Source: Candidatus Omnitrophota bacterium
Lineage (GTDB): Bacteria; Omnitrophota; Gorgyraeia; Gygaellales; Profunditerraquicolaceae
Assembly (NCBI GenBank): GCA_030691865.1
Contig: JAUYDL010000029.1
Coordinates: forward strand, 4,721-68,720
Reading direction: 5' to 3'
DNA length: 64,000 nt
Shown here: positions 1-64,000 of the stretch, in pieces
Position numbering within the stretch: the first letter of the stretch is position 1
How the letters are laid out: each line of letters opens with the position of its first letter
Notes under the pieces: generated by a model
The model's input: the letters and a program-made list of their open reading frames with translations, nothing else
What the model was told of the DNA's origin: nothing
Database searches by the model: none
Translations under genes and position numbers: made by a program

Positions 1-3000
1 ATCCGTCTGCTGCTGAATAAGAAAATCATAACGTTTCTTTAGTTCATCATACTCTTCAATCGCCACCAGATTAACCGTGCCGTAGGAATCTAACTTCCTC
101 TTTAATTCGCTGATCTCTGCAGATAACGCCTCTTGGTCTAATTCTATAAGCGGCTCTGTTAAAAGGCCTAGATCAACCTTATAAGCCGAAGACATCCTCT
201 CTTTAATCGTGGTATAGCGATAATCCAAATCCTTATCCAGCATCTCTAAATCATGCAGACGGTTCTTTATCTGATCCAATTGTTTACGGTCAGCCTCAAT
301 CTTTTTTACCACCCCGGCCGCGCCGTAAGATACCTCATTATACTTAAGCTCAATTTCCTCCAGGGAAGTTTTTTTCTGCTCTATCTGGATTTGGCCTTGT
401 TTATTCGTATTCTGACATTCCGTAATTTCAACCTTTAAAATCTCCTGGCGCTCTTTGGCCTCGCTAATCTGCCGCTGGATATTTTCCAGGCTCGCCTTAT
501 CCTGCGCATAAGTTTGATCTAGGATCTTTAAAGTTGCCGCATCAGAACTAAAACGCCTATTCAGAGCTTCAATTTCAGTCTTAGTTTGGGTAATAAAAAC
601 TAAAACCTCCTCGCGTAACTTACTATTTAAAGAGATGGCATCCTCTTCTTGCACGATTGCATCCTGCCTTTGCCTCTCTTGATTATTTAAATCCAGAAGC
701 TGATTCTGGGCGCTGTCCAAATTTTGCTGGATAGCAGAAATCTCCCGCGCTACATCAGCCAGCTCCATTACAATCACATCCTCTTCTTCTTTAATTTTGT
801 CAAACTGTTCCGCAATCGCAGTGTGGTGGGATTCTTTGTTAGCCAAAGCAATCTCGTAGTTACGTAACTCCAGCTCCAGGCCCGCAGACATCTTATTTAA
901 TTCCGAAATACAGGCCTGCCGCAGCACCATTCTATTTCTTAACTCACCGAGATTCTCTTTTAGCCTGGCAATCTTTTCATTAATTTTCTGCGTATCTAAT
1001 TCAATGGGCTTAGCCTCTCCGCTTATTTTAAAAGCGGCAGTGCTCAAAGCCAGACGATCCTGTAGACTTAAAGGCAGCTGATTCTGGATCTTTACCACCA
1101 GGCCCGTTAAATTCTCATTAGGCATTTTGTCCAGAAAAATGACGGCATTTGACGACTCGCCGATACCATCATATTTGCTCTTTAATTTCTCTAAAAATTC
1201 TTTATGCGAAACTAAAGTGAGCTTTTCATTTCCCAGGTTCACAATCTCTTTATTAATTTTCTCTAAATTTAACCCCTCCTGCGCAAGGCTTGCCTTGACA
1301 TCAGAAATCCTCTGCTTAAATTCAGCTACTTGCGCTGCCGTATCCTCTAATTCCTGAGTAACTTTGGCTAAAGCCTCTTGGGTAATTACCTTATCCTCAT
1401 AAACCTTGGCCTTTTCTATCCCCAACCTCTTTTTGCGTGCCAGAAAGACCTGATGCTTGGAATTAAAATCTCCGATTTGGTTATTGGTATTAGAAATTGC
1501 GGTTTCTAAATCTAGAATTATTTTTTTACATTCAGCTATTAAGCCAAGGGAATTCTTTATACTGGCGCCCAGCTTATCAATCTCCTCTTGGCTTCCTGCC
1601 AAGCTGGCTTGCTTGACTTCTATATTCTGCTTAAGGTTAGCGTACTCGCCACGAACCTGCTGTAATTTTTCTTCATCCTGAACGAGTTTAGCGGCCGCCT
1701 GGTCAATTTGCCCCTCTAAAACCTGGTTATTCTGCATTAATTCATCAATGTGTTGCTGATTAAAATTGATGTGCTCATTATTACGTACTAAACTATTTTC
1801 CAGATTAAGCATCTGGCTGCGCGCCTCCATCATCGCTTCCCCTAAACTTTTTAGCTCTGACTGACGATTGGCAATTTTTGCCTCTTGCTGGGCAATTAAT
1901 TCTATTAAAGAAGATTCCTCTTTTCCTAAATCCTTCAATTGCCCAACAATCCCATTTTTCTCTTCCAACAAATTCTTCTTATCCAGAGTGGCTAAATCTA
2001 TCTCTTTTAATTTTAATTCTTCAAAAACTTCTTTATACCGACGCGCTTTGTTGGCCTGGCGTTCCAGGGAACCAATCTGACGTTTGACCTCCGCAACAAT
2101 ATCATTTACACGCAAGAGATTCTGCTCTGTCTCATCCAGCTTACGCGTGGTTTCTCTCTTCTGGGCTTTATACTTACTTATTCCGCTGGCTTCATCAAAA
2201 ACCACCCGGCGGTCTTCCGGCCGGGAACTTAACACCAAATCAATTTTCCCCTGGGCAATGATCGAATAACTCTCCGCCCCTACACCTGTACCTAATAACA
2301 AATCCAGGATATCCTTAAGCCGCACAGTTGCTTTATTCAACATATACTCGCTTTCCCCTGATCTAAAAAGCCTGCGGGTAATAAGCACCTCCGGATTGTT
2401 CAGATTAAAAAAACGGCTGGTATTATCAAAAGCCAGGCTTACCTCGGCCATACTTAATGGCTCCTTTTGATCCGTGCCATTAAAGATAACATCCAGCATC
2501 TCAGAGCCACGCAATGATTTTGCGGATTGTTCACCCAAGACCCAACGGATAGAATCAAAAATATTGCTATTATGCACGACAATATCCTGAGCAACAAAAT
2601 TATGGTTACCAAATATTGACAAGTCATAAACCCATTTCGGAGACTTAATTTTCTTTATTCCCACAATCTCATCCCAATAAATATCCGAATTTGCCAGGCG
2701 CTTTAAATACTCAAAAATTGCCTTTGCGGCACCGATAATCTCAGCATGTTCAGATATTATACTTAAAGCTTCAAGCAACCCCTGGCGCGAAGGCAAGCAT
2801 CTATTTTCGTAATAGCTGGCTAACTTAGGTGATAATTTTCTAAATCTTTTAACTTTAAGCCCTGATAATTTGACCAAGATCTTAAAAATAGCGTTAACCT
2901 CAGGGATAAGGTCATGATTTGGATTACTCTTGCCCTGATAACTTCTTATTTGCGCCAATTTATCTGATTTTCTCCCCACAAAACTTAGTTTAGCGGCAAG

Positions 3001-4317
3001 CCTTTTTGTATTTTCATAACCATAAATGTAAACAGAATAGTAAGCTCTCTTTGTTTTCTTCTTCGAATTTGTAGCGGCTTTCATCTTCAGCCTGATTACT
3101 GAATTAACCCCTAACCTGAGTAACAAGCTGCTTAAACCCTGCGCCAGCTCCTTGGAAGCGGTTGAATACTCAAAATATACTGCATCTTTCGTGCAAACGA
3201 ATCCATCGCCTTCAAACAAAGCAGAGATAAAACTCACTACTACATCTTCAGAGCAACCGAATAACTGAGGCGGTATGACCTTTTCTTTTGATACGCTCCC
3301 AACCTTAAAATTAAAAGCTGCCTCAAGAAATTTAGCTAGCGCCGCGGAGAAAATAATTACATCGCTGGTTCCTCCGGTTTTATAATGGAACTCTTTTGCC
3401 TCAACGCCGAATCCGGCTTTCGCGCACCAGATATATTCATCCAGGATAGCCCTCTCTTCATTAACAAACCAAGCCTGGTTACCTTTATTTGACCTTCCTT
3501 CCGCGATTAAATAGCCTAAGAATTTCGCCACCTGAGAGTTAATTTCTGAAGGAATATTTATCCTGCCGCAACTGCGGGATTTCAAGGTTTTGGCAAAATC
3601 CGGGATCTCTTCTGCCTTGCTTTCAGTAAAAATCTGCATAAAATTAGCAACATTCATTGCCTGGCCTGACAATGCGCATTTAACCGCAAGGCTACCCTTT
3701 CCATTACTGCCAACAGCATGCTTTATAATAAATTCAGCAAATTGTTCAGAATAAGGTATATAAAGCAAATCTTCAGCTCTTATACTTTTGTAAATATGCA
3801 TTAAATCAAGCTTGTTATTTGTTTGGATATTTGGTAATTGACGCGGAACAGAAATTCTTAACCCCTTGCTTAATTCTTCAGCTTTAAGCTCAACCAAACT
3901 TCCATTTTTAATCGTAAAAAACGGATGGTAATGCGTAGTGGTAACTTTTTTCCCTGAGCGAGTCTGAATCTCAAGCAAATAATCCGGTGCTTCTTTTTTT
4001 ACAAAAGCAAAAACCGGTTTTGGCTCAAGTTTAAAAGTTTCAGGATTTAAAGAAAGTACGCGGACATTCAAAGGGTTTTCAAAAGAGGTATAGCCGTCTG
4101 TATTCTTTTCAACGCGAGATGCTCTTTCAATTGTCTCTTCAACAAGCTCTCCGATTTTAACCTGCAAGCCATTATCCAAAGTAACCAGTGAATCATACTG
4201 CAGGCACTTCCCGCAGCCATTTGGGCCGACTACCGCCGTAATCCCCGGTTCAAAGTTAATGGTAGTCTTATCGCAAAATGATTTAAAACCAATAAGCTCT
4301 AATCTTTTAAAATACAT
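1..4317 (-). CDS. smc: Chromosome segregation protein SMC, precursor containing an intein. The N-terminus is at 4317 and the 3' end lies beyond window position 1.
   Basis: Manual minus-strand translation from the ATG at 4317-4315, preceded by an AGGAGG RBS, gives MYFKRLELIGFKSFCDKTTINFEPGITAVVGPNGCGK. After the intein the extein resumes with SNIFDSIRWVLGEQSAKSLRG...AQGKIDLVLSSRPEDRRVVFDEASGISKYK. A long coiled coil follows, then ...GTVNLVAIEEYDELKKRYDFL at the window start. I found no stop in this frame, whose codon tops are divisible by 3. The ORF track omits it because it runs off the window edge. Confidence 0.85.
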   Translation of the reverse strand, partial: MYFKRLELIGFKSFCDKTTINFEPGITAVVGPNGCGKCLQYDSLVTLDNGLQVKIGELVEETIERASRVEKNTDGYTSFENPLNVRVLSLNPETFKLEPKPVFAFVKKEAPDYLLEIQTRSGKKVTTTHYHPFFTIKNGSLVELKAEELSKGLRISVPRQLPNIQTNNKLDLMHIYKSIRAEDLLYIPYSEQFAEFIIKHAVGSNGKGSLAVKCALSGQAMNVANFMQIFTESKAEEIPDFAKTLKSRSCGRINIPSEINSQVAKFLGYLIAEGRSNKGNQAWFVNEERAILDEYIWCAKAGFGVEAKEFHYKTGGTSDVIIFSAALAKFLEAAFNFKVGSVSKEKVIPPQLFGCSEDVVVSFISALFEGDGFVCTKDAVYFEYSTASKELAQGLSSLLLRLGVNSVIRLKMKAATNSKKKTKRAYYSVYIYGYENTKRLAAKLSFVGRKSDKLAQIRSYQGKSNPNHDLIPEVNAIFKILVKLSGLKVKRFRKLSPKLASYYENRCLPSRQGLLEALSIISEHAEIIGAAKAIFEYLKRLANSDIYWDEIVGIKKIKSPKWVYDLSIFGNHNFVAQDIVVHNSNIFDSIRWVLGEQSAKSLRGSEMLDVIFNGTDQKEPLSMAEVSLAFDNTSRFFNLNNPEVLITRRLFRSGESEYMLNKATVRLKDILDLLLGTGVGAESYSIIAQGKIDLVLSSRPEDRRVVFDEASGISKYKAQKRETTRKLDETEQNLLRVNDIVAEVKRQIGSLERQANKARRYKEVFEELKLKEIDLATLDKKNLLEEKNGIVGQLKDLGKEESSLIELIAQQEAKIANRQSELKSLGEAMMEARSQMLNLENSLVRNNEHINFNQQHIDELMQNNQVLEGQIDQAAAKLVQDEEKLQQVRGEYANLKQNIEVKQASLAGSQEEIDKLGASIKNSLGLIAECKKIILDLETAISNTNNQIGDFNSKHQVFLARKKRLGIEKAKVYEDKVITQEALAKVTQELEDTAAQVAEFKQRISDVKASLAQEGLNLEKINKEIVNLGNEKLTLVSHKEFLEKLKSKYDGIGESSNAVIFLDKMPNENLTGLVVKIQNQLPLSLQDRLALSTAAFKISGEAKPIELDTQKINEKIARLKENLGELRNRMVLRQACISELNKMSAGLELELRNYEIALANKESHHTAIAEQFDKIKEEEDVIVMELADVAREISAIQQNLDSAQNQLLDLNNQERQRQDAIVQEEDAISLNSKLREEVLVFITQTKTEIEALNRRFSSDAATLKILDQTYAQDKASLENIQRQISEAKERQEILKVEITECQNTNKQGQIQIEQKKTSLEEIELKYNEVSYGAAGVVKKIEADRKQLDQIKNRLHDLEMLDKDLDYRYTTIKERMSSAYKVDLGLLTEPLIELDQEALSAEISELKRKLDSYGTVNLVAIEEYDELKKRYDFLIQQQTD
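2569..4206 (-). mobile_element. Intein of 546 aa inserted in the SMC Walker-A P-loop, carrying a two-motif LAGLIDADG homing endonuclease.
   Basis: Block A reads CLQYDSLVTLDNGLQVKIGELV directly after GPNGCGK. Block B reads GKKVTTTHYHPFF. The LAGLIDADG motifs are KFLGYLIAEGRSN and FISALFEGDGFV. Block F reads WVYDLSIFGNHNFVA and block G reads DIVVHN, followed by the +1 Ser of the extein (SNIFDSIRW). I translated the full stretch codon by codon and found no stop. Confidence 0.8.
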
Positions 4318-4330
4318 GTTTTTAATCCTC

Positions 4331-4516
4331 CTAATGTGGTTGCGACTGCTGTCCGTCAAGCCAATCATCAATTTTATCTTTTTTAAAACGCCATTGCCCG
4401 ACCAGCTTTAGCGCAGGTATCTTATTATGCTTTAACCAGTCATAAATAGTCCGACGGGTAACCTTTAAATAATCCGCCAGATCTTCTATAGTCATTAAAT
4501 TACTATTTACCATCAT
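4331..4516 (-). CDS. Small HTH DNA-binding protein of the excisionase/MerR-like HTH_17 family.
   Basis: The 61-aa product carries ...TIEDLADYLKVTRRTIYDWLKHNKIPALKLVGQWRFKKDKIDDW, a typical excisionase-family HTH. It ends 13 nt upstream of the smc start. Confidence 0.6.
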   Translation of the reverse strand: MMVNSNLMTIEDLADYLKVTRRTIYDWLKHNKIPALKLVGQWRFKKDKIDDWLDGQQSQPH

Positions 4517-4723
4517 ACTCTCCGAAAGACCTCCTGAATTTTATGTTTGCATTATAAACAAAAGAATAATTTTTGTCAAGGAGAATCTTTACATTCTTTA
4601 ACATATGGATACAAATAAGTGCAATATAAGGCAGATTCCTGCAAAACATATCATTGAGCAGTGTAGACAGTGTACGTAACCCTATATTCATCAGTTAGTT
4701 CTGTAAGAAATACTATTCTAAAT

Positions 4724-4780
4724 AAAGGGGACGGTTCTATTTTTTGAAACAAAAAATGAGCAAAAAATAGAACCGTCCCC
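4724..4780. repeat. REP/MITE-like palindromic element, copy 1. It probably acts as an intrinsic terminator after etfA.
   Basis: AAAGGGGACGGTTCTATTTTTT-loop-AAAAATAGAACCGTCCCC, with T/A runs on both sides. It abuts the etfA stop at 4789. Confidence 0.8.
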
Positions 4781-4788
4781 ATTATTTT

Positions 4789-5991
4789 TTATTTACGGAA
4801 AGCTACTTTGAAAGCTTGAGTTAAAGCAGGAATGACCTGAAAAAGATCACCGACAATCCCATAAGTGGCTACCTTAAAAATCGGGGCTTCGGGATCTTTA
4901 TTAATCGCCACAATAATCTTTGAGGATTGCATGCCTACAAGATGTTGAATCTGGCCGCTTATTCCGCAGGCAAAATAAATCTTAGGGCCCACCGTGCGTC
5001 CGGTCTGGCCGACCTGATGTGAATAAGGTATCCATCCGGCGTCAACTGCCGCGCGGCTGGAACCAATTGCTGCCCCTAAAACATGGGCCAAATCTTCTAA
5101 TAGTTTAAAATTTTCCGGCCCACCCATTCCGCGGCCTCCGGAAACAATAATATCTGCTTCGGATAAATTTACCGTAGACTCAATCTCTTCAATAATATCT
5201 AAGAGCTTAGTCCGCGAAAAATAAAGCGCTTGATCAAAACTTTCTTTAATAATTTTCCCCTTTCGTTTTTTATCCGCTGCCATCGGCGCAAATACTTTAT
5301 GCCTGACGGTAGCCATTTGCGGACGGTAAATCGGAGAAATAATTGTCGCCATGATATTGCCGCCGAAAGCCGGGCGTGTCTGCAATAAAATCTTTTTATC
5401 CGGGTCAATATCCAGGCCCGTACAGTCTGCGGTTAAGCCGGCTTTGATATTGATCGCCACGCGCGAAATCAGGGATCGGCCGATATTGGTGGCACCACAC
5501 AAGAAAATCTCAGGCTTATACTTCTTGACCAACTCCACTAAAATATTAGTATAGGGCTCATCCTGAAAATTGGCTAGCTCTGGAGCTTCCACCAGATAAA
5601 TATTATCCGCTCCGCAAAAAATCAGCTCATCTAACTGGTCTTCTAATTTATTGCCAATCAGAACTCCGCTGACGTTAGTATTTAATTTTTTCGCCAACTC
5701 CTGGGCCTTGCCTAATAATTCGTACGAAACCGATTGCACCCGGCTATTTTTCTGCTCGATAAAAACCCAAATTCCCCTATAATCTTCTACACAGGAATTT
5801 GGTGCTGCCGTCTCTAACTTCTCTAGCAGCACCGCGTTAAATATACAGGCATCTTGGCAAGCGCCGCAAAGAGTACATTTTTGTAAATCAATTACCGCCT
5901 TCTTGTCCATCATTCGGATGGCATCAAACGGGCAGGCCTTTACGCAAAGAGTGCAACCCGTACATTTCTCAATAATAATGGAAATCGGCAT
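4789..5991 (-). CDS. etfA: Electron transfer flavoprotein alpha subunit with an N-terminal 2x[4Fe-4S] ferredoxin domain (FixB-like).
   Basis: The N-terminus holds CTGCTLCVKACP and CTLCGACQDAC cysteine clusters. The ETF alpha FAD-binding C-terminus follows (...GISGQIQHLVGMQSSKIIVAINKDPEAPIF). Confidence 0.85.
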   Translation of the reverse strand: MPISIIIEKCTGCTLCVKACPFDAIRMMDKKAVIDLQKCTLCGACQDACIFNAVLLEKLETAAPNSCVEDYRGIWVFIEQKNSRVQSVSYELLGKAQELAKKLNTNVSGVLIGNKLEDQLDELIFCGADNIYLVEAPELANFQDEPYTNILVELVKKYKPEIFLCGATNIGRSLISRVAINIKAGLTADCTGLDIDPDKKILLQTRPAFGGNIMATIISPIYRPQMATVRHKVFAPMAADKKRKGKIIKESFDQALYFSRTKLLDIIEEIESTVNLSEADIIVSGGRGMGGPENFKLLEDLAHVLGAAIGSSRAAVDAGWIPYSHQVGQTGRTVGPKIYFACGISGQIQHLVGMQSSKIIVAINKDPEAPIFKVATYGIVGDLFQVIPALTQAFKVAFRK

Positions 5992-5993
5992 CT

Positions 5994-6776
5994 TTAATTA
6001 ACCTCGTCTTTGATCAACTCCACCAGCTGCTTAGTAATATCAGAAATCTCGCCCTTAAGTATCTGGCCACCGACTCTGGGCGTAGGAGTAAAAATTTTTA
6101 CAACCTGAGTAGGCGAACCACACAGCCCAATCTGTTGCGGGTCTAACCGTAACTCCTTTTGGGTAAGCGTAGTAATCTTAGCCGACTTTGCGCGCATTAA
6201 ACCTCTTAATGAAGGAATCCTGGGTTCATTAATCTCTTTGACTACGGTCAAAAGCGCAGGAAGCGAAGTCTGGATAATTTCAAAGCCTTCTTCCATCATC
6301 CTCTCTACACGCATTATCTTATCGGTTGCTTCTTCTATTTTCTTGACATAAGTTACCTGCGGGATATTCAAATGCGTGGATATTCCCGGACCAACCTGCG
6401 CTGTATCTCCGTCTGAAGCCTGCTTGCCGCAAATAATCAAATCAAACTCGCCCAGTTTTTTAATCGCGCCGGCCAAAGTATAGCTGGTTGCCCAGGTATC
6501 ACTTCCGGCAAAAGCACGGTCACAAACTAAATATCCTTCATCAGCCCCCAGGGAAATTGCTTCGCGCAAAGCGCTATCCGCTTGCGGCGGCCCCATTGTC
6601 AGAACAGAAACCTTACCCCCGAATCTTTCCTTAAGCCGGATAGCCTCTTCAATGGCATACATATCAAAAGGATTGATAATCGACTTAACCCCTTCGCGTA
6701 TCAGCGTATTGGTTTCAGGATTGATTCTTACTTCGGTAGTCTCAGGAACTTGTTTGATACAAACGATAATATGCAT
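5994..6776 (-). CDS. etfB: Electron transfer flavoprotein beta subunit.
   Basis: MHIIVCIKQVPETTEVRINPETNTLIREGVKSIINPFDMYAIEEAIRLKE is the classic EtfB N-terminus. Confidence 0.85.
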   Translation of the reverse strand: MHIIVCIKQVPETTEVRINPETNTLIREGVKSIINPFDMYAIEEAIRLKERFGGKVSVLTMGPPQADSALREAISLGADEGYLVCDRAFAGSDTWATSYTLAGAIKKLGEFDLIICGKQASDGDTAQVGPGISTHLNIPQVTYVKKIEEATDKIMRVERMMEEGFEIIQTSLPALLTVVKEINEPRIPSLRGLMRAKSAKITTLTQKELRLDPQQIGLCGSPTQVVKIFTPTPRVGGQILKGEISDITKQLVELIKDEVN

Positions 6777-6795
6777 AGATCCTTCGTCGTTCTTC

Positions 6796-6829
6796 GGGGA
6801 CGGTTCTCTTAAAAAAGAGAACCGTCCCC
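6796..6829. repeat. REP-like element, copy 2, a short-loop variant lying between bcd and etfB.
   Basis: GGGGACGGTTCTCTTAAAAAAGAGAACCGTCCCC, located inside the bcd-etfBA gene string. Confidence 0.75.
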
Positions 6830-6834
6830 TGATT

Positions 6835-7986
6835 TTATTTAACCATCTCCTTAATCAACTTCAAGGCAATAATCCCGCGTTGCACCTGATTGGTACCCTC
6901 ATAAATCTGGGTAATTTTAGCATCCCGCACATATTTTTCAATCGGATAATCCTTCATGTAACCATAACCGCCGAATAACTGCAAGGCATCCACCGTAACC
7001 TTCATCGCCACATCCGAAGCATACATCTTAGCCATGGCTGATTCTTTAGCCACATCCTTGACTCCGGCATCCACCATTCTAGCAGTAGCATAAACTAAAC
7101 CGCGCGCTGCCTCAACTTCCGTAGCCATATCCGCCAGCATCCATTGAATCCCCTGGAAACTAGAGATAGGTTTACCAAACTGCACTCTTTCATGCACATA
7201 TTTAACCGCCAGTTCCAGAGCTCCTTGAGCAATACCTAATGCCTGGGCAGCTACTCCAGGCCGCGACATATCAAAAGTCCTCATGGTAACAATAAAACCC
7301 ATCCCTTCCTTAGCCAATAAATTTTCCGCAGGAATTTTACAATCCGTAAAAATTAACTCTCGTGTACTTGATGCGCGGATTCCGAATTTATCTTCTTTTT
7401 TGCCAAAACCAAAACCCGGGGTGCCCTTTTCTACGATAAACGCCGAAGCCCCGCGCGCCCCTTTGTTCTTATCCGTCATGGCAATGACCACGTAAGTCTC
7501 AGCATCGCCACCATTGGTAATAAAATGCTTTAAACCATTTAGAATATAATGGTCACCTACTTTTTTAGCGGTAGTCTTAATTGCTGAAGCGTCGCTTCCG
7601 GCTTCCGGTTCAGTAATAGCAAAAGCCGCAACTTTTTTACCACTAGCTAAAGCCGGCAAATATTTTTTCTTCTGTTCAACGGTACCGAATAGGACAATCG
7701 GAAACGTTCCCAAAGCACTAGCAGCATAGCAGACCGCAATACCACCGCAAGCGCGAGAAAATTCTTCAGTGGCTAAACATAAGTTAAATACGCTAGTCGC
7801 AAATCCGCCATACTCCTGGGGAACAAACAGGCCGAACATATCCGACTCAGCCATCACCTTCAACACCTCCCAGGGGTATTCTTCGCTGATATCATATTTA
7901 GCCGCAACCGGACGAATCTTCTCTTCGGCGATCTTATGCGCCAAATCCTTGATCATTTTCTGTTCTTCAGTCAACAAATAATCCAT
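6835..7986 (-). CDS. bcd: Acyl-CoA (butyryl-CoA) dehydrogenase.
   Basis: 383 aa with MDYLLTEEQKMIKDLAHKIAEEKIRPVAAKYD... and ...QIYEGTNQVQRGIIA at the C-terminus, an ACAD-family protein. Confidence 0.85.
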   Translation of the reverse strand: MDYLLTEEQKMIKDLAHKIAEEKIRPVAAKYDISEEYPWEVLKVMAESDMFGLFVPQEYGGFATSVFNLCLATEEFSRACGGIAVCYAASALGTFPIVLFGTVEQKKKYLPALASGKKVAAFAITEPEAGSDASAIKTTAKKVGDHYILNGLKHFITNGGDAETYVVIAMTDKNKGARGASAFIVEKGTPGFGFGKKEDKFGIRASSTRELIFTDCKIPAENLLAKEGMGFIVTMRTFDMSRPGVAAQALGIAQGALELAVKYVHERVQFGKPISSFQGIQWMLADMATEVEAARGLVYATARMVDAGVKDVAKESAMAKMYASDVAMKVTVDALQLFGGYGYMKDYPIEKYVRDAKITQIYEGTNQVQRGIIALKLIKEMVK

Positions 7987-8085
7987 CTCTCCTCCTCATT
8001 GTTAAACCCTAAATTCTAAACTCTTCCCGCTAAAGCAGGAAGGGTTTCGAGTTTAGGGTTTAAATTTTAACATATAAATTTGTTT

Positions 8086-8535
8086 TTACAAGGATTTTAA
8101 CAGCGCAATCTCTTGGCAGTTGGGGAATTTACAACAGTTAATGCACTCCGCCCAAATCTTATGCGGGAGAGCCTCATGCTTAATCTTTTTAAAACCTATT
8201 TTTTTAAAAAAATCCGGCTTATAAGTGAGCACAAAGATCTTTTTTGCCCCCATCAGGCGAGCTTCGGCAAGACAGGCCGAAACCAAATCATGCCCCAAAC
8301 CCTTTCCTTGCTTATTTTTAGCAACGGCTAAAGACTTAATCTCCGCTAAATCATCCCAGGAAATATGCAAGGCAGCGCAGCCGGATATCTTGCCCCTATC
8401 TTCATAAACCCAAAAATCGCGGATATTCTCATAAAGCTCATTGAGCGAACGCGGCAACATCACATCCTGCTTGGCAAAATAGCCAATCAGCTCTTGAATT
8501 TGTTTAATATCTTTTATTCTGGCTTTTCGGATCAT
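8086..8535 (-). CDS. GNAT-family N-acetyltransferase (small, ArgA-like).
   Basis: 149 aa with the GNAT core ...AVAKNKQGKGLGHDLV.... It overlaps the glgC start by 4 nt. Confidence 0.6.
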   Translation of the reverse strand: MIRKARIKDIKQIQELIGYFAKQDVMLPRSLNELYENIRDFWVYEDRGKISGCAALHISWDDLAEIKSLAVAKNKQGKGLGHDLVSACLAEARLMGAKKIFVLTYKPDFFKKIGFKKIKHEALPHKIWAECINCCKFPNCQEIALLKSL

Positions 8536-9755
8536 TTGATTTCCGTGCCTTTGGCCACCACAACAATTCCCGATTCACTGACAAAAAACTTCTTCTTATC
8601 TTCTTCCAAATTAAAACCAATAACCATTCCCTGCGGTATACTCACATCTTTATCAATAATCGCCCGTTTAATTTTAGCGTGCCTGCCTACATTAACACTC
8701 TCCATTAAAATTGAATCATAGACCTCAGAGAAACTATTGATCCGGACATTCGGTGACAGTATGGAACGCTGCACCCGGCCGCCGGAAACTACGCAACCCT
8801 CCGAAACTATGGAATCAAGCACCAACCCCACCCTTCCTTCTTCTTTCTCTCCGGAGTGCACTGTTTTTACCGGAGGATACTGTTCCTGGAAGGTTCGAAT
8901 TAACCACTCCTGATCATAAAGATTAAACGTAGGATTAACCTGGATTAACTCCATATTTGCCTCGTAATAAGCATCAATGGTCCCGATATCCCGCCAATAC
9001 TCCTGGCTCTTATCCTTATTACGAAAATTATAAGCCGAGATCTTCATCCCTTTTTTTAACATCTGCGGGATAATATCTTTGCCAAAATCATGCGAGGATT
9101 TGCTATTCTTAGCATCCTCCAATAATTCCTGCATTAGTACCTTCTGATTAAATACATAAATCCCCATTGAGCCAAAAATCTTATCCGGTTTTCCGGGAAT
9201 AGTTTTAGGATTTGCCGGCTTTTCCTGAAAACCGGTAACCCGGCCCTGAGCATCTGCATCCACCACGCCCAGATGTTTAGATTTAGACTTATCGATCTCA
9301 ACCACCCCCACCGTCAGATCCGCGTTTTGCTCACGGTGCACATCGATCATAGAATAATAATTCATTTTATAGATATGGTCGCCGGCTAAAATCAAAACCT
9401 CATCCGGACGGTCCATTTCTAAAGTATAAAGATTCTGATAAATCGCATCCGCAGTGCCCATGTACCAGGAATCTCCGATACGCTGCTGCGCGGGAAGCAG
9501 CTCGATAAACTGGCCTAGTTCCGAAGGAAGAAAATTCCAACCCAAACGGATATGTTTTTGCAAGGAAGCGGATTTATACTGGGTAAGGATATAAATCTTG
9601 CGCATCCCTGAATTAATACAGTTACTTAAAGTAAAATCAATAATCCGGTAAATGCCCCCAAAAGGAACTGCAGACTTAGTGCGGTCTTTGGTTAAAGGCA
9701 ACAGCCGCTCGCCTTTTCCACCGGCCATAATAAAGGTTAAAACTTTACGCATCAT
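8532..9755 (-). CDS. glgC: Glucose-1-phosphate adenylyltransferase.
   Basis: The N-terminus reads LTFIMAGGKGERLLPLTKDRTKSAVPFGGIYRIIDFTLSNCINSG. Confidence 0.85.
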   Translation of the reverse strand: MMRKVLTFIMAGGKGERLLPLTKDRTKSAVPFGGIYRIIDFTLSNCINSGMRKIYILTQYKSASLQKHIRLGWNFLPSELGQFIELLPAQQRIGDSWYMGTADAIYQNLYTLEMDRPDEVLILAGDHIYKMNYYSMIDVHREQNADLTVGVVEIDKSKSKHLGVVDADAQGRVTGFQEKPANPKTIPGKPDKIFGSMGIYVFNQKVLMQELLEDAKNSKSSHDFGKDIIPQMLKKGMKISAYNFRNKDKSQEYWRDIGTIDAYYEANMELIQVNPTFNLYDQEWLIRTFQEQYPPVKTVHSGEKEEGRVGLVLDSIVSEGCVVSGGRVQRSILSPNVRINSFSEVYDSILMESVNVGRHAKIKRAIIDKDVSIPQGMVIGFNLEEDKKKFFVSESGIVVVAKGTEIK

Positions 9756-10351
9756 TTAAGAAACGCTCCAATTATACCGTGCCTGATCATCATCACCGCG
9801 ATCGCCGCCAGCAATATATACATTATCTTAGAATATGCCCGTGTGCCGTTGGGGCCGATCACCTTCATTATCGTATCAGCCTTAACCAAAGTAATCCAGA
9901 CAAAAAACATATTTAATACTACTGCCACTAGGGTAGCCAGGGCGCCAAAACTGTTCATCATCATCAGCGTGGTAGTCAAAACCGCTGGCCCGGTAATTAA
10001 TGGTGTACCCAGGGGGAATACGCCCATGTCTTTATCATGAGAACTTGTTAATACGCTTTTCTGAGCACCCGGCAATAAAAGACGTACTGAAATAACAAAT
10101 AAAAGCGCGCCACCGGCAATCTGAAAATCAGGGATAGTTATACCTAAAAGCGAAAAAACCCACCGACCTATGAACATAAAAATAATCGCTACCGCCGTAG
10201 CAGTAGCAATCGCGTCTAAAATTATCTTATGCCTCTGAGTTTTTGAGGAACCCTCAACCAGAGATAGAAAAATAGGAATATTGGCAATCGCATCCACTGC
10301 CACAAACAGCGGAATAAAGCTAAGTATATAGGGTTTCAGCGCTTCCATCAT
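9752..10351 (-). CDS. MarC-family (UPF0056) integral membrane protein.
   Basis: 199 aa, about six transmembrane segments, MarC-like composition. Confidence 0.55.
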   Translation of the reverse strand: MMEALKPYILSFIPLFVAVDAIANIPIFLSLVEGSSKTQRHKIILDAIATATAVAIIFMFIGRWVFSLLGITIPDFQIAGGALLFVISVRLLLPGAQKSVLTSSHDKDMGVFPLGTPLITGPAVLTTTLMMMNSFGALATLVAVVLNMFFVWITLVKADTIMKVIGPNGTRAYSKIMYILLAAIAVMMIRHGIIGAFLK

Positions 10352-10409
10352 AATTTATTATTATATAGAATAGTCAGTAAAATGGCAATAGAAAAAATCG
10401 ATTTAAAAT

Positions 10410-10457
10410 AAAGGGGACGGTTCTATTTTCCGTATTAAAATAGAACCGTCCCCTTTT
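10410..10457. repeat. REP-like element, copy 3.
   Basis: AAAGGGGACGGTTCTATTTTCCGTATTAAAATAGAACCGTCCCCTTTT, lying between the MFS stop and the marC start. Confidence 0.8.
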
Positions 10458-10460
10458 ATT

Positions 10461-11606
10461 CTATTCAATCTTATTAATGAGGAATAAGCAAAGAAAGCTG
10501 GTTAATGCGGATAAGACTATCAACCATTTTAAGCCCACCAGAGGAAGTAGGAATGCGCCGGATAAATTACTGCTTACTCCGGCTAAATTATTTATACTAC
10601 ATAAAAGCGCAAATGAAGTTGCCTCTAACCCGCGAACCGAGTGGCGGGCCATAAAATCCATAACCATCAAAAATATAAACATCCCCAAGAAACTATAAAC
10701 CACATCATAAGCTACTGCGGTTACCGGAGTATAATATAGGTAACTTAAGGTAGTTAATCCTCCCAAAAACACTGAATAATACAGCCACTTCTTAATATTT
10801 ATCTTTTGGCTAAATTTGTAATAAAGTAATGCCCCAATAACCCCAAACACCGTGCTAATCGTGCCTAATGTCCCGATCCACATCTTGCCCCATTTAAAAC
10901 TATCCCGCTGAATAAAAAATAACGGGGTGCCAAAAGATGGAGAGTATTTATACAAAAATATAAATAAACCGATAATCAATATTTTCTTATCACTAAAAAG
11001 TCTTTTTAGGTCCGTAAACAAGGTTGAATGCTTCTTCTCTGTTTTTTCTTCTTGATAAAAATACGCCGGCAGGCCAACCAATAAATAAATCGGAACCAAA
11101 CATAAGAAACCTACTTGATAACCCCATTTCTGGGCGATAAAAGCTCCGCCGATTCCGGTAAATAACCCGGCAATTAAAATTGAAATCCATTGAATGCTCT
11201 GAATCTTCCCGGTGGCCTGGTATTTCTTGCCTTCCACGCACATAATTCCATCAACCGCCACATCACGAAAAGCGGCATTGCCGGAACTAATGATCAGTAA
11301 TGCCACCAAGATAAAAAGCGGCAGATGCATTAAACCTAAAAATAAAACAAAAATTATATCCAGCGCTAAAGAAATAAATATCCAGGCTCGTTTACTAAAT
11401 AAATTATCGATAAGATAACCAATCAACGGCTTAACCAGCCAGGCAAAGGTAGTCAGGCTGCCGATAAGCATGATTTTTTCAGGAGAAAAATTCAGGGTCT
11501 CTTTAAGATAATAAAATAACCCTTGGGCCGGCAGGCCTTCTATGCCTTGCGTAAAATAAACCGCGCTACTTAGAGCAAATATCCAAAATAGTTTTTTATT
11601 CTTCAT
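10461..11606 (-). CDS. MFS-type transporter, folate-biopterin (BT1)-like.
   Basis: 381 aa with about 12 transmembrane segments. The N-terminal region resembles BT1-family transporters. Confidence 0.5.
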   Translation of the reverse strand: MKNKKLFWIFALSSAVYFTQGIEGLPAQGLFYYLKETLNFSPEKIMLIGSLTTFAWLVKPLIGYLIDNLFSKRAWIFISLALDIIFVLFLGLMHLPLFILVALLIISSGNAAFRDVAVDGIMCVEGKKYQATGKIQSIQWISILIAGLFTGIGGAFIAQKWGYQVGFLCLVPIYLLVGLPAYFYQEEKTEKKHSTLFTDLKRLFSDKKILIIGLFIFLYKYSPSFGTPLFFIQRDSFKWGKMWIGTLGTISTVFGVIGALLYYKFSQKINIKKWLYYSVFLGGLTTLSYLYYTPVTAVAYDVVYSFLGMFIFLMVMDFMARHSVRGLEATSFALLCSINNLAGVSSNLSGAFLLPLVGLKWLIVLSALTSFLCLFLINKIE

Positions 11607-11615
11607 ATTAAAAAT

Positions 11616-11675
11616 AAAGGGGACGGTTCTATTTTTCCTGCGTCCATTTCTAGAAAAATAGAACCGTCCCCTTTT
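11616..11675. repeat. REP-like element, copy 4. It probably terminates the gap-pgk-tpiA-secG operon.
   Basis: AAAGGGGACGGTTCTATTTTT-CCTGCGTCCATTTCTAG-AAAAATAGAACCGTCCCCTTTT, 9 nt downstream of the secG stop. Confidence 0.8.
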
Positions 11676-11683
11676 ATTTAATT

Positions 11684-11998
11684 TTATTGAACTCCTGCTG
11701 CATCCGGTTTAACTGTTTCTGCTGGCAAGATTACTGCGGGCTTTGCAGTACGCACATCGCGCATTAATGACTTACTCTGCTTAACCGATAAAACTGCCAA
11801 AGCTAAACAAGTTATGAAGAAAACAACCGACATAATCGTGGTTATACGCGTAAGAAAAACACTGGTCTTGGTTCCAAACATCGACTCTACCCCGGCAAAA
11901 CTTTCTACTAAGCCGGCGCCTCTTCCGCGCTGAATTAAAACTAATCCGATTAAAACTACACAAGCAGTCACATGAATTATAATCAAAAATGTCATCAT
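11684..11998 (-). CDS. secG: Preprotein translocase subunit SecG.
   Basis: 104 aa with LIGLVLIQRGRGAGLVESFAGVESMFGTKTSVFLTRIT. It sits directly downstream of tpiA, the conserved tpiA-secG arrangement. Confidence 0.75.
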   Translation of the reverse strand: MMTFLIIIHVTACVVLIGLVLIQRGRGAGLVESFAGVESMFGTKTSVFLTRITTIMSVVFFITCLALAVLSVKQSKSLMRDVRTAKPAVILPAETVKPDAAGVQ

Positions 11999-12762
11999 TT
12001 TACAACCTCGCTGGTTCGAGTAACGATTGCACTAAAACTATCCACCTTTAAGCTTGCCCCGCCCACCAAAGCACCGTCCACATCCGGTTTACCGATTAAC
12101 TCCGCAATATTTTCAGGCTTCACACTTCCGCCATACTGGATTCTAATACTACCGGCCACTTCTTCCCCATACATCTTTCTTAATAAATCACGGATATATT
12201 TATGCACTTCCTGCGCTTGATCGCTAGTAGCAGTCTTACCCGTACCAATTGCCCAAACCGGCTCGTAAGCAATCACAGTTTTGATCATATCTAGAGCGCT
12301 AATATCCGCTAGGCTACCTTGAATATGATTTTGGATAACTTTAAAGGTATTGCCCGATTCTCTTTCCTGCAGATTCTCCCCCACGCAAATAATCGGAGTC
12401 AACCCATGCTTTAAGCAGGCTTTAATTTTTTTATTTACAGTCTCATTAGTATCGCCGAAAAACTGCCTGCGTTCAGAGTGCCCGACAATAACATACTGGC
12501 AACCCGCATCCTTAAGCATAACCGCAGAAACCTCTCCTGTAAAAGCACCCTCATCCTGCCAATAGATATCCTGAGCGCCTATGGTTATATTACTATCTTC
12601 CAAATCATCCGCCAAATACGCCAGTAATGTATAAGCGGGACAAATTACGATATCCACATTTTCTATTTTATAAAGTTCTCTTTTTAAGGCAACCGCTAAT
12701 TCCTGGCCGTCTTTAATCGTTTTGTACATCTTCCAGTTTCCAGCGATAATTAATTTTCTCAT
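11995..12762 (-). CDS. tpiA: Triosephosphate isomerase.
   Basis: MRKLIIAGNWKMYKT...VICPAYT...VIVGHSERR...IAYEPVWAIGTGKTAT. Confidence 0.9.
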   Translation of the reverse strand: MRKLIIAGNWKMYKTIKDGQELAVALKRELYKIENVDIVICPAYTLLAYLADDLEDSNITIGAQDIYWQDEGAFTGEVSAVMLKDAGCQYVIVGHSERRQFFGDTNETVNKKIKACLKHGLTPIICVGENLQERESGNTFKVIQNHIQGSLADISALDMIKTVIAYEPVWAIGTGKTATSDQAQEVHKYIRDLLRKMYGEEVAGSIRIQYGGSVKPENIAELIGKPDVDGALVGGASLKVDSFSAIVTRTSEVVK

Positions 12763-13955
12763 TTGTCCGTAAGCGCGGCAATCCCGGGTAAAGTTTTACC
12801 CTCCAAGAACTCCAGGCTTGCCCCTCCTCCAGTTGAAATATGCGACATCTTATCTTCTAAATTAAATTTAGCAATCGCGGCTGCCGTATCCCCTCCGCCG
12901 ATTATCGAAGTAGCCTTTAGGCCTGAGATAAATTTAGCCACCTCCAGCGTCCCTTTGCTAAAAGCATCCATCTCAAAAATTCCTAAAGGCCCGTTCCAAA
13001 CAATGGTTTTAGCCAAACTTAATTTATCTTCAAATAACTTAATTGTCTTAGGCCCGATATCCACGGCGATTTTACCGGCCGGTATATCAGGACCCACTAT
13101 TTCGGTTTTAGCCGCCGGATCAATATTATCCACCACTACGTGGTCAATAGGTAAAAGAATCGCTTTATTTAATTTTTTAGCTTGCTCTAAAATCGATCTA
13201 GCTAAATCTAGCTTTTCTTTTTCCAGCCGAGAATTGCCAATCTCTATGCCTTGGCTTTTTAGAAAAGTATAGGCCATACCACCGCCGACAATAATCGCAT
13301 CACACTTAGGAAGCAGATTTTGAATAACCCCGATTTTATCCGATACCTTGGCTCCACCTAAAATAACCATAAACGGTTTTTGGGGATTACTAACCGCGCC
13401 ACCTAAATATTTAATCTCTTTCTCTAAAAGAAATCCCGCGGCAGATTTTAAGAAATGCGTAACACCTTCGCAAGAAGCATGCGCCCGATGCGCCGTACCA
13501 AAAGCATCATTAACAAAAATATCCGCCAAGCTAGCTAACTTTTTGGCAAAATTTGCATCATTTGCTTCTTCTTCGGCGTGGAAACGTAAATTCTCCAGCA
13601 AAATTACTTTTTTTTTAGAATTATCGATTTCCTGTTTGATACTATCGCCAACACAATCATTAAGAAATAATACATCCTGCCCGAGCAGCTCTTTTAAACG
13701 CGCGGCTACCGGTTTGAGGCTGTATTTAGCCACCGCTTTGCCATCCGGCCGGCCTAAATGGCTCATAATTACTAATTTTTTGGCCCCCTTCTTTAAAATA
13801 TATTTTAAAGTAGGCACCGTTGAGCGAATGCGCGTGTCATCAGTAATATTAAGGTTGGCATCCTGCGGCACATTAAAATCCGCCCGCACTAATACTGTCT
13901 TGTTTTTTAAATCGATATCTTTTAAGGTTAATTTCGCCATCTCTTCTTCTTCCAC
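12759..13955 (-). CDS. pgk: Phosphoglycerate kinase.
   Basis: VLVRADFNVP... MSHLGRP... AVSNPQKPFMVILGGAKVSDKIGVI... WNGPLGIFE. Confidence 0.9.
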   Translation of the reverse strand: MEEEEMAKLTLKDIDLKNKTVLVRADFNVPQDANLNITDDTRIRSTVPTLKYILKKGAKKLVIMSHLGRPDGKAVAKYSLKPVAARLKELLGQDVLFLNDCVGDSIKQEIDNSKKKVILLENLRFHAEEEANDANFAKKLASLADIFVNDAFGTAHRAHASCEGVTHFLKSAAGFLLEKEIKYLGGAVSNPQKPFMVILGGAKVSDKIGVIQNLLPKCDAIIVGGGMAYTFLKSQGIEIGNSRLEKEKLDLARSILEQAKKLNKAILLPIDHVVVDNIDPAAKTEIVGPDIPAGKIAVDIGPKTIKLFEDKLSLAKTIVWNGPLGIFEMDAFSKGTLEVAKFISGLKATSIIGGGDTAAAIAKFNLEDKMSHISTGGGASLEFLEGKTLPGIAALTDK

Positions 13956-14028
13956 AAGGAGGACACCCGCGCAATACCAATCAGCGCGGGGTGCCTTTCC
14001 GAATATTTAAGCTACAATTGACTAAACC

Positions 14029-15081
14029 TTATAGCCCCTTCTTAGCAATATACTCGCACAAATCCACTACCCGATTAGAATAACCCCACTCATTGTCATA
14101 CCAGGCCAGCACTTTAACAAAATCATCCTGAATAATCTTGGTAATCTTAGCATCCACTACCAAGCTTAATGCGCAATGATTAAAATCAATTGAAACTACC
14201 GGATCCTCAGTATATCCAAGTATCCCCTTCATTGCGCCTTCGCTAGCTGCTTTAAAAGCAGCATTCAATTCTTCAACCGTAGCTTTTTTTGCCAACATTA
14301 CGGTTAAATCTACTACTGAAACATTTGGCGTAGGAACACGAATGGCAAAACCATCCAGCTTACCTTTTAATTCCGGGATTACTAACGAAATTGCCTTAGC
14401 CGCACCTGTAGAGGTAGGAATCATCGAAACGGCAGCAGCGCGTGCGCGGCGTAAATCCGAGTGCGCCATATCCTGCAACTTCTGGTCATTAGTATAGGAA
14501 TGTATCGTAGTCATCAGGCCTTTAACAATCCCCCAATTATCCTGCATCACCTTGGCCACGGGTGCAAGACAATTAGTGGTACAAGAAGCATTGGAAATCA
14601 CGTGATGATTTTTAGGGTCATATTTTGATTCGTTCACTCCCAGAACAATGGTTATATCTTCCCCTTCAGCCGGAGCAGAAATAATAACTTTCTTAGCACC
14701 TCCCTTGGTGATATGATTCTCTGCGCCTCGCACTGTTTTGCCCTTCTTATTCACTCCGTCATGCTTAATGGTAAATAATCCGGTAGACTCCACAACGATC
14801 TCTACCCCTAAATCTTTCCAGGGTAACGCTGCAGGATCCGTTTCCTTTAAAACTTTAATCGCTTTACCGTTAACCGAAATTACATCAAGCGCGGTTGCCT
14901 TAACCTCACCGTTAAAGCGTCCATGCACAGAATCATATTTAAAAAGATAGGCGTTGCTCTTGGCATCCGTCAAATCATTAATTGCCACTAGCTCTATATC
15001 TTTACTATTCTTCTCTAAAATAGCCCGGGCCACTAAACGGCCAATCCTGCCAAAACCATTGATCCCCACTTTAACAGCCAT
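14029..15081 (-). CDS. gap: Glyceraldehyde-3-phosphate dehydrogenase.
   Basis: [13 protein letters not shown]... [10 protein letters not shown]... WYDNEWGYS. Confidence 0.9.
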
Positions 15082-15196
15082 TTGACTCCTCCTCTTATTA
15101 TAGTTTTTTGCTTTCGTGCTACATCCTATCTACTAACTACTACCTACCTGCCTGACGGCAGCCAGGGCAGGCAGGCTAACTACCCTATATTTATGT

Positions 15197-16198
15197 TTAG
15201 TCTTTTACGGCTTTTAAATACTGCGCGGCTAATTCAGGCGAGGTTGGATCAAGATAAAAACCAGTTCCCCACTCAAAACCCGCCACCTCAGTTAAACGCG
15301 GCATAATTTCAAGATGCCAATGGTAATACTCTACGCCGGCATCGCCATTAATCGGCGCAGAATGAATTATATAATTATATGACAAATTTACAAATACTTT
15401 TTTTAATTTCGCTAAAGTGTACTTTAAAATCTTGGCCAGCGCCACAATCTCTTCAGCTGACATATGGTAGAAATAACCGCTATGCTGCTTAGGAAAAATC
15501 ATAATCTCAAATGGAAACCGGGAAACAAAGGGGCAAAATGAAATGAAATACTTATTTTCTAAAATCACCCTCTCCTTATCCTGGACCTCCTGACGAATAA
15601 TATCGCAGAATATACAACGCTCCCGGTAATTATAATAATTTTGCGCTCCATGAATCTCCTCCAGCACATTTTTGGGTACCATCGGCAAGGCGACTAATTG
15701 CGTATGCGGATGCTCCAGGGAAGCCCCGGCTGCTGCGCCATAATTACGAAAGACCATAATATATTTAAAACGGCTATCTCTTCTTAGATCCGCTGCGCGC
15801 ACACAACACATCTTCACGTAACTTTCGATTTCCTGCGGCAGGAGATCCGAGATATCTTTATTATGATACGGGCTCTCAATTAAAACTTCATGCGCACCGA
15901 TACCGTTGGACATATCATAAATACCTAATCCCCGACGGTCAAGCTCACCTTCAATCTGTAAAACGGGAAATTTATTGGCTACCACGCGTACCTGCCAACC
16001 GGGAGTATTCGCCCCTGTGCCCGGATCGCGAAAACAACTTATTTCAGGCGGGGTCATAAATTCATTGCCATAACAAAACGGGCATAAACCTCCGTCGGGA
16101 ATATACTGCTCATATTTAAAATCTCCCGGTTTCTTCGGATGAACCGTATCCACGATCACCCAGCGGCCAACCACCGGATCTCTTCTTAATTCACCCAT
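15197..16198 (-). CDS. galT: Galactose-1-phosphate uridylyltransferase (HIT-family class I GalT).
   Basis: CPFCYGNE Zn site and the HPHTQ (His-Pro-His) catalytic motif. Confidence 0.75.
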   Translation of the reverse strand: MGELRRDPVVGRWVIVDTVHPKKPGDFKYEQYIPDGGLCPFCYGNEFMTPPEISCFRDPGTGANTPGWQVRVVANKFPVLQIEGELDRRGLGIYDMSNGIGAHEVLIESPYHNKDISDLLPQEIESYVKMCCVRAADLRRDSRFKYIMVFRNYGAAAGASLEHPHTQLVALPMVPKNVLEEIHGAQNYYNYRERCIFCDIIRQEVQDKERVILENKYFISFCPFVSRFPFEIMIFPKQHSGYFYHMSAEEIVALAKILKYTLAKLKKVFVNLSYNYIIHSAPINGDAGVEYYHWHLEIMPRLTEVAGFEWGTGFYLDPTSPELAAQYLKAVKD

Positions 16199-17224
16199 CT
16201 ATATTTTAACCTCTCTTAAAAATTTAGCTGTATCTTCAGGCGGAAGCGGACAGATATAAAAACCCGTTCCCCATTCAAAACCCGCCACCTTAGTTAAACG
16301 CGGCATAATCTCGATATGCCAATGGTAATCCTGATCAATAGTCTTCCAGTAGCCCACCTTCTGCCGGCGAAAAGGCGCGGTATGAATGAGATAATTATAA
16401 TCCGGGTCATTCAATCCTATCTTTAACTTTAAAAGCACAGCTTTAAGCACGCGGGCTAGATTTCTCCTGGACTCCGCATCCATACAGGTATAATCACTGC
16501 AATGCTTCTTAGGTAAAATCCAGGTCTCAAAAGGAAACCGCGCGGCAAACGGGCTAACCGCAACAAAACCATCAAAATCTAAAATCACGCGTTCCTTTTG
16601 CGCCAATTCCTGTTTAATTAAATCGCAAAAAACGCAGCGCTCATGATAATCGTAATATTGACGCGCCCCAACCAGCTCTTCTTTTACGCGTTTAGGAGTA
16701 ACTGGTGTGGCAATCAATTGCGATCGCGCATGCCTGATCCCGCCGCCACCTGAACCTTTACCGTAATTTTTAAATACTAAAACATATTTAAACCGGCTGT
16801 CCCTCTCCAAATCCACTAATCTATCAGAATAGCAATTAAGCACTCTGGTAATCTGCTCTTCGCTTAAATCCGCCATATTGGCGATATGCTGATTCGTCTC
16901 AATCACAACCTCATGCGCACCTACGCCATTCATTACATCATAAATGCCGTTTCCACGACGATCTAAATCACCTTCAACCCTTAAAAATGGGGAAATGCTA
17001 GGAACTACGCGCAAATCCCAACCCGGGCCATTACGCGTAGAATTACGCGGTCGGATAGCATAAATTTCAGGGGGAGTATTTCCTTCCCTACCTTCACAAA
17101 ATGGGCAGGCCAACTGATCTTCCTGATCTTTGAGTTGGCCGACAAATTGATCAGGGCGCCGTGCGCGTTCGGTGGAGATAATTACCCACCTACCTATAAT
17201 CGGATCTTTCCTTAATTCTGGCAT
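16199..17224 (-). CDS. GalT paralog whose His-x-His nucleophile motif is replaced by His-Ala-Arg.
   Basis: CPFCEGRE Zn site is retained. The motif IRHARSQLIATP aligns to EHPHTQLVALP of the neighbouring copy. Confidence 0.65.
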   Translation of the reverse strand: MPELRKDPIIGRWVIISTERARRPDQFVGQLKDQEDQLACPFCEGREGNTPPEIYAIRPRNSTRNGPGWDLRVVPSISPFLRVEGDLDRRGNGIYDVMNGVGAHEVVIETNQHIANMADLSEEQITRVLNCYSDRLVDLERDSRFKYVLVFKNYGKGSGGGGIRHARSQLIATPVTPKRVKEELVGARQYYDYHERCVFCDLIKQELAQKERVILDFDGFVAVSPFAARFPFETWILPKKHCSDYTCMDAESRRNLARVLKAVLLKLKIGLNDPDYNYLIHTAPFRRQKVGYWKTIDQDYHWHIEIMPRLTKVAGFEWGTGFYICPLPPEDTAKFLREVKI

Positions 17225-17225
17225 A

Positions 17226-17262
17226 GAAAGTAATTATAACAGAACTCCTAAAAGTTGCAACA
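17226..17262 (-). promoter_or_regulatory. Sigma70-like promoter TTGCAA-N16-TATAAT, ending 8 nt before the ATG of the GalT paralog. It may give a leaderless or near-leaderless transcript.
   Basis: The minus strand reads TTGCAACTTTTAGGAGTTCTGTTATAATTACTTTCTATG. No Shine-Dalgarno is visible. Confidence 0.3.
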
Positions 17263-17358
17263 AGTTTATAACATCCCGTCATTGCGCGAAACGAAGCGAC
17301 CGAGGGCGAAATGCCCGAGGAAGTGCCGAGCCCATCCGGGCGAGGCCAATCTCGTAAA

Positions 17359-18393
17359 CTATTTATTTTTCCTTAATAGGCGTTTAGCGGCTTTCCGCTC
17401 AATCATTTTTACCGAGCGATCAAAATCGCTGTCTTTTGCATCGCAGGCTTTGATCCTTTTGAGATTAAATTTATCATATTGTACTTCCGCATGCCCAAGC
17501 GCAAGCTCATGAGATATCTTGCCTGCATGAGCGAGAATTTCCCGCTCATTAAGCGACAAAAATCCGTCAAGCTTTTTAATCCAGTCCTTCATATACATGG
17601 GGGTACGGCGCATCGCCTGGCCTTCGGCGAAAATCAGATATTGCTCTACGAGATTGTTGAGCGCCAAAAGTTCTTGTCCATAAAGATAATTCTTCGCGAT
17701 GGCGACATCGTGTTTGCGAACTTTAGCGCCTCGCCAGCTGGTAAGCCCCATGTTCGTCTTTGAGCTGTCAGCGCGTTCGCGTATAATTTCCGCGGCTGTT
17801 TTGCCACTGATTGCCCAATGCATTTTATTCTGCACCGTTTTAAAGAAGTCAATGCTGATTTCCAATGCAGGATTGTAATCTACGCTAGTAGCATAAATGT
17901 CCGTTATCTTCTGATAGAACCGGCGCTCGGAGGTACGAATATCCTGAATACGCCGGACAACCTCATCAAAATAATCAAAGGGTTGATCGGGATTTTTAAG
18001 CCGTTCGTCATCAAGCACAAAACCTTTTACAATATATTCCCGCAAATGCTGGGTTGCCCATTGACGAAACCGCGTGGCGATATGTGATTTAACACGATAT
18101 CCAACAGAAATAATCACATCAAGATTATAATATTCAATTTTTCTTTTGACCGGCCGCGTACCTTCTATTTGAACTGTCAAGAATTCCTTGACAGTTGCCT
18201 TAGGTATTAATTCTCCTTCTTCGTAAATATTTTTAACATGGACGCTGATGTTCTGCTTAGTAGTCTGAAATAGTTCCGCCATCAACTGCTGAGTCAGCCA
18301 GACCGTCTCATTTTGAAAACGAACATCAATTTTAATTTTTCCGTCTTCAGTCTGATAAATTATCAACTCGGACTTATTTTCTTTATTTTCCAC
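17359..18393 (-). CDS. RhuM-family (virulence-protein RhuM-like) protein.
   Basis: The N-terminus reads IIYQTEDGKIKIDVRFQNETVWLTQQLMAELFQTTKQNISVHVKNIYEEGEL, characteristic of the RhuM family. Confidence 0.6.
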   Translation of the reverse strand: MENKENKSELIIYQTEDGKIKIDVRFQNETVWLTQQLMAELFQTTKQNISVHVKNIYEEGELIPKATVKEFLTVQIEGTRPVKRKIEYYNLDVIISVGYRVKSHIATRFRQWATQHLREYIVKGFVLDDERLKNPDQPFDYFDEVVRRIQDIRTSERRFYQKITDIYATSVDYNPALEISIDFFKTVQNKMHWAISGKTAAEIIRERADSSKTNMGLTSWRGAKVRKHDVAIAKNYLYGQELLALNNLVEQYLIFAEGQAMRRTPMYMKDWIKKLDGFLSLNEREILAHAGKISHELALGHAEVQYDKFNLKRIKACDAKDSDFDRSVKMIERKAAKRLLRKNK

Positions 18394-18513
18394 TGGTTAA
18401 CTCCTTTTCTAACTTTTCAAGAAGTTATCTTTCATCTAGTTTGCCATAACCTTAGATTGCTTCGCCCCGCCTGCGGCGTGGCCCGCAATGACCGGAACCC
18501 GCAATGATGCAAA

Positions 18514-19458
18514 CTATTTATTCTTCCCTAAAATTTCACCTGCGGCAAGCTTATGCCCGATAATAAAATTCTGTGCCGACATACGCTTTCCCGCTTCCAG
18601 CTGCAGCTCTTTAATTTCTAAAAAACCTCTTGCGCAAGCCACAACAATACCATGCTTGTCCGCCCTGATCACTTCACCAACTGAAGGCTTATGGCTAGGG
18701 AATATCGGTAGGACTTGCGCCTGAAATATCTTAAGCAACTTCTTGCGATAACTGGTAAATGCCCCCGGCCAGGGGATAACCCCTTTTATCTGGTTATGAA
18801 TATTCACGGCAGAAGTATCCCAATCAATTAAACCGATCTCTTTTTTCATCTTTGGGGCATAGACAACCTTATCTTCATCTTGTTCCACCAAACGATAATC
18901 CCGGTTATCAATAATCACCAACACCTCCATTAAAAGCTGGGCTCCGCATTGACTCAGTTTCTCTTCTAAACTAACCGCAGTATCCCGATCTTCGATTTTT
19001 ATTTCCTTCTGCATAATTACCGGGCCGGAATCCATCTTTAGAGTTACATAGATAATCGTAATCCCGGTTTTCTTTTCCCCATTAATTATCGCCCAGTTAA
19101 TCGGAGCCGCCCCCCGGTAACGCGGCAGAAGCGAAGCGTGGATATTAATCGGCATAATCTTGGGAATATCTAAGATCTCTTGAGACAATATCTGGCCATA
19201 GGCGACGATTACAAAAAGATCCGCATCCAGGCTCTTTAAAAATTTTACGCTTTCTTTACTATTGATATTTTCCGGCTGAAAAGTTTTAAGCCCGGCGGCA
19301 ATAGCCGTGTTTTTAACATCGGTAGCCGCTAACTGTAAATGCCGGCCTTTCTGTTTATCCGGCTGGGTAACCACACAGGCCAACTCATGCTGGCTTTTAA
19401 TTAAAACCTCAAGAACCGAAACACCAAAATGTGCACTTCCGAAGAATATTATTTTCAT
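18514..19458 (-). CDS. fmt: Methionyl-tRNA formyltransferase.
   Basis: MKIIFFGSAHFGV... NIHASLLPRYRGAAPINWAIINGEKKTGITI. Confidence 0.85.
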   Translation of the reverse strand: MKIIFFGSAHFGVSVLEVLIKSQHELACVVTQPDKQKGRHLQLAATDVKNTAIAAGLKTFQPENINSKESVKFLKSLDADLFVIVAYGQILSQEILDIPKIMPINIHASLLPRYRGAAPINWAIINGEKKTGITIIYVTLKMDSGPVIMQKEIKIEDRDTAVSLEEKLSQCGAQLLMEVLVIIDNRDYRLVEQDEDKVVYAPKMKKEIGLIDWDTSAVNIHNQIKGVIPWPGAFTSYRKKLLKIFQAQVLPIFPSHKPSVGEVIRADKHGIVVACARGFLEIKELQLEAGKRMSAQNFIIGHKLAAGEILGKNK

Positions 19459-19459
19459 C

Positions 19460-21304
19460 TTAGATAGGGTCTACATCCACCGTCACTATTATACCTGAAA
19501 AATGCCCTTCTTTTAAGTGTAATTTTAAAAAATGGCTGGCTTTCTCTACGTTAGGCGCGCGCATTAATATCTGATAATAAAAATTCTCCCGCAATTTAGC
19601 CGGTTGCCCGGGATTAAGGGAGAGCATTTTTATACTGCTTGTCTTAATCTTATTTAATTTTTCAAATAAATCACAAGCAGACTGCTTAACCTTTTCCAAA
19701 CTTTCCCCTCTTAATCTAACCAGGATCATATGTTTAAAAGGTGCAAAGTTTAGCTGTTTGCGTTGTTTTAATTCCTCTTTATAAAACAACCTTGAATCAT
19801 TCTTAATCAAAGCCTGAAAGCAATGATGGTTAACATTAGCGCTTTGAATAATTATCGACTTAGATGTTAAACTAACTAACCCCATCAGCAGATTAAAAGT
19901 TTTCTCAGCAGCGCGAAAATCCACCCGGTTAAGCGAATTATCTATCGCCAAAACCCCTATTAAATCAAAATTTATTTCCTGGTGTTTAATTACCGAGCTG
20001 GTAGCAACAAAAATATCCACATTCATACGCGCCTGTGGGAAAATTCTCGCCAGTTCGCTTTCTACCTTTTCTGTGCCGATACCTGAATATTTAATATAAC
20101 CGGCATTACAATGTGGACAGATTTTAGGCACCGGCATTTTAAAATTGCAATGATGACATTTTAATTTATCATCATCAAAATGAAATACCAGATTAATATT
20201 GCAGCGCGGACATTTCAAAGCCACCTGGCAATTATGACAAGCAACCGTGGTAGCAAAACCTTTGCGATTAATCACCAATAAGACCTTACCTTTTTCAGCC
20301 AGGGCCATCTGTATCGCATCCAGCAAAAACTTTGAAAACATGGATTTGTTTTTTCTTTCCGCATAAGCCAGCCGGCGCACATCGATAACCTTAACAAGCG
20401 GGTAAGCCAGTTTTGAAGGAATAACTTCAAGATCCAGTTTACCTTTTTGCAACAGATAAAAACTTTCCAAAGATAAACAATGACTGCCCAGAATAACTCC
20501 TGAACCCTGAATCTGTGCGCGCATCAATCCAACTTCCCGGGCATGATAATGCGGAACCTGCTCCTGCTTATAAACCTGATCCTCTTCTTGGTCGATAATC
20601 ATCAACCCCAGATTATTCACGCAAGAGAAAATACTTGAGCGCGTACCGGCCACCACGCAGTAATCTGCTTGTCTGATTTTTTCCCAAATCTCCAGTTCAT
20701 TAGGCTGTTTGCGGAAGGAGATAAAAACTTCTTTCCCCAAACTCTTCTCCAATTTCTCTTTTACCCTTTCCACTGCTGCGATATTACTGCACAGAATAAT
20801 TACCGACTTTTTAGCCGCCAGAACTTTCTTAATCTCCCTTAGGTAAACCGGTATTCGGTCAAACCCCTGAACAAAAAGGGGACGTTTCCCTTTCTCAAGA
20901 GAAAGGGGACGGTTCTCTTTTTCTGAAACCTTATTAAGAGAACCGTCCCCCTGATTTAAGTCTTTCCCCTTCCTCAACTCATCCGGTAACGCCGCTTCAA
21001 TTGCCTCTCCCCAGGAACAACAATAATATTCCGCCAGCTCCTTAGTCAACTGAAGCATCGAATCATCCAAGATCGGGAATAAATCAATAACCGAGATAAT
21101 CTCTTTTAATTTTTTGATTTTAGTTTTATTATTTAATTCTACTACGTAGGCAACTTCTTTTTTGTTGCGGAAATTTACCCAAACTCTTGCTCCAATGTTA
21201 ACTTTGGCTTCCAGGCCCACCGGAACAAGGTAATCAAACGGGCCATCAATCGGCAGGCCCAACACCACATTAGCGTATAACACTAGCCAACTCCTTACAA
21301 GCAA
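19460..21304 (-). CDS. priA: Primosomal protein N' (PriA) homolog with degenerate helicase motifs and an in-frame REP-derived insertion.
   Basis: The N-terminal domain (GLPIDGPFDYLVP) and the Cys4 zinc fingers (CHNCQVALKCPRC... CHHCNFKMPVPKICPHC) match PriA. Where GVTGSGKTEVYL is expected it reads GFDRIPVYL. DEEH is replaced by DQEE, SAT by SHC, and QVAGRAGR by GLVSLTSK. Confidence 0.8.
   Translation of the reverse strand: MLVRSWLVLYANVVLGLPIDGPFDYLVPVGLEAKVNIGARVWVNFRNKKEVAYVVELNNKTKIKKLKEIISVIDLFPILDDSMLQLTKELAEYYCCSWGEAIEAALPDELRKGKDLNQGDGSLNKVSEKENRPLSLEKGKRPLFVQGFDRIPVYLREIKKVLAAKKSVIILCSNIAAVERVKEKLEKSLGKEVFISFRKQPNELEIWEKIRQADYCVVAGTRSSIFSCVNNLGLMIIDQEEDQVYKQEQVPHYHAREVGLMRAQIQGSGVILGSHCLSLESFYLLQKGKLDLEVIPSKLAYPLVKVIDVRRLAYAERKNKSMFSKFLLDAIQMALAEKGKVLLVINRKGFATTVACHNCQVALKCPRCNINLVFHFDDDKLKCHHCNFKMPVPKICPHCNAGYIKYSGIGTEKVESELARIFPQARMNVDIFVATSSVIKHQEINFDLIGVLAIDNSLNRVDFRAAEKTFNLLMGLVSLTSKSIIIQSANVNHHCFQALIKNDSRLFYKEELKQRKQLNFAPFKHMILVRLRGESLEKVKQSACDLFEKLNKIKTSSIKMLSLNPGQPAKLRENFYYQILMRAPNVEKASHFLKLHLKEGHFSGIIVTVDVDPI
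20875..20951. repeat. REP-like element, copy 5, inserted in-frame inside priA.
   Basis: GGGGACGTTTCCCTTTCTCAAGAGAAAGGGGACGGTTCTCTTTTTCTGAAACCTTATTAAGAGAACCGTCCCCC. It encodes ...GDGSLNKVSEKENRPLSLEKGKRPL..., which is absent from canonical PriA. Confidence 0.7.
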
Positions 21305-22361
21305 ACGGCTTTTTAATCTCCCTAATCCTTTGCCTTAACTCCAGGATTTTTTGCGGATTGTTTTTTAAATCCAAAACAAAATTTTTTATTTCCTCGATGT
21401 TTTTAGGGCTTACTACAATACCATATTCTGCTAAAGCTTCTACATTAGCTGTTTCCTGACCCGGGATAGCGCTAATAAATATCACCGGCAATTCCATAAT
21501 CAATACCTCGGTAATTGTAGCGCCTCCGGGCTTTGTAACTATACAATCAGAAACCGCCATTAATTCTTGAGCGTTATCCACAAACCCAAAGACTTTCACA
21601 TTCTCTAAATTTCGCTTTTGCAGGCGGGCAAAAAGTTTTTTATTTCTTGCGCAAACTACCAGCACCTGTGCCTCACACATAAGGCTTTCGGAAATTTCCT
21701 CAAGCGGCCCGGAACCAAATGATCCGGTCATAAGCAAAACTGTAAAACTATTTGGATTTATCCCAAATTTTTCTGCCAACTGAGCTCTATTTTGAGTTTT
21801 AACAAAACTAGGGCTAAACGGGATACCGGAAGCCTGAATTTTTTGTTCCTCTACCCCCATATTTAATAATTTATCCTTGGTTAACCTTGAGGCAACAACA
21901 TAAAGATCCGTGCCGTTTGAAACCCAAAACGGATGCACCCCGAAATCTGTAATTACCGTAATCAGTTTTGCCTGAACTTTATTTCTTAGTTTTAAATTGG
22001 CGGCCAGCTCCGAATTTAGAAAATGCGTAGAAATAATAAAATCAAACTCCTCTTTAATCAGATAATTCACGAACTTACGGAAGCTAAAATAATTTACAAT
22101 TAAAGAAGATTTACGGCTAATCCAGCGGGTCAACTTAAATTCAGTCATCCAAAAAAATAACCCCCAAAGCCAGGTGGCATAATTTACTAAAAACGGATAT
22201 CCGGAATTATAGCAAAAGCGTAAAATTGGATTGCCAAAAGGAAGGATGTCTACCAGCTTAAGTTTTAGGTCCTGGCGATTGTTTTTTAAATAATCATATG
22301 CTGCCTCAGCTGCCCTGCGATGGCCGGCACCTGCTGAAACATAAGTAACTAATACTTTCAT
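21270..22361 (-). CDS. GT28-family glycosyltransferase (MGDG-synthase/UgtP/MurG-like).
   Basis: MKVLVTYVSAGAGHRRAAEAAYDYL...; the C-terminal half shows a MurG-like GT-B fold. It overlaps the priA start by 35 nt. Confidence 0.6.
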   Translation of the reverse strand: MKVLVTYVSAGAGHRRAAEAAYDYLKNNRQDLKLKLVDILPFGNPILRFCYNSGYPFLVNYATWLWGLFFWMTEFKLTRWISRKSSLIVNYFSFRKFVNYLIKEEFDFIISTHFLNSELAANLKLRNKVQAKLITVITDFGVHPFWVSNGTDLYVVASRLTKDKLLNMGVEEQKIQASGIPFSPSFVKTQNRAQLAEKFGINPNSFTVLLMTGSFGSGPLEEISESLMCEAQVLVVCARNKKLFARLQKRNLENVKVFGFVDNAQELMAVSDCIVTKPGGATITEVLIMELPVIFISAIPGQETANVEALAEYGIVVSPKNIEEIKNFVLDLKNNPQKILELRQRIREIKKPFACKELASVIR

Positions 22362-22380
22362 AATCTTACCTGTTGAAATA

Positions 22381-22435
22381 AAAGGGGACGGTTCTATTTT
22401 TACCGAGTCGAGTTCTAGAAAAATAGAACCGTCCC
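22381..22435. repeat. REP-like element, copy 6.
   Basis: AAAGGGGACGGTTCTATTTTTACCGAGTCGAGTTCTAGAAAAATAGAACCGTCCCC. Confidence 0.8.
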
Positions 22436-22438
22436 CAT

Positions 22439-22981
22439 TTATTTTTTAATCAGAAATTCCGCTGCTGCCAGGAGATCTTTAAACACAAAATCCGGCTTTG
22501 CTTCCCAGTTCTTTTGATTAGATAATTTCTCTTTGCCGGAAAGAATAAGAACGGATTTAGCGCCCACGGCATGAGCAGTCAGCACATCGCGTATAGTGTC
22601 ACCCACAAAATATGCTTCTTTTAGGTTAACCTTAAATTCCCGCGCGGCTTTCTTAAGCAAACCCGGTTTGGGCTTGCGGCAGCTACAGCATGCCTCTTTG
22701 CGATGCGTACAATAATAAACTTTAGTAATTTTGCCGCCTGCTTGCTCAATATCCTCAAGCATCTTAGTAGTTATGCTATCTAAGGTCTTTTGAGCGTAAG
22801 CCCCTTTACCTACTCCTGCCTGATTGGAAGCCACAAAAATTTTATACCCTGCCTTACTCAACAATGCAATTGCTTGCTTTGCACGCGGCAGAAACCTAAA
22901 CTTCCTGAGCGAAGTTACATACAATCTATCGCCAGGATATTTGTTTATTACACCGTCTCTATCTAGAAACACAATCTTCAT
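22439..22981 (-). CDS. gmhB: D-glycero-D-manno-heptose 1,7-bisphosphate phosphatase (HAD-IIIA).
   Basis: MKIVFLDRDGVIN... and CxCRKPKPGLL, with the HAD motifs. Confidence 0.75.
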   Translation of the reverse strand: MKIVFLDRDGVINKYPGDRLYVTSLRKFRFLPRAKQAIALLSKAGYKIFVASNQAGVGKGAYAQKTLDSITTKMLEDIEQAGGKITKVYYCTHRKEACCSCRKPKPGLLKKAAREFKVNLKEAYFVGDTIRDVLTAHAVGAKSVLILSGKEKLSNQKNWEAKPDFVFKDLLAAAEFLIKK

Positions 22982-23065
22982 AGTTCTATAATTTTACTCA
23001 GTTAACGGGTGACTTGGGTATTTTCGAAGCGCGTCAGCGCTAGAAAATACCCAAGACAGGCCCCG

Positions 23066-23821
23066 TTAACAGTATTTATCTTTGTTTTGCATCTCTCTAA
23101 ACTTACAGTAACTCAATATCTGATACAGTGTGTCAAAGAAAGCAATAATAAACCCATACATACCATCCTTATACGCCTTCTTCCTAATATATCTTCTAAA
23201 GAAACGATCTTGCGCTCTCCAGATAGCCCACAGTAGTGTCATCTTGCGCCCGGTTTTAATCCACTTTTGGGCTTCCAGAGTTGACTGACGATTAACGCTA
23301 TTTAAGAAATGCTCCAGATCCGGATAGCCCCGATGAATAATATCAGATTTTAAATGCCCGCACGCGCCATCAATGAAAGCCCGCGGATGCACCTGGGCCT
23401 CCTCATATTTAAATTTATCTTTTTGAAAAAGCCGCACCTTAGAAGCCGGATACCAGCCGCCATATCTTACCCAGTAATTGCTGATAAAGTTGCGCAGTGG
23501 GATATCATAAGCCACAAAATCCCCGGACTCAATCGCCTGCTGGATCTCTATTCTTAACTCCGGAGTAACCACTTCATCCGCATCCAGGCTCAAAACCCAT
23601 TGGTTTTTTGCCTGCGCATACCCCCAATTCCGGTGTTTACCCTCAATATCCATCTTACGGAAAAAAATCCTGGCATTATATTTCTTTACGATCTCCACTG
23701 TCTTATCCGTACTCTCATCATCCACCACAATAATCTCATCCGCCCATTTCACTGACTCCAGACACGCCGCGATACAAGACTCTTCATTTTTTGTTAAAAT
23801 CATCACCGATAACTTAGCCAT
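23066..23821 (-). CDS. GT2-family glycosyltransferase (LPS-core type).
   Basis: LSVMILTKNEESCIAACLESVKWADEIIVVDDESTD. Confidence 0.7.
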   Translation of the reverse strand: MAKLSVMILTKNEESCIAACLESVKWADEIIVVDDESTDKTVEIVKKYNARIFFRKMDIEGKHRNWGYAQAKNQWVLSLDADEVVTPELRIEIQQAIESGDFVAYDIPLRNFISNYWVRYGGWYPASKVRLFQKDKFKYEEAQVHPRAFIDGACGHLKSDIIHRGYPDLEHFLNSVNRQSTLEAQKWIKTGRKMTLLWAIWRAQDRFFRRYIRKKAYKDGMYGFIIAFFDTLYQILSYCKFREMQNKDKYC

Positions 23822-23841
23822 TAACTTTCTCCTTGATAAAT

Positions 23842-23895
23842 GGGGACGGTTCTATTTTTCTAGAACTCATTTGCGGAAAAAATAGAACCGTCCCC
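23842..23895. repeat. REP-like element, copy 7, with its loop in inverted orientation.
   Basis: GGGGACGGTTCTATTTTTCTAGAACTCATTTGCGGAAAAAATAGAACCGTCCCC. The loop is the reverse complement of the loop in copies 4, 6 and 8. Confidence 0.8.
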
Positions 23896-23897
23896 AT

Positions 23898-25019
23898 TTA
23901 TTTAAACTCCTTCACAGATTGGATAATATAATCTTTTTCTTCGCCGGTTAAATCCGGATAAATAGGTAAAGTAAATGTCTGTTTTGCCGCCTTCTCAGCT
24001 TGCGGAAAATCACCGGCCTTATATCCTAAGTATTTAAAACATTTCTGCAGATGCAAGGGAACCGGATAAAATATGCGAGAGTCAATACCTTTTGCCTGCA
24101 GATGCTCCACAAAGGCCTTATTTGAAACTGGCGCCCTTAAAGTATACTGATGATAAATATGCGTGGAGTAAACAGGCACAATTGGCAACTTAATATCCAG
24201 CCCGGCTAAATTCCTATTATAATACTGAGCAACTTGTTGTCTGGACTTATTCCAAAGGTCTAAATATTTTAACTTGATATCAAGTACGGCCGCCTGAATG
24301 GTATCCATGCGATTATTGCGGCCCAAAACCAAATGATAATATTTATTTTTATTCCCCTGATTACGCAAAATCTTTAGTTTTTCAGCAACAGCTTTATTAT
24401 TCGTCAAAACTAACCCCGCATCGCCAAAAGCTCCCAGATTCTTACCCGGATAAAAACTCACTGCCCCGCAATCGCCCATAGTGCCGGCTTTCTTACCCTG
24501 ATATTCCGCCCCAAATGCCTGCGCCGTATCCTCAACAACTTTAATTTTATGCTTACGCGTCAGCTTTAAAATCCCATCCATATCCGCGCACGCTCCATAA
24601 AGATGCACCGGGATAATCGCCTTAATCTTAAACGGCATGCGCCGATTCTTCCTGCTTAATATCCTCTCTATACTTTTAAGTGAAATATTATAAGTATCTT
24701 CATCAATATCCGCAAAAACCGGCCGCGCCCCGATATTGGCCACTGCACCTGCCGTAGCATAATAAGTAAATGCCGGGCAAATTACCCCGTCCCCGGCTTT
24801 AATCCCCAACGCCAGCAAGGACAAGCTTATCGCGTCAGTACCGTTAGAGACCCCAATGGCATATTTTGCACCGGAATATTCAACAACATGCCGCTCAAAT
24901 TTATCCACCCCGGCTCCCAATATAAAACTCGTATTGTCAATTACCTCTTTAATTGCCGCATCTAACTCCTGGCGAATTGGCGCAATTTGTTTCTTAAGAT
25001 CTAACGCAGATATTTTCAT
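23898..25019 (-). CDS. DegT/DnrJ/EryC1/StrS-family PLP-dependent sugar aminotransferase.
   Basis: 373 aa with an AAT-I fold and a Lys-containing motif. The closest family resemblance is to ArnB/PseC/perosamine-synthetase-type enzymes. Confidence 0.8.
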   Translation of the reverse strand: MKISALDLKKQIAPIRQELDAAIKEVIDNTSFILGAGVDKFERHVVEYSGAKYAIGVSNGTDAISLSLLALGIKAGDGVICPAFTYYATAGAVANIGARPVFADIDEDTYNISLKSIERILSRKNRRMPFKIKAIIPVHLYGACADMDGILKLTRKHKIKVVEDTAQAFGAEYQGKKAGTMGDCGAVSFYPGKNLGAFGDAGLVLTNNKAVAEKLKILRNQGNKNKYYHLVLGRNNRMDTIQAAVLDIKLKYLDLWNKSRQQVAQYYNRNLAGLDIKLPIVPVYSTHIYHQYTLRAPVSNKAFVEHLQAKGIDSRIFYPVPLHLQKCFKYLGYKAGDFPQAEKAAKQTFTLPIYPDLTGEEKDYIIQSVKEFK

Positions 25020-25033
25020 CTTTCTCCTGCAAT

Positions 25034-25090
25034 AAAAGGGGACGGTTCTATTTTTCCCGAGTCCAGTTCTAGAAAAATAGAACCGTCCCC
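25034..25090. repeat. REP-like element, copy 8.
   Basis: AAAAGGGGACGGTTCTATTTTTCCCGAGTCCAGTTCTAGAAAAATAGAACCGTCCCC. Confidence 0.8.
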
Positions 25091-25101
25091 TTTTATTTTA
25101 T

Positions 25102-26172
25102 TTAACTTAATAACCTTGCCGCTGCATCAAACACCGCATCAACACTAACCTGCCTCAAACACTCCCTATCCTTTTCACAAGCCGGCATACGGAAATTCTT
25201 ATAACACGGCCGACAATCCATATCCCATTTTAAAACTACATGGTTCCTATTCTCAGGATACGGCCCATAAACCAGCTCGCTTACCGGGCCAAATATCGAA
25301 ACTGTCTTTACCCCCAAAGCCGCTGCCATATGCATCGGCCCGCCATCATTAGTAATCAGCAAATTACAATTTTTAATTACTGCCGGCAAAATCTCTAAGC
25401 TTGTTTTACCCACCAAATCTATCGGCTTATTGACCATGGCATGCACGATTACCTCTGCAATCTTTCGCTCTGATTCATCTCCCAAGATTACCACTTTGGC
25501 GCCGCACTTATCAATCAACTTATTCGCTACTTGGGCAAACTTTAATGCCGGCCAATGCTTTATCGCGGCATCCTTACCCCAACTACCGCCGGCACCGGGG
25601 AAAATACTAATAACACAATCAGTTTCTTCGATTCCAACTGAAGCCAAAATATTTTTTGCCTTCAATTCATCGTTTAAAAGAACGGTCAAAAACAGATTTT
25701 TATCATTAACCGGAATATTTAAGAATTTAAGCAGCTCTAAATAATACTCCACCACATGCTTATCATGATAACCATCCAGATCAACACGCTCAGTAAGAAA
25801 CCTACCCCTCCCCTTATAATTGAATCCAATCCGCTTCCTAATCCCGATTATTTTTGCCAATAGACTATAGCGGTGATCAAGAGAGAAATCAAGACAAATA
25901 TCAAAATGCTCTTTTTTTATCTCCCAAATGAGTCTAATGGCGCTCCATAATCCCTTAAAAAAAGACTCCTGATAAATTTTCTTAAGGTCCCCACGCGAAA
26001 GAGCAAAAACTTTATTAATTTGGGGGTTGTTTTCCAGAATCGGCTTAACCCGCAAATTTGACCAGTAACCGATAAAACTATCCGGATGCTGTCGCTTCAG
26101 CGCCTTGATTACCGGTGTGGTAAATAAAACATCCCCAATGCCGAAAGGATTAATAATTAATATTTTTTTCAT
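25102..26172 (-). CDS. ADP-heptose:LPS heptosyltransferase (GT9).
   Basis: MKKILIINPFGIGDVLFTTPVIKALKRQHP... with the GT9 C-terminal domain. Confidence 0.75.
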   Translation of the reverse strand: MKKILIINPFGIGDVLFTTPVIKALKRQHPDSFIGYWSNLRVKPILENNPQINKVFALSRGDLKKIYQESFFKGLWSAIRLIWEIKKEHFDICLDFSLDHRYSLLAKIIGIRKRIGFNYKGRGRFLTERVDLDGYHDKHVVEYYLELLKFLNIPVNDKNLFLTVLLNDELKAKNILASVGIEETDCVISIFPGAGGSWGKDAAIKHWPALKFAQVANKLIDKCGAKVVILGDESERKIAEVIVHAMVNKPIDLVGKTSLEILPAVIKNCNLLITNDGGPMHMAAALGVKTVSIFGPVSELVYGPYPENRNHVVLKWDMDCRPCYKNFRMPACEKDRECLRQVSVDAVFDAAARLLS

Positions 26173-26849
26173 ATGAGGACGTCGGCCAAATCCGATTGAT
26201 CGCTATCTTTCAACACATCAATAATTCTCTTGCGTAATTTAGGAGAAAAACCTATAAAGAAAAACTTCAATTTATCTGCTTCACCTTTATCAAGCAATGC
26301 CCTTATAATCCTAATTGCCATATCTAAGTCTTTGATCTTTTTGTCCTTTTTTGGCCGCCTTTCTGATACAATCAACTTATGTAAAGCAAAAAGGGCAGGA
26401 TGAGGCAAATTAATTCTAATGTCCTCAACTACAATATTTATAAGTTTCGCTGTAAGTAAATTAAGAAGCCTTAAGGGTTGAGCATTAATCCCAAGCTGGC
26501 CCAATTTATAAGGCTTATTTAAACCCGCGCCTTTCTCTGTTACCAGAAACTCCAGAATAAGCTCAGGATGATATAATTGGATATAACCGTCAGACCCCTT
26601 AAAATCAATAACAAAACCAAGCCCATCCAACAATTTTTCAATATCAATTTTGTTTTTTATTACAAGTGGCAGGGGAACAAATAAATCAAGGTCTCTTGTT
26701 GTTATAGAAGTGACATACTCTACATCTGAAAAATATTCTTTATAGAAAGGAACACACCAACTCCCAACAAGAACTAAATGTTTTAATATGCCGGAACTAT
26801 CCAGTCTTTTTAAGACTTCAACGCATAATTTATACTGGCTGCTTTCCAC
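26169..26849 (-). CDS. Pol-beta-fold nucleotidyltransferase (AbiEii/GSU2403-like), the toxin-like partner of the upstream small ORF.
   Basis: LVLVGSWCVPFY...TRDLDLFV fits the hG[GS]...[DE]h[DE]h pattern. The protein is a paralog of the 31180..31971 product. It overlaps the upstream ORF by 20 nt. Confidence 0.5.
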   Translation of the reverse strand: MESSQYKLCVEVLKRLDSSGILKHLVLVGSWCVPFYKEYFSDVEYVTSITTRDLDLFVPLPLVIKNKIDIEKLLDGLGFVIDFKGSDGYIQLYHPELILEFLVTEKGAGLNKPYKLGQLGINAQPLRLLNLLTAKLINIVVEDIRINLPHPALFALHKLIVSERRPKKDKKIKDLDMAIRIIRALLDKGEADKLKFFFIGFSPKLRKRIIDVLKDSDQSDLADVLI

Positions 26850-27159
26850 GTAAAGTACTCCGTAAAAACTTAATCTGTTTATTTAGTTTGCTTAAAGACT
26901 TACGGTAACTCGCGCGTTTAGACTGCAAAGACTTATATTTTCTAACTTCATCAGGCGAAAGCTTGCCCTTATAATTGTATAGAAACTTACCATTATGCCT
27001 TTGAACTAAATAAAAATAATAGTGTCCTTTAATTTTTTTACGGGCGAGACACCACTTAGGAAGCTTATCAAGTTCCTCTATATATCTTTTTTTCATACGC
27101 AGAGAGTTACCCAATTCTTCTGACAACACACCCTTAATTAAGCCTTTCATATAGCACAC
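26830..27159 (-). CDS. Small basic protein, a putative antitoxin or regulator partner of the nucleotidyltransferase.
   Basis: 109 aa and Lys/Arg-rich. It is translationally coupled to the NTase gene and has a palindromic operator immediately upstream. Confidence 0.4.
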   Translation of the reverse strand: MCYMKGLIKGVLSEELGNSLRMKKRYIEELDKLPKWCLARKKIKGHYYFYLVQRHNGKFLYNYKGKLSPDEVRKYKSLQSKRASYRKSLSKLNKQIKFLRSTLRGKQPV

Positions 27160-27163
27160 TCCT

Positions 27164-27205
27164 GTTAACCAACAATGTATATAATAATATATATTGTTGG
27201 TTAAC
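27164..27205. promoter_or_regulatory. Perfect 13-bp inverted repeat flanking an AT-rich promoter-like core; a putative autoregulatory operator.
   Basis: GTTAACCAACAAT-gtatataataatatat-ATTGTTGGTTAAC, lying 5 nt upstream of the ORF start at 27159. Confidence 0.45.
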
Positions 27206-27261
27206 TTATGTCAATTAATAATAAACCCCTATTAACAGGATGGTAAAGTCAAATTGGGCAA

Positions 27262-28644
27262 TTACCTTTTAAAATCATCTTCGAATCTTTCAATATCATC
27301 CTCAGCTAGATAATTTCCTGTTTGCACCTCCACAATTCTCAAGGTCTGATTAGTGGTATTTTCTAAGCGATGCTTTTTGCCTTTGGGTATATAAATGCTC
27401 TGGTTGCTATGCACCAGGGAAACTCCCCGGCCGCTTACCACCTTGGCCATACCGGAAACCACTACCCAATGCTCAGCGCGGCTTTTATGCCGCTGTAAAC
27501 TTAAACGTTTATGCGGCGTAATTTCAATAAGTTTAATCTTAAAATCGATGCCTTGCTGTAAAACCGTAAATGATCCCCACGGCCTTCTCTCCGTTAAATG
27601 CACCAGGTGCTCTTTACGGTTTAACGACTTCATCAGGCCCACCAACTTCTTAACATCTTGGGTCCTACCCCTATCACAAACCAACAGGGCATCCGGAGTA
27701 TCCGCGATAATCGTATCTTTAATGCCAATGGTCGAAACCAGCCGATTACCCTTTGAGAATACACACACGCCTTGACTATCTAAATTCAGAGCATCGCCAC
27801 TAACAATATTTCCCTTTTTGTCTTTCGGGAAGATTTCCGATAAAGCCTCCCAACTGCCTAAATCCGTCCAGTAAAAATCAGCAGGAATAAGCGCGATACG
27901 CTTAGAATGCTCCATAATTCCATAATCAACAGATATAGCATCAATTCTCGGCCAAATCTTAGGAATATCATTTACTGAATTAATCAGCCGCAGGTTAGTA
28001 TACAATCCGGGTAAATATTTTTTAACCTCTTCCAGTAAAACCGAAGCCTTCCAGATAAACATCCCGCTGTTCCAGAAAAATTTCTTGTTCTTAAAATATT
28101 CCTTTGCCTTATTTAAATCCGGCTTTTCCAGAAACTTCTCGACTTCCCAATAACCATCTTTTTTTTTATCTACTTTTATATAACCATAACCTATAGATGG
28201 CGCACTGGGTTTAATGCCCAGCGTAACCAAAAGATTATTTTTAGCGCAAGCGATTGCTTTTTTAAACGTCCTCTTAAAATTCTCAATATTCTTAATATAA
28301 TGGTCAGAAGGCAAAACCAAAAGCACCGCATCTTTATCAATCCGGCTGATTAATTTTGCGCACAACCCCACTGCCGGAGCAGTATTCTTGCCCTGCGGCT
28401 CTAAAATTATATTCTTATCCGGAATGCGAAACTTGGTAATCTGGGCTTTAACTTCATAAAAATAAATTTTATTGGTAATAATATAAGTATGCGCCGGGTC
28501 CACCACGCCTTTTAATCGCTGGATGGTCGACTGCAACAAGCTCTCCTGGCCAATAATTTTCATAAACTGCTTTGGCTCAAGCTCGCGTGAAAACGGCCAA
28601 AACCTGCTTCCTACTCCACCGGCTAAAATAACAGCGTATGTCAT
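27262..28644 (-). CDS. manC: Mannose-1-phosphate guanylyltransferase / mannose-6-phosphate isomerase (bifunctional, with a cupin C-terminus).
   Basis: MTYAVILAGGVGSRFWPFSRELEPKQF... and a C-terminal cupin (...HRLENTTNQTLRIVEVQTG). Confidence 0.85.
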   Translation of the reverse strand: MTYAVILAGGVGSRFWPFSRELEPKQFMKIIGQESLLQSTIQRLKGVVDPAHTYIITNKIYFYEVKAQITKFRIPDKNIILEPQGKNTAPAVGLCAKLISRIDKDAVLLVLPSDHYIKNIENFKRTFKKAIACAKNNLLVTLGIKPSAPSIGYGYIKVDKKKDGYWEVEKFLEKPDLNKAKEYFKNKKFFWNSGMFIWKASVLLEEVKKYLPGLYTNLRLINSVNDIPKIWPRIDAISVDYGIMEHSKRIALIPADFYWTDLGSWEALSEIFPKDKKGNIVSGDALNLDSQGVCVFSKGNRLVSTIGIKDTIIADTPDALLVCDRGRTQDVKKLVGLMKSLNRKEHLVHLTERRPWGSFTVLQQGIDFKIKLIEITPHKRLSLQRHKSRAEHWVVVSGMAKVVSGRGVSLVHSNQSIYIPKGKKHRLENTTNQTLRIVEVQTGNYLAEDDIERFEDDFKR

Positions 28645-28720
28645 TTCTCAAACTCCTATCTTAGAGACTGTCCCTAAGCTTTCCATCATTCGTTAAACCA
28701 CATCTTTATTAAGTACGAGA

Positions 28721-29581
28721 TTACGGCTTTTTCAAAATCTCGTTAAACCGCTCAAAAACTTTATCGAGGTTGAAACTCTCACCTACCCGGATAACAGGTA
28801 TCAATTCTGTTTCTATCTGCTTGTGAAGCAATTCTTTTGATTGTTGATCCAAACCGAAATTATGAGAATAATTCGCTCTGTATTTCTCAGCTTCAAGCTT
28901 CTTTTTGAATATGGAAAGGAAGTGCCTGTCTTTAAAGTCAAACTTGGCTTCCGATATAAACCATAAGTCATAATAGTCGCGAATTGCCACATCTTTTCTT
29001 GTGATTGCGGCTTTGAGTTTTTCTGCCACGGCCTCGTTTAATGTAAGCGATAATATCTTATTTTTAGGAATTAAATCCTCTCCCGTAAATGGGTCCTTAT
29101 AAAAATGCGTGATTACATTATGAACGGGCTTGTCGATAGGAGTTTGCCTGAGTGAAATTTCTAGTTTTATCTTCTCATCCTTTCCTGAGATAAATGACGG
29201 ATAGAAAATGTTGAACACATACTGAGTAGAATTATTAAATCCTTCTCCTTCAGGCCTTTCACTTTTTAACTCCAGTAGTTTCAGCAATTCTGGCATCTTT
29301 TCTCTTATTGGGGTGATTGCACGGGATCGCCTAGAACGGGTTTGGAGGCCTTCAGGGTTAAAGTATGTAAAGTCAATGTCTTCGCTTAACCTGTGATAGT
29401 TAAGGTGAATCTTATTTAAAAGCGTCCCGCCTTTAAAAACGATTTTATCGCTTAAATGTGATTCGACGCTGTTTAAGATAAGCGTTAAATAATAATCTTT
29501 TTCGATGGTCTCGAGCCTAAAGTTATATTTTTCCGCAATAAACGGTATTATTTTCTCAAGCTTATCCCTATCCATTGACAA
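28721..29581 (-). CDS. AbiEii-family nucleotidyltransferase toxin (type IV TA / abortive infection, DUF1814-like).
   Basis: IEKDYYLTLIL...IVFKGGTLLNKIHLNYHRLSEDIDFTY. Confidence 0.75.
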   Translation of the reverse strand: MSMDRDKLEKIIPFIAEKYNFRLETIEKDYYLTLILNSVESHLSDKIVFKGGTLLNKIHLNYHRLSEDIDFTYFNPEGLQTRSRRSRAITPIREKMPELLKLLELKSERPEGEGFNNSTQYVFNIFYPSFISGKDEKIKLEISLRQTPIDKPVHNVITHFYKDPFTGEDLIPKNKILSLTLNEAVAEKLKAAITRKDVAIRDYYDLWFISEAKFDFKDRHFLSIFKKKLEAEKYRANYSHNFGLDQQSKELLHKQIETELIPVIRVGESFNLDKVFERFNEILKKP

Positions 29582-30356
29582 TAATTCTCCATCTTTTATC
29601 AGTTTTGCCTTTTTTTGCCTCTGTATCGTATAAGAAAGAATGCCCTTTTATTCCCGCGTCGACTTTGCTAAGCAGTCTTTGGGACACTCCAAGCCTTTCC
29701 AGGAAATATCCCATACGCCTGCGAATGATACAAACGGGATATCGCGCGACATAATCCACGAAGACTGCCATATCCATATTGCTAAGCTGTTCAGTTAAAA
29801 TACTAAATCCTTTTTTCACACCATAAAAATCAAACGCGTCTATCAACGCGCGTTCCTTAGAAGCAAAAACAATATCCTCCTTATCTATTCTGCGCGTTTC
29901 CAAGCCATACATTCTATTGGGCAGCACCTTGATAAGCTTATACCTGATACCGCCAACTTTTTTCTCAAGTGAATATTTTTCATTCACTACATGTATCATT
30001 TGCGCGACTTGATCGGTAAAGCCATATGAATTAAAAACGCTGGAGTATCCTATATAATAATTCGCTCCTCTGGCTAACGCTTTTGCAATCACATATTCGT
30101 TACCCGCCCACTTGCCTCCGGGAGCTTTCATCGGAATAAACAAATACACATTTTTGACAATATTCCTTAACCTATTTTTAATCAAAAGCCGCCTGATAAG
30201 ATAGTCCACCTTGCTTTCATCGTCATAGAAAGAAATAATATCCGCGCGAGTATAGACCTCTTTACCCTCATACTCTAACCTAGCCAAAAGGCCTATTTCG
30301 TTCGGAGTAAGCCCATTATATTTGTTTACTTTTGGTTTCATATTTCTGCCTCCCAA
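29568..30356 (-). CDS. AbiEi-family antitoxin / transcriptional regulator.
   Basis: 262 aa with an N-terminal wHTH-like region and ...IVFASKERALIDAFDFYGVKKGF.... It overlaps abiEii by 14 nt. Confidence 0.65.
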   Translation of the reverse strand: MGGRNMKPKVNKYNGLTPNEIGLLARLEYEGKEVYTRADIISFYDDESKVDYLIRRLLIKNRLRNIVKNVYLFIPMKAPGGKWAGNEYVIAKALARGANYYIGYSSVFNSYGFTDQVAQMIHVVNEKYSLEKKVGGIRYKLIKVLPNRMYGLETRRIDKEDIVFASKERALIDAFDFYGVKKGFSILTEQLSNMDMAVFVDYVARYPVCIIRRRMGYFLERLGVSQRLLSKVDAGIKGHSFLYDTEAKKGKTDKRWRIIVNG

Positions 30357-30374
30357 TGCACTTATCTAAAACTA

Positions 30375-30416
30375 AAAATAATATACTCTTGAGTGGGTTA
30401 TTTGTCAATAAATATT
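30375..30416 (-). promoter_or_regulatory. Sigma70-like promoter TTGACA-N17-TATATT upstream of the abiEi/abiEii pair.
   Basis: The minus strand reads ATTTATTGACAAATAACCCACTCAAGAGTATATTATTTTTAG. A GGGAGG RBS sits before the start. Confidence 0.35.
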
Positions 30417-30486
30417 GTTGCAGTAATTATCCTTCCAGGACTCTTCTTTACAATAATAACCACAGACGGAATTATCGTTAATTATT

Positions 30487-31176
30487 TTATAGCCTGCCCG
30501 GTGTTCCTCCGTATAAGTCCAAAGTTAAATCTGATTGCCAATATTCCTTAGTATCAACATTCATTATGGTAAGTTTCCCTGACCATCCGGCTCCGGTATC
30601 AATATTCCAAACATTACACACATGAATCGGTTGAAAAGTATTATAAAGTTCAGTTGGTGTATGACCGACAAAGATATCCTTGTATCGGCCCAATTTACAG
30701 TTGCGCCCCTCTGCTTGCATCTTCCACGCCATATCAAGAAGCCTCCTATCCCAAACCAATGTTTGCGCGCTATGACTCGAAAGCGATATGTCCGGATTAA
30801 ACCCGCCATGCACGAAAACCTGATCATCACGCTCAATCCAAAGATGTCCGCTCTTTAGAAAATCGATGTGTGCCTTCGGCATAGGGCCACCGTTATATGA
30901 CGCTATTGTTCGATCACCGCCTTGACTCGTCCATATCTCCGGCTTATCCCCGCGCAAAGCCCAATCCAGAGCCCACATATCATGGTTACCAATAACCAAA
31001 TTGCAGTGTTTAACCTTTAAAAGCTCATCGATGCTTTGCTTGACATCCGGATAACCATCACACACGTCACCTAAAACGATTAAGCGATCTTGCTTGTAAT
31101 CAAATTTCGAGCGTTCAAAACACTGCATTAGCGCCTTGTAAGCGCCATGAATATCACCAATAGCGTATGTCTTCAC
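30487..31176 (-). CDS. Calcineurin-like metallophosphoesterase (PPP-family Ser/Thr phosphatase-like).
   Basis: MKTYAIGDIHGAYKAL...LIVLGDVCDGYPD...VIGNHDMWA. Confidence 0.75.
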   Translation of the reverse strand: MKTYAIGDIHGAYKALMQCFERSKFDYKQDRLIVLGDVCDGYPDVKQSIDELLKVKHCNLVIGNHDMWALDWALRGDKPEIWTSQGGDRTIASYNGGPMPKAHIDFLKSGHLWIERDDQVFVHGGFNPDISLSSHSAQTLVWDRRLLDMAWKMQAEGRNCKLGRYKDIFVGHTPTELYNTFQPIHVCNVWNIDTGAGWSGKLTIMNVDTKEYWQSDLTLDLYGGTPGRL

Positions 31177-31179
31177 TCA

Positions 31180-31971
31180 TCAATCCTTTGCAATGCTTCT
31201 CTTGAGCCTCTTAAATCTATCAAATATGTCTTGGCGCACATCATGGATATATTCATCAGGACCGTTTTCCTGTTCTACCAAAAGACAGCCTCGACTTGAA
31301 ACCCTTTCAAAAAACTTGTTTATATTATCCGGGACGCCCATTAAATACCCTTTTTCTCTGTACTGGGATATTTCCTTCAAAATCAAGTCAATATCAGGCG
31401 CGTACCGCAAGATGAAGTACATATAATACAAATCTTTAGCCTGTTTTTCCTTGTTCTCCCTATCGATAAAAGTCGCTCCCTTGTGATACAAAAAAGCTGA
31501 CGGTTTCGGACAATTAATAAGATAGCCTTTGTTCTTTTTCATAGCGTAAATGTTTATCGATATCCGGTGTTTTAAGAGGAAATCAAATTTGTCGATTTTA
31601 TTTATTTGTATCTGCTGGCCTACCATTTTCTCGATCGCCTTGATATCCGCGGTAGGATAAGTAATAAACTCTACCGGGACTTTTTCTTTATACAGCACAA
31701 CAGGAAACATCCTGTCCATCTTCAGATGACGTTCTTTGTAATCCAAAGAAGAAAGTGTTTCAAAAATTGTCTTTGAATAATCTCCGGTAACGGATTGATC
31801 TACGCCAAAATCTATATCAACCGTAGTCACCGGATTTCTGACGGATGTTTTCCAAATAAAATTTGAATAGATATACGGCATCCATCCACCGACAAGCGTG
31901 AGGTCAGGAAGATAATCACGCATGTCTTCAAGCACGTTAAAAAACACTGCTTCAATTTTTTCAAGATTCAT
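31180..31971 (-). CDS. Pol-beta-fold nucleotidyltransferase, a paralog of the 26169..26849 product (AbiEii/GSU2403-like).
   Basis: LTLVGGWMPYIY...TTVDIDFGV. It overlaps the upstream regulator gene by 11 nt. Confidence 0.5.
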   Translation of the reverse strand: MNLEKIEAVFFNVLEDMRDYLPDLTLVGGWMPYIYSNFIWKTSVRNPVTTVDIDFGVDQSVTGDYSKTIFETLSSLDYKERHLKMDRMFPVVLYKEKVPVEFITYPTADIKAIEKMVGQQIQINKIDKFDFLLKHRISINIYAMKKNKGYLINCPKPSAFLYHKGATFIDRENKEKQAKDLYYMYFILRYAPDIDLILKEISQYREKGYLMGVPDNINKFFERVSSRGCLLVEQENGPDEYIHDVRQDIFDRFKRLKRSIAKD

Positions 31972-32656
31972 ACAAACCCGTCCCCTTCTCTTCTAAAACT
32001 TTTTTCAGATAATCAGCGTGCTCGCGCCCGCGGGGCTTATAATTATAGAGGTCTAAATAAAGCTGCAAATTAGAAACAACCTTATATCCCTTTATTGCCT
32101 GAGCGCCATAAAATACGCTCTTCTTGTAATGCGGGCGAATAATATGAATGTTCCCACCTCTTACAAGCTCCTTTAAATCAAGTTGTTGGCGTAACTCGAG
32201 AACATCCTTTTTCCAGTCTTCAGGTTCCAAATACAGGCATACCTGATCCGTTACTACAAAAGAAGTTACCAAATTGGCGCCAGAATGGAGTGTGAACGCG
32301 TATTGTTTGTCTTTCAGATAATCTTTAAGCTTCGGTAAAATATTTTTATCTGGAGAATAATAGGTATCGACTTCGTTTAATTCAAAGCGGTACTCTGTTA
32401 CCCAATCGCTGATTAGCTCATCTATATTCGTAAGAAGCGCATAGCTATTCGGCCCACGTTTGACCCGCTCGATGTAGCCCTTTTTTGCCATGGTTTCAAG
32501 CGCTCCTTGTGCCAACCCAATGCTCACCCCATTATCTCCTGTAAAGTCGCGCGTAACCCATTTCTTCTGTGGATCAGACAGCATCTTCCTCAAGATAAAA
32601 GTCGCTTTATCAGCAAAAATATTTTTCATATTCGTTGGGTTATTCATAATGTTCAC
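31961..32656 (-). CDS. wHTH regulator, AbiEi-like antitoxin partner of the 31180..31971 nucleotidyltransferase.
   Basis: 231 aa with an N-terminal wHTH-like region (SIGLAQGALETMAKKGYIERVKRG). It is coupled to the NTase gene. Confidence 0.45.
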   Translation of the reverse strand: MNIMNNPTNMKNIFADKATFILRKMLSDPQKKWVTRDFTGDNGVSIGLAQGALETMAKKGYIERVKRGPNSYALLTNIDELISDWVTEYRFELNEVDTYYSPDKNILPKLKDYLKDKQYAFTLHSGANLVTSFVVTDQVCLYLEPEDWKKDVLELRQQLDLKELVRGGNIHIIRPHYKKSVFYGAQAIKGYKVVSNLQLYLDLYNYKPRGREHADYLKKVLEEKGTGLYES

Positions 32657-32710
32657 TCCTTCTTAATGTTCATTGATTAGTAAACAATATATACCCAGTG
32701 AACATTAATG
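32656..32710. promoter_or_regulatory. Three direct repeats of TGAACATTA, spaced about 22 bp apart. The first overlaps the start codon; a putative operator for the 231-aa regulator.
   Basis: The minus strand reads GTGAACATTAATG ... AATGAACATTAAG ... GTGAACATTATG(start). Confidence 0.4.
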
Positions 32711-32736
32711 TCAAACGTTTTTATTACATGCTCTTT

Positions 32737-32804
32737 TCCCCACGGCCCCCAGCGCCGCGCCTCCACCTTCCCGCTCCACCTTCTAAAATAACTTCGTATG
32801 TCAT
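32737..32804 (-). pseudogene. Chimeric gene-fragment scar: a manC 5' end of about 10 codons fused to heptosyltransferase 3'-end-like sequence.
   Basis: The minus strand ATGACATACGAAGTTATTTTAGAAGGTGGAG matches the manC start ATGACATACGCTGTTATTTTAGCCGGTGGAG. The adjoining CCCCACGGCCCCCAGCGCCGCGC matches 33838-33862. Confidence 0.45.
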
Positions 32805-32904
32805 AAAAATTGATTATATCATGCTCAACTCAAAAATCACATATCTAAGCATGAAATCCAACTATCCTTTTTTTTAAGGTCACAATTTGTGACCTTAAAG
32901 ATTC

Positions 32905-33085
32905 TACCTCTCCCCACGGCCCCCAGCGCCACGCGGTTTTGCCCGGCAGGTCATTCCTGAACAACGCCACCACCGGCATCCCCACGACGCAACAGCCAAA
33001 TGCATCGGCCCACTGTCGCAACTCACCAGTACCCTGCACTGCGTAAAAATCTGCGCTAACTCTACTAAAGTAGTCTTATTAAGAT
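32905..33085 (-). pseudogene. Degenerate duplicate, roughly 80% identical, of the 3' end of the GT2-GT9 heptosyltransferase gene.
   Basis: 32911-33010 aligns to 33838-33940. The 64-aa ORF 32845..33039 encodes VALFRNDLPGKTAWRWGPWGE, compared with PVIALFRNDLPGKTAQRWGPWGEG at the C-terminus of the 33751..35355 product. Confidence 0.5.
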
Positions 33086-33150
33086 GATTCTATCTTGATG
33101 ATCGTGACAATTCTGGTTTGGATTATACAAAAAAATACAATCGGGAATAA

Positions 33151-33543
33151 TTATACACTCAGTTCGCGGGGAATAAAGTCTATGCTGAGTCTTGCTCTTA
33201 AGGCCGCGGCAAGCCTCGCAAGGGTTTTGAGATTAATGCGTGCATTTCTTAAATCCTCCAAGCGCGAGATGGTCTGTTGGGTAGTGTTAACTTTTTTTGC
33301 TAATTCTGCCTGGCTTAAATGCCTCATTTGCCTTAGCTGAGTGATCTTGTAGCCTATTTGCAGCCTTGCCACTTCTTCGTCGTAGGCTTTTCTAAACCCA
33401 GGGCTCTTTCTAAGCTCTTCTTCAATATGCTGGTTTATTGTTTTGGGAACTATTATTTTTCTTTTCATAAGAATCACCTCTATAGACTCTTCAACTGGCC
33501 GTTTATTTCTTTCGTCCTCGTAGTATATGGCTTTCTTTTTCAT
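33151..33543 (-). CDS. XRE-family HTH transcriptional regulator.
   Basis: The C-terminus reads ITQLRQMRHLSQAELAKKVNTTQQTISRLE. Confidence 0.65.
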   Translation of the reverse strand: MKKKAIYYEDERNKRPVEESIEVILMKRKIIVPKTINQHIEEELRKSPGFRKAYDEEVARLQIGYKITQLRQMRHLSQAELAKKVNTTQQTISRLEDLRNARINLKTLARLAAALRARLSIDFIPRELSV

Positions 33544-33565
33544 ACTGACTCTTTAGCCTACTTAA

Positions 33566-33596
33566 AATATACGCTATTTGTGGTGTAATGTCAAGA
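33566..33596 (-). promoter_or_regulatory. Sigma70-like promoter TTGACA-N17-TATATT for the XRE gene.
   Basis: The minus strand reads CTTGACATTACACCACAAATAGCGTATATTTT, about 25 nt upstream of the start at 33543. Confidence 0.35.
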
Positions 33597-33694
33597 TAAA
33601 ATTACATCTTATTTAATGTATGATAACACCAGTCGCGCGCAATCTTTTCAGCATCCTCTTTCTATTACAACAGACGCAACAAGAGACGAAATCT

Positions 33695-33733
33695 AACTAA
33701 AATAAAAGAGCCGAATCTATTAGATCCGGCCCC
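33695..33733 (-). terminator. Rho-independent terminator after the GT2-GT9 fusion gene.
   Basis: The minus strand reads GGGGGCCGGATCTAATAGATTCGGCTCTTTTATTTT: a 10-bp stem with one mismatch, followed by a T-run. Confidence 0.4.
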
Positions 33734-33750
33734 CAAAGATAATCCCAACT

Positions 33751-35355
33751 CTATATTATTCTTTCTTTAATCCTGCAAAGTACTTCCTCAACGCTTATAT
33801 CCTCTAAATTACTCTTCTCTATAACTATATGCCCCTCTCCCCACGGTCCCCAGCGTTGCGCGGTTTTACCCGGCAAATCATTCCTGAACAACGCTATCAC
33901 CGGAGTCCCCACAGAGGCAGCCAAATGCATCGGCCCGCTATCCCCTGAAACAACTAAACTGCCACGTTTCAATAATGCCGCTAATTCCACTAAACTTGTC
34001 TTATTAATCAAATCTATAGTCCCTAAGGGGACTGTCCCCAAAGGGGACTGTCCCCGATCTTCAACTCTTCCCACAAGCACAACCTTCACTTTCATCTCCT
34101 GTATAATTCTCTGCGCTAATTCGCCAAACCGCTCAATTGGCCACTGTTTAACCGGATCACTGGTAAAAGGATGGATGATTACAATTTTTTGATTAATAAA
34201 ATATTTATATAAATTATCATTTACTTTAATCGCTAGTGACAAATCCTGCGTTTTTGCCCCCAGCAACCCTACCAACTCCAAATTACAATCTACCTCATGC
34301 CGGCTACCTTGATGCTTGGTATCTTTTAATTTATGGGTAAGCAAAAACCCCCATTTCCTATCATAACCCACACGCACAGGGATGCCCGCTAAAAAAATAC
34401 TCTGATGTGCTTCTTTAGTAGGATTTAGGACAACACAGAGATCAAACCTGTGCTTCCTTAATCCTTTCCTGATTTGGTCCCAAACTACTACCTGATCAAC
34501 ACATTCCACCGCAGTCGCCAACTCACTAACTGTAGAATTTACCGCTAAAGTAAGCTCTGCCTGCGGATATCTCTCTTTCAACGCCCGAATAGCCGGAATA
34601 TTCAACAAAAACTCTCCAAACCGGTCATTACGTATGACGAGTATTCTCTTGATCATGGAACACCCCACGGGCAAGCCCGTGGTACCTAAATTTACCCCCT
34701 GACGTATAATAGCTTGCCCATCCAGTGACATCCCCCGAAGCAGTTCTTTCTTCGCATTCATCTGCGAAGGGGGATAGAAAATAGGCACTTCCATTACGCG
34801 CATTTTTTTTCTTAAGGCTTTAGTTAAAATCTCAAACGCAGTATCCGCGCCTTTTAATTCCGGCGCTAAATTTAAAAAACTTTCCCTGCGCATAAGCTGA
34901 CAATGCGTAAACCAGTCATACAACTTAACACCAAATAGAATATTTAATATCAGGGTTGAGAAATAATTTTTAACTTTCGCCAACCCCGAGGTCCCTTGAT
35001 GCATTTTGCTAAAACGTGCACCCAGAACGATATCCGCCCCTGAATCCTTGATCGCCCCCAAAAGCTTAAGATAATTACCAGGGTCATACCTTAAGTCCCC
35101 ATTCTGGATGAGAATAAATTCACCGGTGGCATTCTGTAACCCCGTGCGCACCGCAGCCGCCTTTCCGCGATTACTGACATGGTGGATAACCTTTAAGCTA
35201 TTAAGAGAAAGCCCCCTTAAGATTAACTCAGTATTATCCTTAGAGCAATCGTTAACCACGATAATCTCTTTCTCAACAGAAAGATTGCTAACCTTATTGA
35301 TTACTGCTTCAATAGTTTTCTCTTGATTATAAACCGGCAAAATTACAGAAATCAT
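33751..35355 (-). CDS. Bifunctional fusion of a GT2 glycosyltransferase (N-terminus) and a GT9 heptosyltransferase (C-terminus).
   Basis: The N-terminus reads MISVILPVYNQEKTIEAVINKV...IIVVNDCSKDNT (GT2). From about residue 235 it reads ILVIRNDRFGEFLLNIPAIRALKERYP... (GT9, RfaF/WaaC-like). Confidence 0.7.
   Translation of the reverse strand: MISVILPVYNQEKTIEAVINKVSNLSVEKEIIVVNDCSKDNTELILRGLSLNSLKVIHHVSNRGKAAAVRTGLQNATGEFILIQNGDLRYDPGNYLKLLGAIKDSGADIVLGARFSKMHQGTSGLAKVKNYFSTLILNILFGVKLYDWFTHCQLMRRESFLNLAPELKGADTAFEILTKALRKKMRVMEVPIFYPPSQMNAKKELLRGMSLDGQAIIRQGVNLGTTGLPVGCSMIKRILVIRNDRFGEFLLNIPAIRALKERYPQAELTLAVNSTVSELATAVECVDQVVVWDQIRKGLRKHRFDLCVVLNPTKEAHQSIFLAGIPVRVGYDRKWGFLLTHKLKDTKHQGSRHEVDCNLELVGLLGAKTQDLSLAIKVNDNLYKYFINQKIVIIHPFTSDPVKQWPIERFGELAQRIIQEMKVKVVLVGRVEDRGQSPLGTVPLGTIDLINKTSLVELAALLKRGSLVVSGDSGPMHLAASVGTPVIALFRNDLPGKTAQRWGPWGEGHIVIEKSNLEDISVEEVLCRIKERII
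34027..34055. repeat. In-frame tandem copies of the palindrome GGGGACTGTCCCC, which look like collapsed REP cores.
   Basis: GGGGACTGTCCCCAAAGGGGACTGTCCCC encodes GTVPLGTVPLG inside the GT2-GT9 fusion. Confidence 0.5.
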
Positions 35356-35370
35356 TTTTATTACTCCTAT

Positions 35371-36606
35371 TTAAATTTTTTCGATTTCTCTATCCGAAAT
35401 TTTTCCTAACGCCAGACCCAAGCCAATCAAAAACCAAAAAATCATCACTAAACGCGCGTAATAAAGGCTAGTTTCGGTAAGCCCATTAATCAGATACGCT
35501 ATAATCGCCGCAAAAACAGATACGGATAAAGCCTTTAAAAAAGGATCTGTATTCCTCTTAAAAGCTAACCAAATAGACTTAAGAACAAAGAACAAAAAGA
35601 TCAAAAATGTTCCCAAGCCAAGCAGCCCCATCTCACCACCCATCTGCAAAAAGCTATTATGCGCGTAAATAGTATCCGGCGTCTCCATTCTAGCTTCAGC
35701 CACTGCGGTCTTATATTTACCATAATTCTTTGAAAAAGTATTAATCCCCACACCAATAAACGGATGTTCACCAATCATATGCACAGTATTACGGTAAATA
35801 CTCATCCTTACTTCATCAGTCAACAAAACCATCGGATTATAGTTAACACTCTTAGCCCACACTTTGATATTTTTAGGCATCACAAAAGGATAAATTAAAA
35901 GTAATAAAATAAGCCCCAAAGTTATAATCTTATTCTTCCTGACTAAACTCAAGAAAAGCACACTTACAAAAAGCCCCAAGCCTGCCCCGCGCGATAAAGA
36001 AAGATAAACGCCCAAGCTGCCAATTAATGCAGCACAAGAAAAGAAAACCCTGTTCTTTAATTTTGAGGAGAACAGGGCCAATCCGACAATAACTGGAGTT
36101 AATCCAGTAAGATATACCCCCATAGCATTACAGCCCGGGAAAGACGCTGTCGCGCGCGCCAAACCAATGTTCCCGTTAAGAGGATTTCCGCGTATAAAAT
36201 CCCTTCCCGAAAATAACTGCCAAAGAGCATCAATGCCGATAAGGGAAATAGCGCAAGCCACAGAAATGGCAATTCTCTTAAAATGTTCTCTATCTTTAAT
36301 ACTCTCACTGCACACCAGAAAGATTAAAAAAGCTTTAAATAATTTAACCATTCCATTTAGGCTATTGCTCATGCTAACTGAGTTTATAAAAGAAAGTATG
36401 CCAATAAACATGAACACCCCAAAAATTATAACTGGCAGAGAAAGAAAGCACAGCTTTTCTTTCTTTATTATCTTTTCAATTAAAAACGCGCCAATCATAA
36501 TCCCAATAACCGTATTCGCCACCCCCGGCGCAATCGCCACCGAAACCGGCAACAAAATAATCCCCCAATAAACAATCTTTCCCATTATTTTAACGAACTT
36601 TTGCAC
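35371..36606 (-). CDS. O-antigen ligase (WaaL-like) polytopic membrane protein.
   Basis: 411 aa with about 10-12 transmembrane segments and a Wzy_C-like periplasmic loop region. It sits in an LPS-core context. Confidence 0.6.
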   Translation of the reverse strand: MQKFVKIMGKIVYWGIILLPVSVAIAPGVANTVIGIMIGAFLIEKIIKKEKLCFLSLPVIIFGVFMFIGILSFINSVSMSNSLNGMVKLFKAFLIFLVCSESIKDREHFKRIAISVACAISLIGIDALWQLFSGRDFIRGNPLNGNIGLARATASFPGCNAMGVYLTGLTPVIVGLALFSSKLKNRVFFSCAALIGSLGVYLSLSRGAGLGLFVSVLFLSLVRKNKIITLGLILLLLIYPFVMPKNIKVWAKSVNYNPMVLLTDEVRMSIYRNTVHMIGEHPFIGVGINTFSKNYGKYKTAVAEARMETPDTIYAHNSFLQMGGEMGLLGLGTFLIFLFFVLKSIWLAFKRNTDPFLKALSVSVFAAIIAYLINGLTETSLYYARLVMIFWFLIGLGLALGKISDREIEKI

Positions 36607-36668
36607 TATTTATCTCCTTCCAACCCGTCATTGTGAGGCGCCGCAGCGCCGAATCAATCTCGCTTTCA

Positions 36669-37439
36669 TTAATACCCTCTCTTCTCTCTCCTCAAGATAT
36701 TATAATATCCCGATAACTTAGCCCAAAAGCTAAACAACTTATTCGTATCAGAATTGGTTACTTTGATTCTTTTAAGCTCATACACATCGCGGTTAAACTT
36801 AGCAAATCCGCGATTTGTCGTACAGGCGCCTTTATAACCTGCCTGCATAACTAATTTTTTTGCTTTCTCATTAAACCCACCGGAAGGATAACAAAAATAA
36901 TCTACCGGCAGGCCTATTTTCTCTTCAATCGCCTTCTTTGAGCCAGCTATCTCCTCAAACGCAGCCTTTTCATCTTTCACAACCCCAAGATAAAAATGCG
37001 TTTTGGTATGTCCCCCGAAAGCTATATTATCTTTAGACATAGCGATAACCTCATCCCAATTTAAAAATCCTTTTCCTATATAATCAGTTACAAGGAATAT
37101 AGTTGCCGGAAAACCAAACTTTTTCAAAACCGGATATGCATATTGAAAATTATCTTTATATCCATCATCAATAGTAATTACTATCTTGTTCCTTTTAAAA
37201 GACTTTTTATCTTTTATGCTTCTAACTAATTCATCTAAAGTTATGACTTCATAACCATTTTTCTTAATAAACGCCATCTGTTTAATAAAATTCTCAGGTT
37301 TAACAAAAAAACCCCCCTCCCCATACCCAATGCTATGATACACCAAAATAGGTACAGTGTACCTTGGAGTAAACCAAAAAAAATAAAAAGCTCCCAAAAT
37401 AATAATCAAAGAAAATAATGTTAAAAGTAATTTTTTCAT
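36669..37439 (-). CDS. Polysaccharide deacetylase (NodB homology domain).
   Basis: ITIDDGYKDNFQYAYPVLKKFGFPATIFLV, with an N-terminal TM anchor. Confidence 0.75.
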   Translation of the reverse strand: MKKLLLTLFSLIIILGAFYFFWFTPRYTVPILVYHSIGYGEGGFFVKPENFIKQMAFIKKNGYEVITLDELVRSIKDKKSFKRNKIVITIDDGYKDNFQYAYPVLKKFGFPATIFLVTDYIGKGFLNWDEVIAMSKDNIAFGGHTKTHFYLGVVKDEKAAFEEIAGSKKAIEEKIGLPVDYFCYPSGGFNEKAKKLVMQAGYKGACTTNRGFAKFNRDVYELKRIKVTNSDTNKLFSFWAKLSGYYNILRREKRGY

Positions 37440-37457
37440 ATAAATACAAACACTTTA

Positions 37458-39518
37458 CTACAACAAAATCTTATAGATCCGAGCTAACGAGTTACTAAAA
37501 ACTAATTTGAAAGATTCAGCATGTCCAGATGCCCAATCATCTTCTATGGGGAATTTCTTTAAATCATTGGATTCGTTATTTAATTTATGCGGAAGGGCAA
37601 TAAATAAGTAATCCACCTTATCTTTTCTTAGATTATTTAACCAGCTGCCATAATTTTTTTCCTTACGATAAAGGCCATCAGCATAAAAATGCGCCAGCGG
37701 AGGCTTATCATTCACCGAAACATATAACACGCTGTTTTTTAGCTTACTTCCAAAAAATGGATAAAACTCACTGCGTCCAGTATAAGCAATTTTCATTCCA
37801 CTACCGGTATTTTCATTAAGCCATTTCCAAGCGCGGCCAATATCAACCTGCGCTGATTCCTTTCCTTTAAAGGATATCGCATAACGATTAAATTCTTCTC
37901 TGTTGTATTTCTCGTTTAAAATAAATAAAACAACAAAAGTAATAATAACCATCACTAACAACGCCTTTAGTGAAAGTATGTTTCTAAGATTGCGCATTAA
38001 ACTCTTTCTAAAAATAAATGCAATAGCAAATAACAATAAAGCTAACAAAAATGAGAAGATTAATTCATTTCTTTTTGCCAATTCAGCCGCTGAACTAAAT
38101 ATGCAGATAAAACCTAAAAAGGTTAGATATTTTTTACCGTATTTAAATTTATCTAAAAATACTGCCACAGCGATCAACCCTATACCTAAATACGGAAATA
38201 AATACCTTATCCACAGAGCTTTAATGACAAAAAAATACATACAAAACATTATTAACGGCAGCATAAATAACAAAATATATTCAATACTATAATTAAACTT
38301 GCGCTTAAAGAATGTGGCCACGATAAAGGGTATTATGGTCCCTGGAATAACAAAAGCAATAAACTGTAAACCCAGCCCTTCGCTAAAAAACATATCCTTA
38401 ACGCTAAACTGTTCCCAAGGAATAAATAGCCTGCTAAAACCGGCTTTATCGATAATCCCAGGGAAGATTGTCCTGCCAAACAATGATACCGAAACCGGAT
38501 ACAATGGATTCCCCGTAAGAATAAATGTTCTAAAGTAGCTAAATGATCCAAAAATAAAAAACGTAGCCGCAACAACAGAAAGAACAAAAAATAAACTTCT
38601 ATAATTTTCTTTCTTGGCATTGCTGATTATAAAATAGGCAGCTAAAGGCAACAATGTAACTGACCAAAAAACATTTAAAATCTTGGTTCCAACAAATATC
38701 CCTAATGTAACCCCTAAAATAAGAGCGTTTTTGTAATTGAATTTCTTGTTCAAAATTAATAAATAATTTAAAACCATCAAAAATAAAGCAGCGCACATAA
38801 CATCAATCTGCGTGCCATTCCTGATTTGCTTAAACACATTAGGTATAATGGCCCATAAAAAACTAACCAACAAAGCCGTGTTGTTTTTTAGAGAGTACTT
38901 TCTTAATATTGAATATATAGCCAATATGCCCAATAGATAAAATACAGCCTGCCCGACATCAGCGATAAAAGCATTTTTAAGCGGAAGCATCCACCAAAAA
39001 AACAATAGCTCAGCATTCATAGGATAGTAGGTTAAAGCGGTCAAATCTGCTGAGATTGGCCAAGCACCAAAAACAGAGATCGGATTTATAAGGTTACCGT
39101 TCTTTAACCAAAAGGCAGGAAAACTAAGATGATACTGATGGCTCTCCGGGCAAATCGGAGGATTAATAAGATTGACCCAAAGCTTTATAATAAAAAAACC
39201 CAAAAATATCGCTATTGCTAAAAGCAATATCTTATTTTCAAATATAAAATTTACCTTAGGTATTTTAAATTCAAAACGCGGTTTTCTCCGAGTAAATAGA
39301 TACACTATTAAAAACACCGTTAAATGTAAAAAAATAACATTTGGTAGATAAAGTATCTGCGAGAGTCCCAAAAATAATTCTACAATAATAACCTGGGCAA
39401 AAAAAAGTGTAAACCACGAAAGACAAAAATCCGCCAACGTCTGTTGTAAAAATAAAATAGAACTAAAATAATAAGAACTCAATCCCACTAAAGCATTAAG
39501 TAAAATAAATACTACCAT
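37458..39518 (-). CDS. Large polytopic membrane protein, a putative GT-C-fold glycosyltransferase (ArnT/PMT/YfhO-like).
   Basis: 686 aa with many transmembrane helices. It lies adjacent to a polyprenyl-phosphate-type GT2 gene. Confidence 0.4.
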   Translation of the reverse strand: MVVFILLNALVGLSSYYFSSILFLQQTLADFCLSWFTLFFAQVIIVELFLGLSQILYLPNVIFLHLTVFLIVYLFTRRKPRFEFKIPKVNFIFENKILLLAIAIFLGFFIIKLWVNLINPPICPESHQYHLSFPAFWLKNGNLINPISVFGAWPISADLTALTYYPMNAELLFFWWMLPLKNAFIADVGQAVFYLLGILAIYSILRKYSLKNNTALLVSFLWAIIPNVFKQIRNGTQIDVMCAALFLMVLNYLLILNKKFNYKNALILGVTLGIFVGTKILNVFWSVTLLPLAAYFIISNAKKENYRSLFFVLSVVAATFFIFGSFSYFRTFILTGNPLYPVSVSLFGRTIFPGIIDKAGFSRLFIPWEQFSVKDMFFSEGLGLQFIAFVIPGTIIPFIVATFFKRKFNYSIEYILLFMLPLIMFCMYFFVIKALWIRYLFPYLGIGLIAVAVFLDKFKYGKKYLTFLGFICIFSSAAELAKRNELIFSFLLALLLFAIAFIFRKSLMRNLRNILSLKALLVMVIITFVVLFILNEKYNREEFNRYAISFKGKESAQVDIGRAWKWLNENTGSGMKIAYTGRSEFYPFFGSKLKNSVLYVSVNDKPPLAHFYADGLYRKEKNYGSWLNNLRKDKVDYLFIALPHKLNNESNDLKKFPIEDDWASGHAESFKLVFSNSLARIYKILL

Positions 39519-39522
39519 CGCC

Positions 39523-41049
39523 TTACCTTTCCTCTCTAAGCCATATTCTTTTTACTGATCGAAGATTTTCTAACCAACCATTATAGCGTTTAAATAAGAT
39601 TAAGCGCAACATTTTTATGGCCGTCCTAGCGGAAGATATAAAATTATTTGAAAATTTTGATGCCCCCATGATTCTAGCATGATAAGGAACGGGCACCTCA
39701 ATAACCCGTTGCCAGGCATTAAGCAATTCAATGATCATTTCCGGAGAAAATTCAGGGCCTTTTCCGGTTAAAGAACCAGATATTTTCTTATATGATTCCT
39801 GCCAAATACAACGAAAGGTACAACCCACATCCGTAAAACGTGATTTACGATTCCACCAAAGCAAGGTAATTATACCTCCAAAAAGAATATTTCCCATTCT
39901 TTGAAAAAAAGGCATATTCGCGCCATATTCAATATATTGCCAATAGGTCCTGGTGCCAATAACCGCATCCGCATTTTTTATATACAAAAGCAATTTTTCA
40001 AGATCTTCCGCTCGAAATGTACCATCGGCCTCAACTACAACTAGTATATCCGCATCAGAACGATCCAAACCTTTCTTTATCGCGTCACCATAGCCATTGA
40101 GCGGCTCAGAATAAACTAATGCTCCTGCCCTTCTAGCCTTTGCCGCAGTACCATCGGCAGAATTATTATCCATAACAATGACCTGCCTGCAAACAGGTAA
40201 AAAATTCTTAACCACATATTCTATTGACTCCACTTCATTCCAAGCCGGAATAATTACATCGATTGTAAAACTATTCCAGCGTTTTTGGCGAATAGACCTT
40301 TTCATCTTATATACATCACTACGATTATTTATATTCACATATCCGCCATAAAATTCATGTCCAATAATCGGTCCACATCCTTGGGCAGATACAAGATTAA
40401 AAAGATTGATAAAATTAATTACACTAGCGCTAGCAATATTTTCTTTAGCTAATTCCGCCAGCCGGCTTTTTGCGCAAATAAATCCTAGCCCAAAATAAAC
40501 CGAAGTTATGCTCGCCGGTTTTTCTTTCACCTGTTTAACTATTTTAGTATTTTCATCAAAATCTACTGAATAATTATTAAAATATTCATCTGGAAAATCA
40601 TACTTCTTCAATCCACAACATATAGAAAAGTCAATAGAGCTTTGCACAAATTTTGCAAAAGGCAGATGATCTTCTCCTCCATAATACTCATCACCCAACA
40701 CCGAAACAAACATCTCATCTTTATTCAAGTATGGGACTATGGCAGCGTAACCAGCAATTAAACCTTTCGCTATCTGATTATCCGCTATAGTAATAAATTC
40801 GATCCTAGATTTTAACCCTTTAATTTTACTTAAAACATCGCGTATCATTTCAGAGTTGTAACCAACTAAAACATACAACGTCTCAAGATTAAACGCATTA
40901 TCCAAGAGCCTTACATTTCTAACAATAAGCGGCTCATTATCTACAACCAGCATAGTTTTTGAAATTTTCTTACTATAAGGCAGAAAACGTGTTCCTCTGC
41001 CCGCAGCCATAATAAAACCCTTACTTATTTTTCTTATATTTTCAAGCAT
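39523..41049 (-). CDS. Fusion of a sugar-1-phosphate nucleotidyltransferase (N-terminus) and a GT2 polyprenyl-phosphate glycosyltransferase (C-terminus).
   Basis: The N-terminus reads MAAGRGTRFLPYSKKISKTML (NTP_transferase). From about residue 255 it reads FTIDVIIPAWNEVESIEYV...VIVMDNNSADGT (GT2, ArnC/DPM1-like). Confidence 0.7.
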   Translation of the reverse strand: MLENIRKISKGFIMAAGRGTRFLPYSKKISKTMLVVDNEPLIVRNVRLLDNAFNLETLYVLVGYNSEMIRDVLSKIKGLKSRIEFITIADNQIAKGLIAGYAAIVPYLNKDEMFVSVLGDEYYGGEDHLPFAKFVQSSIDFSICCGLKKYDFPDEYFNNYSVDFDENTKIVKQVKEKPASITSVYFGLGFICAKSRLAELAKENIASASVINFINLFNLVSAQGCGPIIGHEFYGGYVNINNRSDVYKMKRSIRQKRWNSFTIDVIIPAWNEVESIEYVVKNFLPVCRQVIVMDNNSADGTAAKARRAGALVYSEPLNGYGDAIKKGLDRSDADILVVVEADGTFRAEDLEKLLLYIKNADAVIGTRTYWQYIEYGANMPFFQRMGNILFGGIITLLWWNRKSRFTDVGCTFRCIWQESYKKISGSLTGKGPEFSPEMIIELLNAWQRVIEVPVPYHARIMGASKFSNNFISSARTAIKMLRLILFKRYNGWLENLRSVKRIWLREER

Positions 41050-41050
41050 A

Positions 41051-42451
41051 TTATCTAAAGAATGAAATTATTTTTTGTAAAATAATACTAGCATGAGATA
41101 TTGTCCTTATATTTCTAAGATTATGTAAAATTATTTTTGGTCTCAAATAAAATCTTAAAAAAAACCAACGATACCAATAACGTAACTGCTTATCAGTTAG
41201 TTTCGGCGGAATATAAGAAAAGTTCCCATATTGCATCTTATTAGAAATAATATCTTTTTCGCTAATTTCTCCACTAGCAATTAATCTATCTGTAATCGGA
41301 GTGCCCGGTAAAGGAATAAATCTAGTTAAGCTTATCCTGACTAAAGGTAGAGACGAAACAAACTTTATAGTCCTACGCAATGTTGCTAAGGTCTCCAGCG
41401 GATAACCCACCATAACAAAACCAATTATATCAATTCCATGTGCATAGATAAGTTTTATTTTTTCTGTTATCATCTCTAAGCTTATCCCCTTGCCGATATC
41501 TTTTAATATTTCAGGATCCCCGGATTCAATCCCCACCGCAACTTCATAGCAACCGGATTCTTTCATAGCGACAAGTAACTTTTCATCTAAAGTATCTAAC
41601 CGCAGCCCATTAGGACAGGTCCATAATAAATCCAAACGCCGTTTAATCAATTCATTAGCAAACTCTAAAGCCGCACTGTTAGGAAAAGTAAAATTATCAT
41701 CTATAACCTGAAATTCCCTAAGACCGTACTTATTCTTTAGATATTCTAATTCATCAACCACGCTAACCGGATCTCTTCTCCTGACCTTGTAACCGGTAAT
41801 ATTCCTGCTCCCGCAAAAAGAACAACGATACGGACAGCCCCGCGATATCATAATTGGCAATACCGGCAACCTTCTATAAAAAAATCCATGTACTGCATTA
41901 CCATATAGCCGAGGATTAAGTTCATCCCAATCCGGCGAGCCGATAGCATCAAGATCCTCAACATACTCATGATGAGATACTAATATCTCATCATTTTCTC
42001 TCCAGGCAAGATTAGGAATTTGCTCTAATGAGCTTTTATCCATCCTCCCGCTATTAAACAACTCCAGAAGCCTTACAACTGCCACCTCCCCTTCTCCGAC
42101 AACCAGGAAATTAACTTCTTTTAGCAAATTAAATACAGATTTAGGATTTGAAGAAGGCGCCGGCCCGCCAATAATTATCGGAATATCCAAAGACTCTTTT
42201 CGCACTGCCCGGACATATTCTTTAATTTTCCCCAGGTCCATGTCAAAAGCCTGAAAACCTATAAATCTGTAATCCTTAATTAATATATGCTTAAATAATT
42301 CTTCCGGCAAAACTCCTAAAACATTACAATCAAAAATACGTACAGTAAAACCATTCTTTTTAACGTAATTAGCGATAAACCCTAATCCTAATGGCGGAGT
42401 GTATTGAAGATTATAGCTGCTCAAAGGTTTAATTAATAATAAATCGTACAT
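41051..42451 (-). CDS. Cobalamin-binding (class B) radical SAM enzyme.
   Basis: An N-terminal B12-binding-like domain, then CPYRCSFCGS (CxxxCxxC). Confidence 0.75.
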   Translation of the reverse strand: MYDLLLIKPLSSYNLQYTPPLGLGFIANYVKKNGFTVRIFDCNVLGVLPEELFKHILIKDYRFIGFQAFDMDLGKIKEYVRAVRKESLDIPIIIGGPAPSSNPKSVFNLLKEVNFLVVGEGEVAVVRLLELFNSGRMDKSSLEQIPNLAWRENDEILVSHHEYVEDLDAIGSPDWDELNPRLYGNAVHGFFYRRLPVLPIMISRGCPYRCSFCGSRNITGYKVRRRDPVSVVDELEYLKNKYGLREFQVIDDNFTFPNSAALEFANELIKRRLDLLWTCPNGLRLDTLDEKLLVAMKESGCYEVAVGIESGDPEILKDIGKGISLEMITEKIKLIYAHGIDIIGFVMVGYPLETLATLRRTIKFVSSLPLVRISLTRFIPLPGTPITDRLIASGEISEKDIISNKMQYGNFSYIPPKLTDKQLRYWYRWFFLRFYLRPKIILHNLRNIRTISHASIILQKIISFFR

Positions 42452-42452
42452 G

Positions 42453-43850
42453 CTAATACCGTTTAAGAAATAAATTGAATGATCTTTTAACCTTGTTCAA
42501 TGTTTTTGCCAGCCTCTTGCTTCCCAAAACCTTCTTCTGGACTAATGCAACCGGAATTAAATCCCAAAAATATTTAACGGTATAAGAGATTTTAATTCCG
42601 CAATGATTCACTAACTTTCGCCATCTATTTAAAGTCTTCATACTATGTTCTCTAGTATAATAATAGACATCTCCACTTTTAACCCAGATCTTGGCATCAA
42701 ATTTATTTTCCTTAATTAAATCGGAATAAACTTTGGTTCCCGGAAGCACATAAAGCATCGAAGCCCCCGCTCCATGCGTTGACCTTATGTTAGCATTGGC
42801 GTAATCCACTGTTTCTTTTATCGTTGCCTCGGTTTCACCGGGAGTCCCCACACAGAAAAATGCCGAAGTAGTCATCTTGTCCGTAAACTTAGCGCAGATA
42901 TCAAAAGCGGTTTTAACCAATTCCCGGGTAATCTTTTTATTTATTTTACCAAGTATATTCTCGGATAAAGTTTCTACTCCCCAGGTTATATGCCTACATC
43001 CTGAATCCGCCAATTTAGCCACCATCTCTTCATTCACCGGAGTAACTCTACAGGAAATCGCATATTCTATATCTAGTTTTTTTAACACCTCTGTAATCTT
43101 AATCGTCCTATCTATTCCCAGATTAAATGTATCATCGTGAAAAAAAATACGCTTTGCCCCCATTCTTTTCACATATTCCACTTCCTGAGCTATTCTTTCA
43201 GGGGAATTCATCCGCACGTTTTGCCCCCAAAAAGATGAGGTGGAACAAAACGAGCAGTTGACCGGACAGCCCCGCGAAGTTATTAAGTATGCGAGCTTCT
43301 TTTGCCTAATTTCTTCTGCAGCGTAAGAATAATCCGGTAAAGCTAATTCATCTAGATCCTTAACCAGTCCAAAAACTCTGTTGGATAAAAAACCCTTATC
43401 CTTATCTTTGTATACTAAACCACTAATAGTTGATAGGTCCCCGCCTTGCTTGAGAGCCTGGCAAAGCCCAGGCAATGACCTCTCTCCTTCAGACTGAATT
43501 ATAAAATCTAAATCATGGTAAAAATATTTAAAAGTCTGTTCATAAAGAGTAGCCGGATGAACTCCGCCCAGCACAACCAAGATCTTCCTATCTATTTTCT
43601 TTATTTGTCTTAATAGCTTAAACGCGCCCCAACGGTTAAAAGAATTAAATGATATCCCGACCAAATCCGGCTTTTTAGTCCTAACTGTAGATAAAAATAA
43701 CCTAATACTCGGATTAAATTCTTTTCCATTATAATTATAAATATCGACTTCATGCTGCTTATTTAAGGAAGCTGAAAGATACCCTAGGCCCAAAGGATAA
43801 CCTTTTAAATTTAACTCTGAAGTTGGAGGATAAACCAGGGCTATTTTCAT
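42453..43850 (-). CDS. Cobalamin-binding (class B) radical SAM enzyme.
   Basis: An N-terminal B12-binding-like domain, then CPVNCSFCST. Confidence 0.75.
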   Translation of the reverse strand: MKIALVYPPTSELNLKGYPLGLGYLSASLNKQHEVDIYNYNGKEFNPSIRLFLSTVRTKKPDLVGISFNSFNRWGAFKLLRQIKKIDRKILVVLGGVHPATLYEQTFKYFYHDLDFIIQSEGERSLPGLCQALKQGGDLSTISGLVYKDKDKGFLSNRVFGLVKDLDELALPDYSYAAEEIRQKKLAYLITSRGCPVNCSFCSTSSFWGQNVRMNSPERIAQEVEYVKRMGAKRIFFHDDTFNLGIDRTIKITEVLKKLDIEYAISCRVTPVNEEMVAKLADSGCRHITWGVETLSENILGKINKKITRELVKTAFDICAKFTDKMTTSAFFCVGTPGETEATIKETVDYANANIRSTHGAGASMLYVLPGTKVYSDLIKENKFDAKIWVKSGDVYYYTREHSMKTLNRWRKLVNHCGIKISYTVKYFWDLIPVALVQKKVLGSKRLAKTLNKVKRSFNLFLKRY

Positions 43851-43858
43851 TTTAAAGA

Positions 43859-44578
43859 TTAGTTTTTACACACGCAGACAAAATCCGAAGCAACCTTAAG
43901 ATTAGACCGGGTAAGCCTAAAATCATTAATATTTATAATCTTGTAGAACCTCTTTACCGGATTAATCCCATCCGGTAAAAATTTAAAAATTCCGCTTTTC
44001 TTAAGCCTTAAATAAAAATAATGCCTGGGGCTTAAATGCAGGCCATAGATTGTAACTTCTTTAAATACTCTTAACAAAGTCTCTCGCAGCTCTTCTAGCC
44101 TAAACTCTTTACAATGCGCAAGATTCTTTTTATAAGTTTTAGGCGATTTCATAACTTTATCTAAATTCAAAGTCGACAAATACAGCGTTCCTTTATCTTT
44201 TAGCACTCTTCTTAACTGATTAAGGTATACCGGAATTAACTCCTCCGGAATATGCTCAATTACTTGAAAAGAACAAACGATATCAAATTCCTGGTTTTTA
44301 AACTCCAATTTCAAAGCATCCATCGCTAAATACTTTAGATTATCAGCTTTATATTTCTTTTGCGCAGACAATACGACTTCAGATTCATAATCCACACCCT
44401 GAACAAACTTAGCCCTTTCGGCTAAAAAAGCACAACCATACCCATCCCCACAGCCAACATCAAGCACAGATTTACCAAGCACATTATCTTTGATAAAAGA
44501 ATAAACCTTAAGGTGCTGTAAATAAAAACTACGATCAGTCTCTTCAGGAATTATTCTTGTCTCGATCTTCTTAAGCAT
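43859..44578 (-). CDS. Class I SAM-dependent methyltransferase.
   Basis: VLDVGCGDGYGCAFLAERA, motif I. Confidence 0.75.
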   Translation of the reverse strand: MLKKIETRIIPEETDRSFYLQHLKVYSFIKDNVLGKSVLDVGCGDGYGCAFLAERAKFVQGVDYESEVVLSAQKKYKADNLKYLAMDALKLEFKNQEFDIVCSFQVIEHIPEELIPVYLNQLRRVLKDKGTLYLSTLNLDKVMKSPKTYKKNLAHCKEFRLEELRETLLRVFKEVTIYGLHLSPRHYFYLRLKKSGIFKFLPDGINPVKRFYKIININDFRLTRSNLKVASDFVCVCKN

Positions 44579-45278
44579 TTTTTCCTAACCAAAATTTTAC
44601 CTTTAATATCGTCCACAGCGCGGGAATCATATCCGTGGCCTTAACCGTTTTACCTTCTTTATGTGTCCGGGGCTTGTAATAGACAGGAATCTCCCCGGTT
44701 TTATATCCACCCTTGCAAAGTTTACTTACCAACTCAAATGCAAAAGCCTGGCTACTAGCCTTACAGTTAAGTTTCTTTAAAACATTGATTTTAATTAAGT
44801 TTGTGCCGATAATATCAGTAAAATGTTTTCCGTACAACAGATTTATGAAAAATGTTGCGATAATCGTCCCCAGCCAAAAAGGCCTTTCTTTGATCAATTC
44901 TATGTTTGAGGTATTCACCCTACCTAAAAGGCGTGAACCAAAAACAACATCCAGGCCTTCATTTTCCATTTTATCTATCATTTTTAAGGCATCTTCCATC
45001 TTGTATTCCAGATCCGCACCAGGCCCATAAACATAATCGCCTTGCGCCAGGCATATTCCTTCCCAGCCCGAATATCCGGCACCCATATTTTTAGAGTGGA
45101 GAATTATTTTAAGCGTTTTGTCATCCTTTAAACCATCCAATATTTCTTTTGTACCGTCAGTTGAGCAGTTATCTATAACAATTATTTCCTTATCAATCTT
45201 TAATACCTTAGCTTCTTGGATGGCTTTTAAGATTGTCAGTTTTTCATTAAAGCAACCTATAATAATTGTCAGTTTCAT
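44571..45278 (-). CDS. GT2 glycosyltransferase (DPM1/GtrB-like).
   Basis: MKLTIIIGCFNEKLTILKAI...IIVIDNCSTDGT. Confidence 0.7.
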   Translation of the reverse strand: MKLTIIIGCFNEKLTILKAIQEAKVLKIDKEIIVIDNCSTDGTKEILDGLKDDKTLKIILHSKNMGAGYSGWEGICLAQGDYVYGPGADLEYKMEDALKMIDKMENEGLDVVFGSRLLGRVNTSNIELIKERPFWLGTIIATFFINLLYGKHFTDIIGTNLIKINVLKKLNCKASSQAFAFELVSKLCKGGYKTGEIPVYYKPRTHKEGKTVKATDMIPALWTILKVKFWLGKNA

Positions 45279-46585
45279 ATTGTCATTCTGAAAAAATTAT
45301 GTAAAATCCTCTCTACATAAGATAACATTGGCTTGGTAAGCCCCGGATAAACTCCTATCCAAAACAGATTATTCATAACTAAATCGGTGTTTTTTAAATT
45401 TCCTAACACTCGATGTTTTATATTTTTATAAGCCGGCTGCTTAAGTAAGTTCCCTCCAAATAACATTCTGGTGACAATCTTATTACTTTCAAGATAATTA
45501 ACAATCTCTGCCCTTTTAAACGGCACATTTTCCTTAACCAGAATAGGAAAACCAAACCAGCTTGGATCAGAATACATCTGCGCCTGTGGCAGTATAAAAT
45601 AATCGTTATATTTCTCAAAAATTTTATATAAGAATTTAAAGTTTCTTTTCCTTGCGTCAATAAAACCGGGTAGTTTTTCCAGTTGCGCGCAGCCGATAGC
45701 CGCCTGCATATCGGTAACCTTTAAGTTATATCCAATATGCGAATACACATACTTATGGTCATAGCTATAGGGCAAATCGCCAAACTTTTGCTTAAATCTC
45801 ATTTTACAAGTATCATCATGCCCCGGTTCACACCAACAATCTCTCCCCCAATCACGAAAAGACATTATTATCCTTCTTAATAACGGATTATTAGTTAAAA
45901 CCGCTCCGCCCTCTCCCATGGTCAAATGGTGAGGTGGGTAGAAACTACAAGTAGAGATATCACCAAATGTTCCAGTATATCTACCCTTATATTTGGATCC
46001 AAGACTATCGCAATTATCCTCAAGCCACCATAATTTATGTTTCTTTACTATCTGATTAATCTTATTAATATTTACCGGATTCCCCAACGTGTGCGCCGTA
46101 AAAATCGCCTTTGACTTTTTAGTAATCGCTTTTTCTATTTTTTCTGCCTGTATATTATATGTTCCCATCTCTACATCAATGAATACGGGCACAAGGTTAT
46201 TCTGTAGAATCGGATTAAGCGTTGTCGGAAAACCGCAAGCAGTAGTAATTACTTCATCTCCGGGTTTTAATTGCCTTTCCTTTAACAGCGGCGAAGTCAA
46301 TGCGGAAATTGCTAATAGGTTTGCCGATGAGCCTGAATTTGTAAGTAAACAAGATTTAACGCCTAAGAAACTTCCAAGCTTCTCCTCAAACATAGCAGCG
46401 TATCTTCCTGCAGTTAGCCAAAAATCAAGAGATGCATCAACTAAATTTATTAATTCCCTGGAATCATAAACTCTGCCGGCATAATTAATTGTATTTTCAC
46501 CAGAAATAAATTTTTTTTCTTTCGCTTCGGATTTATACAGCTTTTCAATTAATTTAAATATCTTTTTTCTGATTTTATTTTTCAT
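45275..46585 (-). CDS. DegT-family PLP/PMP-dependent enzyme, RfbH/DdhC-like (CDP-6-deoxy-4-keto-hexose 3-dehydrase type).
   Basis: 436 aa, with length and N-terminal region (GENTINYAGRVYDSRELINLVDASLDFWLTAGRY) typical of RfbH/E1. It sits in a CDP-sugar context with rfbF/rfbG-like genes. Confidence 0.7.
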   Translation of the reverse strand: MKNKIRKKIFKLIEKLYKSEAKEKKFISGENTINYAGRVYDSRELINLVDASLDFWLTAGRYAAMFEEKLGSFLGVKSCLLTNSGSSANLLAISALTSPLLKERQLKPGDEVITTACGFPTTLNPILQNNLVPVFIDVEMGTYNIQAEKIEKAITKKSKAIFTAHTLGNPVNINKINQIVKKHKLWWLEDNCDSLGSKYKGRYTGTFGDISTCSFYPPHHLTMGEGGAVLTNNPLLRRIIMSFRDWGRDCWCEPGHDDTCKMRFKQKFGDLPYSYDHKYVYSHIGYNLKVTDMQAAIGCAQLEKLPGFIDARKRNFKFLYKIFEKYNDYFILPQAQMYSDPSWFGFPILVKENVPFKRAEIVNYLESNKIVTRMLFGGNLLKQPAYKNIKHRVLGNLKNTDLVMNNLFWIGVYPGLTKPMLSYVERILHNFFRMTI

Positions 46586-47656
46586 TTAATCAATAAAGTC
46601 CTCTTTTGTAAACACCTCAGAATAAAGCACTGGAAGTGGTTTACCGTATATTTTCTTAATTTCATAATCATTAATAAATTTTCTGTCCTCCGCAATAAGA
46701 CAGGTATCAATATAATTTTTAAAGTATTTAATCTTCATCCCCCGTTGAATAATATCTTTTAACGACTCTTCAAAGAAGTTCCCCAATGAAACATGAATAT
46801 ACGGACATGGCATAACATCACCATATTTTGTGATAGATACCATTCTTTTTACCGCTATGCAACCCAAATTAAGGCCATACGCTGGAGTTAGATGTGTGAA
46901 TACATTATATTTTTTTTCCAGTTCGCGCATATACTCCATATCATCTTTACTAATAAGGACATTGTAATTCCCTTCCCATGCCCCGACAGGTTTGGCGTAT
47001 GTTACAAATACCCCCACTCCTTTTTTCTTCGCAAATTCCAGGAATTCAATAAATTCCTGCGACCTAACCCTTTGTTTGGTAACTACAGTCGCCAATATGA
47101 TATTTAGTCCTGCATCCAGACATGCATCGATTGCTTTTATCGCTCTTTCATGCGAACCGGCTTTACGCCTGAATTCATCGTGCTCAGTTGCAGAAAGGCT
47201 GTCCAGGCTTAGTTGAATCTTATCTAACCCTATATTCTTTAAATGTTTTGCTTTTTTAGCATCTAAAAACCATCCATTAGTGTCTGAGGTTATATAAAAC
47301 TTCTGCGGGTCAATCGCCTTGACTATATCATCAAAATCAGGAAAAACTAATGGCTCCCCGCCAGTAATTACAATATGCGCTAAGCCCATTTCGTCAGCTT
47401 GCCGCGAAAGCTCCTTTACATCCTTAATCGTAAAGAACCTGCTCCCGTTTTTACCCCGCAGCTTAGTTATATCGCAATGCTGACAGGCAAAATTACATGT
47501 ATAGTCGTATTGAAATTGTAATATAGCTACACTTTCTCCCCGCTTGATTTTTTCATCATATTTCATAATCTTCTCATAAACATACGGCTTTTCTTTTTTC
47601 AGAAGTTTTCTTTTTTCGTTTTCTTCCGGTTTTAATTGCCCTTGTTGAGCCATCAT
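46586..47656 (-). CDS. Radical SAM enzyme (CxxxCxxC), possibly with a twitch/SPASM-like C-terminus.
   Basis: YDYTCNFACQHCD, with additional C-terminal cysteines. Confidence 0.7.
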   Translation of the reverse strand: MMAQQGQLKPEENEKRKLLKKEKPYVYEKIMKYDEKIKRGESVAILQFQYDYTCNFACQHCDITKLRGKNGSRFFTIKDVKELSRQADEMGLAHIVITGGEPLVFPDFDDIVKAIDPQKFYITSDTNGWFLDAKKAKHLKNIGLDKIQLSLDSLSATEHDEFRRKAGSHERAIKAIDACLDAGLNIILATVVTKQRVRSQEFIEFLEFAKKKGVGVFVTYAKPVGAWEGNYNVLISKDDMEYMRELEKKYNVFTHLTPAYGLNLGCIAVKRMVSITKYGDVMPCPYIHVSLGNFFEESLKDIIQRGMKIKYFKNYIDTCLIAEDRKFINDYEIKKIYGKPLPVLYSEVFTKEDFID

Positions 47657-47660
47657 GATA

Positions 47661-49334
47661 TCAATCTCCTAAGCTAAACGAAAGACTAAACATCTCTGCA
47701 TATTTACGCCAAAAAGGTTTTTCTGTTATAATTGCCTTTGCGGTATCCATGTATTGTCGCGCTTTTTCCAGATTACCAAGTTTCTCGTAGCATTCTGCGG
47801 CATAGTAATATGCGATAGCATGGTCGCTTTTCGCTCTTATTGCATTCTCAAATCCTTTCAATGCCATTTCGTAATTTCCCAGGCGGAAGTCGCTGTTATA
47901 TACAAAATTAAGCTCCAAATTTAAGATATATGCCATTTCCTGTATATATTCAGCGGTAAAATCTTCGGTTTCGACAACCGCTTTTTTATAATTGGTATCA
48001 GTAATCCGGCCTTTAAAATAATTTTTTTTAAGGCAGATATCGTACATTTCACTTCCTACAAGAGGAGTGGCAACATTAATTCTAAACCAGTTTGCATAGA
48101 TAGTTTTCAAAAAAATTCTTGAATCCTCAATATCCTGTTTTGTTTCACCAGGCAACCCGATTAAAATATTAACATCAGAATATATTCCAACTTCACGGCA
48201 ATCGTTAATTACACCTTTAATTATAGAAAGGTTAAGCGGTTTGTGCATTATTTCCTTTAAAACCCTTTTGCTTCCTGACTCAACCGACAAAACAAGCTGA
48301 TTAACGCCTACCCTTTTAAAAGCTTCAAGCATTCCCCTGTCAAGAACATAAAGAGCCAATGAATTTGGAAAAAAAGCTGTTAACTGCAATTCCTTAAGTA
48401 TATCAATGATTTCATAAACCCTTTGTTTATCCGCCATTAAGTGATCATCCTGAAAAATAATTGTCTTCGTACTGTATTGGTCTCTAAGGCGTTTAAAATC
48501 CTCTTTGATTCTGGGTAGGCTATAATAACGCATCTTTTTGCCGTGTACCGTGTGTGATGAACAAAAACAACAATTAAAAACACAACCTCTAGAAGTCATC
48601 GCAACTAAATTTTGCTTTTTTCCGGTGACAGAAAGGTAAGCTGCTATTGTTGGGTTTGTTCGATAATCGTCTATTTCCAAAATGTCAAAATCATAAAAAG
48701 GAATTTCATCAAGGTCTTCTATATAATCATGCCTGAATGACTCCTTGTTTTCAGTTTTTCTCCGCGTAATCCACGATGGATTTTCTTCAAGGTACTGCAA
48801 TTTATCATCGGCTTTGACAAGGCCTAACAAAGGCTTTTCGCCTTCACCGTAGCAAAGGGTATCAAAACATATACTATCTCTAAAAATTTCATTATACATA
48901 TTTGTTGGCACACCGCCACCGGCAACTATCATAGCATTCGGAAATATACCGCGGCAGCACTGCGCAATATCCAGCATACTTTGATATAACGGAGTAAATA
49001 ATGCGGATATCCCTACTATGCTCGGGGCATAATCAACCCACGTTGGCGATGAAAGAAATCCTTGGAAAAAACCAGCAAAAGAAGAAAATTCGAAGCTTTT
49101 TATTTTATTTAAAACACAGTTAAAATCAATAAGTTTCGCTTGGGTTTCAGTATACTTTTTCAGATACGCACTCAAAGATATTATACCTAAAGGCATGTCT
49201 GTAATTACAGCTCCGAAGGTACCTGATTTCTTTGACACTGCTTTTACATTGTAAGGGGGATTGACAAAATCGTCATAATTAATATTCGGCGGGACTATAA
49301 ACAATATTCTATCCATATATTGCCTTATCAACAA
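47661..49334 (-). CDS. Cobalamin-binding radical SAM enzyme with a C-terminal TPR-like region.
   Basis: A B12-binding-like N-terminus, CVFNCCFCSS, and C-terminal TPR-like repeats. Confidence 0.7.
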   Translation of the reverse strand: MLIRQYMDRILFIVPPNINYDDFVNPPYNVKAVSKKSGTFGAVITDMPLGIISLSAYLKKYTETQAKLIDFNCVLNKIKSFEFSSFAGFFQGFLSSPTWVDYAPSIVGISALFTPLYQSMLDIAQCCRGIFPNAMIVAGGGVPTNMYNEIFRDSICFDTLCYGEGEKPLLGLVKADDKLQYLEENPSWITRRKTENKESFRHDYIEDLDEIPFYDFDILEIDDYRTNPTIAAYLSVTGKKQNLVAMTSRGCVFNCCFCSSHTVHGKKMRYYSLPRIKEDFKRLRDQYSTKTIIFQDDHLMADKQRVYEIIDILKELQLTAFFPNSLALYVLDRGMLEAFKRVGVNQLVLSVESGSKRVLKEIMHKPLNLSIIKGVINDCREVGIYSDVNILIGLPGETKQDIEDSRIFLKTIYANWFRINVATPLVGSEMYDICLKKNYFKGRITDTNYKKAVVETEDFTAEYIQEMAYILNLELNFVYNSDFRLGNYEMALKGFENAIRAKSDHAIAYYYAAECYEKLGNLEKARQYMDTAKAIITEKPFWRKYAEMFSLSFSLGD

Positions 49335-49342
49335 TCATAATA

Positions 49343-50479
49343 TTAAACAACTTCCAATCCAAAATCCCTCAATATAGAAACTTTAATATTTCTACCATAC
49401 TTCTGTTGTATAATCCCTGCCACTTCATCTGAGTAACTGGCAGCCATAACAATAACAGCATCTACCGGGTCTGATTCAAGCGCGTCGGGAGAAACTATTG
49501 GGATATGTGTGGCTGGCGTATATTTACCCTGTTTAAATGGTGCAGAGTCAACGACATACCTGATTTTACCGGCTAAATCCATTAAAGAGATAACTGCGAG
49601 CGCCTGATGTCCGGCTCCCCATATCGCCACCTTTTTACCCTTAAAACGACGGATATATTTTTCCACTCCATTCTTAATTTGTACTTGATATTTATGAAAA
49701 TCCGATATATCCAATTTTATTCTTTTTCTTACAATAGCGGAAATTATGTAGTCATGCCAAACTTCATTACAGCTAATAACATCAAAACCATTCAGCTTTA
49801 ACAGGGCATTCAGAGTTTCCTTGGAAAAATAAAACAGGTGATCTCCTATGAATTCAGAAAAAAGCTTTTTTCGCAAAATCATATCAAAATTCGGGACCTC
49901 AATCAGCCCTACAGCATTATCTGTCAAATTATTATATATACCCCTCAAGGTAGAATTTGGCTCCGGAAGATGCTCAAGAAAGCTTAAAATGAAAAATGCT
50001 TCAAATGGAGCGTATTTTAATTGAGCAGCGCTGTTCTGAATAAATCCTTTTGAAACCTTTAGCCTGCTTTTGACACACTCTGCCACGGACTCGCCTGAAT
50101 ACTCCAAGCCATAGGCATCCACGCCAAATTTATTCATAATGGACAGGGATTCTCCACGTCCACAGCCAATCTCAATAATTCTTTTATTTTTAAGCGAAAA
50201 ATCTTTTACAAAACTACCAAATTGCCTTTGCCGAAAACTCTTCATCTCATTTGAGATTCCGCAGGCGCGTATAACCTGTCTATAATAAGGCACTGGCTCG
50301 CTATTTAACTGCGCCAACCCGCAGCCTGAACACTGACAGAGTTCCAGATTAATTCCTTTATCGCTTCCAAGCGACTTTAAATCCGGTAAAAATTGAGCGG
50401 CCTTTGGCATATTTTTGTAGCGCAGCAATGGCACTTTAAAAAATTTGTTACCACATACCCTGCATTTTTTTATTGGCAT
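49343..50479 (-). CDS. Zn-ribbon + SAM methyltransferase + C-methyltransferase C-domain (TylCIII/NDP-hexose C-methyltransferase-like).
   Basis: CRVCGNKF...CQCSGCGLAQL Zn ribbon, then IIEIGCGRGESL (motif I). Confidence 0.6.
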   Translation of the reverse strand: MPIKKCRVCGNKFFKVPLLRYKNMPKAAQFLPDLKSLGSDKGINLELCQCSGCGLAQLNSEPVPYYRQVIRACGISNEMKSFRQRQFGSFVKDFSLKNKRIIEIGCGRGESLSIMNKFGVDAYGLEYSGESVAECVKSRLKVSKGFIQNSAAQLKYAPFEAFFILSFLEHLPEPNSTLRGIYNNLTDNAVGLIEVPNFDMILRKKLFSEFIGDHLFYFSKETLNALLKLNGFDVISCNEVWHDYIISAIVRKRIKLDISDFHKYQVQIKNGVEKYIRRFKGKKVAIWGAGHQALAVISLMDLAGKIRYVVDSAPFKQGKYTPATHIPIVSPDALESDPVDAVIVMAASYSDEVAGIIQQKYGRNIKVSILRDFGLEVV

Positions 50480-50488
50480 AAAATACTC

Positions 50489-52870
50489 CTACTCCTGCCG
50501 ATACGTAAAAATAGAAAGTAAGGCAATAAAATAAAAACAAGCGCTTCCAATTAATACTAAATTAAATCCGAATGACATAGCAATCATGATTGCTGCAATC
50601 GAAGCAATAACCGAAGCAGAACCATTTATCGCCCAAGCCCAAGGGACCAAACTACCGTCTTTGGTAGAAATAAGCCTTAGGCCAAGAGGAAAAGCAAAAC
50701 CCATAAAATAAGAAATGGGGGCTACGACCATAGTCACAATACCAATACGAAACCACAGGGACGATAACAGAAAAAGATTTGACAAAAAAGGCATAAGTTT
50801 AACAAGGATAAGTATAAAAATGCCGCAGATAAACACAAGTGCCATTATCCATTGCTTTAGATGCTTCTTTATTAAACCCGAAGATAGGCTTCCAAACCCC
50901 GCTCCAGCCAAAATTGCCGGTATAACTACTGCCATTGAATAAATAGGGCTGCCTAAAAAAAGAACAAACTTTTGCAAAATGCCCATTTCAAGGAGCATGA
51001 ATGCAAAACCAATTGAGAAAAAATAAAAACAGGTAAAAAGGCCTAAATTCGATATGCTGGCTCTTTTTCTTGTAAACATAAGCGGTAGCAAAACAAGGAT
51101 GAGAGATAAAACTGATGCGTGTAAAAAAAGAAATGACAAAACAAAAATGTGCCACACCCCTCTTATGCTATTGAAATATGCTGACGTCCATGGTGCTGAC
51201 GGCTTTATTTGCAAGGGGCCCTTTCTATTGTAGTGATAAAAAAAAGGAATATCATCGGTACTCGGCGTAACATCAAATTCATATTTGTTATAAAACTCGC
51301 TTTCGGTATTGCTATCAGAATATTTAGCCAGGCTCACAAAAGGCTCCATGTAATTTCGCTGGCCCTCACTAACAACAGCGATGTCAGGATACCAAATTTC
51401 CAGCCTATTTGATTTGCAAAATTGAATGAGCTTTTCCTTCTCTGCCCGACTAAAAGGTTTCGTCTTAAAAATTACATTCCCTACTGTCTTATTCTGAGAG
51501 GCTATAACAACTATGTGCTCGCTCGGCCTTTTATATCCTTTCTCTCGGCATGCCGCAAGGGCTATTGAGAAGACACGTAACGCTTCTTTTGGTTTTTCTG
51601 GATAGGCCCATCTGCCTATCTGAATATAACCGGTATCCGTTAAATGGTCCAGATAATCAATAAAAGCTTCTTTGGTATAAAGAAAACTGTCAGAAAGTGT
51701 ATAGGCTCCTGTTGAAAGCGCAAGAAAACTATCAGTATAATATAATATTATAGCGTCATATTTATATGGCGATCTCCTTACAAAACTCCTTCCGTCTTCT
51801 ACAAAGAGGTTTATGTTATTATAAGAAAAGACATTGTTGATCTGATCTGAAAATTTCTCTCTTATTAAATACGCTGTTGTCGGATTAATCTCTACCGCAT
51901 CAACTATTTTCGCAGAATTAAATACTGCTGTAAGAACATCAAATCCACCTCCAGCTCCAATAACAAGCACTCGCTCTGGCGCAACATCGGCCAAAACATA
52001 GGCTGCATTTCTATCAACAAATGTTGTTCGTAATAAATCCCGTGATAAAGCAGGGCTATAAAACCAAGCCATCGCGTCTCCATCCATAACTATATATTTA
52101 AATCCCGGTGCCTTTTTATACGATATAACATCAATACGGGAAATCGGGTTCCATTTTGTGTATTCAACCTCTGTATCCTCCTGAAACACGGTCCAAAATT
52201 GCTTGTGCTTTTCTGGTAAGATGTTATGAAAGATGGAGTCTTCCGGGAAAGCAAGTATCAATATTAAAAAAATGGGCCAAATTAAAATAGCTCTTTTATG
52301 TTTATGAAGTTTATGCTGGAGGTTTATATATAATAGCGGGGCTATACTTAAAAGCGAGGTTATAGTTACTAAGTGTGAGGCTCCTATTGGGCCAATGGAC
52401 ACAATAAAAAATAAACATCCTAAACTAGACCCAATTAAGTTAAAAAAATAAATTTTTGCTGTTATGCCAGGAAAACGCATAAACGAGCCCCCGATTGCTA
52501 ACCCAGCAAAAAAATACGGCAACATAAGTATTAAATATGTTGCCATCAGTCCAAAAATTATCTTTGGATTAGGCGATAATGCGAACGTATCTATAATTGG
52601 GTAATATCCGTACTTAGACGAAATAAAGACTGAGATAGATAAACCTATAAGACAAAACGCATAAAAAGATTCATCGGAAAGATTTTTTAATTTGTTTGAT
52701 AAAAATAATACCGTACCGCTTGTTGCAAATCCCAGTAACGCCATAGTTATTACAATATAGACAAAATGATACCATAATGCTACGGATAGGATGCGTATTT
52801 GCAGAAGCTGTAATTCCAGCGTCACCGCGGAGGTAACCAAGACTATAAAAAACAGCAATCTTCTTGACAT
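50489..52870 (-). CDS. Polytopic membrane protein with an embedded spermidine-synthase-like (PABS) methyltransferase-fold domain.
   Basis: 793 aa. About 8 N-terminal and about 6 C-terminal transmembrane segments flank VLVIGAGGGFDVLTAVFNSAKIVDAVEINP. Confidence 0.55.
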   Translation of the reverse strand: MSRRLLFFIVLVTSAVTLELQLLQIRILSVALWYHFVYIVITMALLGFATSGTVLFLSNKLKNLSDESFYAFCLIGLSISVFISSKYGYYPIIDTFALSPNPKIIFGLMATYLILMLPYFFAGLAIGGSFMRFPGITAKIYFFNLIGSSLGCLFFIVSIGPIGASHLVTITSLLSIAPLLYINLQHKLHKHKRAILIWPIFLILILAFPEDSIFHNILPEKHKQFWTVFQEDTEVEYTKWNPISRIDVISYKKAPGFKYIVMDGDAMAWFYSPALSRDLLRTTFVDRNAAYVLADVAPERVLVIGAGGGFDVLTAVFNSAKIVDAVEINPTTAYLIREKFSDQINNVFSYNNINLFVEDGRSFVRRSPYKYDAIILYYTDSFLALSTGAYTLSDSFLYTKEAFIDYLDHLTDTGYIQIGRWAYPEKPKEALRVFSIALAACREKGYKRPSEHIVVIASQNKTVGNVIFKTKPFSRAEKEKLIQFCKSNRLEIWYPDIAVVSEGQRNYMEPFVSLAKYSDSNTESEFYNKYEFDVTPSTDDIPFFYHYNRKGPLQIKPSAPWTSAYFNSIRGVWHIFVLSFLFLHASVLSLILVLLPLMFTRKRASISNLGLFTCFYFFSIGFAFMLLEMGILQKFVLFLGSPIYSMAVVIPAILAGAGFGSLSSGLIKKHLKQWIMALVFICGIFILILVKLMPFLSNLFLLSSLWFRIGIVTMVVAPISYFMGFAFPLGLRLISTKDGSLVPWAWAINGSASVIASIAAIMIAMSFGFNLVLIGSACFYFIALLSIFTYRQE

Positions 52871-52873
52871 GCC

Positions 52874-53749
52874 TTATCTCCCCTTATTTTTTTCGATAAT
52901 CTGCTTATTTGAATCATACCAGTTATATAAAGCTTTAAGCGACTTATCAATCGGAGAAAACTTAAAATCTTTCAATTCATCCAAAATTAATGAATTATCC
53001 CCGCTATATTCTTGGCCAAGTCCTTCGGTTTTAATGATTATCTTCAATTTTTTACCGGATATTTTAGCAATTTTATCAGCTATACCCTTAAAATCGACAG
53101 TCTCCCCGGTGCATACGTTATAGACGTTCTTCCGGGGTTTGTTATCGATAAACCATTTTACGATTTTTACCAAATCATCAATATATAAGAAATCAAAGAA
53201 TTTATTTTGGTTAATACTAACGGGTAAGCCAAGAACAGCATTGCAGCAAGCATTTGGAATAAAACGAGTGCGCCAATCATCATATTTACCAAAAACGCCA
53301 AAAAGCCTAAGATTGTAAATATTGCTGCTTGACTGCGCGTATTTAGTCATTATATACTTTGAGAAACCGTATTGATCTTGCGGAACATGCTGGTTGAAAT
53401 ATTCTTCCTTCATCTTAGGTATCCAGTTTTCCCTGCCAAACTCCGCGCCCGAGCCAAAATAAATCATTTTTCCAAAATAATCCTTACATCTGGCAAGGTT
53501 AAAAAACATTTTCAAATTATTTTCCAGGACTTTTAAAGGATCTTTTATGGAATGTTTTGGCGCGGCGTCATAGGTAGCCGTATGGATAATTACATCAAAT
53601 GCGTTACTCTTTATATAATCAAAAATCTTCTGTGAGTCTAAAAGATTAAGTTCTCCACTATTTAAAGAAACAATATCGTATTCGCTATTTAATTGTTCAG
53701 ATAAATTTCGAGCAATAAATCCAGTTCCTCCGGTGATTAATATTTTCAT
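52874..53749 (-). CDS. NAD(P)-dependent sugar epimerase/reductase (SDR).
   Basis: MKILITGGTGFIARNL. Confidence 0.75.
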   Translation of the reverse strand: MKILITGGTGFIARNLSEQLNSEYDIVSLNSGELNLLDSQKIFDYIKSNAFDVIIHTATYDAAPKHSIKDPLKVLENNLKMFFNLARCKDYFGKMIYFGSGAEFGRENWIPKMKEEYFNQHVPQDQYGFSKYIMTKYAQSSSNIYNLRLFGVFGKYDDWRTRFIPNACCNAVLGLPVSINQNKFFDFLYIDDLVKIVKWFIDNKPRKNVYNVCTGETVDFKGIADKIAKISGKKLKIIIKTEGLGQEYSGDNSLILDELKDFKFSPIDKSLKALYNWYDSNKQIIEKNKGR

Positions 53750-55545
53750 GGTTCTTCTATGGGCTTTAGGATCATATTCGCCTTGAATTCTTTTCTATCT
53801 AAAAACGGCCAAAGGTCTTCCATGGGCTTTGAGACCATCTGGCCATCAGGTTTAGCTTCCGATGATACTTTAGGTTGAGTTAATAGATCAGGGTTTACCA
53901 TAACCTCGCATACAACCGGGCCGCGAGAATTAAGGATTAAATTAATTTTCTCTTTTAATTTTTGATGATTACTAAGTTTGAAAGTTTTCAAACCATAGGC
54001 CTTGGCTATTTTTAGCGTATCCGGCAAAGTCAAACCGCTTGAGGGGTCGCAACCTACTAGGCGCCCGCCAAAGAATTTTTGATGCGTGGCCCTAATTGAT
54101 GCATAGGCATTATTGTTTAAAACAAATACCTTAATTGGTAACTGATACCTTTTTAATAATTCTAATTCCTGAATATTATGCTGTAATCCTCCGTCTCCTA
54201 CTAAACAAATAGTCCGCCTCTTACCGCTGGCAATACAGGCGCCGATACTCGCCGGCAAGCCAAACCCCATCGCTCCTAAACCCGGAGAATTAAAGATTCT
54301 CTGCCCCTGTTTAACTTTGAATGTTTGCATGGTTATCTCACTACAGCTGCCAGAACTGCCCGGGACAATTAGATCATCCTTAGTTAGCAATTCAGACAAT
54401 GTATCCACCAAAACATAAGTATTCAGGAATTTCTTTTCTTGTTTAAATTCAGCTAAAACAACCGGATATTTTTTCTTCCAAGACTGACACCTATTTAACC
54501 ATTTTTCAGTATCTAAATTTATTTGATTAGCTTTAATTAAAAGGGCATTTAAAAATCTTGCGGCATCTAGATTAAACTTTATATCGATTTTAGTTGCGAT
54601 CTTTTCTATCTCATACTCATCAATATCAACAATAACTTTTCTGGCTGCTCTGGCAAAATTGCCATAATTATAGGCAACTTGCGCCACATCTAACCTTGCG
54701 CCAATACAAATTATCAAATCCGCGTTTTGCTGGGCAAAGTTTGCACCACGTTGTCCGACAGAACCCGGCCGGCCAACATATAAAGGATGATCCTGCGGCA
54801 AAATATCTAAAGATCTCCAGGTGGTTAATACCGGAATTCTTGTTTCTTTAATTAACTTTTTAAACTGGTTAATCCCCTTAGCCAATCTAATGCCATTACC
54901 GGCTAAAATAATCGGCCGCTTAGATTGATTAATTAATTTTATCAGCCGATTGATTTTATTATTTAGGCGTTTTTCTTTACTGATCTGTTTTGGCTTAATA
55001 AATTCTTTTAATTTATTTTTATCAATCATTGCTCCCTGAACATCCAGCGGTATATCCAGCCAGACCGGCCCCATTCTTCTTTCGCGAGCGTAATAAACAG
55101 CTTTATCTAAATGGTACTTTATATCTTTAGGCTCCATAATCGTAGCTGCGTATTTAGTAATGGGCTTAACTAATGAAACGATGTCTACTTCTTGGGGCCC
55201 AATTTGACGCACCCCCTTACCAAGCATTAAATCCGCTTTTTTAACTTGCCCTGAAATAATCAAAACAGGGGTAGATTCAATCCAAGAAGCAGCCACCCCG
55301 GTAATAGCATTGGTTCCACCCGGCCCAGTCGTTACTAAAGCCGCTCCAATGTTACCGGTATATTGACTATAAGCATCCGCGGCAATTGCGCAGGCCTGTT
55401 CATGCAAATTAACAACAAACTTTAATTTCTTATTTCTGCCTAAAGAATCCACCAGATGCATGCACCCGCCGCCTGGCAGCATAAAGATATTTTTTACGCC
55501 TAAACCGGCAATATACCCCATTACATAATCAGATAATTTAATCAT
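53746..55545 (-). CDS. Thiamine-diphosphate-dependent enzyme (acetolactate-synthase-like; YerE-type candidate).
   Basis: 599 aa with N-terminal, central and C-terminal ThDP-binding domains (...GPGGTNAITGVAASW..., ...GDGGLQHNIQEL...). Confidence 0.8.
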   Translation of the reverse strand: MIKLSDYVMGYIAGLGVKNIFMLPGGGCMHLVDSLGRNKKLKFVVNLHEQACAIAADAYSQYTGNIGAALVTTGPGGTNAITGVAASWIESTPVLIISGQVKKADLMLGKGVRQIGPQEVDIVSLVKPITKYAATIMEPKDIKYHLDKAVYYARERRMGPVWLDIPLDVQGAMIDKNKLKEFIKPKQISKEKRLNNKINRLIKLINQSKRPIILAGNGIRLAKGINQFKKLIKETRIPVLTTWRSLDILPQDHPLYVGRPGSVGQRGANFAQQNADLIICIGARLDVAQVAYNYGNFARAARKVIVDIDEYEIEKIATKIDIKFNLDAARFLNALLIKANQINLDTEKWLNRCQSWKKKYPVVLAEFKQEKKFLNTYVLVDTLSELLTKDDLIVPGSSGSCSEITMQTFKVKQGQRIFNSPGLGAMGFGLPASIGACIASGKRRTICLVGDGGLQHNIQELELLKRYQLPIKVFVLNNNAYASIRATHQKFFGGRLVGCDPSSGLTLPDTLKIAKAYGLKTFKLSNHQKLKEKINLILNSRGPVVCEVMVNPDLLTQPKVSSEAKPDGQMVSKPMEDLWPFLDRKEFKANMILKPIEEP

Positions 55546-56123
55546 AATAATCTATTTATTTCTGCCAAAGCAGCTGTAACTGATAAATTGCTCTTATTCC
55601 AAGGTTTGCCCACTAATATGCCTCTTATCCCTAATTCTTTGGCCTGGCGGATATTTTCTTCGCTATCCTCAACCAAAACATCAATTTTATTTAGCCATTT
55701 TAAATAATCAGCTTTAGTATTACCATAATTCGGTGCCTGCTCATTTACCCTTAGTGATGGAACAAAATTAAAGCTCCTGATCCATTTGCCAAAGTTCCTC
55801 ATAACCCAATCAGCGGATATGTGCGCTGCTTTTATTGGAACAAAGGTTAAAGCAATATGCCTTGCCTTATCTCCAAACTCTTCAAACCATGCCAATACTT
55901 CCGGATCAGGTTTTATTTCAGAATATGCTTTTGATAATCTAAAACTATCTAAAGATGATAAATATTCTTCTTTAGTGCTCCTGATAATACGTTCTGGGGT
56001 ATTTTCCGTTATTTGTTCAAAATTGACTTTACAATCAGGATGTTCAGGCAACCACTTATTAACCAACCAACAGCGCATTAAATCATTTAATATGTCATCC
56101 ACATCCCAAACGATAGTTATCAT
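55542..56123 (-). CDS. HAD-superfamily phosphatase (5'(3')-deoxyribonucleotidase-like).
   Basis: N-terminal IVWDVDDILNDL (DxDx motif). Confidence 0.35.
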   Translation of the reverse strand: MITIVWDVDDILNDLMRCWLVNKWLPEHPDCKVNFEQITENTPERIIRSTKEEYLSSLDSFRLSKAYSEIKPDPEVLAWFEEFGDKARHIALTFVPIKAAHISADWVMRNFGKWIRSFNFVPSLRVNEQAPNYGNTKADYLKWLNKIDVLVEDSEENIRQAKELGIRGILVGKPWNKSNLSVTAALAEINRLL

Positions 56124-56136
56124 TAATCAATGGCCT

Positions 56137-57672
56137 TTACTTTATTGCTTCGTATAGCCAATCCGACCTAAAGGTCATCTGGGTTTTTCTGTCTTTATTA
56201 CTTGATATTGTTTTATCCTCATAAAAAGAATCGTCTTGATAATGCGTTGTGGATACTTCTTCAAAAATAACTCCTTCTTTAGAAGAGAAATCGTGATTTA
56301 CGCCCCTTTCCACTGTCAACATACCGCCGGCTTTAAGTAATTTGACTTCCTTGCCAATCGTAACATCCATGCTTCCGTATAAAACCTGAAATGTCTCTTC
56401 TTTTTTAACATGATAATGAAAAGGGTGCTTTTGCCCGGGTAACATGATAATAAGTTTTTTGCAATATTCACGATTAATACAATTTAAGATAGCCGCTCCC
56501 CATTCTTCATACCTATCTATCCCGTAATGGTGAGACAATTCCAAATCAATCTTTTCAGGTAAAGCTATATGGCTTTTTAAAATCACCTCTTTTAATTCTT
56601 TAATAATCTTGAGGACCTTTTCACGTAAATTTCTTATTTTTAAATCATTAAAATTGACGGCTGCGTTAGCCTTTAAGTTTCTATCAAGAATATATTCTAT
56701 ATATTTGGATATATCATTGGCAACGAGCTGACCTTCTTGACAAGGTATCGCATAAAAAACATAATCTTTGGTTAACTTTTCTCCTAGCTTTAGGTCAACC
56801 TTGGCAAATACCCCTCTTTTTAGCCCTTTCAAATCATTTCTTTCTTTTTCGGTTATCAGATATCGGCCTTCTTCAACACCATCCATTTGATAAGCATCTT
56901 GTGCGGCGCCAAGCCATTTATCTATTTGGCTAGGGACAGAAGAATAAGCGTTTATCGAGTACTTTTTCGACTCAATAACAACATGCCTTTCAAAAACTTT
57001 TGCCCCTTTAGCAATGGCAATTTTTATGGAATCTATATTATCGGGTTCTTCGTGCGTAGAAAAACCAACCGCGATACCCGGATAACGCTCTCTTAATAAA
57101 TCAATCTGGTTTAACTGAAGATTATCCCTTTTGGTTGGATACTCACCTACACAATGCATAATACAAAGATTCTTATTCCTGTGTTCGAAGAAGGTAACCA
57201 CCTGATCGATCTCTTCTAATGTAGCGCTTGCCGTAGATGCTATTATCGGCAAATCAGTTTGGGCTATTCTTTCTAATAACGGCCAATCAGTAAAAGAACA
57301 GCTGCCGATTTTTATAACACTGAAATCATGTTTTTCTATTAGGTCTACGGATTTTTCATCAAAAGGCGTGCAAATCGGCATAAAGCCTGCGCTACAGATC
57401 TCATCTTTGAGCGCCTTAAGTTCCTTTTCACTTAAACGAGTTTCTTCGAAACGCTTAACGTATTTAATATCTGCCCTGCCCTTGGAATCCGGATGAATAA
57501 AAGTATCTAAGTTTCTGTATTGAAGCTTGAAACCAAATTTAAAATCATATTTTTTACAGGCTTTGCCTATCTCTCTAATAATATTGATTCCGTGCTTTAA
57601 ATCTCCGGAATGGTTATTGGCCAATTCAAATATGAATAATTTATTAAATATTGATGCCTTAAGCATAAACAC
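56137..57672 (-). CDS. NeuB-family (sialic/pseudaminic acid synthase-like) aldolase fused to a C-terminal cupin-like domain.
   Basis: LANNHSGDLKHGINIIREIGKA... (NeuB) and a C-terminal HPFHYHVKKEETFQVLYGSMDVTIG (cupin-like). Confidence 0.65.
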   Translation of the reverse strand: MFMLKASIFNKLFIFELANNHSGDLKHGINIIREIGKACKKYDFKFGFKLQYRNLDTFIHPDSKGRADIKYVKRFEETRLSEKELKALKDEICSAGFMPICTPFDEKSVDLIEKHDFSVIKIGSCSFTDWPLLERIAQTDLPIIASTASATLEEIDQVVTFFEHRNKNLCIMHCVGEYPTKRDNLQLNQIDLLRERYPGIAVGFSTHEEPDNIDSIKIAIAKGAKVFERHVVIESKKYSINAYSSVPSQIDKWLGAAQDAYQMDGVEEGRYLITEKERNDLKGLKRGVFAKVDLKLGEKLTKDYVFYAIPCQEGQLVANDISKYIEYILDRNLKANAAVNFNDLKIRNLREKVLKIIKELKEVILKSHIALPEKIDLELSHHYGIDRYEEWGAAILNCINREYCKKLIIMLPGQKHPFHYHVKKEETFQVLYGSMDVTIGKEVKLLKAGGMLTVERGVNHDFSSKEGVIFEEVSTTHYQDDSFYEDKTISSNKDRKTQMTFRSDWLYEAIK

Positions 57673-57685
57673 CTCTTCTTAAATA

Positions 57686-58426
57686 TTATATATCAATACA
57701 AAGCCCATCTCTGGCGGCTATCGTGTGCTTAAAAATCTTGCGAGCGAATTCTTTAGCTGATCTTATATCGCTTTCTTTTAGGTAAACGCCGGAATCAAAA
57801 TGCGCCAAAAATAATTTCTTGACTTTCCCCTGCTTAGCGATCAAAGCAGCCTGTTGGGGATTAAGATGCGGCCAATGGTTATCAATTTTACCCGGAGGCA
57901 AAGATGACTCAGTGATCAAAATATCCGCTCCTTTAGCTAATAGATCAAGATTCCTACAAGGCCCGGTATCCGTACAAAAAACTATCGCTTTATTATCTGC
58001 AAATACCCGGTATCCATAACAAGTGCCAATGTGACGGAGTTCTTTGTATTCAATATCTACCGGCAGCTTTAAATTATTCGAAAATTCATTTACCATTAGC
58101 TTTGTCTTAAGCTTGTTAACCGGCATTGAATAAGGGGCATTGATAATAACCTTAAATAACCTCTTTACCCCCTTGGGGCCAAAAACCTTAATTCCCTGGA
58201 TAAAATTAAATTTAGCTAAAGCGTGTAATCCGATGATATGGTCTAAATGGAAATGGCTAAGTAAAACTATGATTGGCTTATTTTCTTTTATATATTGATC
58301 AAGCTTATAGAATCCGCCCCCGGCGTCAAAAACAATATAAGCCTGATTCGTATCCAGCAAAATACAAAGCGTATTGCCTAGGGCCGTATCATACCAACCG
58401 CTTGTTCCTAAGAAATGTAGTTTCAT
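57686..58426 (-). CDS. MBL-fold metallo-hydrolase.
   Basis: HFHLDHIIG. Confidence 0.7.
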   Translation of the reverse strand: MKLHFLGTSGWYDTALGNTLCILLDTNQAYIVFDAGGGFYKLDQYIKENKPIIVLLSHFHLDHIIGLHALAKFNFIQGIKVFGPKGVKRLFKVIINAPYSMPVNKLKTKLMVNEFSNNLKLPVDIEYKELRHIGTCYGYRVFADNKAIVFCTDTGPCRNLDLLAKGADILITESSLPPGKIDNHWPHLNPQQAALIAKQGKVKKLFLAHFDSGVYLKESDIRSAKEFARKIFKHTIAARDGLCIDI

Positions 58427-59406
58427 GCCTGATTAAAATATTCCGCGTACCATTTGCCAGTTTTGCGAAGGCCTTCTCTTAGGCTATAGCTAGGCTTCCA
58501 GCCTAAAATGCGTCGGGCTTTTGCGGAAGAAAGATACTGTTTTTTTATTTCATATCTAGCTGTATTTATGATTTTATAATTTAATTTCTTTGCGCCGGGA
58601 TAAAATTTACCGATTTCCTTTAATAGTTTAATTACCGTCACCGGCTTCTCATCACTTAAATTAAAAGCTTCTCCGAAGAGTTTGCGCCTGGTCAATAGCT
58701 CAGCTATCCGAATATAACCAGCGACGATATCATCAATGTAAACATAATCGCGCACAAACTTTCCATCGCTGCGTATCTTTAATTTTTTATTTAAAACCAA
58801 ACTTCGCATGGCATCCGGTATAAGCCGGCTGAAATTAAAATCTCCCGGGCCGTATATATTGCCGCACCTGGTGATTGCTACCGGTAAATTATAGGTGTGC
58901 GCGTAAGTATAAGCGATCAGGTCAGCGCAGCTTTTAGACACGTCATAAGGGTGATTACCTTGTAATGGCGCATCTTCCTTATATGGTAAATTTTTATGGG
59001 CTCCGTATGCCTTATCGCTTGAAGCGATAATAATTGACTGAATATTTTTAGAATTCCTGCATGCTTCCAGAATATTCCAGGTGCCTTCGATATTCGCGGA
59101 AAAAGTCTTTAATGGATTAAAATGGCATTTACCTACAATCGCCTCAGCTGCCAGATGGAATACCAGATTAATTTTATTTTTATTTATAATCCTTTCAACT
59201 AATTTATAATTAACTACGCTGCCTTTAATTACAGCGATCTTCCCATAGTCAGCTTTAGTTAAAACAGTCTTTTTCCTTCTGACCTTGATATCTAAACCAA
59301 ATATTTTTGCACCCGAAGAGGCAAGCGCCTTAGTAAGATTAGAACCCAGAAATCCCTCAAAACCTGTAATTAATACTTTTTTGCCTTTCCAAAATTTATT
59401 ATTCAT
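58423..59406 (-). CDS. NDP-sugar 4,6-dehydratase (CDP-glucose 4,6-dehydratase RfbG-like).
   Basis: FWKGKKVLITGFEGFLGSNL...; the SDR YxxxK motif is present. Confidence 0.65.
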   Translation of the reverse strand: MNNKFWKGKKVLITGFEGFLGSNLTKALASSGAKIFGLDIKVRRKKTVLTKADYGKIAVIKGSVVNYKLVERIINKNKINLVFHLAAEAIVGKCHFNPLKTFSANIEGTWNILEACRNSKNIQSIIIASSDKAYGAHKNLPYKEDAPLQGNHPYDVSKSCADLIAYTYAHTYNLPVAITRCGNIYGPGDFNFSRLIPDAMRSLVLNKKLKIRSDGKFVRDYVYIDDIVAGYIRIAELLTRRKLFGEAFNLSDEKPVTVIKLLKEIGKFYPGAKKLNYKIINTARYEIKKQYLSSAKARRILGWKPSYSLREGLRKTGKWYAEYFNQA

Positions 59407-59415
59407 TACTCCTGC

Positions 59416-60192
59416 TTAATCCTTCCATTTTTTCCATGGCGCTTTACCCTCATCCCAGGACGCCTCTAACTCAGATCTGTCTCTTAATGTATCCATACAC
59501 TTCCAAAAACCATTGTGCTTAAATGCGGCTAGCTGTTTAGCATCCGCCATATCTTTTAAAGAATCAAATTCCCACACAGTTTCATCTCCACTGATATAAT
59601 TAAAAACTTCCGGCTCAAGCACAAAAAATCCACCGTTAATCCAAGAGCCATCGCCTTTGGGTTTTTCAAGAAAAGAATTAACCACCCCTGCTTCTTTCAT
59701 GCTTAAAGCGCCAAACCTTCCGGCAAGCTGCACAGCGGTAACGGTCGCGGATTTTCCGCTGGCTTTATGAAACTTCACCAACTCTTTAATATTAACATCA
59801 CTCACCCCATCGCCATAGGTCATCATAAATGTTTCATTGCCTATGTATTTACGAATACGTTTTAGGCGGCCACCAGTCATTGTTTCAAGCCCGGTATCAA
59901 CCAGGGTAATCTTCCACGGCTCAGATGATGTGGTGTGAACCTTAACCTCGTTTTTCTTTAAATCAATGGTAACGTCGCTCATATGCATAAAATAATGCGA
60001 GAAATATTCTTTCAGCATATAGCTTTTATATCCCAGGCAGATAATAAAATCATTAAAGCCAAAATGGGAATACATCTTCATAATATGCCAAATAATCGGC
60101 TTGTTGCCAATTTCCACCATCGGCTTAGGAATATTAGTAGTTTCCTCGCTAAGCCTCGTCCCTCTGCCACCTGCTAAAATGACTACTTTCAT
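59416..60192 (-). CDS. rfbF: Glucose-1-phosphate cytidylyltransferase.
   Basis: MKVVILAGGRGTRLSEETTNIPKPMVEIGNKPIIWHIMKMYSHFGFNDFIICLGYK. Confidence 0.85.
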   Translation of the reverse strand: MKVVILAGGRGTRLSEETTNIPKPMVEIGNKPIIWHIMKMYSHFGFNDFIICLGYKSYMLKEYFSHYFMHMSDVTIDLKKNEVKVHTTSSEPWKITLVDTGLETMTGGRLKRIRKYIGNETFMMTYGDGVSDVNIKELVKFHKASGKSATVTAVQLAGRFGALSMKEAGVVNSFLEKPKGDGSWINGGFFVLEPEVFNYISGDETVWEFDSLKDMADAKQLAAFKHNGFWKCMDTLRDRSELEASWDEGKAPWKKWKD

Positions 60193-60202
60193 CTGCCCTC
60201 CC

Positions 60203-61594
60203 TTAAGATGCTTCCTGAGCCAATCTTCTCATCTGGCCTGTCATATACAGCGGTAATGTTAATACCTTATCGCATAAGGATAGCTTCTCCTGCGAAAAAC
60301 GTATACCAAACGGAGGCTTCTTTTCTTTTATAAATAGTTTTAACGATTTAAGCGTGCCCGTTTTACCTGCTTTAACCTCCACCGGCAATATTAGAGAATC
60401 TAACGCCACAACATAATCAACCTCTGCTGAACTATTTTTTTTATCACGCGCCCAAAAAAACAGCCCGCGCTCTAAATAACTATCAGTTTGAGCCCTTAAT
60501 TCCTGGCCAATAAACTGCTCTGTTACGGCGCCGGCGTTAATCTGAATAAAATCATTCGTTAGTGTAAGCTTGGTTTGCAGGCCACAGGCATTCTGCATTA
60601 GGCCTACATCAAGAAAGTTTAATTTAAATTTCATTTCATTAATTTGCGCTTCCAAAGGAAGCCCTGAAGCGGCAGTCGCGTATACCGGATAAATAATACC
60701 GGCTAATTTTAAAAGGTTAAGTGCCTGTTTAATATCCCTTGATTTGCTGTCCGGATCAATATTCGAATACTTGATGCGATCCCCAACCAGGCGCGGAGCT
60801 TCATCTAATACCTTTTGCAAATATTTATGCTCGGAAGATTTAGCGTATTTCCCAAAATCACTCCGATACGTTTGAAGCAATGAATTCTGGATTCGCTGAC
60901 AATTTAAAAAATTCTTGCTTTCTAGATACTCTTTAACTACAGCCGGCATGCCCCCCACAATAAGGTATATCCGCAACAGATCCAACAATTTCTTATGCAC
61001 CGCGCCATCGATTACGCTATTCAAGCTTATCTGGCCCAAATAATGACGCAACTGCTCATTCCCCGAAGCCGTTAAAAACTCAAGCCATGATAAAGGCTCA
61101 AGATATATAAACTGAACTCTGCCTACCGGCATTCTAAAATTTGAATTGTTAAGGGCAAATTCCATCAATGAACCTGCCCCGATAACAGCAAGTTTATTGT
61201 ACTTTTCCTTGAAATACCGCAGAGCCATTATCGCGTTTGGGCATTCCTGTATCTCATCAAGAAAAAGCAATGTTTTCCCTGCTTCTATGGTTTGACCCGT
61301 AAGCAACTGCAATTTATTAATAATCTCAATAGGATCAAGCGTAGTGAAACACTGCTTAAGTTCAGGCCTAAATTCGAAGTTGACGACAACTAAATTTTTG
61401 AATGCCTTCTTCCCAAACTCTTCTACAATATAACTCTTGCCTACTTGCCGCGCGCCTCGCAATAATAAGGGCAACCTATCAATACGCTCTTTCCAATTAA
61501 ATAAATCATTCTCTATATCTCTTTTCATAGTATATCCTTTCCAACTATGGCTAATATCCAAGGATATAATATAACAATTTTGGCTATAATACAA
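60203..61594 (-). CDS. AAA+ ATPase with a C-terminal DUF4143-type domain (COG1373).
   Basis: LLLRGARQVGKSYIVEEF (Walker A). Confidence 0.6.
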   Translation of the reverse strand: MYYSQNCYIISLDISHSWKGYTMKRDIENDLFNWKERIDRLPLLLRGARQVGKSYIVEEFGKKAFKNLVVVNFEFRPELKQCFTTLDPIEIINKLQLLTGQTIEAGKTLLFLDEIQECPNAIMALRYFKEKYNKLAVIGAGSLMEFALNNSNFRMPVGRVQFIYLEPLSWLEFLTASGNEQLRHYLGQISLNSVIDGAVHKKLLDLLRIYLIVGGMPAVVKEYLESKNFLNCQRIQNSLLQTYRSDFGKYAKSSEHKYLQKVLDEAPRLVGDRIKYSNIDPDSKSRDIKQALNLLKLAGIIYPVYATAASGLPLEAQINEMKFKLNFLDVGLMQNACGLQTKLTLTNDFIQINAGAVTEQFIGQELRAQTDSYLERGLFFWARDKKNSSAEVDYVVALDSLILPVEVKAGKTGTLKSLKLFIKEKKPPFGIRFSQEKLSLCDKVLTLPLYMTGQMRRLAQEAS

Positions 61595-61632
61595 GGTAAA
61601 TCGGACATTTCCTTATTAGATGAGTTCATATT

Positions 61633-62865
61633 TTACACTTCACCTTTTTGCTCTGAATCAAACTTAGAATACAAGGCAACCGTCAATCCCAACACAACCC
61701 AAAAAAGAAAGCTCAGCTGAAAAGAATACAGATGGACTTCAAAAAAACTGTGCACCAAGAATCCCAACAATCCCGCAGTTAGGCCAACCAAAAGAAAATA
61801 GTTTAGCGACCTGGCAGCACTTAAGCTCACTTTAATACTTCGATAAAAAACATACCCCACAAACAAAAGAAAACACAATAAAGAAAAAATCCCTGACTCA
61901 GCCCACATCTGAAGATAGCAATTGTGTGCATAATAAGTACCGAAATTATTAGTGTAGAAAGCACAGTAATCCATAAAAGTTCCAACCCCCTTACCGAGAA
62001 AAGGATTTTCTTTAATCATTCCCCAAGCACCGTGAGAAAGAATAAATCTATTGCTATCCCCTCTATTCCGAAAGAAAAATAAAGCAAACCCTATTAACGG
62101 CACACAGAAAACATAGCTAAATGAAAACAAAACCCAAAATACTTTTTTCAAACGGCAATAATTAGTTAACAGGGTTACAAAAATTAAACCTGATATAATA
62201 CCTAACCACCCACCTCTGCAAAGAGTCCAAAAAGAAGACAGAATAAGCATGGCGGTAATCAAAAGAAGGCACAATTTGGCCACAAGGCCATGGTTTGGCT
62301 TCCTATAGCCAAAGCCATAACCAAAACCAAAACTCAAAACAATAGGAATAACACAGCTTAAATACGCTGCCAAACCATTTTGATTTTTAAAAGGGCCTAT
62401 ACTAGGTACCGAAAAACCACCTGAAACTCTCCCTCTCAAGAATTCAAACCCAAGAAACTTTTGCGTAAAAACTGTAAGCCCCACCAATGTTGCGCTGAAC
62501 AAAAAAACATACACTGCCTTAACAATGCGCCTAGCATCCTGGAATGTATCAATTATTGCCCAAAGAAACAAAGGAAACCGGCCCCATTTCATAAAAAGCA
62601 CTTTTAAACTTTTACCAACTAACGGCCCGCTGTTAAGCAGCGATAAATCCATAAAAACAAAAAAAGCCAAAAGAAATAAAAACAACACCTTATTAGCTTT
62701 TATACTGGTAAAATCCGGGGACAAAATCTTCTTAATCAAAAAGAATACGATTGCCATGCCGGCAAAAGTCCCAATCATGGTTATAGAAATGGGGATGGAA
62801 AAAATCACCCCGTAAATCAAATATTCAACTGCTACGTCTAAAAATCTTAATATTTTTAATTTCAT
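61633..62865 (-). CDS. O-antigen polymerase/ligase-like polytopic membrane protein (Wzy-like).
   Basis: 410 aa with 10 or more transmembrane segments. Confidence 0.5.
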   Translation of the reverse strand: MKLKILRFLDVAVEYLIYGVIFSIPISITMIGTFAGMAIVFFLIKKILSPDFTSIKANKVLFLFLLAFFVFMDLSLLNSGPLVGKSLKVLFMKWGRFPLFLWAIIDTFQDARRIVKAVYVFLFSATLVGLTVFTQKFLGFEFLRGRVSGGFSVPSIGPFKNQNGLAAYLSCVIPIVLSFGFGYGFGYRKPNHGLVAKLCLLLITAMLILSSFWTLCRGGWLGIISGLIFVTLLTNYCRLKKVFWVLFSFSYVFCVPLIGFALFFFRNRGDSNRFILSHGAWGMIKENPFLGKGVGTFMDYCAFYTNNFGTYYAHNCYLQMWAESGIFSLLCFLLFVGYVFYRSIKVSLSAARSLNYFLLVGLTAGLLGFLVHSFFEVHLYSFQLSFLFWVVLGLTVALYSKFDSEQKGEV

Positions 62866-64000
62866 AGCGATATTATCTCATGCAATTTCTTAACCGTTCC
62901 CAGCCCATCCATTACATTTACTATCCTTTCTAATTCTTTTATTTTACGCCTTAATACCCGCGGGTCAAAATAATCCGACTGGGCAATATAGATCTTATCC
63001 GCCTTAGTAGCTTTATCCTTTTCGCTATTTAACAAGGTCTCCTCAAAAAGTTTCTCTCCCGGCCGCAGGCCAATAAATTTTATCTTTATGTCTTCTTCAG
63101 GCACCAGGCCATGAAGAGAAATCAACTCTTTTGCCAAATCCAATATCTTAATCTGCTCCCCCATATCCAAAATAAATATCTCTCCTGCCTTGCCCATGGC
63201 CCCGGCCTGCAAAACAAGCTGGCTTGCCTCATTAATACTCATAAAGTATCTTTTAACTTCAGGATGAGTTAATGTTACGGGGCCGCCTTCTTCAATCTGT
63301 TTCTTAAATAAAGGGACAACGCTTCCATCAGAACCTAATACATTTCCAAACCTAACCGCCATAAATTTAGTCTTACTCATTTTAGCCTTAGACTGCAAAA
63401 CCATCTCCGCTATCCTTTTGGTAATACCCATCACACTTGTCGGGTTTACCGCTTTATCCGTAGAAATAAGAATAAACCTTTCTACCTTGTAATGATCCGA
63501 GGCGTAGATAAGGTTTCGGCTTCCAATAATATTATTCTTTACCGCTGACACAGGATTCTCTTCCATAAGGGGGACATGCTTATGGGCTGCCGCGTGGAAT
63601 ACAACTTGCGGCTTATAAAGCGAAAACACACTCTTCAGCAGGCCTATATCTTTTATATCCCCGATTATAGTTCTAAACTTAATCTGGGGGTATTTTGTCA
63701 AAAATTCAATCCCTAAATAATAAACATCATTCTCATTATGGTCAAATAACAAGATCTCCCTGGGGCTAAAATTCACTATTTGCCTGCAAAGAGCTGAACC
63801 TATCGAGCCGCCCGCGCCGGTAACCAAAACTACCTTCCCGGATAGGTAACCCTTAATCTCATTTTCATTGATATTAACTGTCTCTCTGCCAAGAAGATCT
63901 TCCGGCTTAACATCTCTGGGCTTAACTTCTAAATCGCCATTGAGTATCTTTTGTAAGCCCGGAACTATCCGGATTTTTACAGAAGGTATTTGGCAATTTG
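62862..64000 (-). CDS. Polysaccharide biosynthesis protein CapD/PglF/WbpM-like NDP-sugar 4,6-dehydratase. Partial: the N-terminus lies beyond the window end.
   Basis: GKVVLVTGAGGSIGSALCRQI... The frame is open upstream of the reported Met as far as position 64000. Confidence 0.75.
   Translation of the reverse strand, partial: NCQIPSVKIRIVPGLQKILNGDLEVKPRDVKPEDLLGRETVNINENEIKGYLSGKVVLVTGAGGSIGSALCRQIVNFSPREILLFDHNENDVYYLGIEFLTKYPQIKFRTIIGDIKDIGLLKSVFSLYKPQVVFHAAAHKHVPLMEENPVSAVKNNIIGSRNLIYASDHYKVERFILISTDKAVNPTSVMGITKRIAEMVLQSKAKMSKTKFMAVRFGNVLGSDGSVVPLFKKQIEEGGPVTLTHPEVKRYFMSINEASQLVLQAGAMGKAGEIFILDMGEQIKILDLAKELISLHGLVPEEDIKIKFIGLRPGEKLFEETLLNSEKDKATKADKIYIAQSDYFDPRVLRRKIKELERIVNVMDGLGTVKKLHEIISL

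What the first reader, a model, noticed from the sequence alone, without database searches (positions are those of the whole stretch)
4724..25090. Family of long-stem palindromic REP/MITE-like elements filling the intergenic gaps, with the loop in both orientations
Eight copies of AAAGGGGACGGTTCTATTTTT-(loop)-AAAAATAGAACCGTCCCCTTT were found. They lie at 4724, 6796, 10410, 11616, 20875, 22381, 23842 and 25034, and all fall in the first 25 kb with none in the remaining 39 kb. Most sit in the 20-80 nt gaps between co-directional genes, immediately after a stop codon and before the next RBS. Copies 4, 6 and 8 share the loop ...CGAGTC(C/G)AGTTCTAG, whereas copy 7 carries its reverse complement (CTAGAACTCATTTGCGG). 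This indicates insertion in both orientations. Copies 2 and 5 share a distinct GGTTCTCTT...AAGAGAACC variant. They are flanked by T/A runs on both strands and so could act as bidirectional terminators or mRNA-stabilising hairpins.
Basis: seen in the sequence. Interest (0 to 1): 0.55.

Follow-up and report, generated by a model that had tools for sequence, protein, structure and literature searches.

The report
Mobile hairpin repeats of a RAYT transposase
The eight long hairpins are real copies of a small non-coding mobile element (a REPIN-like repeat) of a kind that, in related genomes, flanks a REP-associated tyrosine transposase gene; its 10-12-base core is the same in at least nine bacterial phyla, and one copy is translated in frame inside the replication-restart gene priA.

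Summary
There are eight palindromic elements with the core GGGGACGGTTCT...AGAACCGTCCCC at the stated places, against 0 expected by chance. All lie in the first 25 kb of a Candidatus Omnitrophota contig.

Seven sit 2-13 nt after a stop codon.

They were inserted, not inherited as terminators. At two orthologous gene junctions a related Omnitrophota genome is empty. Other junctions carry different repeat families.

Eight Y1/HUH transposase genes of the RAYT/TIRYT type are flanked by this exact core in one polarity (5'-GGGGACGGTTCT..gene..AGAACCGTCCCC-3'). They come from Omnitrophota (L249, L250, L221, L213, L244) and Firmicutes (L065, L015, L126). The window's doublets have the same polarity, so they read as transposase-less derivatives (REPINs).

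The core occurs in at least 119 genome stretches from about nine phyla. The flanked transposases are only 26-32% identical between phyla.

Each copy folds at -30 to -44 kcal/mol, and six of eight are followed by a U-run. A terminator or mRNA-stabiliser effect is therefore plausible but untested.

No transposase gene lies in the window. Verdict: a new member of a known kind (REP/REPIN and TIRYT "TIR" repeats), of moderate interest.

The parts
4720..4787 (.). Copy 1. Doublet hairpin directly after the stop of the ETF-alpha gene (4789-5991, minus strand). It is followed on the sense strand by UUUAUUU, then by a promoter-like site at 4579-4551.
   Evidence: Sense-strand RNA fold -36.9 kcal/mol, z -9.1.
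6796..6829 (.). Copy 2. Short variant (GGGGACGGTTCTCTT-AAAA-AAGAGAACCGTCCCC) between the acyl-CoA dehydrogenase and ETF-beta genes. There is no U-run on the sense strand. A U-run is present only on the antisense strand.
   Evidence: Fold -29.9 kcal/mol, z -6.9.
10394..10472 (.). Copy 3. Doublet with a 7-nt loop after the MFS/BT1 transporter gene (10461-11606). The outer A/T stem extends the palindrome to 36 nt per arm.
   Evidence: Fold -39.3 kcal/mol, z -7.5.
11611..11679 (.). Copy 4. Doublet after secG (11684-11998). Its loop belongs to the CTAGAA.. subfamily.
   Evidence: Fold -37.8 kcal/mol, z -8.8.
20873..20950 (.). Copy 5. Complete hairpin at 20905-20950 plus a degenerate third arm at 20873-20896. 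It is translated in frame as ..GDGSLNKVSEKENRPLSLEKGKRPL.. within the PriA linker.
   Evidence: Fold -44.1 kcal/mol, z -4.8.
22376..22444 (.). Copy 6. Doublet after the HAD-phosphatase gene (22439-22981). The stop codon TAA lies in the outer stem.
   Evidence: Fold -35.6 kcal/mol, z -8.2.
23836..23901 (.). Copy 7. Doublet between the DegT aminotransferase and GT2 genes, with the loop inverted relative to copies 4, 6 and 8. The orthologous junction in L120 is empty (11-nt gap). The element supplies the TAA and adds one lysine to DegT.
   Evidence: Fold -36.7 kcal/mol, z -7.5.
25031..25097 (.). Copy 8. A perfect 26-nt-arm doublet between the GT9 and DegT genes. The orthologous junction in L120 is empty (the genes overlap there).
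   Evidence: Fold -42.7 kcal/mol, z -10.5.
19460..21304 (-). priA, the host gene of copy 5. The element forms the linker between the 3'-DNA-binding domain and the (motif-I-less) helicase core.
   Evidence: Pfam hits PriA_3primeBD, Zn_ribbon_PriA and PriA_C. It is 100% identical to the NCBI Omnitrophota protein P0001. Linker comparison.

Best explanation
The eight hairpins are non-autonomous, REPIN-like mobile elements.

**Anatomy.** Each is an inverted doublet of a short unit: A/T-rich flank, core GGGGACGGTTCT, A/T-rich flank. This is the two ends of a 'REPtron/TIRtron' with the transposase gene missing.

**Mobilisation (inferred).** The cognate enzyme is a RAYT/TIRYT-type Y1 (HUH) tyrosine transposase encoded elsewhere in the genome. 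By analogy with E. coli TnpA-REP and IS200/IS605 TnpA, it would recognise the unit as a single-stranded DNA hairpin with the conserved core. It would cut and rejoin there, copying or moving the doublet without a target-site duplication.

**Where copies persist.** Copies survive where they do little harm: just after stop codons, often bringing their own TAA, and in one tolerant protein linker (PriA).

**Effect once transcribed (inferred).** Each forms a very stable hairpin. With the flanking A- and U-runs it can act as a partial, two-way transcription stop or a 3'-end protector.

**Status of the steps.**
- Shown: the repeat family, insertion polymorphism, gene-end bias, in-frame copy, and physical association and polarity with RAYT genes in related genomes.
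- Inferred: catalysis by the RAYT, single-strand mechanism, any terminator effect, and the presence of the RAYT in this particular genome.
For: 1. **Repeat family.** 14 arms against 0 expected. Eight hairpins of 15-36 nt per arm.

2. **Insertion polymorphism at orthologous sites in syntenic Omnitrophota loci**.
 - DegT>GT2 is filled in the window and empty in L120 (..GAGTTTTAAGGAGAAAATTAATG). The genes overlap in L123.
 - GT9>DegT is filled in the window and empty in L120. In L123 it is occupied by an unrelated repeat.
 - L120 has core elements at GT2>HAD and fmt>GalT where the window does not.

3. **Flanked RAYT genes.** Y1_Tnp genes (Pfam E 1e-14 to 1e-17) give their best NCBIfam hit to 'REP-associated tyrosine transposase'. 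The only PDB hit is 4ER8 TnpArep. They are flanked by the exact core in these loci:
 - L065 Oribacterium, L015 Clostridiales
 - L126 Butyrivibrio proteoclasticus
 - L221, L213, L244 and L185 (one flank seen; the contig ends at the gene's 5' end), and partial L191
 - L249 and L250, from NCBI Omnitrophota MAGs

 The polarity is always 5'-GGGGACGGTTCT..gene..AGAACCGTCCCC-3'.

4. **Enrichment.** 7 of 120 arm-selected metagenome loci (771 kb) carry a Y1 transposase homologue (5 of them flanked by the core; L131 has a different core and L229 is a degenerate fragment). Homologues of the L221 RAYT are named Omnitrophota transposases by NCBI.

5. **Doublet polarity.** In that arm-selected set there are 55 GGGG-outward pairs, 1 inward and 8 tandem.

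6. **Co-variation of core and enzyme.**
 - The L248 RAYT (72% identical to the L221 RAYT) has GGGGACGCTCCT on both sides.
 - A second paralogue in L249 has GGGGTCAGAATT.
 - L125 has GGGACAGTCCC.

7. **Gene-end bias.** 31 of 47 doublets have a stop codon of an ORF of 100 aa or more 2-60 nt upstream, against 13% of random positions. The same trend holds in 119 genome loci.

8. **Published precedent.** TIRYT genes are flanked by inverted repeats sharing GGGGWSAS. These repeats form dimers and clusters, and intragenic REPs are frequent in replication and repair genes (PMC3733652; PMC6006769).
Against: - No Y1 transposase gene lies in the 64-kb window. The rest of this MAG could not be read, so this genome may have lost it.
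- The RAYTs score below the NCBIfam equivalog cut-off (52-70 bits against 80).
- The core fits GGGGWSAS at only 7 of 8 positions, and there is no GTAG tag.
- No strain-level polymorphism was seen: L120, L121 and L122 are identical. Recent mobility is therefore not shown.
- Exact insertion boundaries and any target motif could not be fixed from two empty/filled pairs at about 80% divergence.
- No biochemical evidence exists for this RAYT clade.
Confidence: 0.8

Rival explanations
1. They are ordinary host-evolved, two-way intrinsic terminators or mRNA-stabilising hairpins. On this view their similarity comes from selection or gene conversion, not from mobility.
For: - They lie right after stop codons.
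- The stems are very stable.
- U-runs follow six of eight copies on the sense strand, with A-runs upstream.
- Copy 1 sits at a plausible operon end, before a consensus promoter.
Against: - Near-identical 12-nt cores occur at unrelated loci and in about nine phyla.
- Related genomes have empty orthologous junctions where the genes abut or overlap.
- Copy 2 has no sense-strand U-run, and copy 5 is inside a coding sequence.
- The same repeat brackets RAYT genes.
Confidence: 0.07
2. They are classical MITEs, that is, deletion derivatives of a DDE-type insertion sequence whose terminal inverted repeats begin with GGGG (for example Tn3-like).
For: They have an inverted-repeat architecture with GGGG facing outward. 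They are small and non-coding.
Against: - No direct target-site duplication is seen. The flanks are inverted, not direct.
- The palindrome continues outside the GGGG.
- The only gene found between two such ends is a Y1/HUH transposase, in eight loci. Clustering ORFs from 119 loci found no recurrent DDE transposase.
Confidence: 0.04
3. The repeats are independent of the RAYT. On this view RAYT genes are merely a preferred landing site, or the repeats serve another sequence-specific system such as a DNA-uptake signal or a protein-binding site.
For: - CGTC-type REPs are reported to lack a dedicated transposase (PMC3733652).
- The core is conserved far beyond what the divergent RAYTs would suggest.
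- Tandem arrays of core plus spacer look like iterated binding sites.
Against: - Polarity around all eight RAYT genes is constant and matches the doublets.
- Paralogous or diverged RAYTs carry correspondingly different cores on both sides.
- A species-specific uptake signal cannot be shared by nine phyla.
Confidence: 0.09

Closest known systems
REP/REPIN elements with RAYT (TnpA-REP) of Enterobacteria and Pseudomonas (Nunvar 2010; Bertels & Rainey 2011; Ton-Hoang 2012; Messing 2012, PDB 4ER8)
   Same: - Short palindromic units occur as inverted doublets that fold into long hairpins.
- They lie mostly just downstream of genes, between same-direction or convergent genes.
- A Y1/HUH transposase gene is bracketed by the same repeats.
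- There is no target duplication.
- The family profile hits only 4ER8 in the PDB.
   Different: - There is no GTAG tag. The conserved part is a 10-12-nt core (GGGACGGTTC) that tends to lie in the loop of the single unit.
- The RAYTs fall below the NCBIfam equivalog cut-off.
- The hosts are Omnitrophota, Firmicutes, Bacteroidota and others, not Gammaproteobacteria.
- The same core is shared across phyla, whereas classical REPs are species-specific.
TIRYT/TIRtron repeats (Di Nocera et al. 2013, PMC3733652), equivalent to TnpA-Y1 subclass 2.1 (Quentin et al. 2018, PMC6006769)
   Same: - The RAYT-like gene is flanked by inverted repeats that start GGGG(A/T)(C/G).
- The repeats form dimers and clusters elsewhere in the genome.
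- The protein motifs match subclass 2.1: NHVH, WQ or FQ, and YIELNP or Y(I/V)xQNP.
- A paralogue in L249 has GGGGTCAG, an exact fit.
   Different: - This core is GGGGACGG, with G instead of A at position 7.
- Copy density is high, and the doublets look like true REPINs. Quentin et al. found no REP-like sequences around subclass 2.1 genes.
- Pfam detected no C-terminal HTH in the Omnitrophota proteins.
Rickettsia palindromic elements (RPE) and intragenic REPs
   Same: The palindromic repeat is inserted in frame into a protein-coding gene without stop codons. The host gene is a replication or repair gene, as noted for intragenic REPs in PMC3733652.
   Different: There is no sequence relation to RPEs. 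Only one of the eight copies is intragenic. The PriA linker carries different core variants in different lineages.
Paired DNA-uptake sequences of Neisseria and Haemophilus that double as terminators
   Same: A conserved 10-12-mer occurs as inverted pairs just after genes.
   Different: Uptake sequences are family-specific and are not linked to a transposase. Here the motif spans about nine phyla and brackets RAYT genes. This comparison rests on my own knowledge and was not tested.

Membership tests
REP/REPIN-RAYT system | Short palindromic units repeated many times, mostly extragenic and downstream of genes. | tested here: met
   There are 8 copies in 25 kb against 0 expected. In arm-selected metagenome loci there are 211 cores in 771 kb, and 66% of doublets lie within 60 nt after a stop codon against 13% of random positions.
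REP/REPIN-RAYT system | Inverted doublets that form one long hairpin (REPIN). | tested here: met
   All 8 window copies are doublets. Fold energies are -30 to -44 kcal/mol with z -4.8 to -10.5. Pair orientation is 55 GGGG-outward against 1 inward.
REP/REPIN-RAYT system | A RAYT (Y1/HUH) gene flanked by the same repeats. | tested here: met
   This is met in related genomes, not in the window itself. The flanked loci are L249 and L250 (Omnitrophota MAGs), L221, L213, L244, L185, and L065, L015, L126. There is no Y1 gene in the 64-kb window.
REP/REPIN-RAYT system | A conserved GTAG (or CGTC) tetranucleotide tag at the unpaired 5' end of each unit. | tested here: not met
   There is no GTAG. CGTC occurs inside the core's complement (GAACCGTCCC), but not as an end tag.
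REP/REPIN-RAYT system | The protein reaches the curated RAYT model threshold. | tested here: not met
   NF047646 is the best hit at 52-70 bits, but the cut-off is 80. Pfam Y1_Tnp is passed at 52-64 bits against a cut-off of 23.
REP/REPIN-RAYT system | RAYT cleaves and rejoins single-stranded repeat DNA. | not testable with these tools
   This needs biochemistry. The HUH (NHVH) and catalytic Tyr (YIELNP) motifs are intact in all aligned proteins.
TIRYT/TIRtron (TnpA-Y1 subclass 2.1) | Protein motifs NHVH / W[EQ] or FQ / YIELNP or Y[IV]HLNP. | tested here: met
   Omnitrophota proteins show NNH(V/T)HLIV, WQGRFKS or WQDRYKS, and Y(I/V)ELNP. Firmicutes proteins show NHVH, FQDRFKS and Y(I/V)xQNP. 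The motif table is taken from PMC6006769.
TIRYT/TIRtron (TnpA-Y1 subclass 2.1) | Flanking inverted repeats contain GGGGWSAS. | tested here: inconclusive
   GGGGACGG fits 7 of 8 positions. Sister elements fit exactly, for example GGGGTCAG in L249 and GGGGACAG-type variants.
TIRYT/TIRtron (TnpA-Y1 subclass 2.1) | A C-terminal HTH-like domain. | tested here: inconclusive
   There is a weak HTH_3 hit in L065 (E 1.8e-4, below the cut-off). None was detected in the 222-225-aa Omnitrophota proteins.
Classical MITE (DDE-transposon derivative) | Direct target-site duplication and a related DDE insertion sequence. | tested here: not met
   The flanks are inverted, not direct. No recurrent DDE gene was found near 119 loci.
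Intrinsic (Rho-independent) terminator | A G+C-rich stem followed by a U-run on the transcribed strand. | tested here: inconclusive
   Six of eight copies have at least 4 U in the 8 nt after the stem on the sense strand. Copy 2 has none and copy 5 is coding. The pattern scan calls only copies 2 and 3 because the other loops exceed 8 nt. Actual termination was not tested.
RPE-like in-frame palindromic insertions | The element lies in frame within an intact ORF, adding a peptide. | tested here: met
   This holds for copy 5 only. The PriA ORF is intact and equals the NCBI protein P0001. The element encodes GDGSL..KENRPL.

The most novel reading that the evidence does not exclude
This may be one ancient RAYT-REPIN lineage whose 10-12-nt recognition core (GGGACGGTTC) has stayed fixed in at least nine phyla, while the enzyme diverged to 26-32% identity. 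That would make it a near-universal 'REP'.

The lineage also appears to overwrite pre-existing copies at fixed sites. The translated PriA linker of Omnitrophota carries, lineage by lineage, whichever core variant the local RAYT uses (GDGSIF..KIEPSP, GDAPIF..KIGASP, GTVSIF..KIETVP). This would imply RAYT-guided replacement or homing at old repeat sites, and exaptation of a repeat arm (..ENRPLFVQG) as part of an essential replication protein.
Probability: 0.3. Interest if true: 0.65.

Novelty: new member of a known kind. Interest (0 to 1): 0.45.

Why it matters
**Annotation.** The result gives a concrete explanation for the abundant intergenic hairpins in Omnitrophota, a poorly studied, mostly uncultured phylum. 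It warns annotators of three effects: stop codons, gene starts and even a protein linker can be supplied by a mobile repeat.

**Repeat families.** It links RAYT subclass 2.1 (TIRYT) to a dense REPIN-like repeat family. For that subclass, no REP-like partner was found by Quentin et al. 2018.

**DNA recognition.** Transposases only 26-32% identical are flanked by the same 12-nt core, while a 72%-identical one uses a 3-nt variant. This offers a natural experiment for working out how these enzymes read DNA.

**Experimental route.** Cultured hosts with the same core (Butyrivibrio proteoclasticus, Oribacterium sp. NK2B42, Rossellomorea, Neobacillus) make the system testable in the laboratory.

Tried and rejected
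- **Rfam.** There were no hits at gathering thresholds. At permissive thresholds only generic long-hairpin models matched (miRNA precursors, plastid 3'-UTR hairpins), all far below their thresholds.
- **Literature search for the literal core sequences.** It returned only unrelated primer matches. The core is also absent from the texts of the REP survey papers.
- **Exact-protein look-ups of window ORFs.** PriA with a TTG start and DegT both failed, probably because the called starts differ.
- **Pairs of identical hairpins 3-4 kb apart in L020 and L083.** I tested whether they bracket a mobile gene. They hold only housekeeping genes.
- **All-against-all clustering of ORFs from 119 loci.** It gave no recurrent neighbour family, as expected for dispersed repeats. 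The RAYTs were then found with a motif regex.
- **tRNA acceptor/T-arm minihelix idea.** The core is 12 bp, which equals 7+5, and contains GGTTC. I considered and dropped it because there is no T-loop and no CCA context, and the flanks are variable.
- **Other ideas considered and dropped.** 16S/23S complementarity, CsrA sites, parS, CIRCE-type operators, integron attC sites and DNA-uptake sequences all conflict with the sequence, with the housekeeping gene context, or with the cross-phylum spread. These were judged from my own knowledge and were not formally tested.
- **Viral origin.** There are only 6 matches in 2.9 million viral contigs.
- **Strain-level polymorphism.** L120, L121 and L122 are identical, as are L123 and L124.
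- **PDB search with a single RAYT.** It found nothing. Only the 24-sequence profile reached 4ER8.

Full report
**1. The observation**

Searching the window for AAAGGGGACGGTTCTATTTTT with up to three mismatches gives 14 arms on both strands and none in 100 shuffles. The inverted-repeat scan resolves them into eight hairpins:
- 4720-4787
- 6796-6829
- 10394-10472
- 11611-11679
- 20873-20950
- 22376-22444
- 23836-23901
- 25031-25097

The arms are 15-36 nt long and 79-100% complementary.

Copies 4, 6 and 8 share one loop, copy 7 has its reverse complement, and copies 2 and 5 share the CTCTT variant. There are no copies in 26-64 kb.

As sense-strand RNA the copies fold at -30 to -44 kcal/mol, with z-scores of -4.8 to -10.5 against shuffles.

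**2. Context**

All genes in the window are on the minus strand, and GC skew is negative throughout.

The first 26 kb carries housekeeping genes:
- etfBA and an acyl-CoA dehydrogenase gene
- a nucleotidyltransferase (GlmU/GlgC-like)
- secG, tpi, pgk and gap
- fmt and priA
- glycosyltransferase genes

The region 26-64 kb is a lower-GC, tightly packed polysaccharide (O-antigen-type) cluster with AbiE-type modules.

Seven copies lie directly after a stop codon. There are 13 gaps of 25 nt or more in 1-26 kb (7 filled) and 7 such gaps in 26-64 kb (0 filled). The clustering is therefore partly a matter of available space.

The window comes from a Candidatus Omnitrophota MAG. Its PriA is 100% identical to the NCBI protein P0001, which lies on a 72,997-bp contig.

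**3. One copy is inside a gene**

Copy 5 lies in frame in priA (19460-21304) and encodes ..GDGSLNKVSEKENRPLSLEKGKRPL... This segment sits between the 3'-DNA-binding domain and the helicase core.

In an alignment of 120 Omnitrophota PriA homologues this linker is hypervariable and reads as translated palindromes:
- GDGS(L/I)..ENRP or ..KIEPSP corresponds to this core.
- GDAPIF..KIGASP corresponds to the GGGGACGCTCCT variant.
- GTVSIF..KIETVP corresponds to a GGGGACAG-type variant.
- Other families are also present.

The last arm (..ENRPLFVQG) is widely shared, so it is old and now part of the protein.

**4. The copies were inserted, not inherited as terminators**

Syntenic loci from two other Omnitrophota lineages were fetched. 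L120 has a PriA 83% identical to the window's, and L123 has one 80% identical.

- DegT>GT2: the window has copy 7. L120 has an 11-nt gap (..GAGTTTTAAGGAGAAAATTAATG), and in L123 the genes overlap.
- GT9>DegT: the window has copy 8. In L120 the genes overlap, and L123 has an unrelated repeat.
- L120 has core elements at GT2>HAD and fmt>GalT where the window has other hairpins.
- At HAD>MGDG both the window and L120 have the core, but with different inner stems.

The inserted segment includes the A/T-rich outer stem and supplies the TAA. As a result DegT ends KEFK* in the window and KEF* in L120. No direct target duplication is visible.

**5. The same core in many phyla**

I ran an exact scan of one genome per species for GGGGACGGTTCT-N(8-38)-AGAACCGTCCCC. 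By my calculation fewer than one would be expected by chance in 596 Gb.

The record titles include:
- Firmicutes (Lachnospiraceae, Syntrophomonas, Neobacillus, Rossellomorea and others)
- Bacteroidota
- Actinomycetota
- Omnitrophota
- Elusimicrobiota
- Atribacterota
- Aminicenantes
- Planctomycetales
- a deltaproteobacterium

The flanks differ by lineage. Among one-mismatch neighbours, variation is confined to positions 1 and 12, so the invariant part is GGGACGGTTC.

The outer flank is often the reverse complement of the inner stem, so that each half can also fold with the core in its loop. Stems of 5 bp or more occur in 63 of 138 cases, against about 5 expected.

Some genomes have tandem arrays of core plus spacer followed by the inverted array, for example L077 (4+4), L109 (3+5) and L015 with a 21-nt period.

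Across phyla the elements again lie a few to about 40 nt after stop codons, between tandem or convergent genes.

**6. The partner gene**

[quoted passage not shown] Those repeats form dimers and clusters, and intragenic REPs are frequent in replication and repair genes (PMC3733652; PMC6006769).

*In the genome loci.* A motif search of the loci already fetched found two Y1 genes, both confirmed as Pfam Y1_Tnp:
- L065 (Oribacterium) lies between two identical hairpins.
- L015 lies between a 4x direct and a 4x inverted core array.

The Butyrivibrio proteoclasticus homologue (L126) is flanked by single units: AGTCATTT-GGGACGGTTCT-AACTGACT upstream and GGAGTCAAAT-AGAACCGTCCCC-AATGACTCC downstream.

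*In the metagenome loci.* A metagenome scan for the Omnitrophota-type arm GGGGACGGTTCTATTTTT returned 120 loci totalling 771 kb. Seven of them carry a Y1 transposase homologue. Five of those are flanked by the core:
- L221, L213 and L244 have the core on both sides.
- L185 has the core at its stop.
- L191 has the core upstream.

The other two are not: L131 belongs to a different clade and carries its own core (GGGGACGT..GTTGAC), and L229 is a degenerate fragment with no core at its ends.

The L221 downstream doublet has a loop (CTAAACCGGGCTCGGGG) close to that of window copies 4, 6 and 8. NCBI names homologues of the L221 protein as Omnitrophota transposases.

*In Omnitrophota MAGs.*
- L249 has the exact core 61 nt upstream of the RAYT gene and again at its stop.
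- L250 has the exact core upstream and a decayed copy downstream.
- L248, whose RAYT is 72% identical to that of L221, has GGGGACGCTCCT on both sides.
- A second Y1 paralogue in L249 has GGGGTCAGAATT.

*Polarity.* The polarity is the same in all eight genes with both flanks or a full array visible (5'-GGGGACGGTTCT..gene..AGAACCGTCCCC-3'), and in the single flanks seen at L185 and L191. It matches the doublets: 55 outward, 1 inward and 8 tandem in the arm-selected set.

*Protein family.*
- The proteins best match NCBIfam 'REP-associated tyrosine transposase', but below its cut-off.
- A 24-sequence profile hits only PDB 4ER8, TnpArep.
- RAYTs from Omnitrophota and Firmicutes that are flanked by the identical core are only 26-32% identical.

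**7. Mechanism**

*Shown:*
- a repeat family with insertion polymorphism
- a bias to gene ends
- an in-frame copy
- a consistent physical and polar association with RAYT/TIRYT genes
- cores that change when the enzyme changes

*Inferred from established knowledge of TnpA-REP and IS200/IS605:*
- The enzyme acts in trans on single-stranded hairpin DNA, cutting and rejoining at the core.
- The doublet is the ends of the RAYT unit without the gene.

*Host-level effect, inferred only:*
- The hairpins are very stable.
- A U-run follows the stem on the sense strand in six of eight copies, with an A-run upstream. This suggests partial, two-way termination or 3'-end protection.
- Copies 7 and 8 sit between genes that abut or overlap in a relative, and copy 2 has no sense-strand U-run. 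They therefore cannot be strong, required terminators.

**8. Comparison and novelty**

The elements behave like REPINs with a RAYT. The closest described relatives are the TIRYT 'TIR' repeats.

They fail the GTAG-tag criterion and the curated RAYT score. They fit GGGGWSAS at 7 of 8 positions. I therefore file them as a new member of that known kind and not as canonical REPs.

To my knowledge four points go beyond the cited papers:
- the Omnitrophota host
- the dense doublet population linked to a subclass-2.1-like RAYT
- the invariance of the core across phyla
- the recurrent occupation of the PriA linker

**9. Limits**

- There is no Y1 gene in the window, and the rest of the MAG could not be read.
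- The ORF-based positional statistics use stop-to-stop ORFs and overcall 'inside ORF'.
- No expression or biochemical data exist.

Noticed in passing
window 19460-21304 (priA), about aa 145-260: Omnitrophota PriA lacks the canonical helicase motif I. It reads ..LFVQGFDRIPVYL.. where GxTGSGKTEVY is expected, and its motif II is altered (DQEED). No helicase Pfam domain is detected. The feature is conserved in 120 homologues, so it is probably an ATPase-inactive but functional PriA.
   Followed up: partly
PriA homologues P0001-P0120, linker equivalent to window 20860-20965: The PriA linker carries translated palindromic repeats of at least six families or frames in different Omnitrophota lineages. 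Examples are GDGSIF..KIEPSP, GDAPIF..KIGASP, GTVSIF..KIETVP, KIDPTPI tandems, LGSALPRAGCPRS and LLAMTE/PRND. This suggests repeated replacement at one site.
   Followed up: partly
window 17225-18513: A RhuM-family gene (17359-18393) is absent from the syntenic loci L120 and L123. It is bracketed by a different repeat type containing TCATTGCG / CGCAATGA (18394-18513 and 17225-17358), so it is probably an inserted module.
   Followed up: no
window 8002-8063, 23010-23058 and 27164-27205: Three other, unrelated long palindromes lie in intergenic gaps. The first is TTAAACCCTAAATTC.. with 30-nt arms. The second is GGGTATTTTC..GAAAATACCC, at the junction where L120 carries a core element. The third is GTTAACCAACAATGTATAT with its complement.
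   Followed up: no
L123 (GCA_030693145.1), intergenic regions 6413-6465, 8865-8919, 11813-11869, 12818-13034 and 18680-18787: This related genome uses other repeat families at the same junctions. One is the palindrome TAGTAGGGTGGGTTTAAACCCACCCTACTA. Another is a roughly 50-nt unit, ATATTTGTTTTGTATCTTAAAGAG..CTGTCTAC. One core arm after the MFS gene is interrupted by the first of these, giving a nested insertion.
   Followed up: no
L249 3001-3678 and 4681-5373: Two Y1 paralogues lie 1 kb apart in one Omnitrophota genome, each with its own flanking core (GGGGACGGTTCT and GGGGTCAGAATT). Between the upstream core and the ATG they share a conserved leader, TTAGATTTT..CCTCCTTTTACGTCTATTAATAGTAGAAGGAGG, which is also seen in L250 and L221.
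   Followed up: no
L077 4808-4980, L109 1363-1650, L050 1934-2150 and L015 4450-4565 / 5710-5785: In Actinomycetota and one Clostridiales genome the core forms tandem arrays with a period of 21-46 nt, followed by the inverted array. In L077 the spacers of the two arms are not complementary, so it is the core itself that is conserved, not the hairpin.
   Followed up: partly
window 28721-29581, 31961-32656 and 26169-26849 / 31180-31971: AbiEii/AbiEi-type toxin-antitoxin genes and two NTP_transf_8 genes sit between the housekeeping block and the low-GC polysaccharide cluster. None has a core element nearby.
   Followed up: no
L125 2363-3360: A RAYT homologue lying between uvrA and a recD2-like helicase gene is flanked by repeats of GGGACAGTCCC, which is itself a palindrome. 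This illustrates a different core in the same protein clade.
   Followed up: no

Follow-up and report, generated by a model that had tools for sequence, protein, structure and literature searches.

The two adjacent GalT-like genes in the window (the whole 64-kb stretch of DNA that was analysed) probably encode the subunits of an obligate heterodimer that has a single, composite active site, and we put the probability of this reading at roughly 70%. Each of the two proteins has lost the half of the active site that the other has kept, and a complete site can be assembled from their residues only in the mixed dimer. The upstream gene (copy A), in which the nucleophilic His is replaced by Arg, would most likely be a strongly conserved non-catalytic partner and not a broken gene. 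A split arrangement of this kind was not described in the literature that we searched, in which we likewise found no catalytic/non-catalytic pair, heterodimer or pseudoenzyme from the HIT/GalT branch. The features of the two genes are as follows.

16199..17224, minus strand: copy A (upstream), 341 aa, GalT/ADP-glucose-phosphorylase-like, with Arg167 where the nucleophilic His would be; putative non-catalytic subunit
15197..16198, minus strand: copy B (downstream), 333 aa, complete cis half of the site and degenerate own arm; proposed catalytic subunit
16718..16732, minus strand: codons of H165-A-R167-S-Q169 in copy A, aligned to H164/H166/Q168 of E. coli GalT and H184/H186/Q188 of At5g18200
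15698..15712, minus strand: codons of H163-P-H165-T-Q167 in copy B, an intact HxHxQ nucleophile motif, read directly
17156..17167, minus strand: codons of R20-A-R22-R23, the N-terminal basic arm of copy A, equivalent to E. coli R28/K30/R31

Arg at the nucleophile position of copy A

An earlier note on this DNA had described two adjacent GalT-like paralogs with CPFCxGxE sites, the upstream one with HARSQ and the downstream one with HPHTQ. Both genes and all of these motifs were found in the sequence; a detail that the note had omitted is that the two genes lie on the minus strand. All 54 genes of the window were found on one strand. The zinc-site motif reads CPFCEGRE in copy A (residues 40-47) and CPFCYGNE in copy B. 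Direct reading of the copy A codons CAT GCG CGA at 16732..16724 (minus strand) gave CGA for Arg167. In HARSQ the zinc-ligand His and the Gln are thus kept, and the nucleophilic His is exchanged for Arg.

Over their full length the two proteins share 49% identity (E 5e-119). Both matched the Pfam families GalP_UDP_transf and GalP_UDP_tr_C, and both scored above the cut-off of TIGR00209 (galT). The best match of copy A to a solved structure was 1z84 (At5g18200, E 6.5e-68), and copy B matched At5g18200 with E 8.3e-69. An AF2 model of copy A, based on a 137-sequence alignment including distant representatives, reached a pLDDT of 94.7; with 25 close homologs only, the pLDDT was 49 and the model was unusable. 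In Foldseek the model of copy A gave TM values of 0.82-0.94 to At5g18200 (1ZWJ/2H39, 36% identity) and of 0.82-0.84 to E. coli and human GalT. We concluded that both copies belong to the GalT branch of the HIT superfamily, with its two fused HIT-like half-barrels. Copy A is a family member by descent and, as judged from its residues, not a catalytic one, while copy B has His165. A HIT or GalT-branch enzyme that functions in the absence of this His is not known to us.

By HMMER the HARSQ of copy A aligned with HSHSQ of At5g18200, and by MAFFT with HPHGQ (His164/His166) of E. coli GalT, which places Arg167 exactly at the nucleophile position, in agreement with the earlier note. Among the 120 top-ranking homologs in the database, 119 had the pattern H-x-[R/K]-S-Q. 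Among 68 tandem pairs from Omnitrophota genomes, Arg was found in 62 first copies and His in all 68 second copies, so the exchange is far beyond chance and no accident. Four A copies retain the His, yet they already carry N77S and F79S/A (E. coli numbering) and their B partners already lack R28 and R31; the degeneration of the A site therefore preceded the exchange of His for Arg. In a neighbour-joining tree the His-retaining A copies were scattered among basal Arg lineages, but the tree was too weak to decide between one and several exchanges. Repeated fixation of Arg needs no special selection, since a single transition leads from CAY to CGY and the codons at this position in the A family are predominantly CGN.

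We also searched the A family for a His elsewhere in the active site that could compensate for the lost one, and found no universally conserved candidate. The only enriched His was H194, present in 89% of the A copies versus 3% of the B copies and adjoining the second CxxC. Because it is not universal and stands outside the HxHxQ loop, we rejected H194 as a probable general substitute nucleophile.

Distribution of the active-site halves over the two copies

Symmetric homodimers with two equivalent ping-pong sites are the textbook form of GalT-type enzymes. In this family each site of the dimer draws on two chains, of which one gives the nucleotide pocket and the HxHxQ nucleophile (the cis half) and the other the N-terminal basic arm and the C-terminal sugar loop (the trans half). 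In human GALT, the other subunit supplies Arg48 (equivalent to E. coli Arg28), and both chains contribute residues to the Glc-1-P site (PMC5081055). At5g18200 and the class I GalTs are homodimers with the active sites between the subunits (bioRxiv 10.64898/2026.09.13.751320). Our assignment of residues to cis and trans follows the literature and structures of human and E. coli GalT; K30 and R31 of E. coli are taken as putative trans residues because they share the arm of R28, and the alignment of the C-terminal loop with E. coli is uncertain. Residues were counted in 63 A-B pairs of the Arg/Lys type, which are related phylogenetically, so that the following counts do not stand for independent events.

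E. coli N77: S in 60/63 A copies; N in 63/63 B copies
E. coli D78: mostly I in A; K/R in 63/63 B copies
E. coli F79: variable A/S/K/T in A; F/Y in 63/63 B copies
E. coli C160: G/A/S in A; A in 63/63 B copies
E. coli S161: mostly G in A; S/T in 63/63 B copies
E. coli H166: R/K in 63/63 A copies; H in 63/63 B copies
E. coli R28: R in 63/63 A copies; H/N/R/K in B
E. coli K30: R/K in 61/63 A copies; S/K/N/D in B
E. coli R31: R/K in 63/63 A copies; K/A/S/L in B

Copy B of the window has the cis residues N75, K76, F77, S160, H163, H165 and Q167 and a degenerate N-terminal arm (H20, K22, K23). Of the 14 non-metal cis positions, six were changed in A and none in B, and of the three trans-arm positions none was changed in A and all three in B (p ~0.012 in a Fisher exact test worked out by hand on the counts in the 63 related pairs). 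A homodimer is expected to carry on each chain both the cis pocket (E. coli N77, F79, S161) and the trans arm (E. coli R28, R31), and this expectation failed for both copies, A being without the pocket and B without the arm. The single-copy relatives L075 and L079, At5g18200 and the E. coli enzyme have both sets, and both were kept in 82 of ~130 diverse representatives. The degenerate representatives P0140, P0205 and P0128 lie on contigs too short for an informative gene context. It is the loss in B, unseen by the earlier note, that carries the argument for a heterodimer, since the Arg of copy A alone would be a one-residue curiosity.

The zinc site (CxxC plus two His, one of which is the first in HxHxQ) was invariant in 63/63 pairs, with C40, C43, H113 and H165 in copy A and C39, C42, H112 and H163 in copy B, and copy A has kept eight of eight metal-site ligands. 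Copy A was more conserved than copy B, both in mean pairwise identity (69.4% vs 64.5%) and in the number of invariant columns (77 vs 59), and its reading frame was intact in more than 190 sequences with identities down to ~55%.

Conservation also extends to the site centred on copy A. The C-terminal sugar loop of B (GFEWGTGFY), which would serve this site, is as invariant as the loop of A, and N153, G159 and Q169, cis residues of A, do not vary either. Simple decay of the degenerate site does not account for this, and to call it a dead site is perhaps too strong. Copy A has in addition conserved novelties that the heterodimer model leaves unexplained, namely a G291-Y292-W293 insertion, R179, K181, G219, D244, D299 and an extra residue in a Gly-rich loop.

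Gene order, coupling and the promoter box

The order fmt-A-B-gap was invariant, with A followed by B in all loci with enough sequence and, among the 80 loci, gap 3' of B wherever a tandem locus extended far enough downstream. Near the A-B locus we found neither galK nor galE; gap, pgk and tpiA lie beside it. The same window has, at 8532-9755, a glgC gene that scored above the NCBIfam cut-offs for glucose-1-phosphate adenylyltransferase. Two short features concern the expression of the pair.

16210..16216, minus strand: AGAGAGG, a Shine-Dalgarno-like motif for copy B that lies within the final codons of copy A
17233..17260, minus strand: promoter-like box TTGCAA-N16-(TGT)TATAAT, proposed promoter of a leaderless A-B transcript

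On the minus strand the TAG stop codon of A (16199-16201) is followed without a gap by the start codon of B, ATG, at 16198. The distance from the A stop to the B start was between -14 and +4 nt in 57 of the 68 scored pairs, most of them with a Shine-Dalgarno motif of the same kind. A natural A-B fusion of 599 aa (P0121; L082, 5001-6800) was found in one metagenome-assembled genome, at the corresponding place upstream of gap-pgk-tpiA-secG. Of its A module only the C-terminal half and the arm at the N-terminus (ERAKRP) are left, and its B module is without an arm of its own and keeps HPHTQ. Gene order, overlap and fusion together indicate that A and B are co-inherited and, as predicted from sequence, co-expressed.

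From a TTGCAA-N16-TATAAT box 8 nt ahead of the ATG of copy A, a leaderless mRNA had been proposed in the earlier note. The box is present as described (TTGCAA at 17260-17255, N16, TATAAT at 17238-17233, minus strand); the TGT before TATAAT gives an extended -10 element (TGnTATAAT), and the 8 nt between TATAAT and the ATG read TACTTTCT. No Shine-Dalgarno motif was found within 17 nt ahead of this ATG. Matches to the box at 10 of 12 positions are no rarity in DNA so rich in AT (33 in 10 kb versus 22.6 expected). The same box ended 5-10 nt before the start codon in 31 of 77 orthologous A loci, and at the same place ahead of six neighbouring genes it was found in 0/72, 0/65, 0/53, 0/32, 0/28 and 2/45 cases; it is thus the placement of the box, and not the sequence match, that is non-random. 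A Shine-Dalgarno-like motif was present in none of the 31 loci with the adjacent box versus 14 of the 46 loci without it. The box persists where the stop codon of fmt abuts the -35 element and where extra genes are inserted upstream. In the window this arrangement of box and ATG occurs at 2 of 54 genes.

Alternatively, the box could act only as a secondary or internal promoter, or be an accidental match in AT-rich DNA, and copy A would be translated without a Shine-Dalgarno motif from a longer transcript. With all genes of the window on one strand, such a transcript could plausibly read through from rhuM/fmt; many of these genes have no obvious Shine-Dalgarno motif, and box matches as such are common here. 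Neither the position of the box in 31 of 77 A loci and at essentially no control gene, nor its mutual exclusion with the Shine-Dalgarno-like motif, nor its persistence in altered upstream surroundings is expected from this explanation, which we regard as possible although rather improbable. The comparative data give strong support to a leaderless A-B mRNA, of which the 5' end is predicted.

Leaderless mRNAs are common in Actinobacteria and Deinococcus and rare in E. coli. Copy A resembles the known bacterial cases in the -10 box 6-9 nt from the start, the lack of a Shine-Dalgarno motif and the ATG start codon, and differs from them in that the A-B message is predicted by comparison of sequences. 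A promoter conserved directly at the ATG would be a rare and specific prediction of leaderless translation for Omnitrophota, which can be checked in existing metatranscriptomes. Our literature searches on DUF4931/DUF4921, on Omnitrophica with GalT and on Omnitrophota with leaderless returned nothing relevant.

The proposed heterodimer and its relation to known enzymes

We favour a complex of A and B because of the reciprocal loss, the translational coupling, the synteny, the fusion and the higher conservation of A, and from these we infer that the two chains associate physically. The complex would be a nucleoside-diphosphate-hexose phosphorylase or a hexose-1-phosphate nucleotidyltransferase of the GalT branch. 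Copy B would contribute the cis half and copy A the trans arm, with R20, R22 and R23 reaching into the site of the partner. The one working site would use His165 of B, form a covalent nucleotidyl-enzyme and follow a ping-pong mechanism. The reciprocal site, with A in cis and B in trans, would be incapable of nucleotidyl chemistry because it has lost the nucleoside pocket, the arginines of the partner and the nucleophile, whose position Arg167 now occupies; binding of a sugar phosphate or some other anion may nevertheless persist there, given the retained hexose-phosphate-contacting residues and the newly gained basic ones. The 5' end of a bicistronic message would coincide with the ATG of A or lie no more than ~2 nt from it, and translation of B by coupling would give A and B at roughly 1:1.

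The Arg-bearing site may have been repurposed as an allosteric sensor of sugar phosphate, phosphate or pyrophosphate that tunes the single catalytic site, a suggestion that we make tentatively and consider doubtful. In the site centred on A, all hexose-phosphate contacts are kept (N153, G159 and Q169 in cis and the invariant GFEWGTGFY of the partner in trans), the nucleoside pocket is lost, and conserved R/K164, R167, R179, K181 and the GYW insertion are gained. Such a sensor would, if real, couple ADP-glucose turnover (glgC in the window) to the downstream gap-pgk-tpiA, and the pair would then be the first enzyme of the HIT/GalT branch to be described as asymmetric and regulated.

The same kept contacts, together with the C-terminal loop, the same gained residues and the high conservation of copy A would also suit a free-standing ligand-binding or regulatory protein, a sugar-phosphate sensor acting as homodimer or with other partners, next to a B that works alone as a homodimeric enzyme. 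A homodimer of B would be without the trans arginines that single-copy members keep, the invariant arm of A would be left without a reason, and the coupling and the fusion, in which the arm of A is kept and that of B dropped, fit a complex better; we consider this role of A unlikely. Still less probable is an active copy A of altered chemistry or substrate, for example direct transfer or hydrolysis with Arg167 stabilising the phosphate, so that the pair would have two activities. It would be in keeping with the specific presence of Arg, and not of random residues, in 62 of 68 pairs, with the scatter of His copies in the neighbour-joining tree, which hints at repeated fixation of Arg, and with the retention of both metal sites, Q169 and N153 and the enrichment of H194 (89%). 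The pocket (E. coli N77, D78, F79, S161) and the phosphate-binding arginines of the partner have been lost along with the His, however; H194 is not universal and stands by the second CxxC instead of the HxHxQ loop, and Arg lies one dominant-codon transition from His. That copy A is a functionless duplicate on its way to a pseudogene, as the loss of the catalytic His and nucleotide-binding residues might suggest, is refuted by its intact frames, invariant columns, metal ligands and confident fold and by a conservation above that of its active partner.

The earlier note had offered pseudo-enzyme, regulator and different chemistry as roles of the upstream copy. Our data support the first in the form of a conserved non-catalytic subunit and speak against the last, the pocket and the His being lost together; a regulatory role is compatible with them.

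If the heterodimer is real, the pair would be a clean evolutionary case of a homodimer turned into an obligate heterodimer by reciprocal loss, phylum-wide and readable from sequence, and the annotation of hundreds of Omnitrophota genes ('galactose-1-phosphate uridylyltransferase' or 'DUF4931') would have to be corrected. A, B and A with B would form a simple test system for the catalytic contribution of each chain, which is relevant to dominant-negative human galactosemia alleles. The enzyme stands between fmt and core glycolytic genes in a poorly understood and largely uncultured phylum, and its substrate would inform on how stored or scavenged sugar enters glycolysis.

The closest characterised relative is At5g18200, the ADP-glucose phosphorylase of Arabidopsis thaliana (PDB 1Z84, 1ZWJ, 2H39; McCoy et al. 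2006, as cited in PMC6329318). It was the best sequence match to both copies and the best structural match to A, and it has the two CxxC/His metal sites in common with A and B and the HxHxQ in common with B. It differs as a homodimer with the cis and trans halves on every chain; here they are split over two paralogs, with Arg at the position of His186 in copy A. This nearest homology and the glgC in the window are what suggests an ADP-glucose phosphorylase activity of the pair, in which ADP-glucose would be split by phosphate into glucose-1-phosphate and ADP.

Class I GalTs (E. coli GalT, human GALT) resemble the pair in the fold, the two-chain composite site and the second His of HxHxQ as nucleophile. 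In mixed dimers of wild-type and Q188R human GALT the two sites depend on both chains (PMC5081055). The class I enzymes differ in being far weaker matches (E 1e-19 to 1e-22) and natural homodimers with two equal sites. A Leloir-pathway GalT as the default reading of the locus was rejected, as galK and galE are lacking nearby and the plant ADP-glucose phosphorylase is the far stronger match.

Pairs of catalytic and non-catalytic paralogs are known in the small and large subunits of plant ADP-glucose pyrophosphorylase, in trypanosome AdoMetDC-prozyme and deoxyhypusine synthase, in heterodimeric ABC exporters with one degenerate nucleotide site and in ADAT2/ADAT3. As proposed for A and B, in these pairs a homo-oligomer with sites at its interface was duplicated, and one paralog lost catalytic residues and remained as an essential partner. 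They have other folds and another chemistry, and the A-B pair is distinguished from them by a loss that is reciprocal and can be read from two sequences.

The tandem pair and its arginine-bearing copy

The earlier note described two adjacent GalT-like genes, each with a CPFCxGxE motif, of which the upstream copy (copy A) carried HARSQ and the downstream copy (copy B) HPHTQ. Reading of the sequence and alignment with HMMER and MAFFT confirmed this description.

16199–17224, minus strand: copy A, 341 aa, CPFCEGRE, H165-A-R167-S-Q169
15197–16198, minus strand: copy B, 333 aa, CPFCYGNE, H163-P-H165-T-Q167

In the window sequence the ATG of copy B immediately follows the TAG stop of copy A. The copies are 49% identical from end to end, and both satisfied the two Pfam GalT domains and the TIGR00209 cut-off; in databases these proteins are named GalT or DUF4931. 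For both, the nearest solved structure was Arabidopsis At5g18200 (E 6.5e-68 for copy A, 8.3e-69 for copy B), with E. coli and human GalT as much weaker matches. At5g18200 is known from the literature as an ADP-glucose phosphorylase, not a Leloir GalT (PMC6329318). HARSQ paired with HSHSQ of At5g18200 (HMMER) and with HPHGQ of E. coli GalT (MAFFT). Arg167 thus occupies the nucleophile position, substituting for the His that forms the covalent nucleotidyl-enzyme. The AlphaFold model of copy A, made with a deep alignment, reached a pLDDT of 94.7 and superposed on At5g18200 with a TM of 0.82–0.94 (Foldseek). Descent places both copies in the GalT branch of the HIT superfamily. Copy A lacks the catalytic feature that defines this branch, and neither copy has all the residues that a homodimeric member carries.

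The motif H-x-[R/K]-S-Q was present in 119 of the 120 best copy A homologs (73–93% identity). Across 80 genome loci the copies stood nearly always in tandem, A before B. In 68 complete pairs the first copy carried Arg (62), Lys (1), Ile (1) or His (4) and the second always His (68/68), and both copies retained every ligand of both metal sites. Copy A was better conserved than copy B, in mean pairwise identity (69.4% vs 64.5%) and in invariant columns (77 vs 59), and we therefore excluded that it is a decaying gene. A compensating His elsewhere, which the earlier note had raised against its own claim, was not evident: comparing His conservation between A and B copies by sequence, we saw no compensating nucleophile in copy A. 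The sole enriched His, H194 (89% in A, 3% in B), is not universal and adjoins the second CxxC.

Active-site halves and the heterodimer model

Two chains contribute to every active site of a GalT-type dimer. In human GALT a C-terminal loop of one chain joins Gln188 and Asn173 of the other to form the Glc-1-P site, and the Arg48 (E. coli Arg28) that approaches Gln188 belongs to the opposite chain (PMC5081055). Class I GalTs, like At5g18200, are homodimers whose active sites lie at the subunit interface (bioRxiv 10.64898/2026.09.13.751320). In an alignment of E. coli GalT, At5g18200 and 63 Arg/Lys-type pairs we compared the cis residues, located on the same chain as the nucleophile, with those of the trans N-terminal arm.

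Table. Residues of the 63 pairs at E. coli GalT positions, in the order of the positions.
Cis, N77/D78/F79. Copy A: S 60/63, mostly I, variable A/S/K/T. Copy B: N 63/63, K/R 63/63, F/Y 63/63.
Cis, C160/S161/H166. Copy A: G/A/S, mostly G, R/K. Copy B: A 63/63, S/T 63/63, H 63/63.
Trans arm, R28/K30/R31. Copy A: R 63/63, R/K 61/63, R/K 63/63. Copy B: H/N/R/K, S/K/N/D, K/A/S/L.

Copy A has lost six cis positions and kept the arm; copy B has lost the arm and kept the cis positions (Fisher exact p ~0.012 by hand calculation, indicative only, as the pairs are related). Both sets were kept in the single-copy relatives at loci L075 and L079, in At5g18200 and E. coli, and, in the wider family, in 82 of about 130 full-length representatives. 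N77S and F79S/A were already present in the four A copies with His, and their B partners already lacked R28/R31, which indicates that dismantling of the site preceded replacement of the His. A complete site would be possible only in a mixed dimer, combining the pocket and His165 of copy B with the arm of copy A, and the second site would lack the nucleoside pocket, the nucleophile and the partner's arginines. We assign this heterodimer a probability of roughly 0.7.

Decay of the A-centred site was not uniform in the 63-pair alignment. N153, G159 and Q169 of copy A and the C-terminal GFEWGTGFY loop of copy B, all GalT hexose phosphate contact positions, were invariant. Copy A also had conserved gains of its own: an extra residue in a glycine-rich loop with R/K164; R167, R179, K181, G219, D244 and D299; and a G-Y-W insertion at 291–293. 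Together these features leave room for retained sugar-phosphate or anion binding, which would make this a regulatory site.

In a sizeable minority of the distant family representatives (P0126–P0268) the cis residues or the trans arm were missing, in some cases both, and the nucleophile position was in some occupied by Tyr, Ser, Val, Ile or Cys. Non-catalytic GalT-like paralogs thus seem to extend beyond this one Omnitrophota clade. A Euglenid protein of 871 aa (P0151) contained two HxHxQ motifs.

Gene order and expression of the pair

Across the 80 loci the gene order fmt, A, B, gap was conserved, in many cases with pgk and tpiA next. From the A stop to the B start the distance was -14 to +4 nt in 57/68 pairs, and a Shine-Dalgarno (SD)-like AGAGAGG lies within the final codons of copy A; such spacing with an internal SD typically marks subunits that are produced in equal amounts. 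At one locus a single 599-aa gene occupied the same position, 5' of gap-pgk-tpiA-secG.

L082 5001–6800 (GCA_003558915.1, PWOP01000182.1): A-B fusion P0121, a shrunken A-like and an arm-less B-like module

The N-terminal arm (ERAKRP) and the C-terminal half persist in the first module, from which the first CxxC and the HxHxQ loop are gone; the second starts at CPFC, hence without an arm of its own, and contains HPHTQ. The parts retained in this fusion, seen in a single metagenome-assembled genome, are exactly those that the heterodimer model requires. The GYW insertion is absent from its A-like module, whose C-terminal half is nearer to copy B, so the fusion may come from an independent duplication and degeneration. 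Two divergent A-like proteins (P0127, P0141), with N-terminal domains degenerate to near the Pfam detection limit, were encoded after priA-(def)-fmt and immediately 5' of a complete B-like gene.

The promoter-like sequence reported in the earlier note near the upstream ATG was present.

17260–17222, minus strand, including the ATG: promoter-like box of copy A, TTGCAA-N16-TGT-TATAAT-TACTTTCT-ATG

Such matches are frequent in this AT-rich DNA (33 found, 22.6 expected), so the match by itself proves little. More telling was the comparison of orthologs for TTGnnn-N15-18-TAnn[AT]T ending 5–10 nt before the ATG. This adjacent box preceded copy A at 31/77 orthologous loci and was rare before the control genes (copy B 0/72, gap 0/65, fmt 0/53, pgk 0/32, tpiA 0/28, priA 2/45). 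SD-like motifs occurred at 0/31 loci with the box vs 14/46 without it. The box persisted at loci where the -35 directly adjoins the fmt stop codon, and despite genes inserted upstream, as with rhuM in this window. In other lineages a TTGCAA-N16-TATAAT box lay 12–87 nt upstream of copy A, in some with an SD. The conserved position, the control counts and the SD exclusion make a predicted transcript start at the first base of the ATG, or no more than ~2 nt from it, well supported. The leaderless mRNA suggested earlier thereby gained comparative support, and we regard it as probable.

The RhuM-family gene (17359–18393, minus strand; Pfam E 2.8e-111) lies between fmt and copy A. At most of the 80 loci copy A directly follows fmt, few having other genes there, so it looks like a local insertion. 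The box-near-ATG arrangement was found in only 2/54 window genes, the other being a MarC-family membrane protein gene (9752–10351, minus strand; TATAAT 8 nt before the ATG, no SD), a second leaderless candidate. The strand bias of the window is unusually complete, with 54/54 predicted genes (at least 90 aa, after overlap filtering) on the minus strand.

In the interval between copy B and gap (15082–15196, minus strand) the copy B stop is succeeded by an inverted repeat, CCTGCCTG...CAGGCAGG, then by a TATAAT and by AGGAGG, a strong SD. With these elements gap may have its own promoter and the A-B pair may be a separate two-gene unit. Elsewhere eight palindromic repeats of one family, AATAGAACCGTCCCC...GGGGACGGTTCTATT, were found where 0.05 were expected by chance.

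Repeats 1–4: 4727–4780, 6796–6829, 10413–10453, 11619–11671
Repeats 5–8: 20905–20950, 22384–22436, 23842–23895, 25038–25090

Most are intergenic, with 20905–20950 inside the priA reading frame; the family resembles shared terminator hairpins or REP-like elements.

Metabolic setting and comparison with known systems

The nearest characterised enzyme to the pair uses ADP-glucose and phosphate. At tandem loci with enough downstream sequence gap always followed the pair, and in the window annotation neither galK nor galE was found near it. The most economical role would be nucleotide-sugar/hexose-1-phosphate interconversion feeding glycolysis. Downstream of the pair, at a distance of about 5.4 kb, lies glgC.

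8532–9755, minus strand: glgC, glucose-1-phosphate adenylyltransferase (NCBIfam 577 bits, cut-off 470)

If the pair were an ADP-glucose phosphorylase, its net reaction with glgC would be ATP + Pi -> ADP + PPi, a speculative PPi-generating cycle that would need regulation.

Our literature search for a GalT/HIT pair of catalytic and non-catalytic paralogs found no description of one. Known paralog pairs of this kind include the small and large subunits of ADP-glucose pyrophosphorylase, the trypanosome prozymes and those heterodimeric ABC exporters in which one site is degenerate. The A-B pair would resemble them in function.

Follow-up and report, generated by a model that had tools for sequence, protein, structure and literature searches.

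The stretch of DNA analysed here, referred to as the window, comprises 64,000 nucleotides from an Omnitrophota MAG. Within its priA gene lies a palindrome of the same family as several found between the neighbouring genes, which raises the question of how such an element has come to be translated as part of PriA and whether it has any function there. It would seem likely that it is a selfish, terminator-like repeat that is tolerated in a permissive linker of the protein.

A dispersed palindromic repeat is read in frame within priA

A search of the whole window with the arm GGGGACGGTTCTCTT, allowing up to two mismatches, gave 17 matches where 0.04 would be expected from shuffled sequences. These form eight inverted pairs and one extra arm, and belong to a family of the form GGGGACGGTTCT[A/C]TT...AA[T/G]AGAACCGTCCCC. 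All eight copies fall in the first 25 kb. One is in priA and the other seven are intergenic, abutting stop codons. The repeat is 35–70 nt long (34–70 nt including the shortest copy), with a G+C-rich foot, GGGGAC...GTCCCC, usually placed between an A-tract and a T-tract. The intergenic copies at 4727–4780, 10413–10453 and 11619–11671 carry the TATT arm variant, the last with the A-tract and T-tract on its flanks. The gene at 22439–22981 has its stop codon within the ATTTATTT flank of the copy at 22384–22436, the copy at 23842–23895 has its loop in the opposite orientation and that at 25038–25090 has the common loop of the family, TAGAACTGGACTCGG in the gene sense. The copy at 6796–6829, with a loop of only 4 nt, has the CTCTT arm variant of the priA copy; identity to intergenic copies was a check that the first-pass annotation had proposed. 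Read as AAATAAAA-GGGGACGG...CCGTCCCC-TTTTATTT, the intergenic copies present an A-run, a G+C-rich stem and a T-run downstream of ORFs, and from its sequence the repeat is terminator-like. A terminator scan restricted to loops of 3–8 nt misses these repeats and was not counted as evidence. Nothing in Rfam matched the repeat at the gathering threshold, the sub-threshold matches being to generic hairpins only, and therefore no known RNA family applies. Short GGGGAC...GTCCCC feet also recur as mini-palindromes inside genes.

The copy in priA is complete (20905–20950, minus strand). Its arms, GGGGACGGTTCTCTT and AAGAGAACCGTCCCC, at 20905–20919 and 20936–20950, are complementary at 15 of 15 positions around a 16-nt loop and are translated within GDGSLNKVSEKENRP. 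An extra, decayed arm at 20878–20892 (minus strand), which reads GGGGACGTTTCCCTT on the plus strand with two mismatches, forms in the mRNA sense a further right arm, after which comes UUUUUGUU; it is translated as KGKRPL and is still intact in the close relative L049. The priA frame runs straight through the repeat, with GDGSLNKVSEKENRPLSLEKGKRPL forming residues 119–143 (20876–20950), and the repeat-encoded segment stops three residues short of G147 in GFDRIPVY, the counterpart of GSGKTEVY in the alignment with K. pneumoniae PriA. The first-pass annotation was thus correct in describing a copy of the dispersed palindromic repeat of this genome, of the CTCTT variant and with a decayed half copy, that is read in frame and leaves the ORF open. 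In this frame the TATT variant would read TAG AAC CGT CCC, while the CTCTT variant reads GAG AAC CGT CCC (ENRP); the copies that survive in tethers may be only those in which variant and frame combine without a stop codon.

A flexible tether takes the place of the winged-helix domain in PriA

The priA ORF (19460–21304, minus strand) encodes a primosomal protein N' of 614 amino acids from a TTG codon; publicly, the identical protein is annotated as 607 amino acids long. It overlaps a glycosyltransferase gene, and fmt starts one base past its stop codon. In profile searches PF17764, PF18319, PF18074 and TIGR00595 all scored above their cut-offs, and the protein has the Pfam 3'-DNA-binding domain (3'BD), the Cys-rich CRR zinc ribbon and the C-terminal domain on a two-lobe SF2 core. 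The best PDB folds are 8fak (Foldseek E = 2e-46, TM 0.77) and then 6dcr. Both the alignment and the model indicate that the winged-helix domain, which would link 3'BD and core, is absent: residues 116–145 stand where K. pneumoniae PriA has residues 125–240, and the AlphaFold model has no folded element where the domain would sit. The ATPase motifs are degenerate. GFDRIPV (20846–20866, minus strand), aligning with GSGKTEV of K. pneumoniae PriA, is the counterpart of Walker A (GxGKT); DQEE (20582–20593, minus strand) is at the position of the DEEH Walker-B or DEAH box (DExH); and GSHC and GLVSLTSK are at motifs III and VI. The repeat had been placed just upstream of where the Walker A motif of PriA should be, which is right as to position, though the motif itself is missing, with GFDRI in place of GSGKT. 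The degenerate motifs are conserved as such in 120 orthologs, in which QGxDRxPVYL covers the Walker A position, and on the evidence of these motifs the helicase-like core is predicted to be ATPase-dead. The PriA of D. radiodurans, a pseudohelicase, similarly has degenerate helicase motifs (PMC4504706), and in an engineered winged-helix deletion of E. coli PriA (PDB 6dcr) the 3'BD is also joined directly to the core. These likenesses are to the host protein, which in Omnitrophota is known from sequence and model, and do not extend to the repeat.

The repeat lies in the inter-domain tether, K114–Q146, which alignment and model place between the conserved LRKG and G147 (33 codons, 20867–20965, minus strand). 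The first-pass annotation had suggested looking for mRNA structure and protein disorder here, and both are predicted. The region folded as mRNA gives −44.3 kcal/mol (z = −3.4), with a poor U-tract following the hairpin (UUUCUCUU). In the AlphaFold model the pLDDT is below 50 at residues 118–139 (20888–20953), with the 3'BD flank and the first strand of the core (143–146) modelled confidently, and the tether is probably a disordered stretch. It is the sole hypervariable stretch among orthologous proteins that are 68–83% identical.

The length of the tether is another matter. While the stretch from G113 to G147 is 99 nt in the window, the tether is typically about 28 amino acids, with a median of 84–87 nt in orthologs with intact hairpins, in those without them and in a deep clade free of repeats. 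As the length is the same with or without repeats, the repeat sequence therefore substitutes for a linker of constrained length, and the earlier description of about 26 extra residues does not hold: the residues are not extra, and the orthologous loci include no empty site next to a filled one that would speak for a simple, discrete insertion in the window copy. What matters for the tether would seem to be an approximate length and not a particular sequence, and PriA may work with any tether. The conserved flanks of the tether are A-rich on one side (LRKGK, AGAAAAGGNAAA) and T-rich on the other (LFVQG, CTTTTTGTTCAGGG), and in relatives the A-tract and T-tract of the repeat read directly as Lys-Lys and Phe-Phe. 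The coding potential of the repeat would therefore suit the site, where the flanks resemble its own tracts.

The tether is occupied repeatedly across the phylum

The site was followed through 106 non-redundant orthologous priA loci, 86 outside the deepest clade and 20 within it, with tethers extracted using tblastn anchors, clades placed from a neighbour-joining (NJ) tree and 10–20 kb of DNA sampled per genome. Repeat-derived sequence is present in the tether in at least 60 of the 86 non-deep loci and in none of the deepest clade. The segment is not, then, lineage-specific, the possibility that the first-pass annotation had wished to see addressed by alignment of orthologs; in L055, which belongs to a different PriA clade, the hairpin is almost identical to that of the window, including the loop. 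The type of repeat peptide seen in the window PriA is also found in other species, and a protein search with the 44-residue peptide doublet gave two candidates and failed to recover the PriA sequences in which the peptide had been seen. Matches to 12-mers of intergenic repeat arms were found in 42 of the 86 non-deep tethers as against 8% of control gene segments, and again in 0 of 20 from the deepest clade. An assembly artefact was considered and rejected, since such in-frame sequence occurs in more than 70 independent assemblies and the junctions of split genes, described below, recur in independent samples.

Intact hairpins, with a stem score of at least 13, are found in 23 of the 106 loci. 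Among the tethers there are at least 12 arm variants, and all three frames (giving GDGS..ENRP, RGRF.., GTVSIF..KIETVP or KIEPSP) and both loop orientations are used. Repeats of another family, GAGATTGC...CTCGCAATGACG, unrelated to the first, are found in ten tethers. In nine loci (the window, L010, L018, L028, L037, L049, L059, L070 and L074) the tether hairpin matches intergenic copies of its own locus; in L074 the two agree at 64 of 65 nt over a stretch that takes in the loop. Elsewhere orphan or tandem right arms form a decay series (L001, L017, L018, L049, L064 and L079); these were counted with exact 12-mers, as a count allowing one mismatch was dominated by chance matches, and mini-palindromes and other families mixed into the counts blur any comparison of the intact fraction in tethers with that in intergenic DNA. 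Of 130 strong palindromes in related loci totalling 1.39 Mb, 100 are intergenic. Palindromes in frame are also seen in a second loop of PriA and in the GT9 gene of the window and five relatives, and the existence of these other invaded sites argues against a function specific to priA.

These observations are consistent with a repeat that normally settles just past stop codons in these Omnitrophota genomes and that, where it lies in the flexible tether, is simply translated. Different repeat variants have filled this one tether repeatedly across the phylum, perhaps by transposition, gene conversion or template switching, and once resident they decay through deletion and duplication of their arms, presumably with little consequence for the protein.

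In seven relatives priA is split at the tether

The claim that these elements can invade coding sequence without destroying the ORF stands for the window and fails in seven of the 106 loci (five junction sequences). A stop codon with an overlapping GTG or ATG start, downstream of Shine–Dalgarno-like RKG codons, is found there at the tether, and therefore priA consists of two overlapping cistrons. In three of the five split junctions the start codon lies within a decayed repeat arm, and in several lineages the repeat itself has probably mutated into the stop and overlapping start that divided the gene. The reverse order, in which priA began as two genes separated by a terminator and was later fused, was rejected as the main reading because the deepest clade is fused and free of repeats and because, in the NJ tree, split genes arise inside clades whose priA is fused.

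Alternative readings of the repeat

A more elaborate version of events, which we regard as unlikely, has the tether as a long-lived and self-renewing landing pad, where RKGK and LFV codons mimic the flanks of the repeat so that copies keep arriving. The resident hairpin would act as a translation-sensitive intragenic terminator for the helicase-like part and fmt, and would repeatedly supply the stop, start and Shine–Dalgarno context by which priA is divided into one gene for the 3'BD and another for the core.

Whether the hairpin has been selected in its own right is raised by its conservation. The hairpin part is 96–97% identical between species compared with 65–74% for the flanking priA DNA; the changes in its arms are fully compensated, with five compensated base pairs and none broken in the core stem; and both the loop type shared by the window and L055 and the GGGGTCAG type were found in tethers only and never between genes in the 10–20 kb sampled per genome. 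These features could mean selection on the hairpin and not neutrality. The repeat would then be a cis-element of priA, a translation-sensitive intragenic terminator or pause site with a strong stem and U-rich tail, tuning either the full-length mRNA of priA and the downstream fmt or the ratio of a 3'BD fragment to the full protein, with gene fission reaching the same end by other means in relatives. Very strong stems with perfect U-tracts do occur inside the ORF in many orthologs (L007, L014, L015, L022 and L037). Intact hairpins also number 23 in the roughly 9 kb that the tethers make up, compared with 107 in the other 1.37 Mb, and the position of priA between a glycosyltransferase gene and fmt means that a terminator would be polar. 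The product of fmt is generally important for translation initiation, and such polarity would be costly. In most orthologs, however, the hairpin is decayed or absent, with none in the deep clade; variants, frames and orientations differ and an unrelated family occupies the same site; and the U-tract of the window copy is poor. The intergenic copies are equally conserved across species, and palindromes of the same kinds are in frame in other proteins, the GGGGTCAG type being translated in an unrelated ORF of 75 amino acids. On balance selection for a cis-element appears quite improbable.

The regularity of the junctions could instead reflect, in place of many independent insertions, a single ancient one, inherited vertically and kept family-like by gene conversion or by template switching at the quasi-palindrome, in a form of concerted evolution. 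The right arm and T-run abut the same GTTCAGGG position in many orthologs, L007, L022 and L078 have the left junction and frame in common, perfect arms are kept while loops drift, and the variant in the tether tracks that between the genes in the nine loci listed above. The near-identical pair in L074 fits conversion and fresh copying alike. One insertion does not readily account for two different arm variants in tandem in the L001 tether, the reversed loop orientation in L010 and L012, the scatter of variants over the NJ tree or the unrelated family at the same site, and we consider it doubtful at best.

Finally, a motif that piles up in any tolerant sequence as a DNA-uptake-type signal, or through another process of mutation plus drive, is very hard to credit: the DUS of Neisseria and USS of Haemophilus do pair up as inverted, terminator-like structures and are found in frame where protein sequence is poorly conserved, and here too short feet recur within genes and inverted pairs sit after stop codons, but whole units of 50–65 nt are copied, loops included, and the arm interiors differ from one genome to the next through compensated changes, which would not be expected of an invariant uptake motif.

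Relation to known repeats

The selfish repeat tolerated in the PriA linker is best read as a new example of a known phenomenon, that of the Rickettsia RPEs and of intragenic REPs. The name REP, used in the first-pass annotation, fits in that the element is a short palindrome in dispersed copies, mostly extragenic and near the 3' ends of ORFs; in its strict sense the name would also call for a GTAG tag and a RAYT (IS200-IS605-type tyrosine) transposase. The arms of the window family begin GGGGACGG and end CCGTCCCC, with no terminal GTAG, and no transposase is among the commonest 25 of 80 Pfam families listed from scans of 54 ORFs in this one 64-kb window. GTAG is present in other palindromes of relatives (L037 and L010), which are of a different family. 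The right arm (AACCGTCCCC) does contain CGTC, but the stem continues past it with CCC(C), the boundaries of the element not being independently defined. With regard to MITEs, the whole element is one hairpin, its flanks are inverted A- and T-tracts and no direct duplication is apparent by eye.

RPEs are palindromic repeats found in frame in housekeeping genes as well as between genes (Ogata et al, 2000, 2002, as cited in PMC10969869). Like them, the repeat in priA is in frame in a protein gene with a conserved encoded peptide, and in the passages of PMC10969869 that concern RPEs these encode additional or linker peptides that the protein fold can accommodate. RPEs are about 100–150 bp in length and confined to Rickettsia, compared with 34–70 nt in an Omnitrophota MAG, and are presumably unrelated in sequence. 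The same passages do not describe RPEs as mimics of an A-tract/hairpin/T-tract terminator, nor do they report recolonisation of one orthologous site across a phylum or splitting of a host gene.

Intragenic REPs tagged with GTAG or CGTC encode 20–30 amino acids, probably loops or linkers, and are often in replication and repair genes such as uvrABCD, recBCD, polA and dnaE2, according to the relevant passages of Di Nocera et al (2013; PMC3733652). There the stem-loops are mostly just downstream of ORFs with a minority fully inside them, as for the Omnitrophota repeat, which differs in lacking a terminal GTAG and in having CGTC 4 nt inside the stem end. The main text of that paper does not mention priA, and its relevant passages include neither Omnitrophota nor anything like the gene fission seen here or the return of repeats to a single site in some 60 species-level lineages. 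They do give GGGGWSAS as the motif of the TIRs flanking TIRYT (IS200/IS605-like tyrosine transposase) genes (PMC3733652); several tether and intergenic variants, starting GGGGACAG, GGGGTCAG or GGGGACAC, fit this motif, although that of the window, GGGGACGG, does not, and the likeness is a lead only.

We know of no intragenic, translated copies of SPRITE. This dispersed repeat of Streptococcus pneumoniae, named in PMC10969869, is terminator-like; it is a repeated hairpin with a T-run after genes, likely a mimic of an intrinsic terminator like the Omnitrophota repeat, in a different organism and with a different sequence.

Implications

Few cases are on record of palindromic repeats translated within housekeeping genes, and this one brings in an uncultured phylum as well as priA as a new host; it fits the unexplained bias of such insertions to replication and repair proteins. 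About 100 orthologs span a fresh copy, a decayed arm, tandem arms and a gene split, and therefore amount to a natural time series that bears on how selfish repeats give rise to linkers and disrupt genes where domains meet. Should the landing-pad reading be true, selfish repeats would drive gene fission at the level of domains. A PriA lineage without the winged-helix domain and ATPase motifs, encoded by two genes in 7 of 106 loci, is also informative on which parts are needed for replication restart.

A translated repeat copy in PriA, a probable pseudohelicase

The repeat copy at 20905–20950, whose arms pair perfectly over 15 nt around a loop of 16 nt, lies inside a minus-strand ORF of 614 codons (19460–21304), together with an extra degenerate arm at 20878–20892. 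The ORF is open through the element, GDGSLNKVSEKENRPLSLEKGKRPL forming residues 119–143 (window 20876–20950), so the first-pass annotation was accurate in describing a copy plus a collapsed half-copy that preserve the frame. The product is identified by its sequence as PriA: it has the Pfam 3'BD, Cys-rich zinc ribbon and C-terminal domain, scores above the TIGR00595 cut-off, and is identical to a protein of a Candidatus Omnitrophota MAG annotated as primosomal protein N'. The neighbours of priA are a gene for an MGDG-synthase-like glycosyltransferase, whose end priA overlaps, and a methionyl-tRNA formyltransferase gene that starts one base past the priA stop.

Alignment to K. pneumoniae PriA pairs residues 9–115 with 18–124 and residues from 146 onward with those from 241 onward; about 115 residues of the K. 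pneumoniae protein, including the winged-helix domain, are absent, with about 30 residues in their place. Where canonical PriA has GSGKT (Walker A), DEEH (Walker B/DEAH), GSATP (motif III) and GRAGRAGK (motif VI), the window protein has GFDRI, DQEE, GSHCL and GLVSLTSK. The insert had been placed just upstream of the expected position of Walker A; that motif is itself missing, GFDRI standing where K. pneumoniae PriA has GSGKT. These degenerate motifs are kept in 120 orthologs from Omnitrophota (68–83% identity), and the protein is likely to be a pseudohelicase like the helicase-dead PriA of Deinococcus radiodurans (PMC4504706). An AlphaFold model (pTM 0.76) matches PriA structures; the second-best match is 6dcr, an engineered E. 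coli winged-helix-deletion protein of which the window PriA is a natural counterpart. The model is confident for the 3'BD (10–111) and from the first core strand (143–146) onward, while pLDDT is below 50 at residues 118–139. The segment is probably disordered, and in mRNA sense the region is predicted to fold at −44.3 kcal/mol (z = −3.4); the annotation had suggested predicting both properties.

Other copies in the window

The window has 17 arms matching GGGGACGGTTCTCTT with at most two mismatches, where shuffles predict 0.04; they form eight inverted pairs and one additional arm. Apart from the priA pair, these pairs lie between ORFs, at 4727–4780, 6796–6829, 10413–10453, 11619–11671, 22384–22436, 23842–23895 and 25038–25090. 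The CTCTT arm variant, which has C·G at position 13 of the arm, is common to the priA and 6796–6829 copies; the remaining six carry TATT. Intergenic copies have the layout AAATAAAA-GGGGACGGTTCTATTTTT-loop-AAAAATAGAACCGTCCCC-TTTTATTT and lie a few bases from the stop codon of the upstream gene. The design is symmetric and terminator-like, and the copies may act in termination. An Rfam search with the repeat gave no family match.

The loop TAGAACTGGACTCGG is found again in intergenic copies of six species, in gene-sense orientation every time, and therefore the copied unit is the whole 50–65-nt element and not the motif alone. This single orientation points to a strand-specific function or copying mechanism. 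Sites with this loop include 11619–11671, 22384–22436 and 25038–25090 in the window and others in the related priA-bearing loci L007, L008, L018, L049 and L059. All eight long copies lie within the first 25 kb; 26000–64000, a 38-kb run of polysaccharide-biosynthesis genes, has no long copies, only the two mini-palindromes at 34027–34055. Window ORFs of at least 200 aa are all on the minus strand except 13348–14010, which overlaps a larger minus-strand ORF (12759–13955). Two strong palindromes unrelated to the repeat lie at 27164–27205 (GTTAACCAACAATGTATAT-aata-ATATATATTGTTGGTTAAC) and, with 29-nt arms, at 8002–8063.

Repeat-derived tethers across PriA orthologs

From 47 genome and 80 metagenome loci, 106 non-redundant priA loci (1.39 Mb; handles beginning with L) were assembled. 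The otherwise well-conserved orthologs have a hypervariable stretch between LRKG and (L)FVQGxDRxPVYL, the tether joining the 3'BD to the helicase-like core. Long perfect hairpins (stem score ≥13, z down to −12) occupy it in 23 of the 106 loci, with at least a dozen arm variants: GGGGACGGTTCT, GGGACCGTTTCT, GGGGACGTTTCT, GGGACAGCGACC, GGGGACGCTC, GGGGACAGTTC, GGGGACACTTCT, GGGAACGGTTCT, GGGGAACGTCCCC, GGGGTCAGA, GGGGAGATATCTC and, as right arm only, ATAGATCCGACCCC. Both loop orientations are seen, and the repeats are translated in all three frames (GDGS...ENRP; RGRFCFF; GTVSIF...KIETVP; ...KIEPSP). Nine loci carry in the tether a variant that also stands in their own intergenic DNA; in L074 the tether copy and an intergenic one match at 64 of 65 nt, including the loop. 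Stages of decay are visible as orphan right arms (L001, L017) or right arms present two to three times (L018, L049, L064, L072, L079), and the collapsed half-copy of the window has an intact counterpart in the close relative L049.

Ten further tethers (L003, L004, L006, L009, L016, L020, L054, L056, L063, L077) are filled by another repeat family, unrelated to the first: GAGATTGC...CTCGCAATGACG, also given as GAGATTGCTTCG...CTCGCAATGACG. This family is dispersed between genes as well, with 77 sites beyond the tethers (for instance at L003 345 and 1522 and at L006 1639, 1841, 3467 and 12812), and gives the peptides ..PRNDG and ..SLAMT.. when translated. Outside the deepest PriA clade, at least 60 of 86 tethers are recognisably repeat-derived, and 42 of 86 match 12-mers of intergenic arms, compared with 8% of segments taken from the same genes as controls. 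Within that clade (20 loci, motif ...LIHDLDGxxRW) no tether is repeat-derived (0/20).

The proposed gain of about 26 residues does not hold. Tethers have a median length of 84 nt in the deep clade, which is free of repeats, 85.5 nt in the remaining (crown) genes with an intact hairpin and 87 nt in those without; the repeat therefore replaces length-constrained tether sequence. In the window frame the right arm reads GAG AAC CGT CCC (ENRP), where the common TATT variant would give TAG. Since frame translations leave the GGGGTCAG-type element a single open frame per strand, it is always seen as KKWGQIYFS...KINLTPFF. A-tracts and T-tracts of the element in relatives are translated as Lys-Lys and Phe-Phe/Leu-Phe, and so blend into the basic tail RKGK, which is conserved, and into the hydrophobic first strand (LFV). 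The frequent occupation of the site would reflect both this compatibility in coding and the tolerance of the tether.

Split priA genes

In seven non-redundant loci (L032/L089, L033, L036, L088, L093, L100) a stop a few codons past LRKGK ends the 3'BD frame, and the remainder of PriA is read in frame −1 from a start that overlaps the stop or lies close to it: GTGA, ATGA, or an ATG 11 nt ahead of TAG. AAGGAG or AAGGGG stands before the start, and each half is an intact ORF. In L088 (10022–11775) a cistron of about 108 aa for the 3'BD and one of about 480 aa for the core overlap at stop and start, a layout found at the same position in the other split loci. The conserved RKG codons (AGAAAGGGG) are already Shine-Dalgarno-like. 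There are five distinct junction sequences, and a neighbour-joining tree places split genes within groups of fused ones at least four times. The L036, L088 and L100 junctions (AAAAAGTGAAC/AAAAAGTGAAACC) correspond to AAAAAGAGAACCG, the inner right arm, altered so as to create GTGA, and that of L033 (ATAATGAAACGTC) resembles the arm ATAGAAACGTC; from such similarity, judged by eye, these four junctions would appear to descend from a repeat arm. The junction G AAA AAG TGA of L036, L088 and L100, with the second frame at −1, resembles a slippery site of the dnaX type with a stop after it, and a −1 frameshift there may yield fused PriA.

Repeats in other genes

A strong-hairpin scan of the 1.39 Mb (loops of 3–45 nt), which missed mini-palindromes, found 100 hairpins in intergenic DNA or at contig edges, 23 in about 9 kb of tether DNA in total and seven in other stop-to-stop ORFs. 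On inspection, five of these seven precede the genuine start, one is elsewhere in a PriA (L041) and one in a heptosyltransferase. The L041 palindrome (4445–4491, 14-nt arms, ACCCCGTTAGAGAA...) is in frame midway along a PriA of the deep clade, and at L012 2290–2330 a heptosyltransferase-like ORF of 330 aa contains a GGGGACAGTCCCC pair in frame. The minus-strand GT2/GT9 gene at 33751–35355 is the second repeat-invaded gene of the window, with two tandem in-frame 13-nt mini-palindromes GGGGACAGTCCCC (34027–34039 and 34043–34055), translated DRGQSPLGTVPLG; counterparts in L001, L010, L012, L049 and L100 have such units at the matching place. A second variable PriA loop, after residue 429, holds a single right arm GGAAAATAGATCCGACCCCAATTT in L007 (~9420), L069 (~11341), L072 and L073, translated EENRSDPNL; the window PriA has no insert in this loop. 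Thus priA is the main invaded gene seen, not the sole one.

Other palindromes were seen in relatives. One that is strong and unrelated to the repeat, GTATAGTTAGTTAACA...TGTTAACTAACTATAC, recurs in two of them (L007 732–768, L012 2623–2659) and may be an operator-like site. GTAG-containing palindromes (GTAGACCTACGCGGTCTACA...; CAGTAGGGGAGGT...) found alongside the GGGGAC family in L037 (3466–3510, 10118–10160) and L010 (12817–12847, 18332–18364) may be classical GTAG-type REPs.

Discussion

Selection on the priA hairpin for a dedicated regulatory role could account for its being 96–97% identical between species in which flanking priA DNA is 65–74% identical (window/L055; L007/L022 and L078), but intergenic copies are equally conserved across species. 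At five base pairs both partners have changed so that pairing is kept, and none of the core stem is broken; quasi-palindrome template switching, however, can also keep arms perfect. Two repeat variants are seen in tethers only, although L037 has an intergenic CTCTT-arm copy with a loop visibly similar by eye, and an unrelated small ORF includes a translated palindrome of the GGGGTCAG type. Moreover, most tethers are decayed and an unrelated family uses the same site. Taken with template switching, these points make a dedicated regulatory role quite unlikely.

The feature is real and its first interpretation largely right. The kind of phenomenon, palindromic repeats translated inside genes, is known already. 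It is that of the RPEs of Rickettsia (PMC10969869), though they differ from the priA repeat in sequence and size. Di Nocera et al (2013) report intragenic GTAG/CGTC REPs encoding 20–30 aa, probably within flexible linkers, that turn up oddly often in genes for replication and repair; priA is absent from the main text of that paper, in which we met no mention of Omnitrophota (PMC3733652). The priA repeat is not a strict REP, as it lacks GTAG; its CGTC is internal to the stem. Some of the variants conform to GGGGWSAS, the motif of repeats associated with TIRYT, a lead to the mobilising enzyme and not a result. The interest of the case lies in the recurrence of such repeats at one domain boundary across a phylum, together with gene fissions that appear to be repeat-derived.
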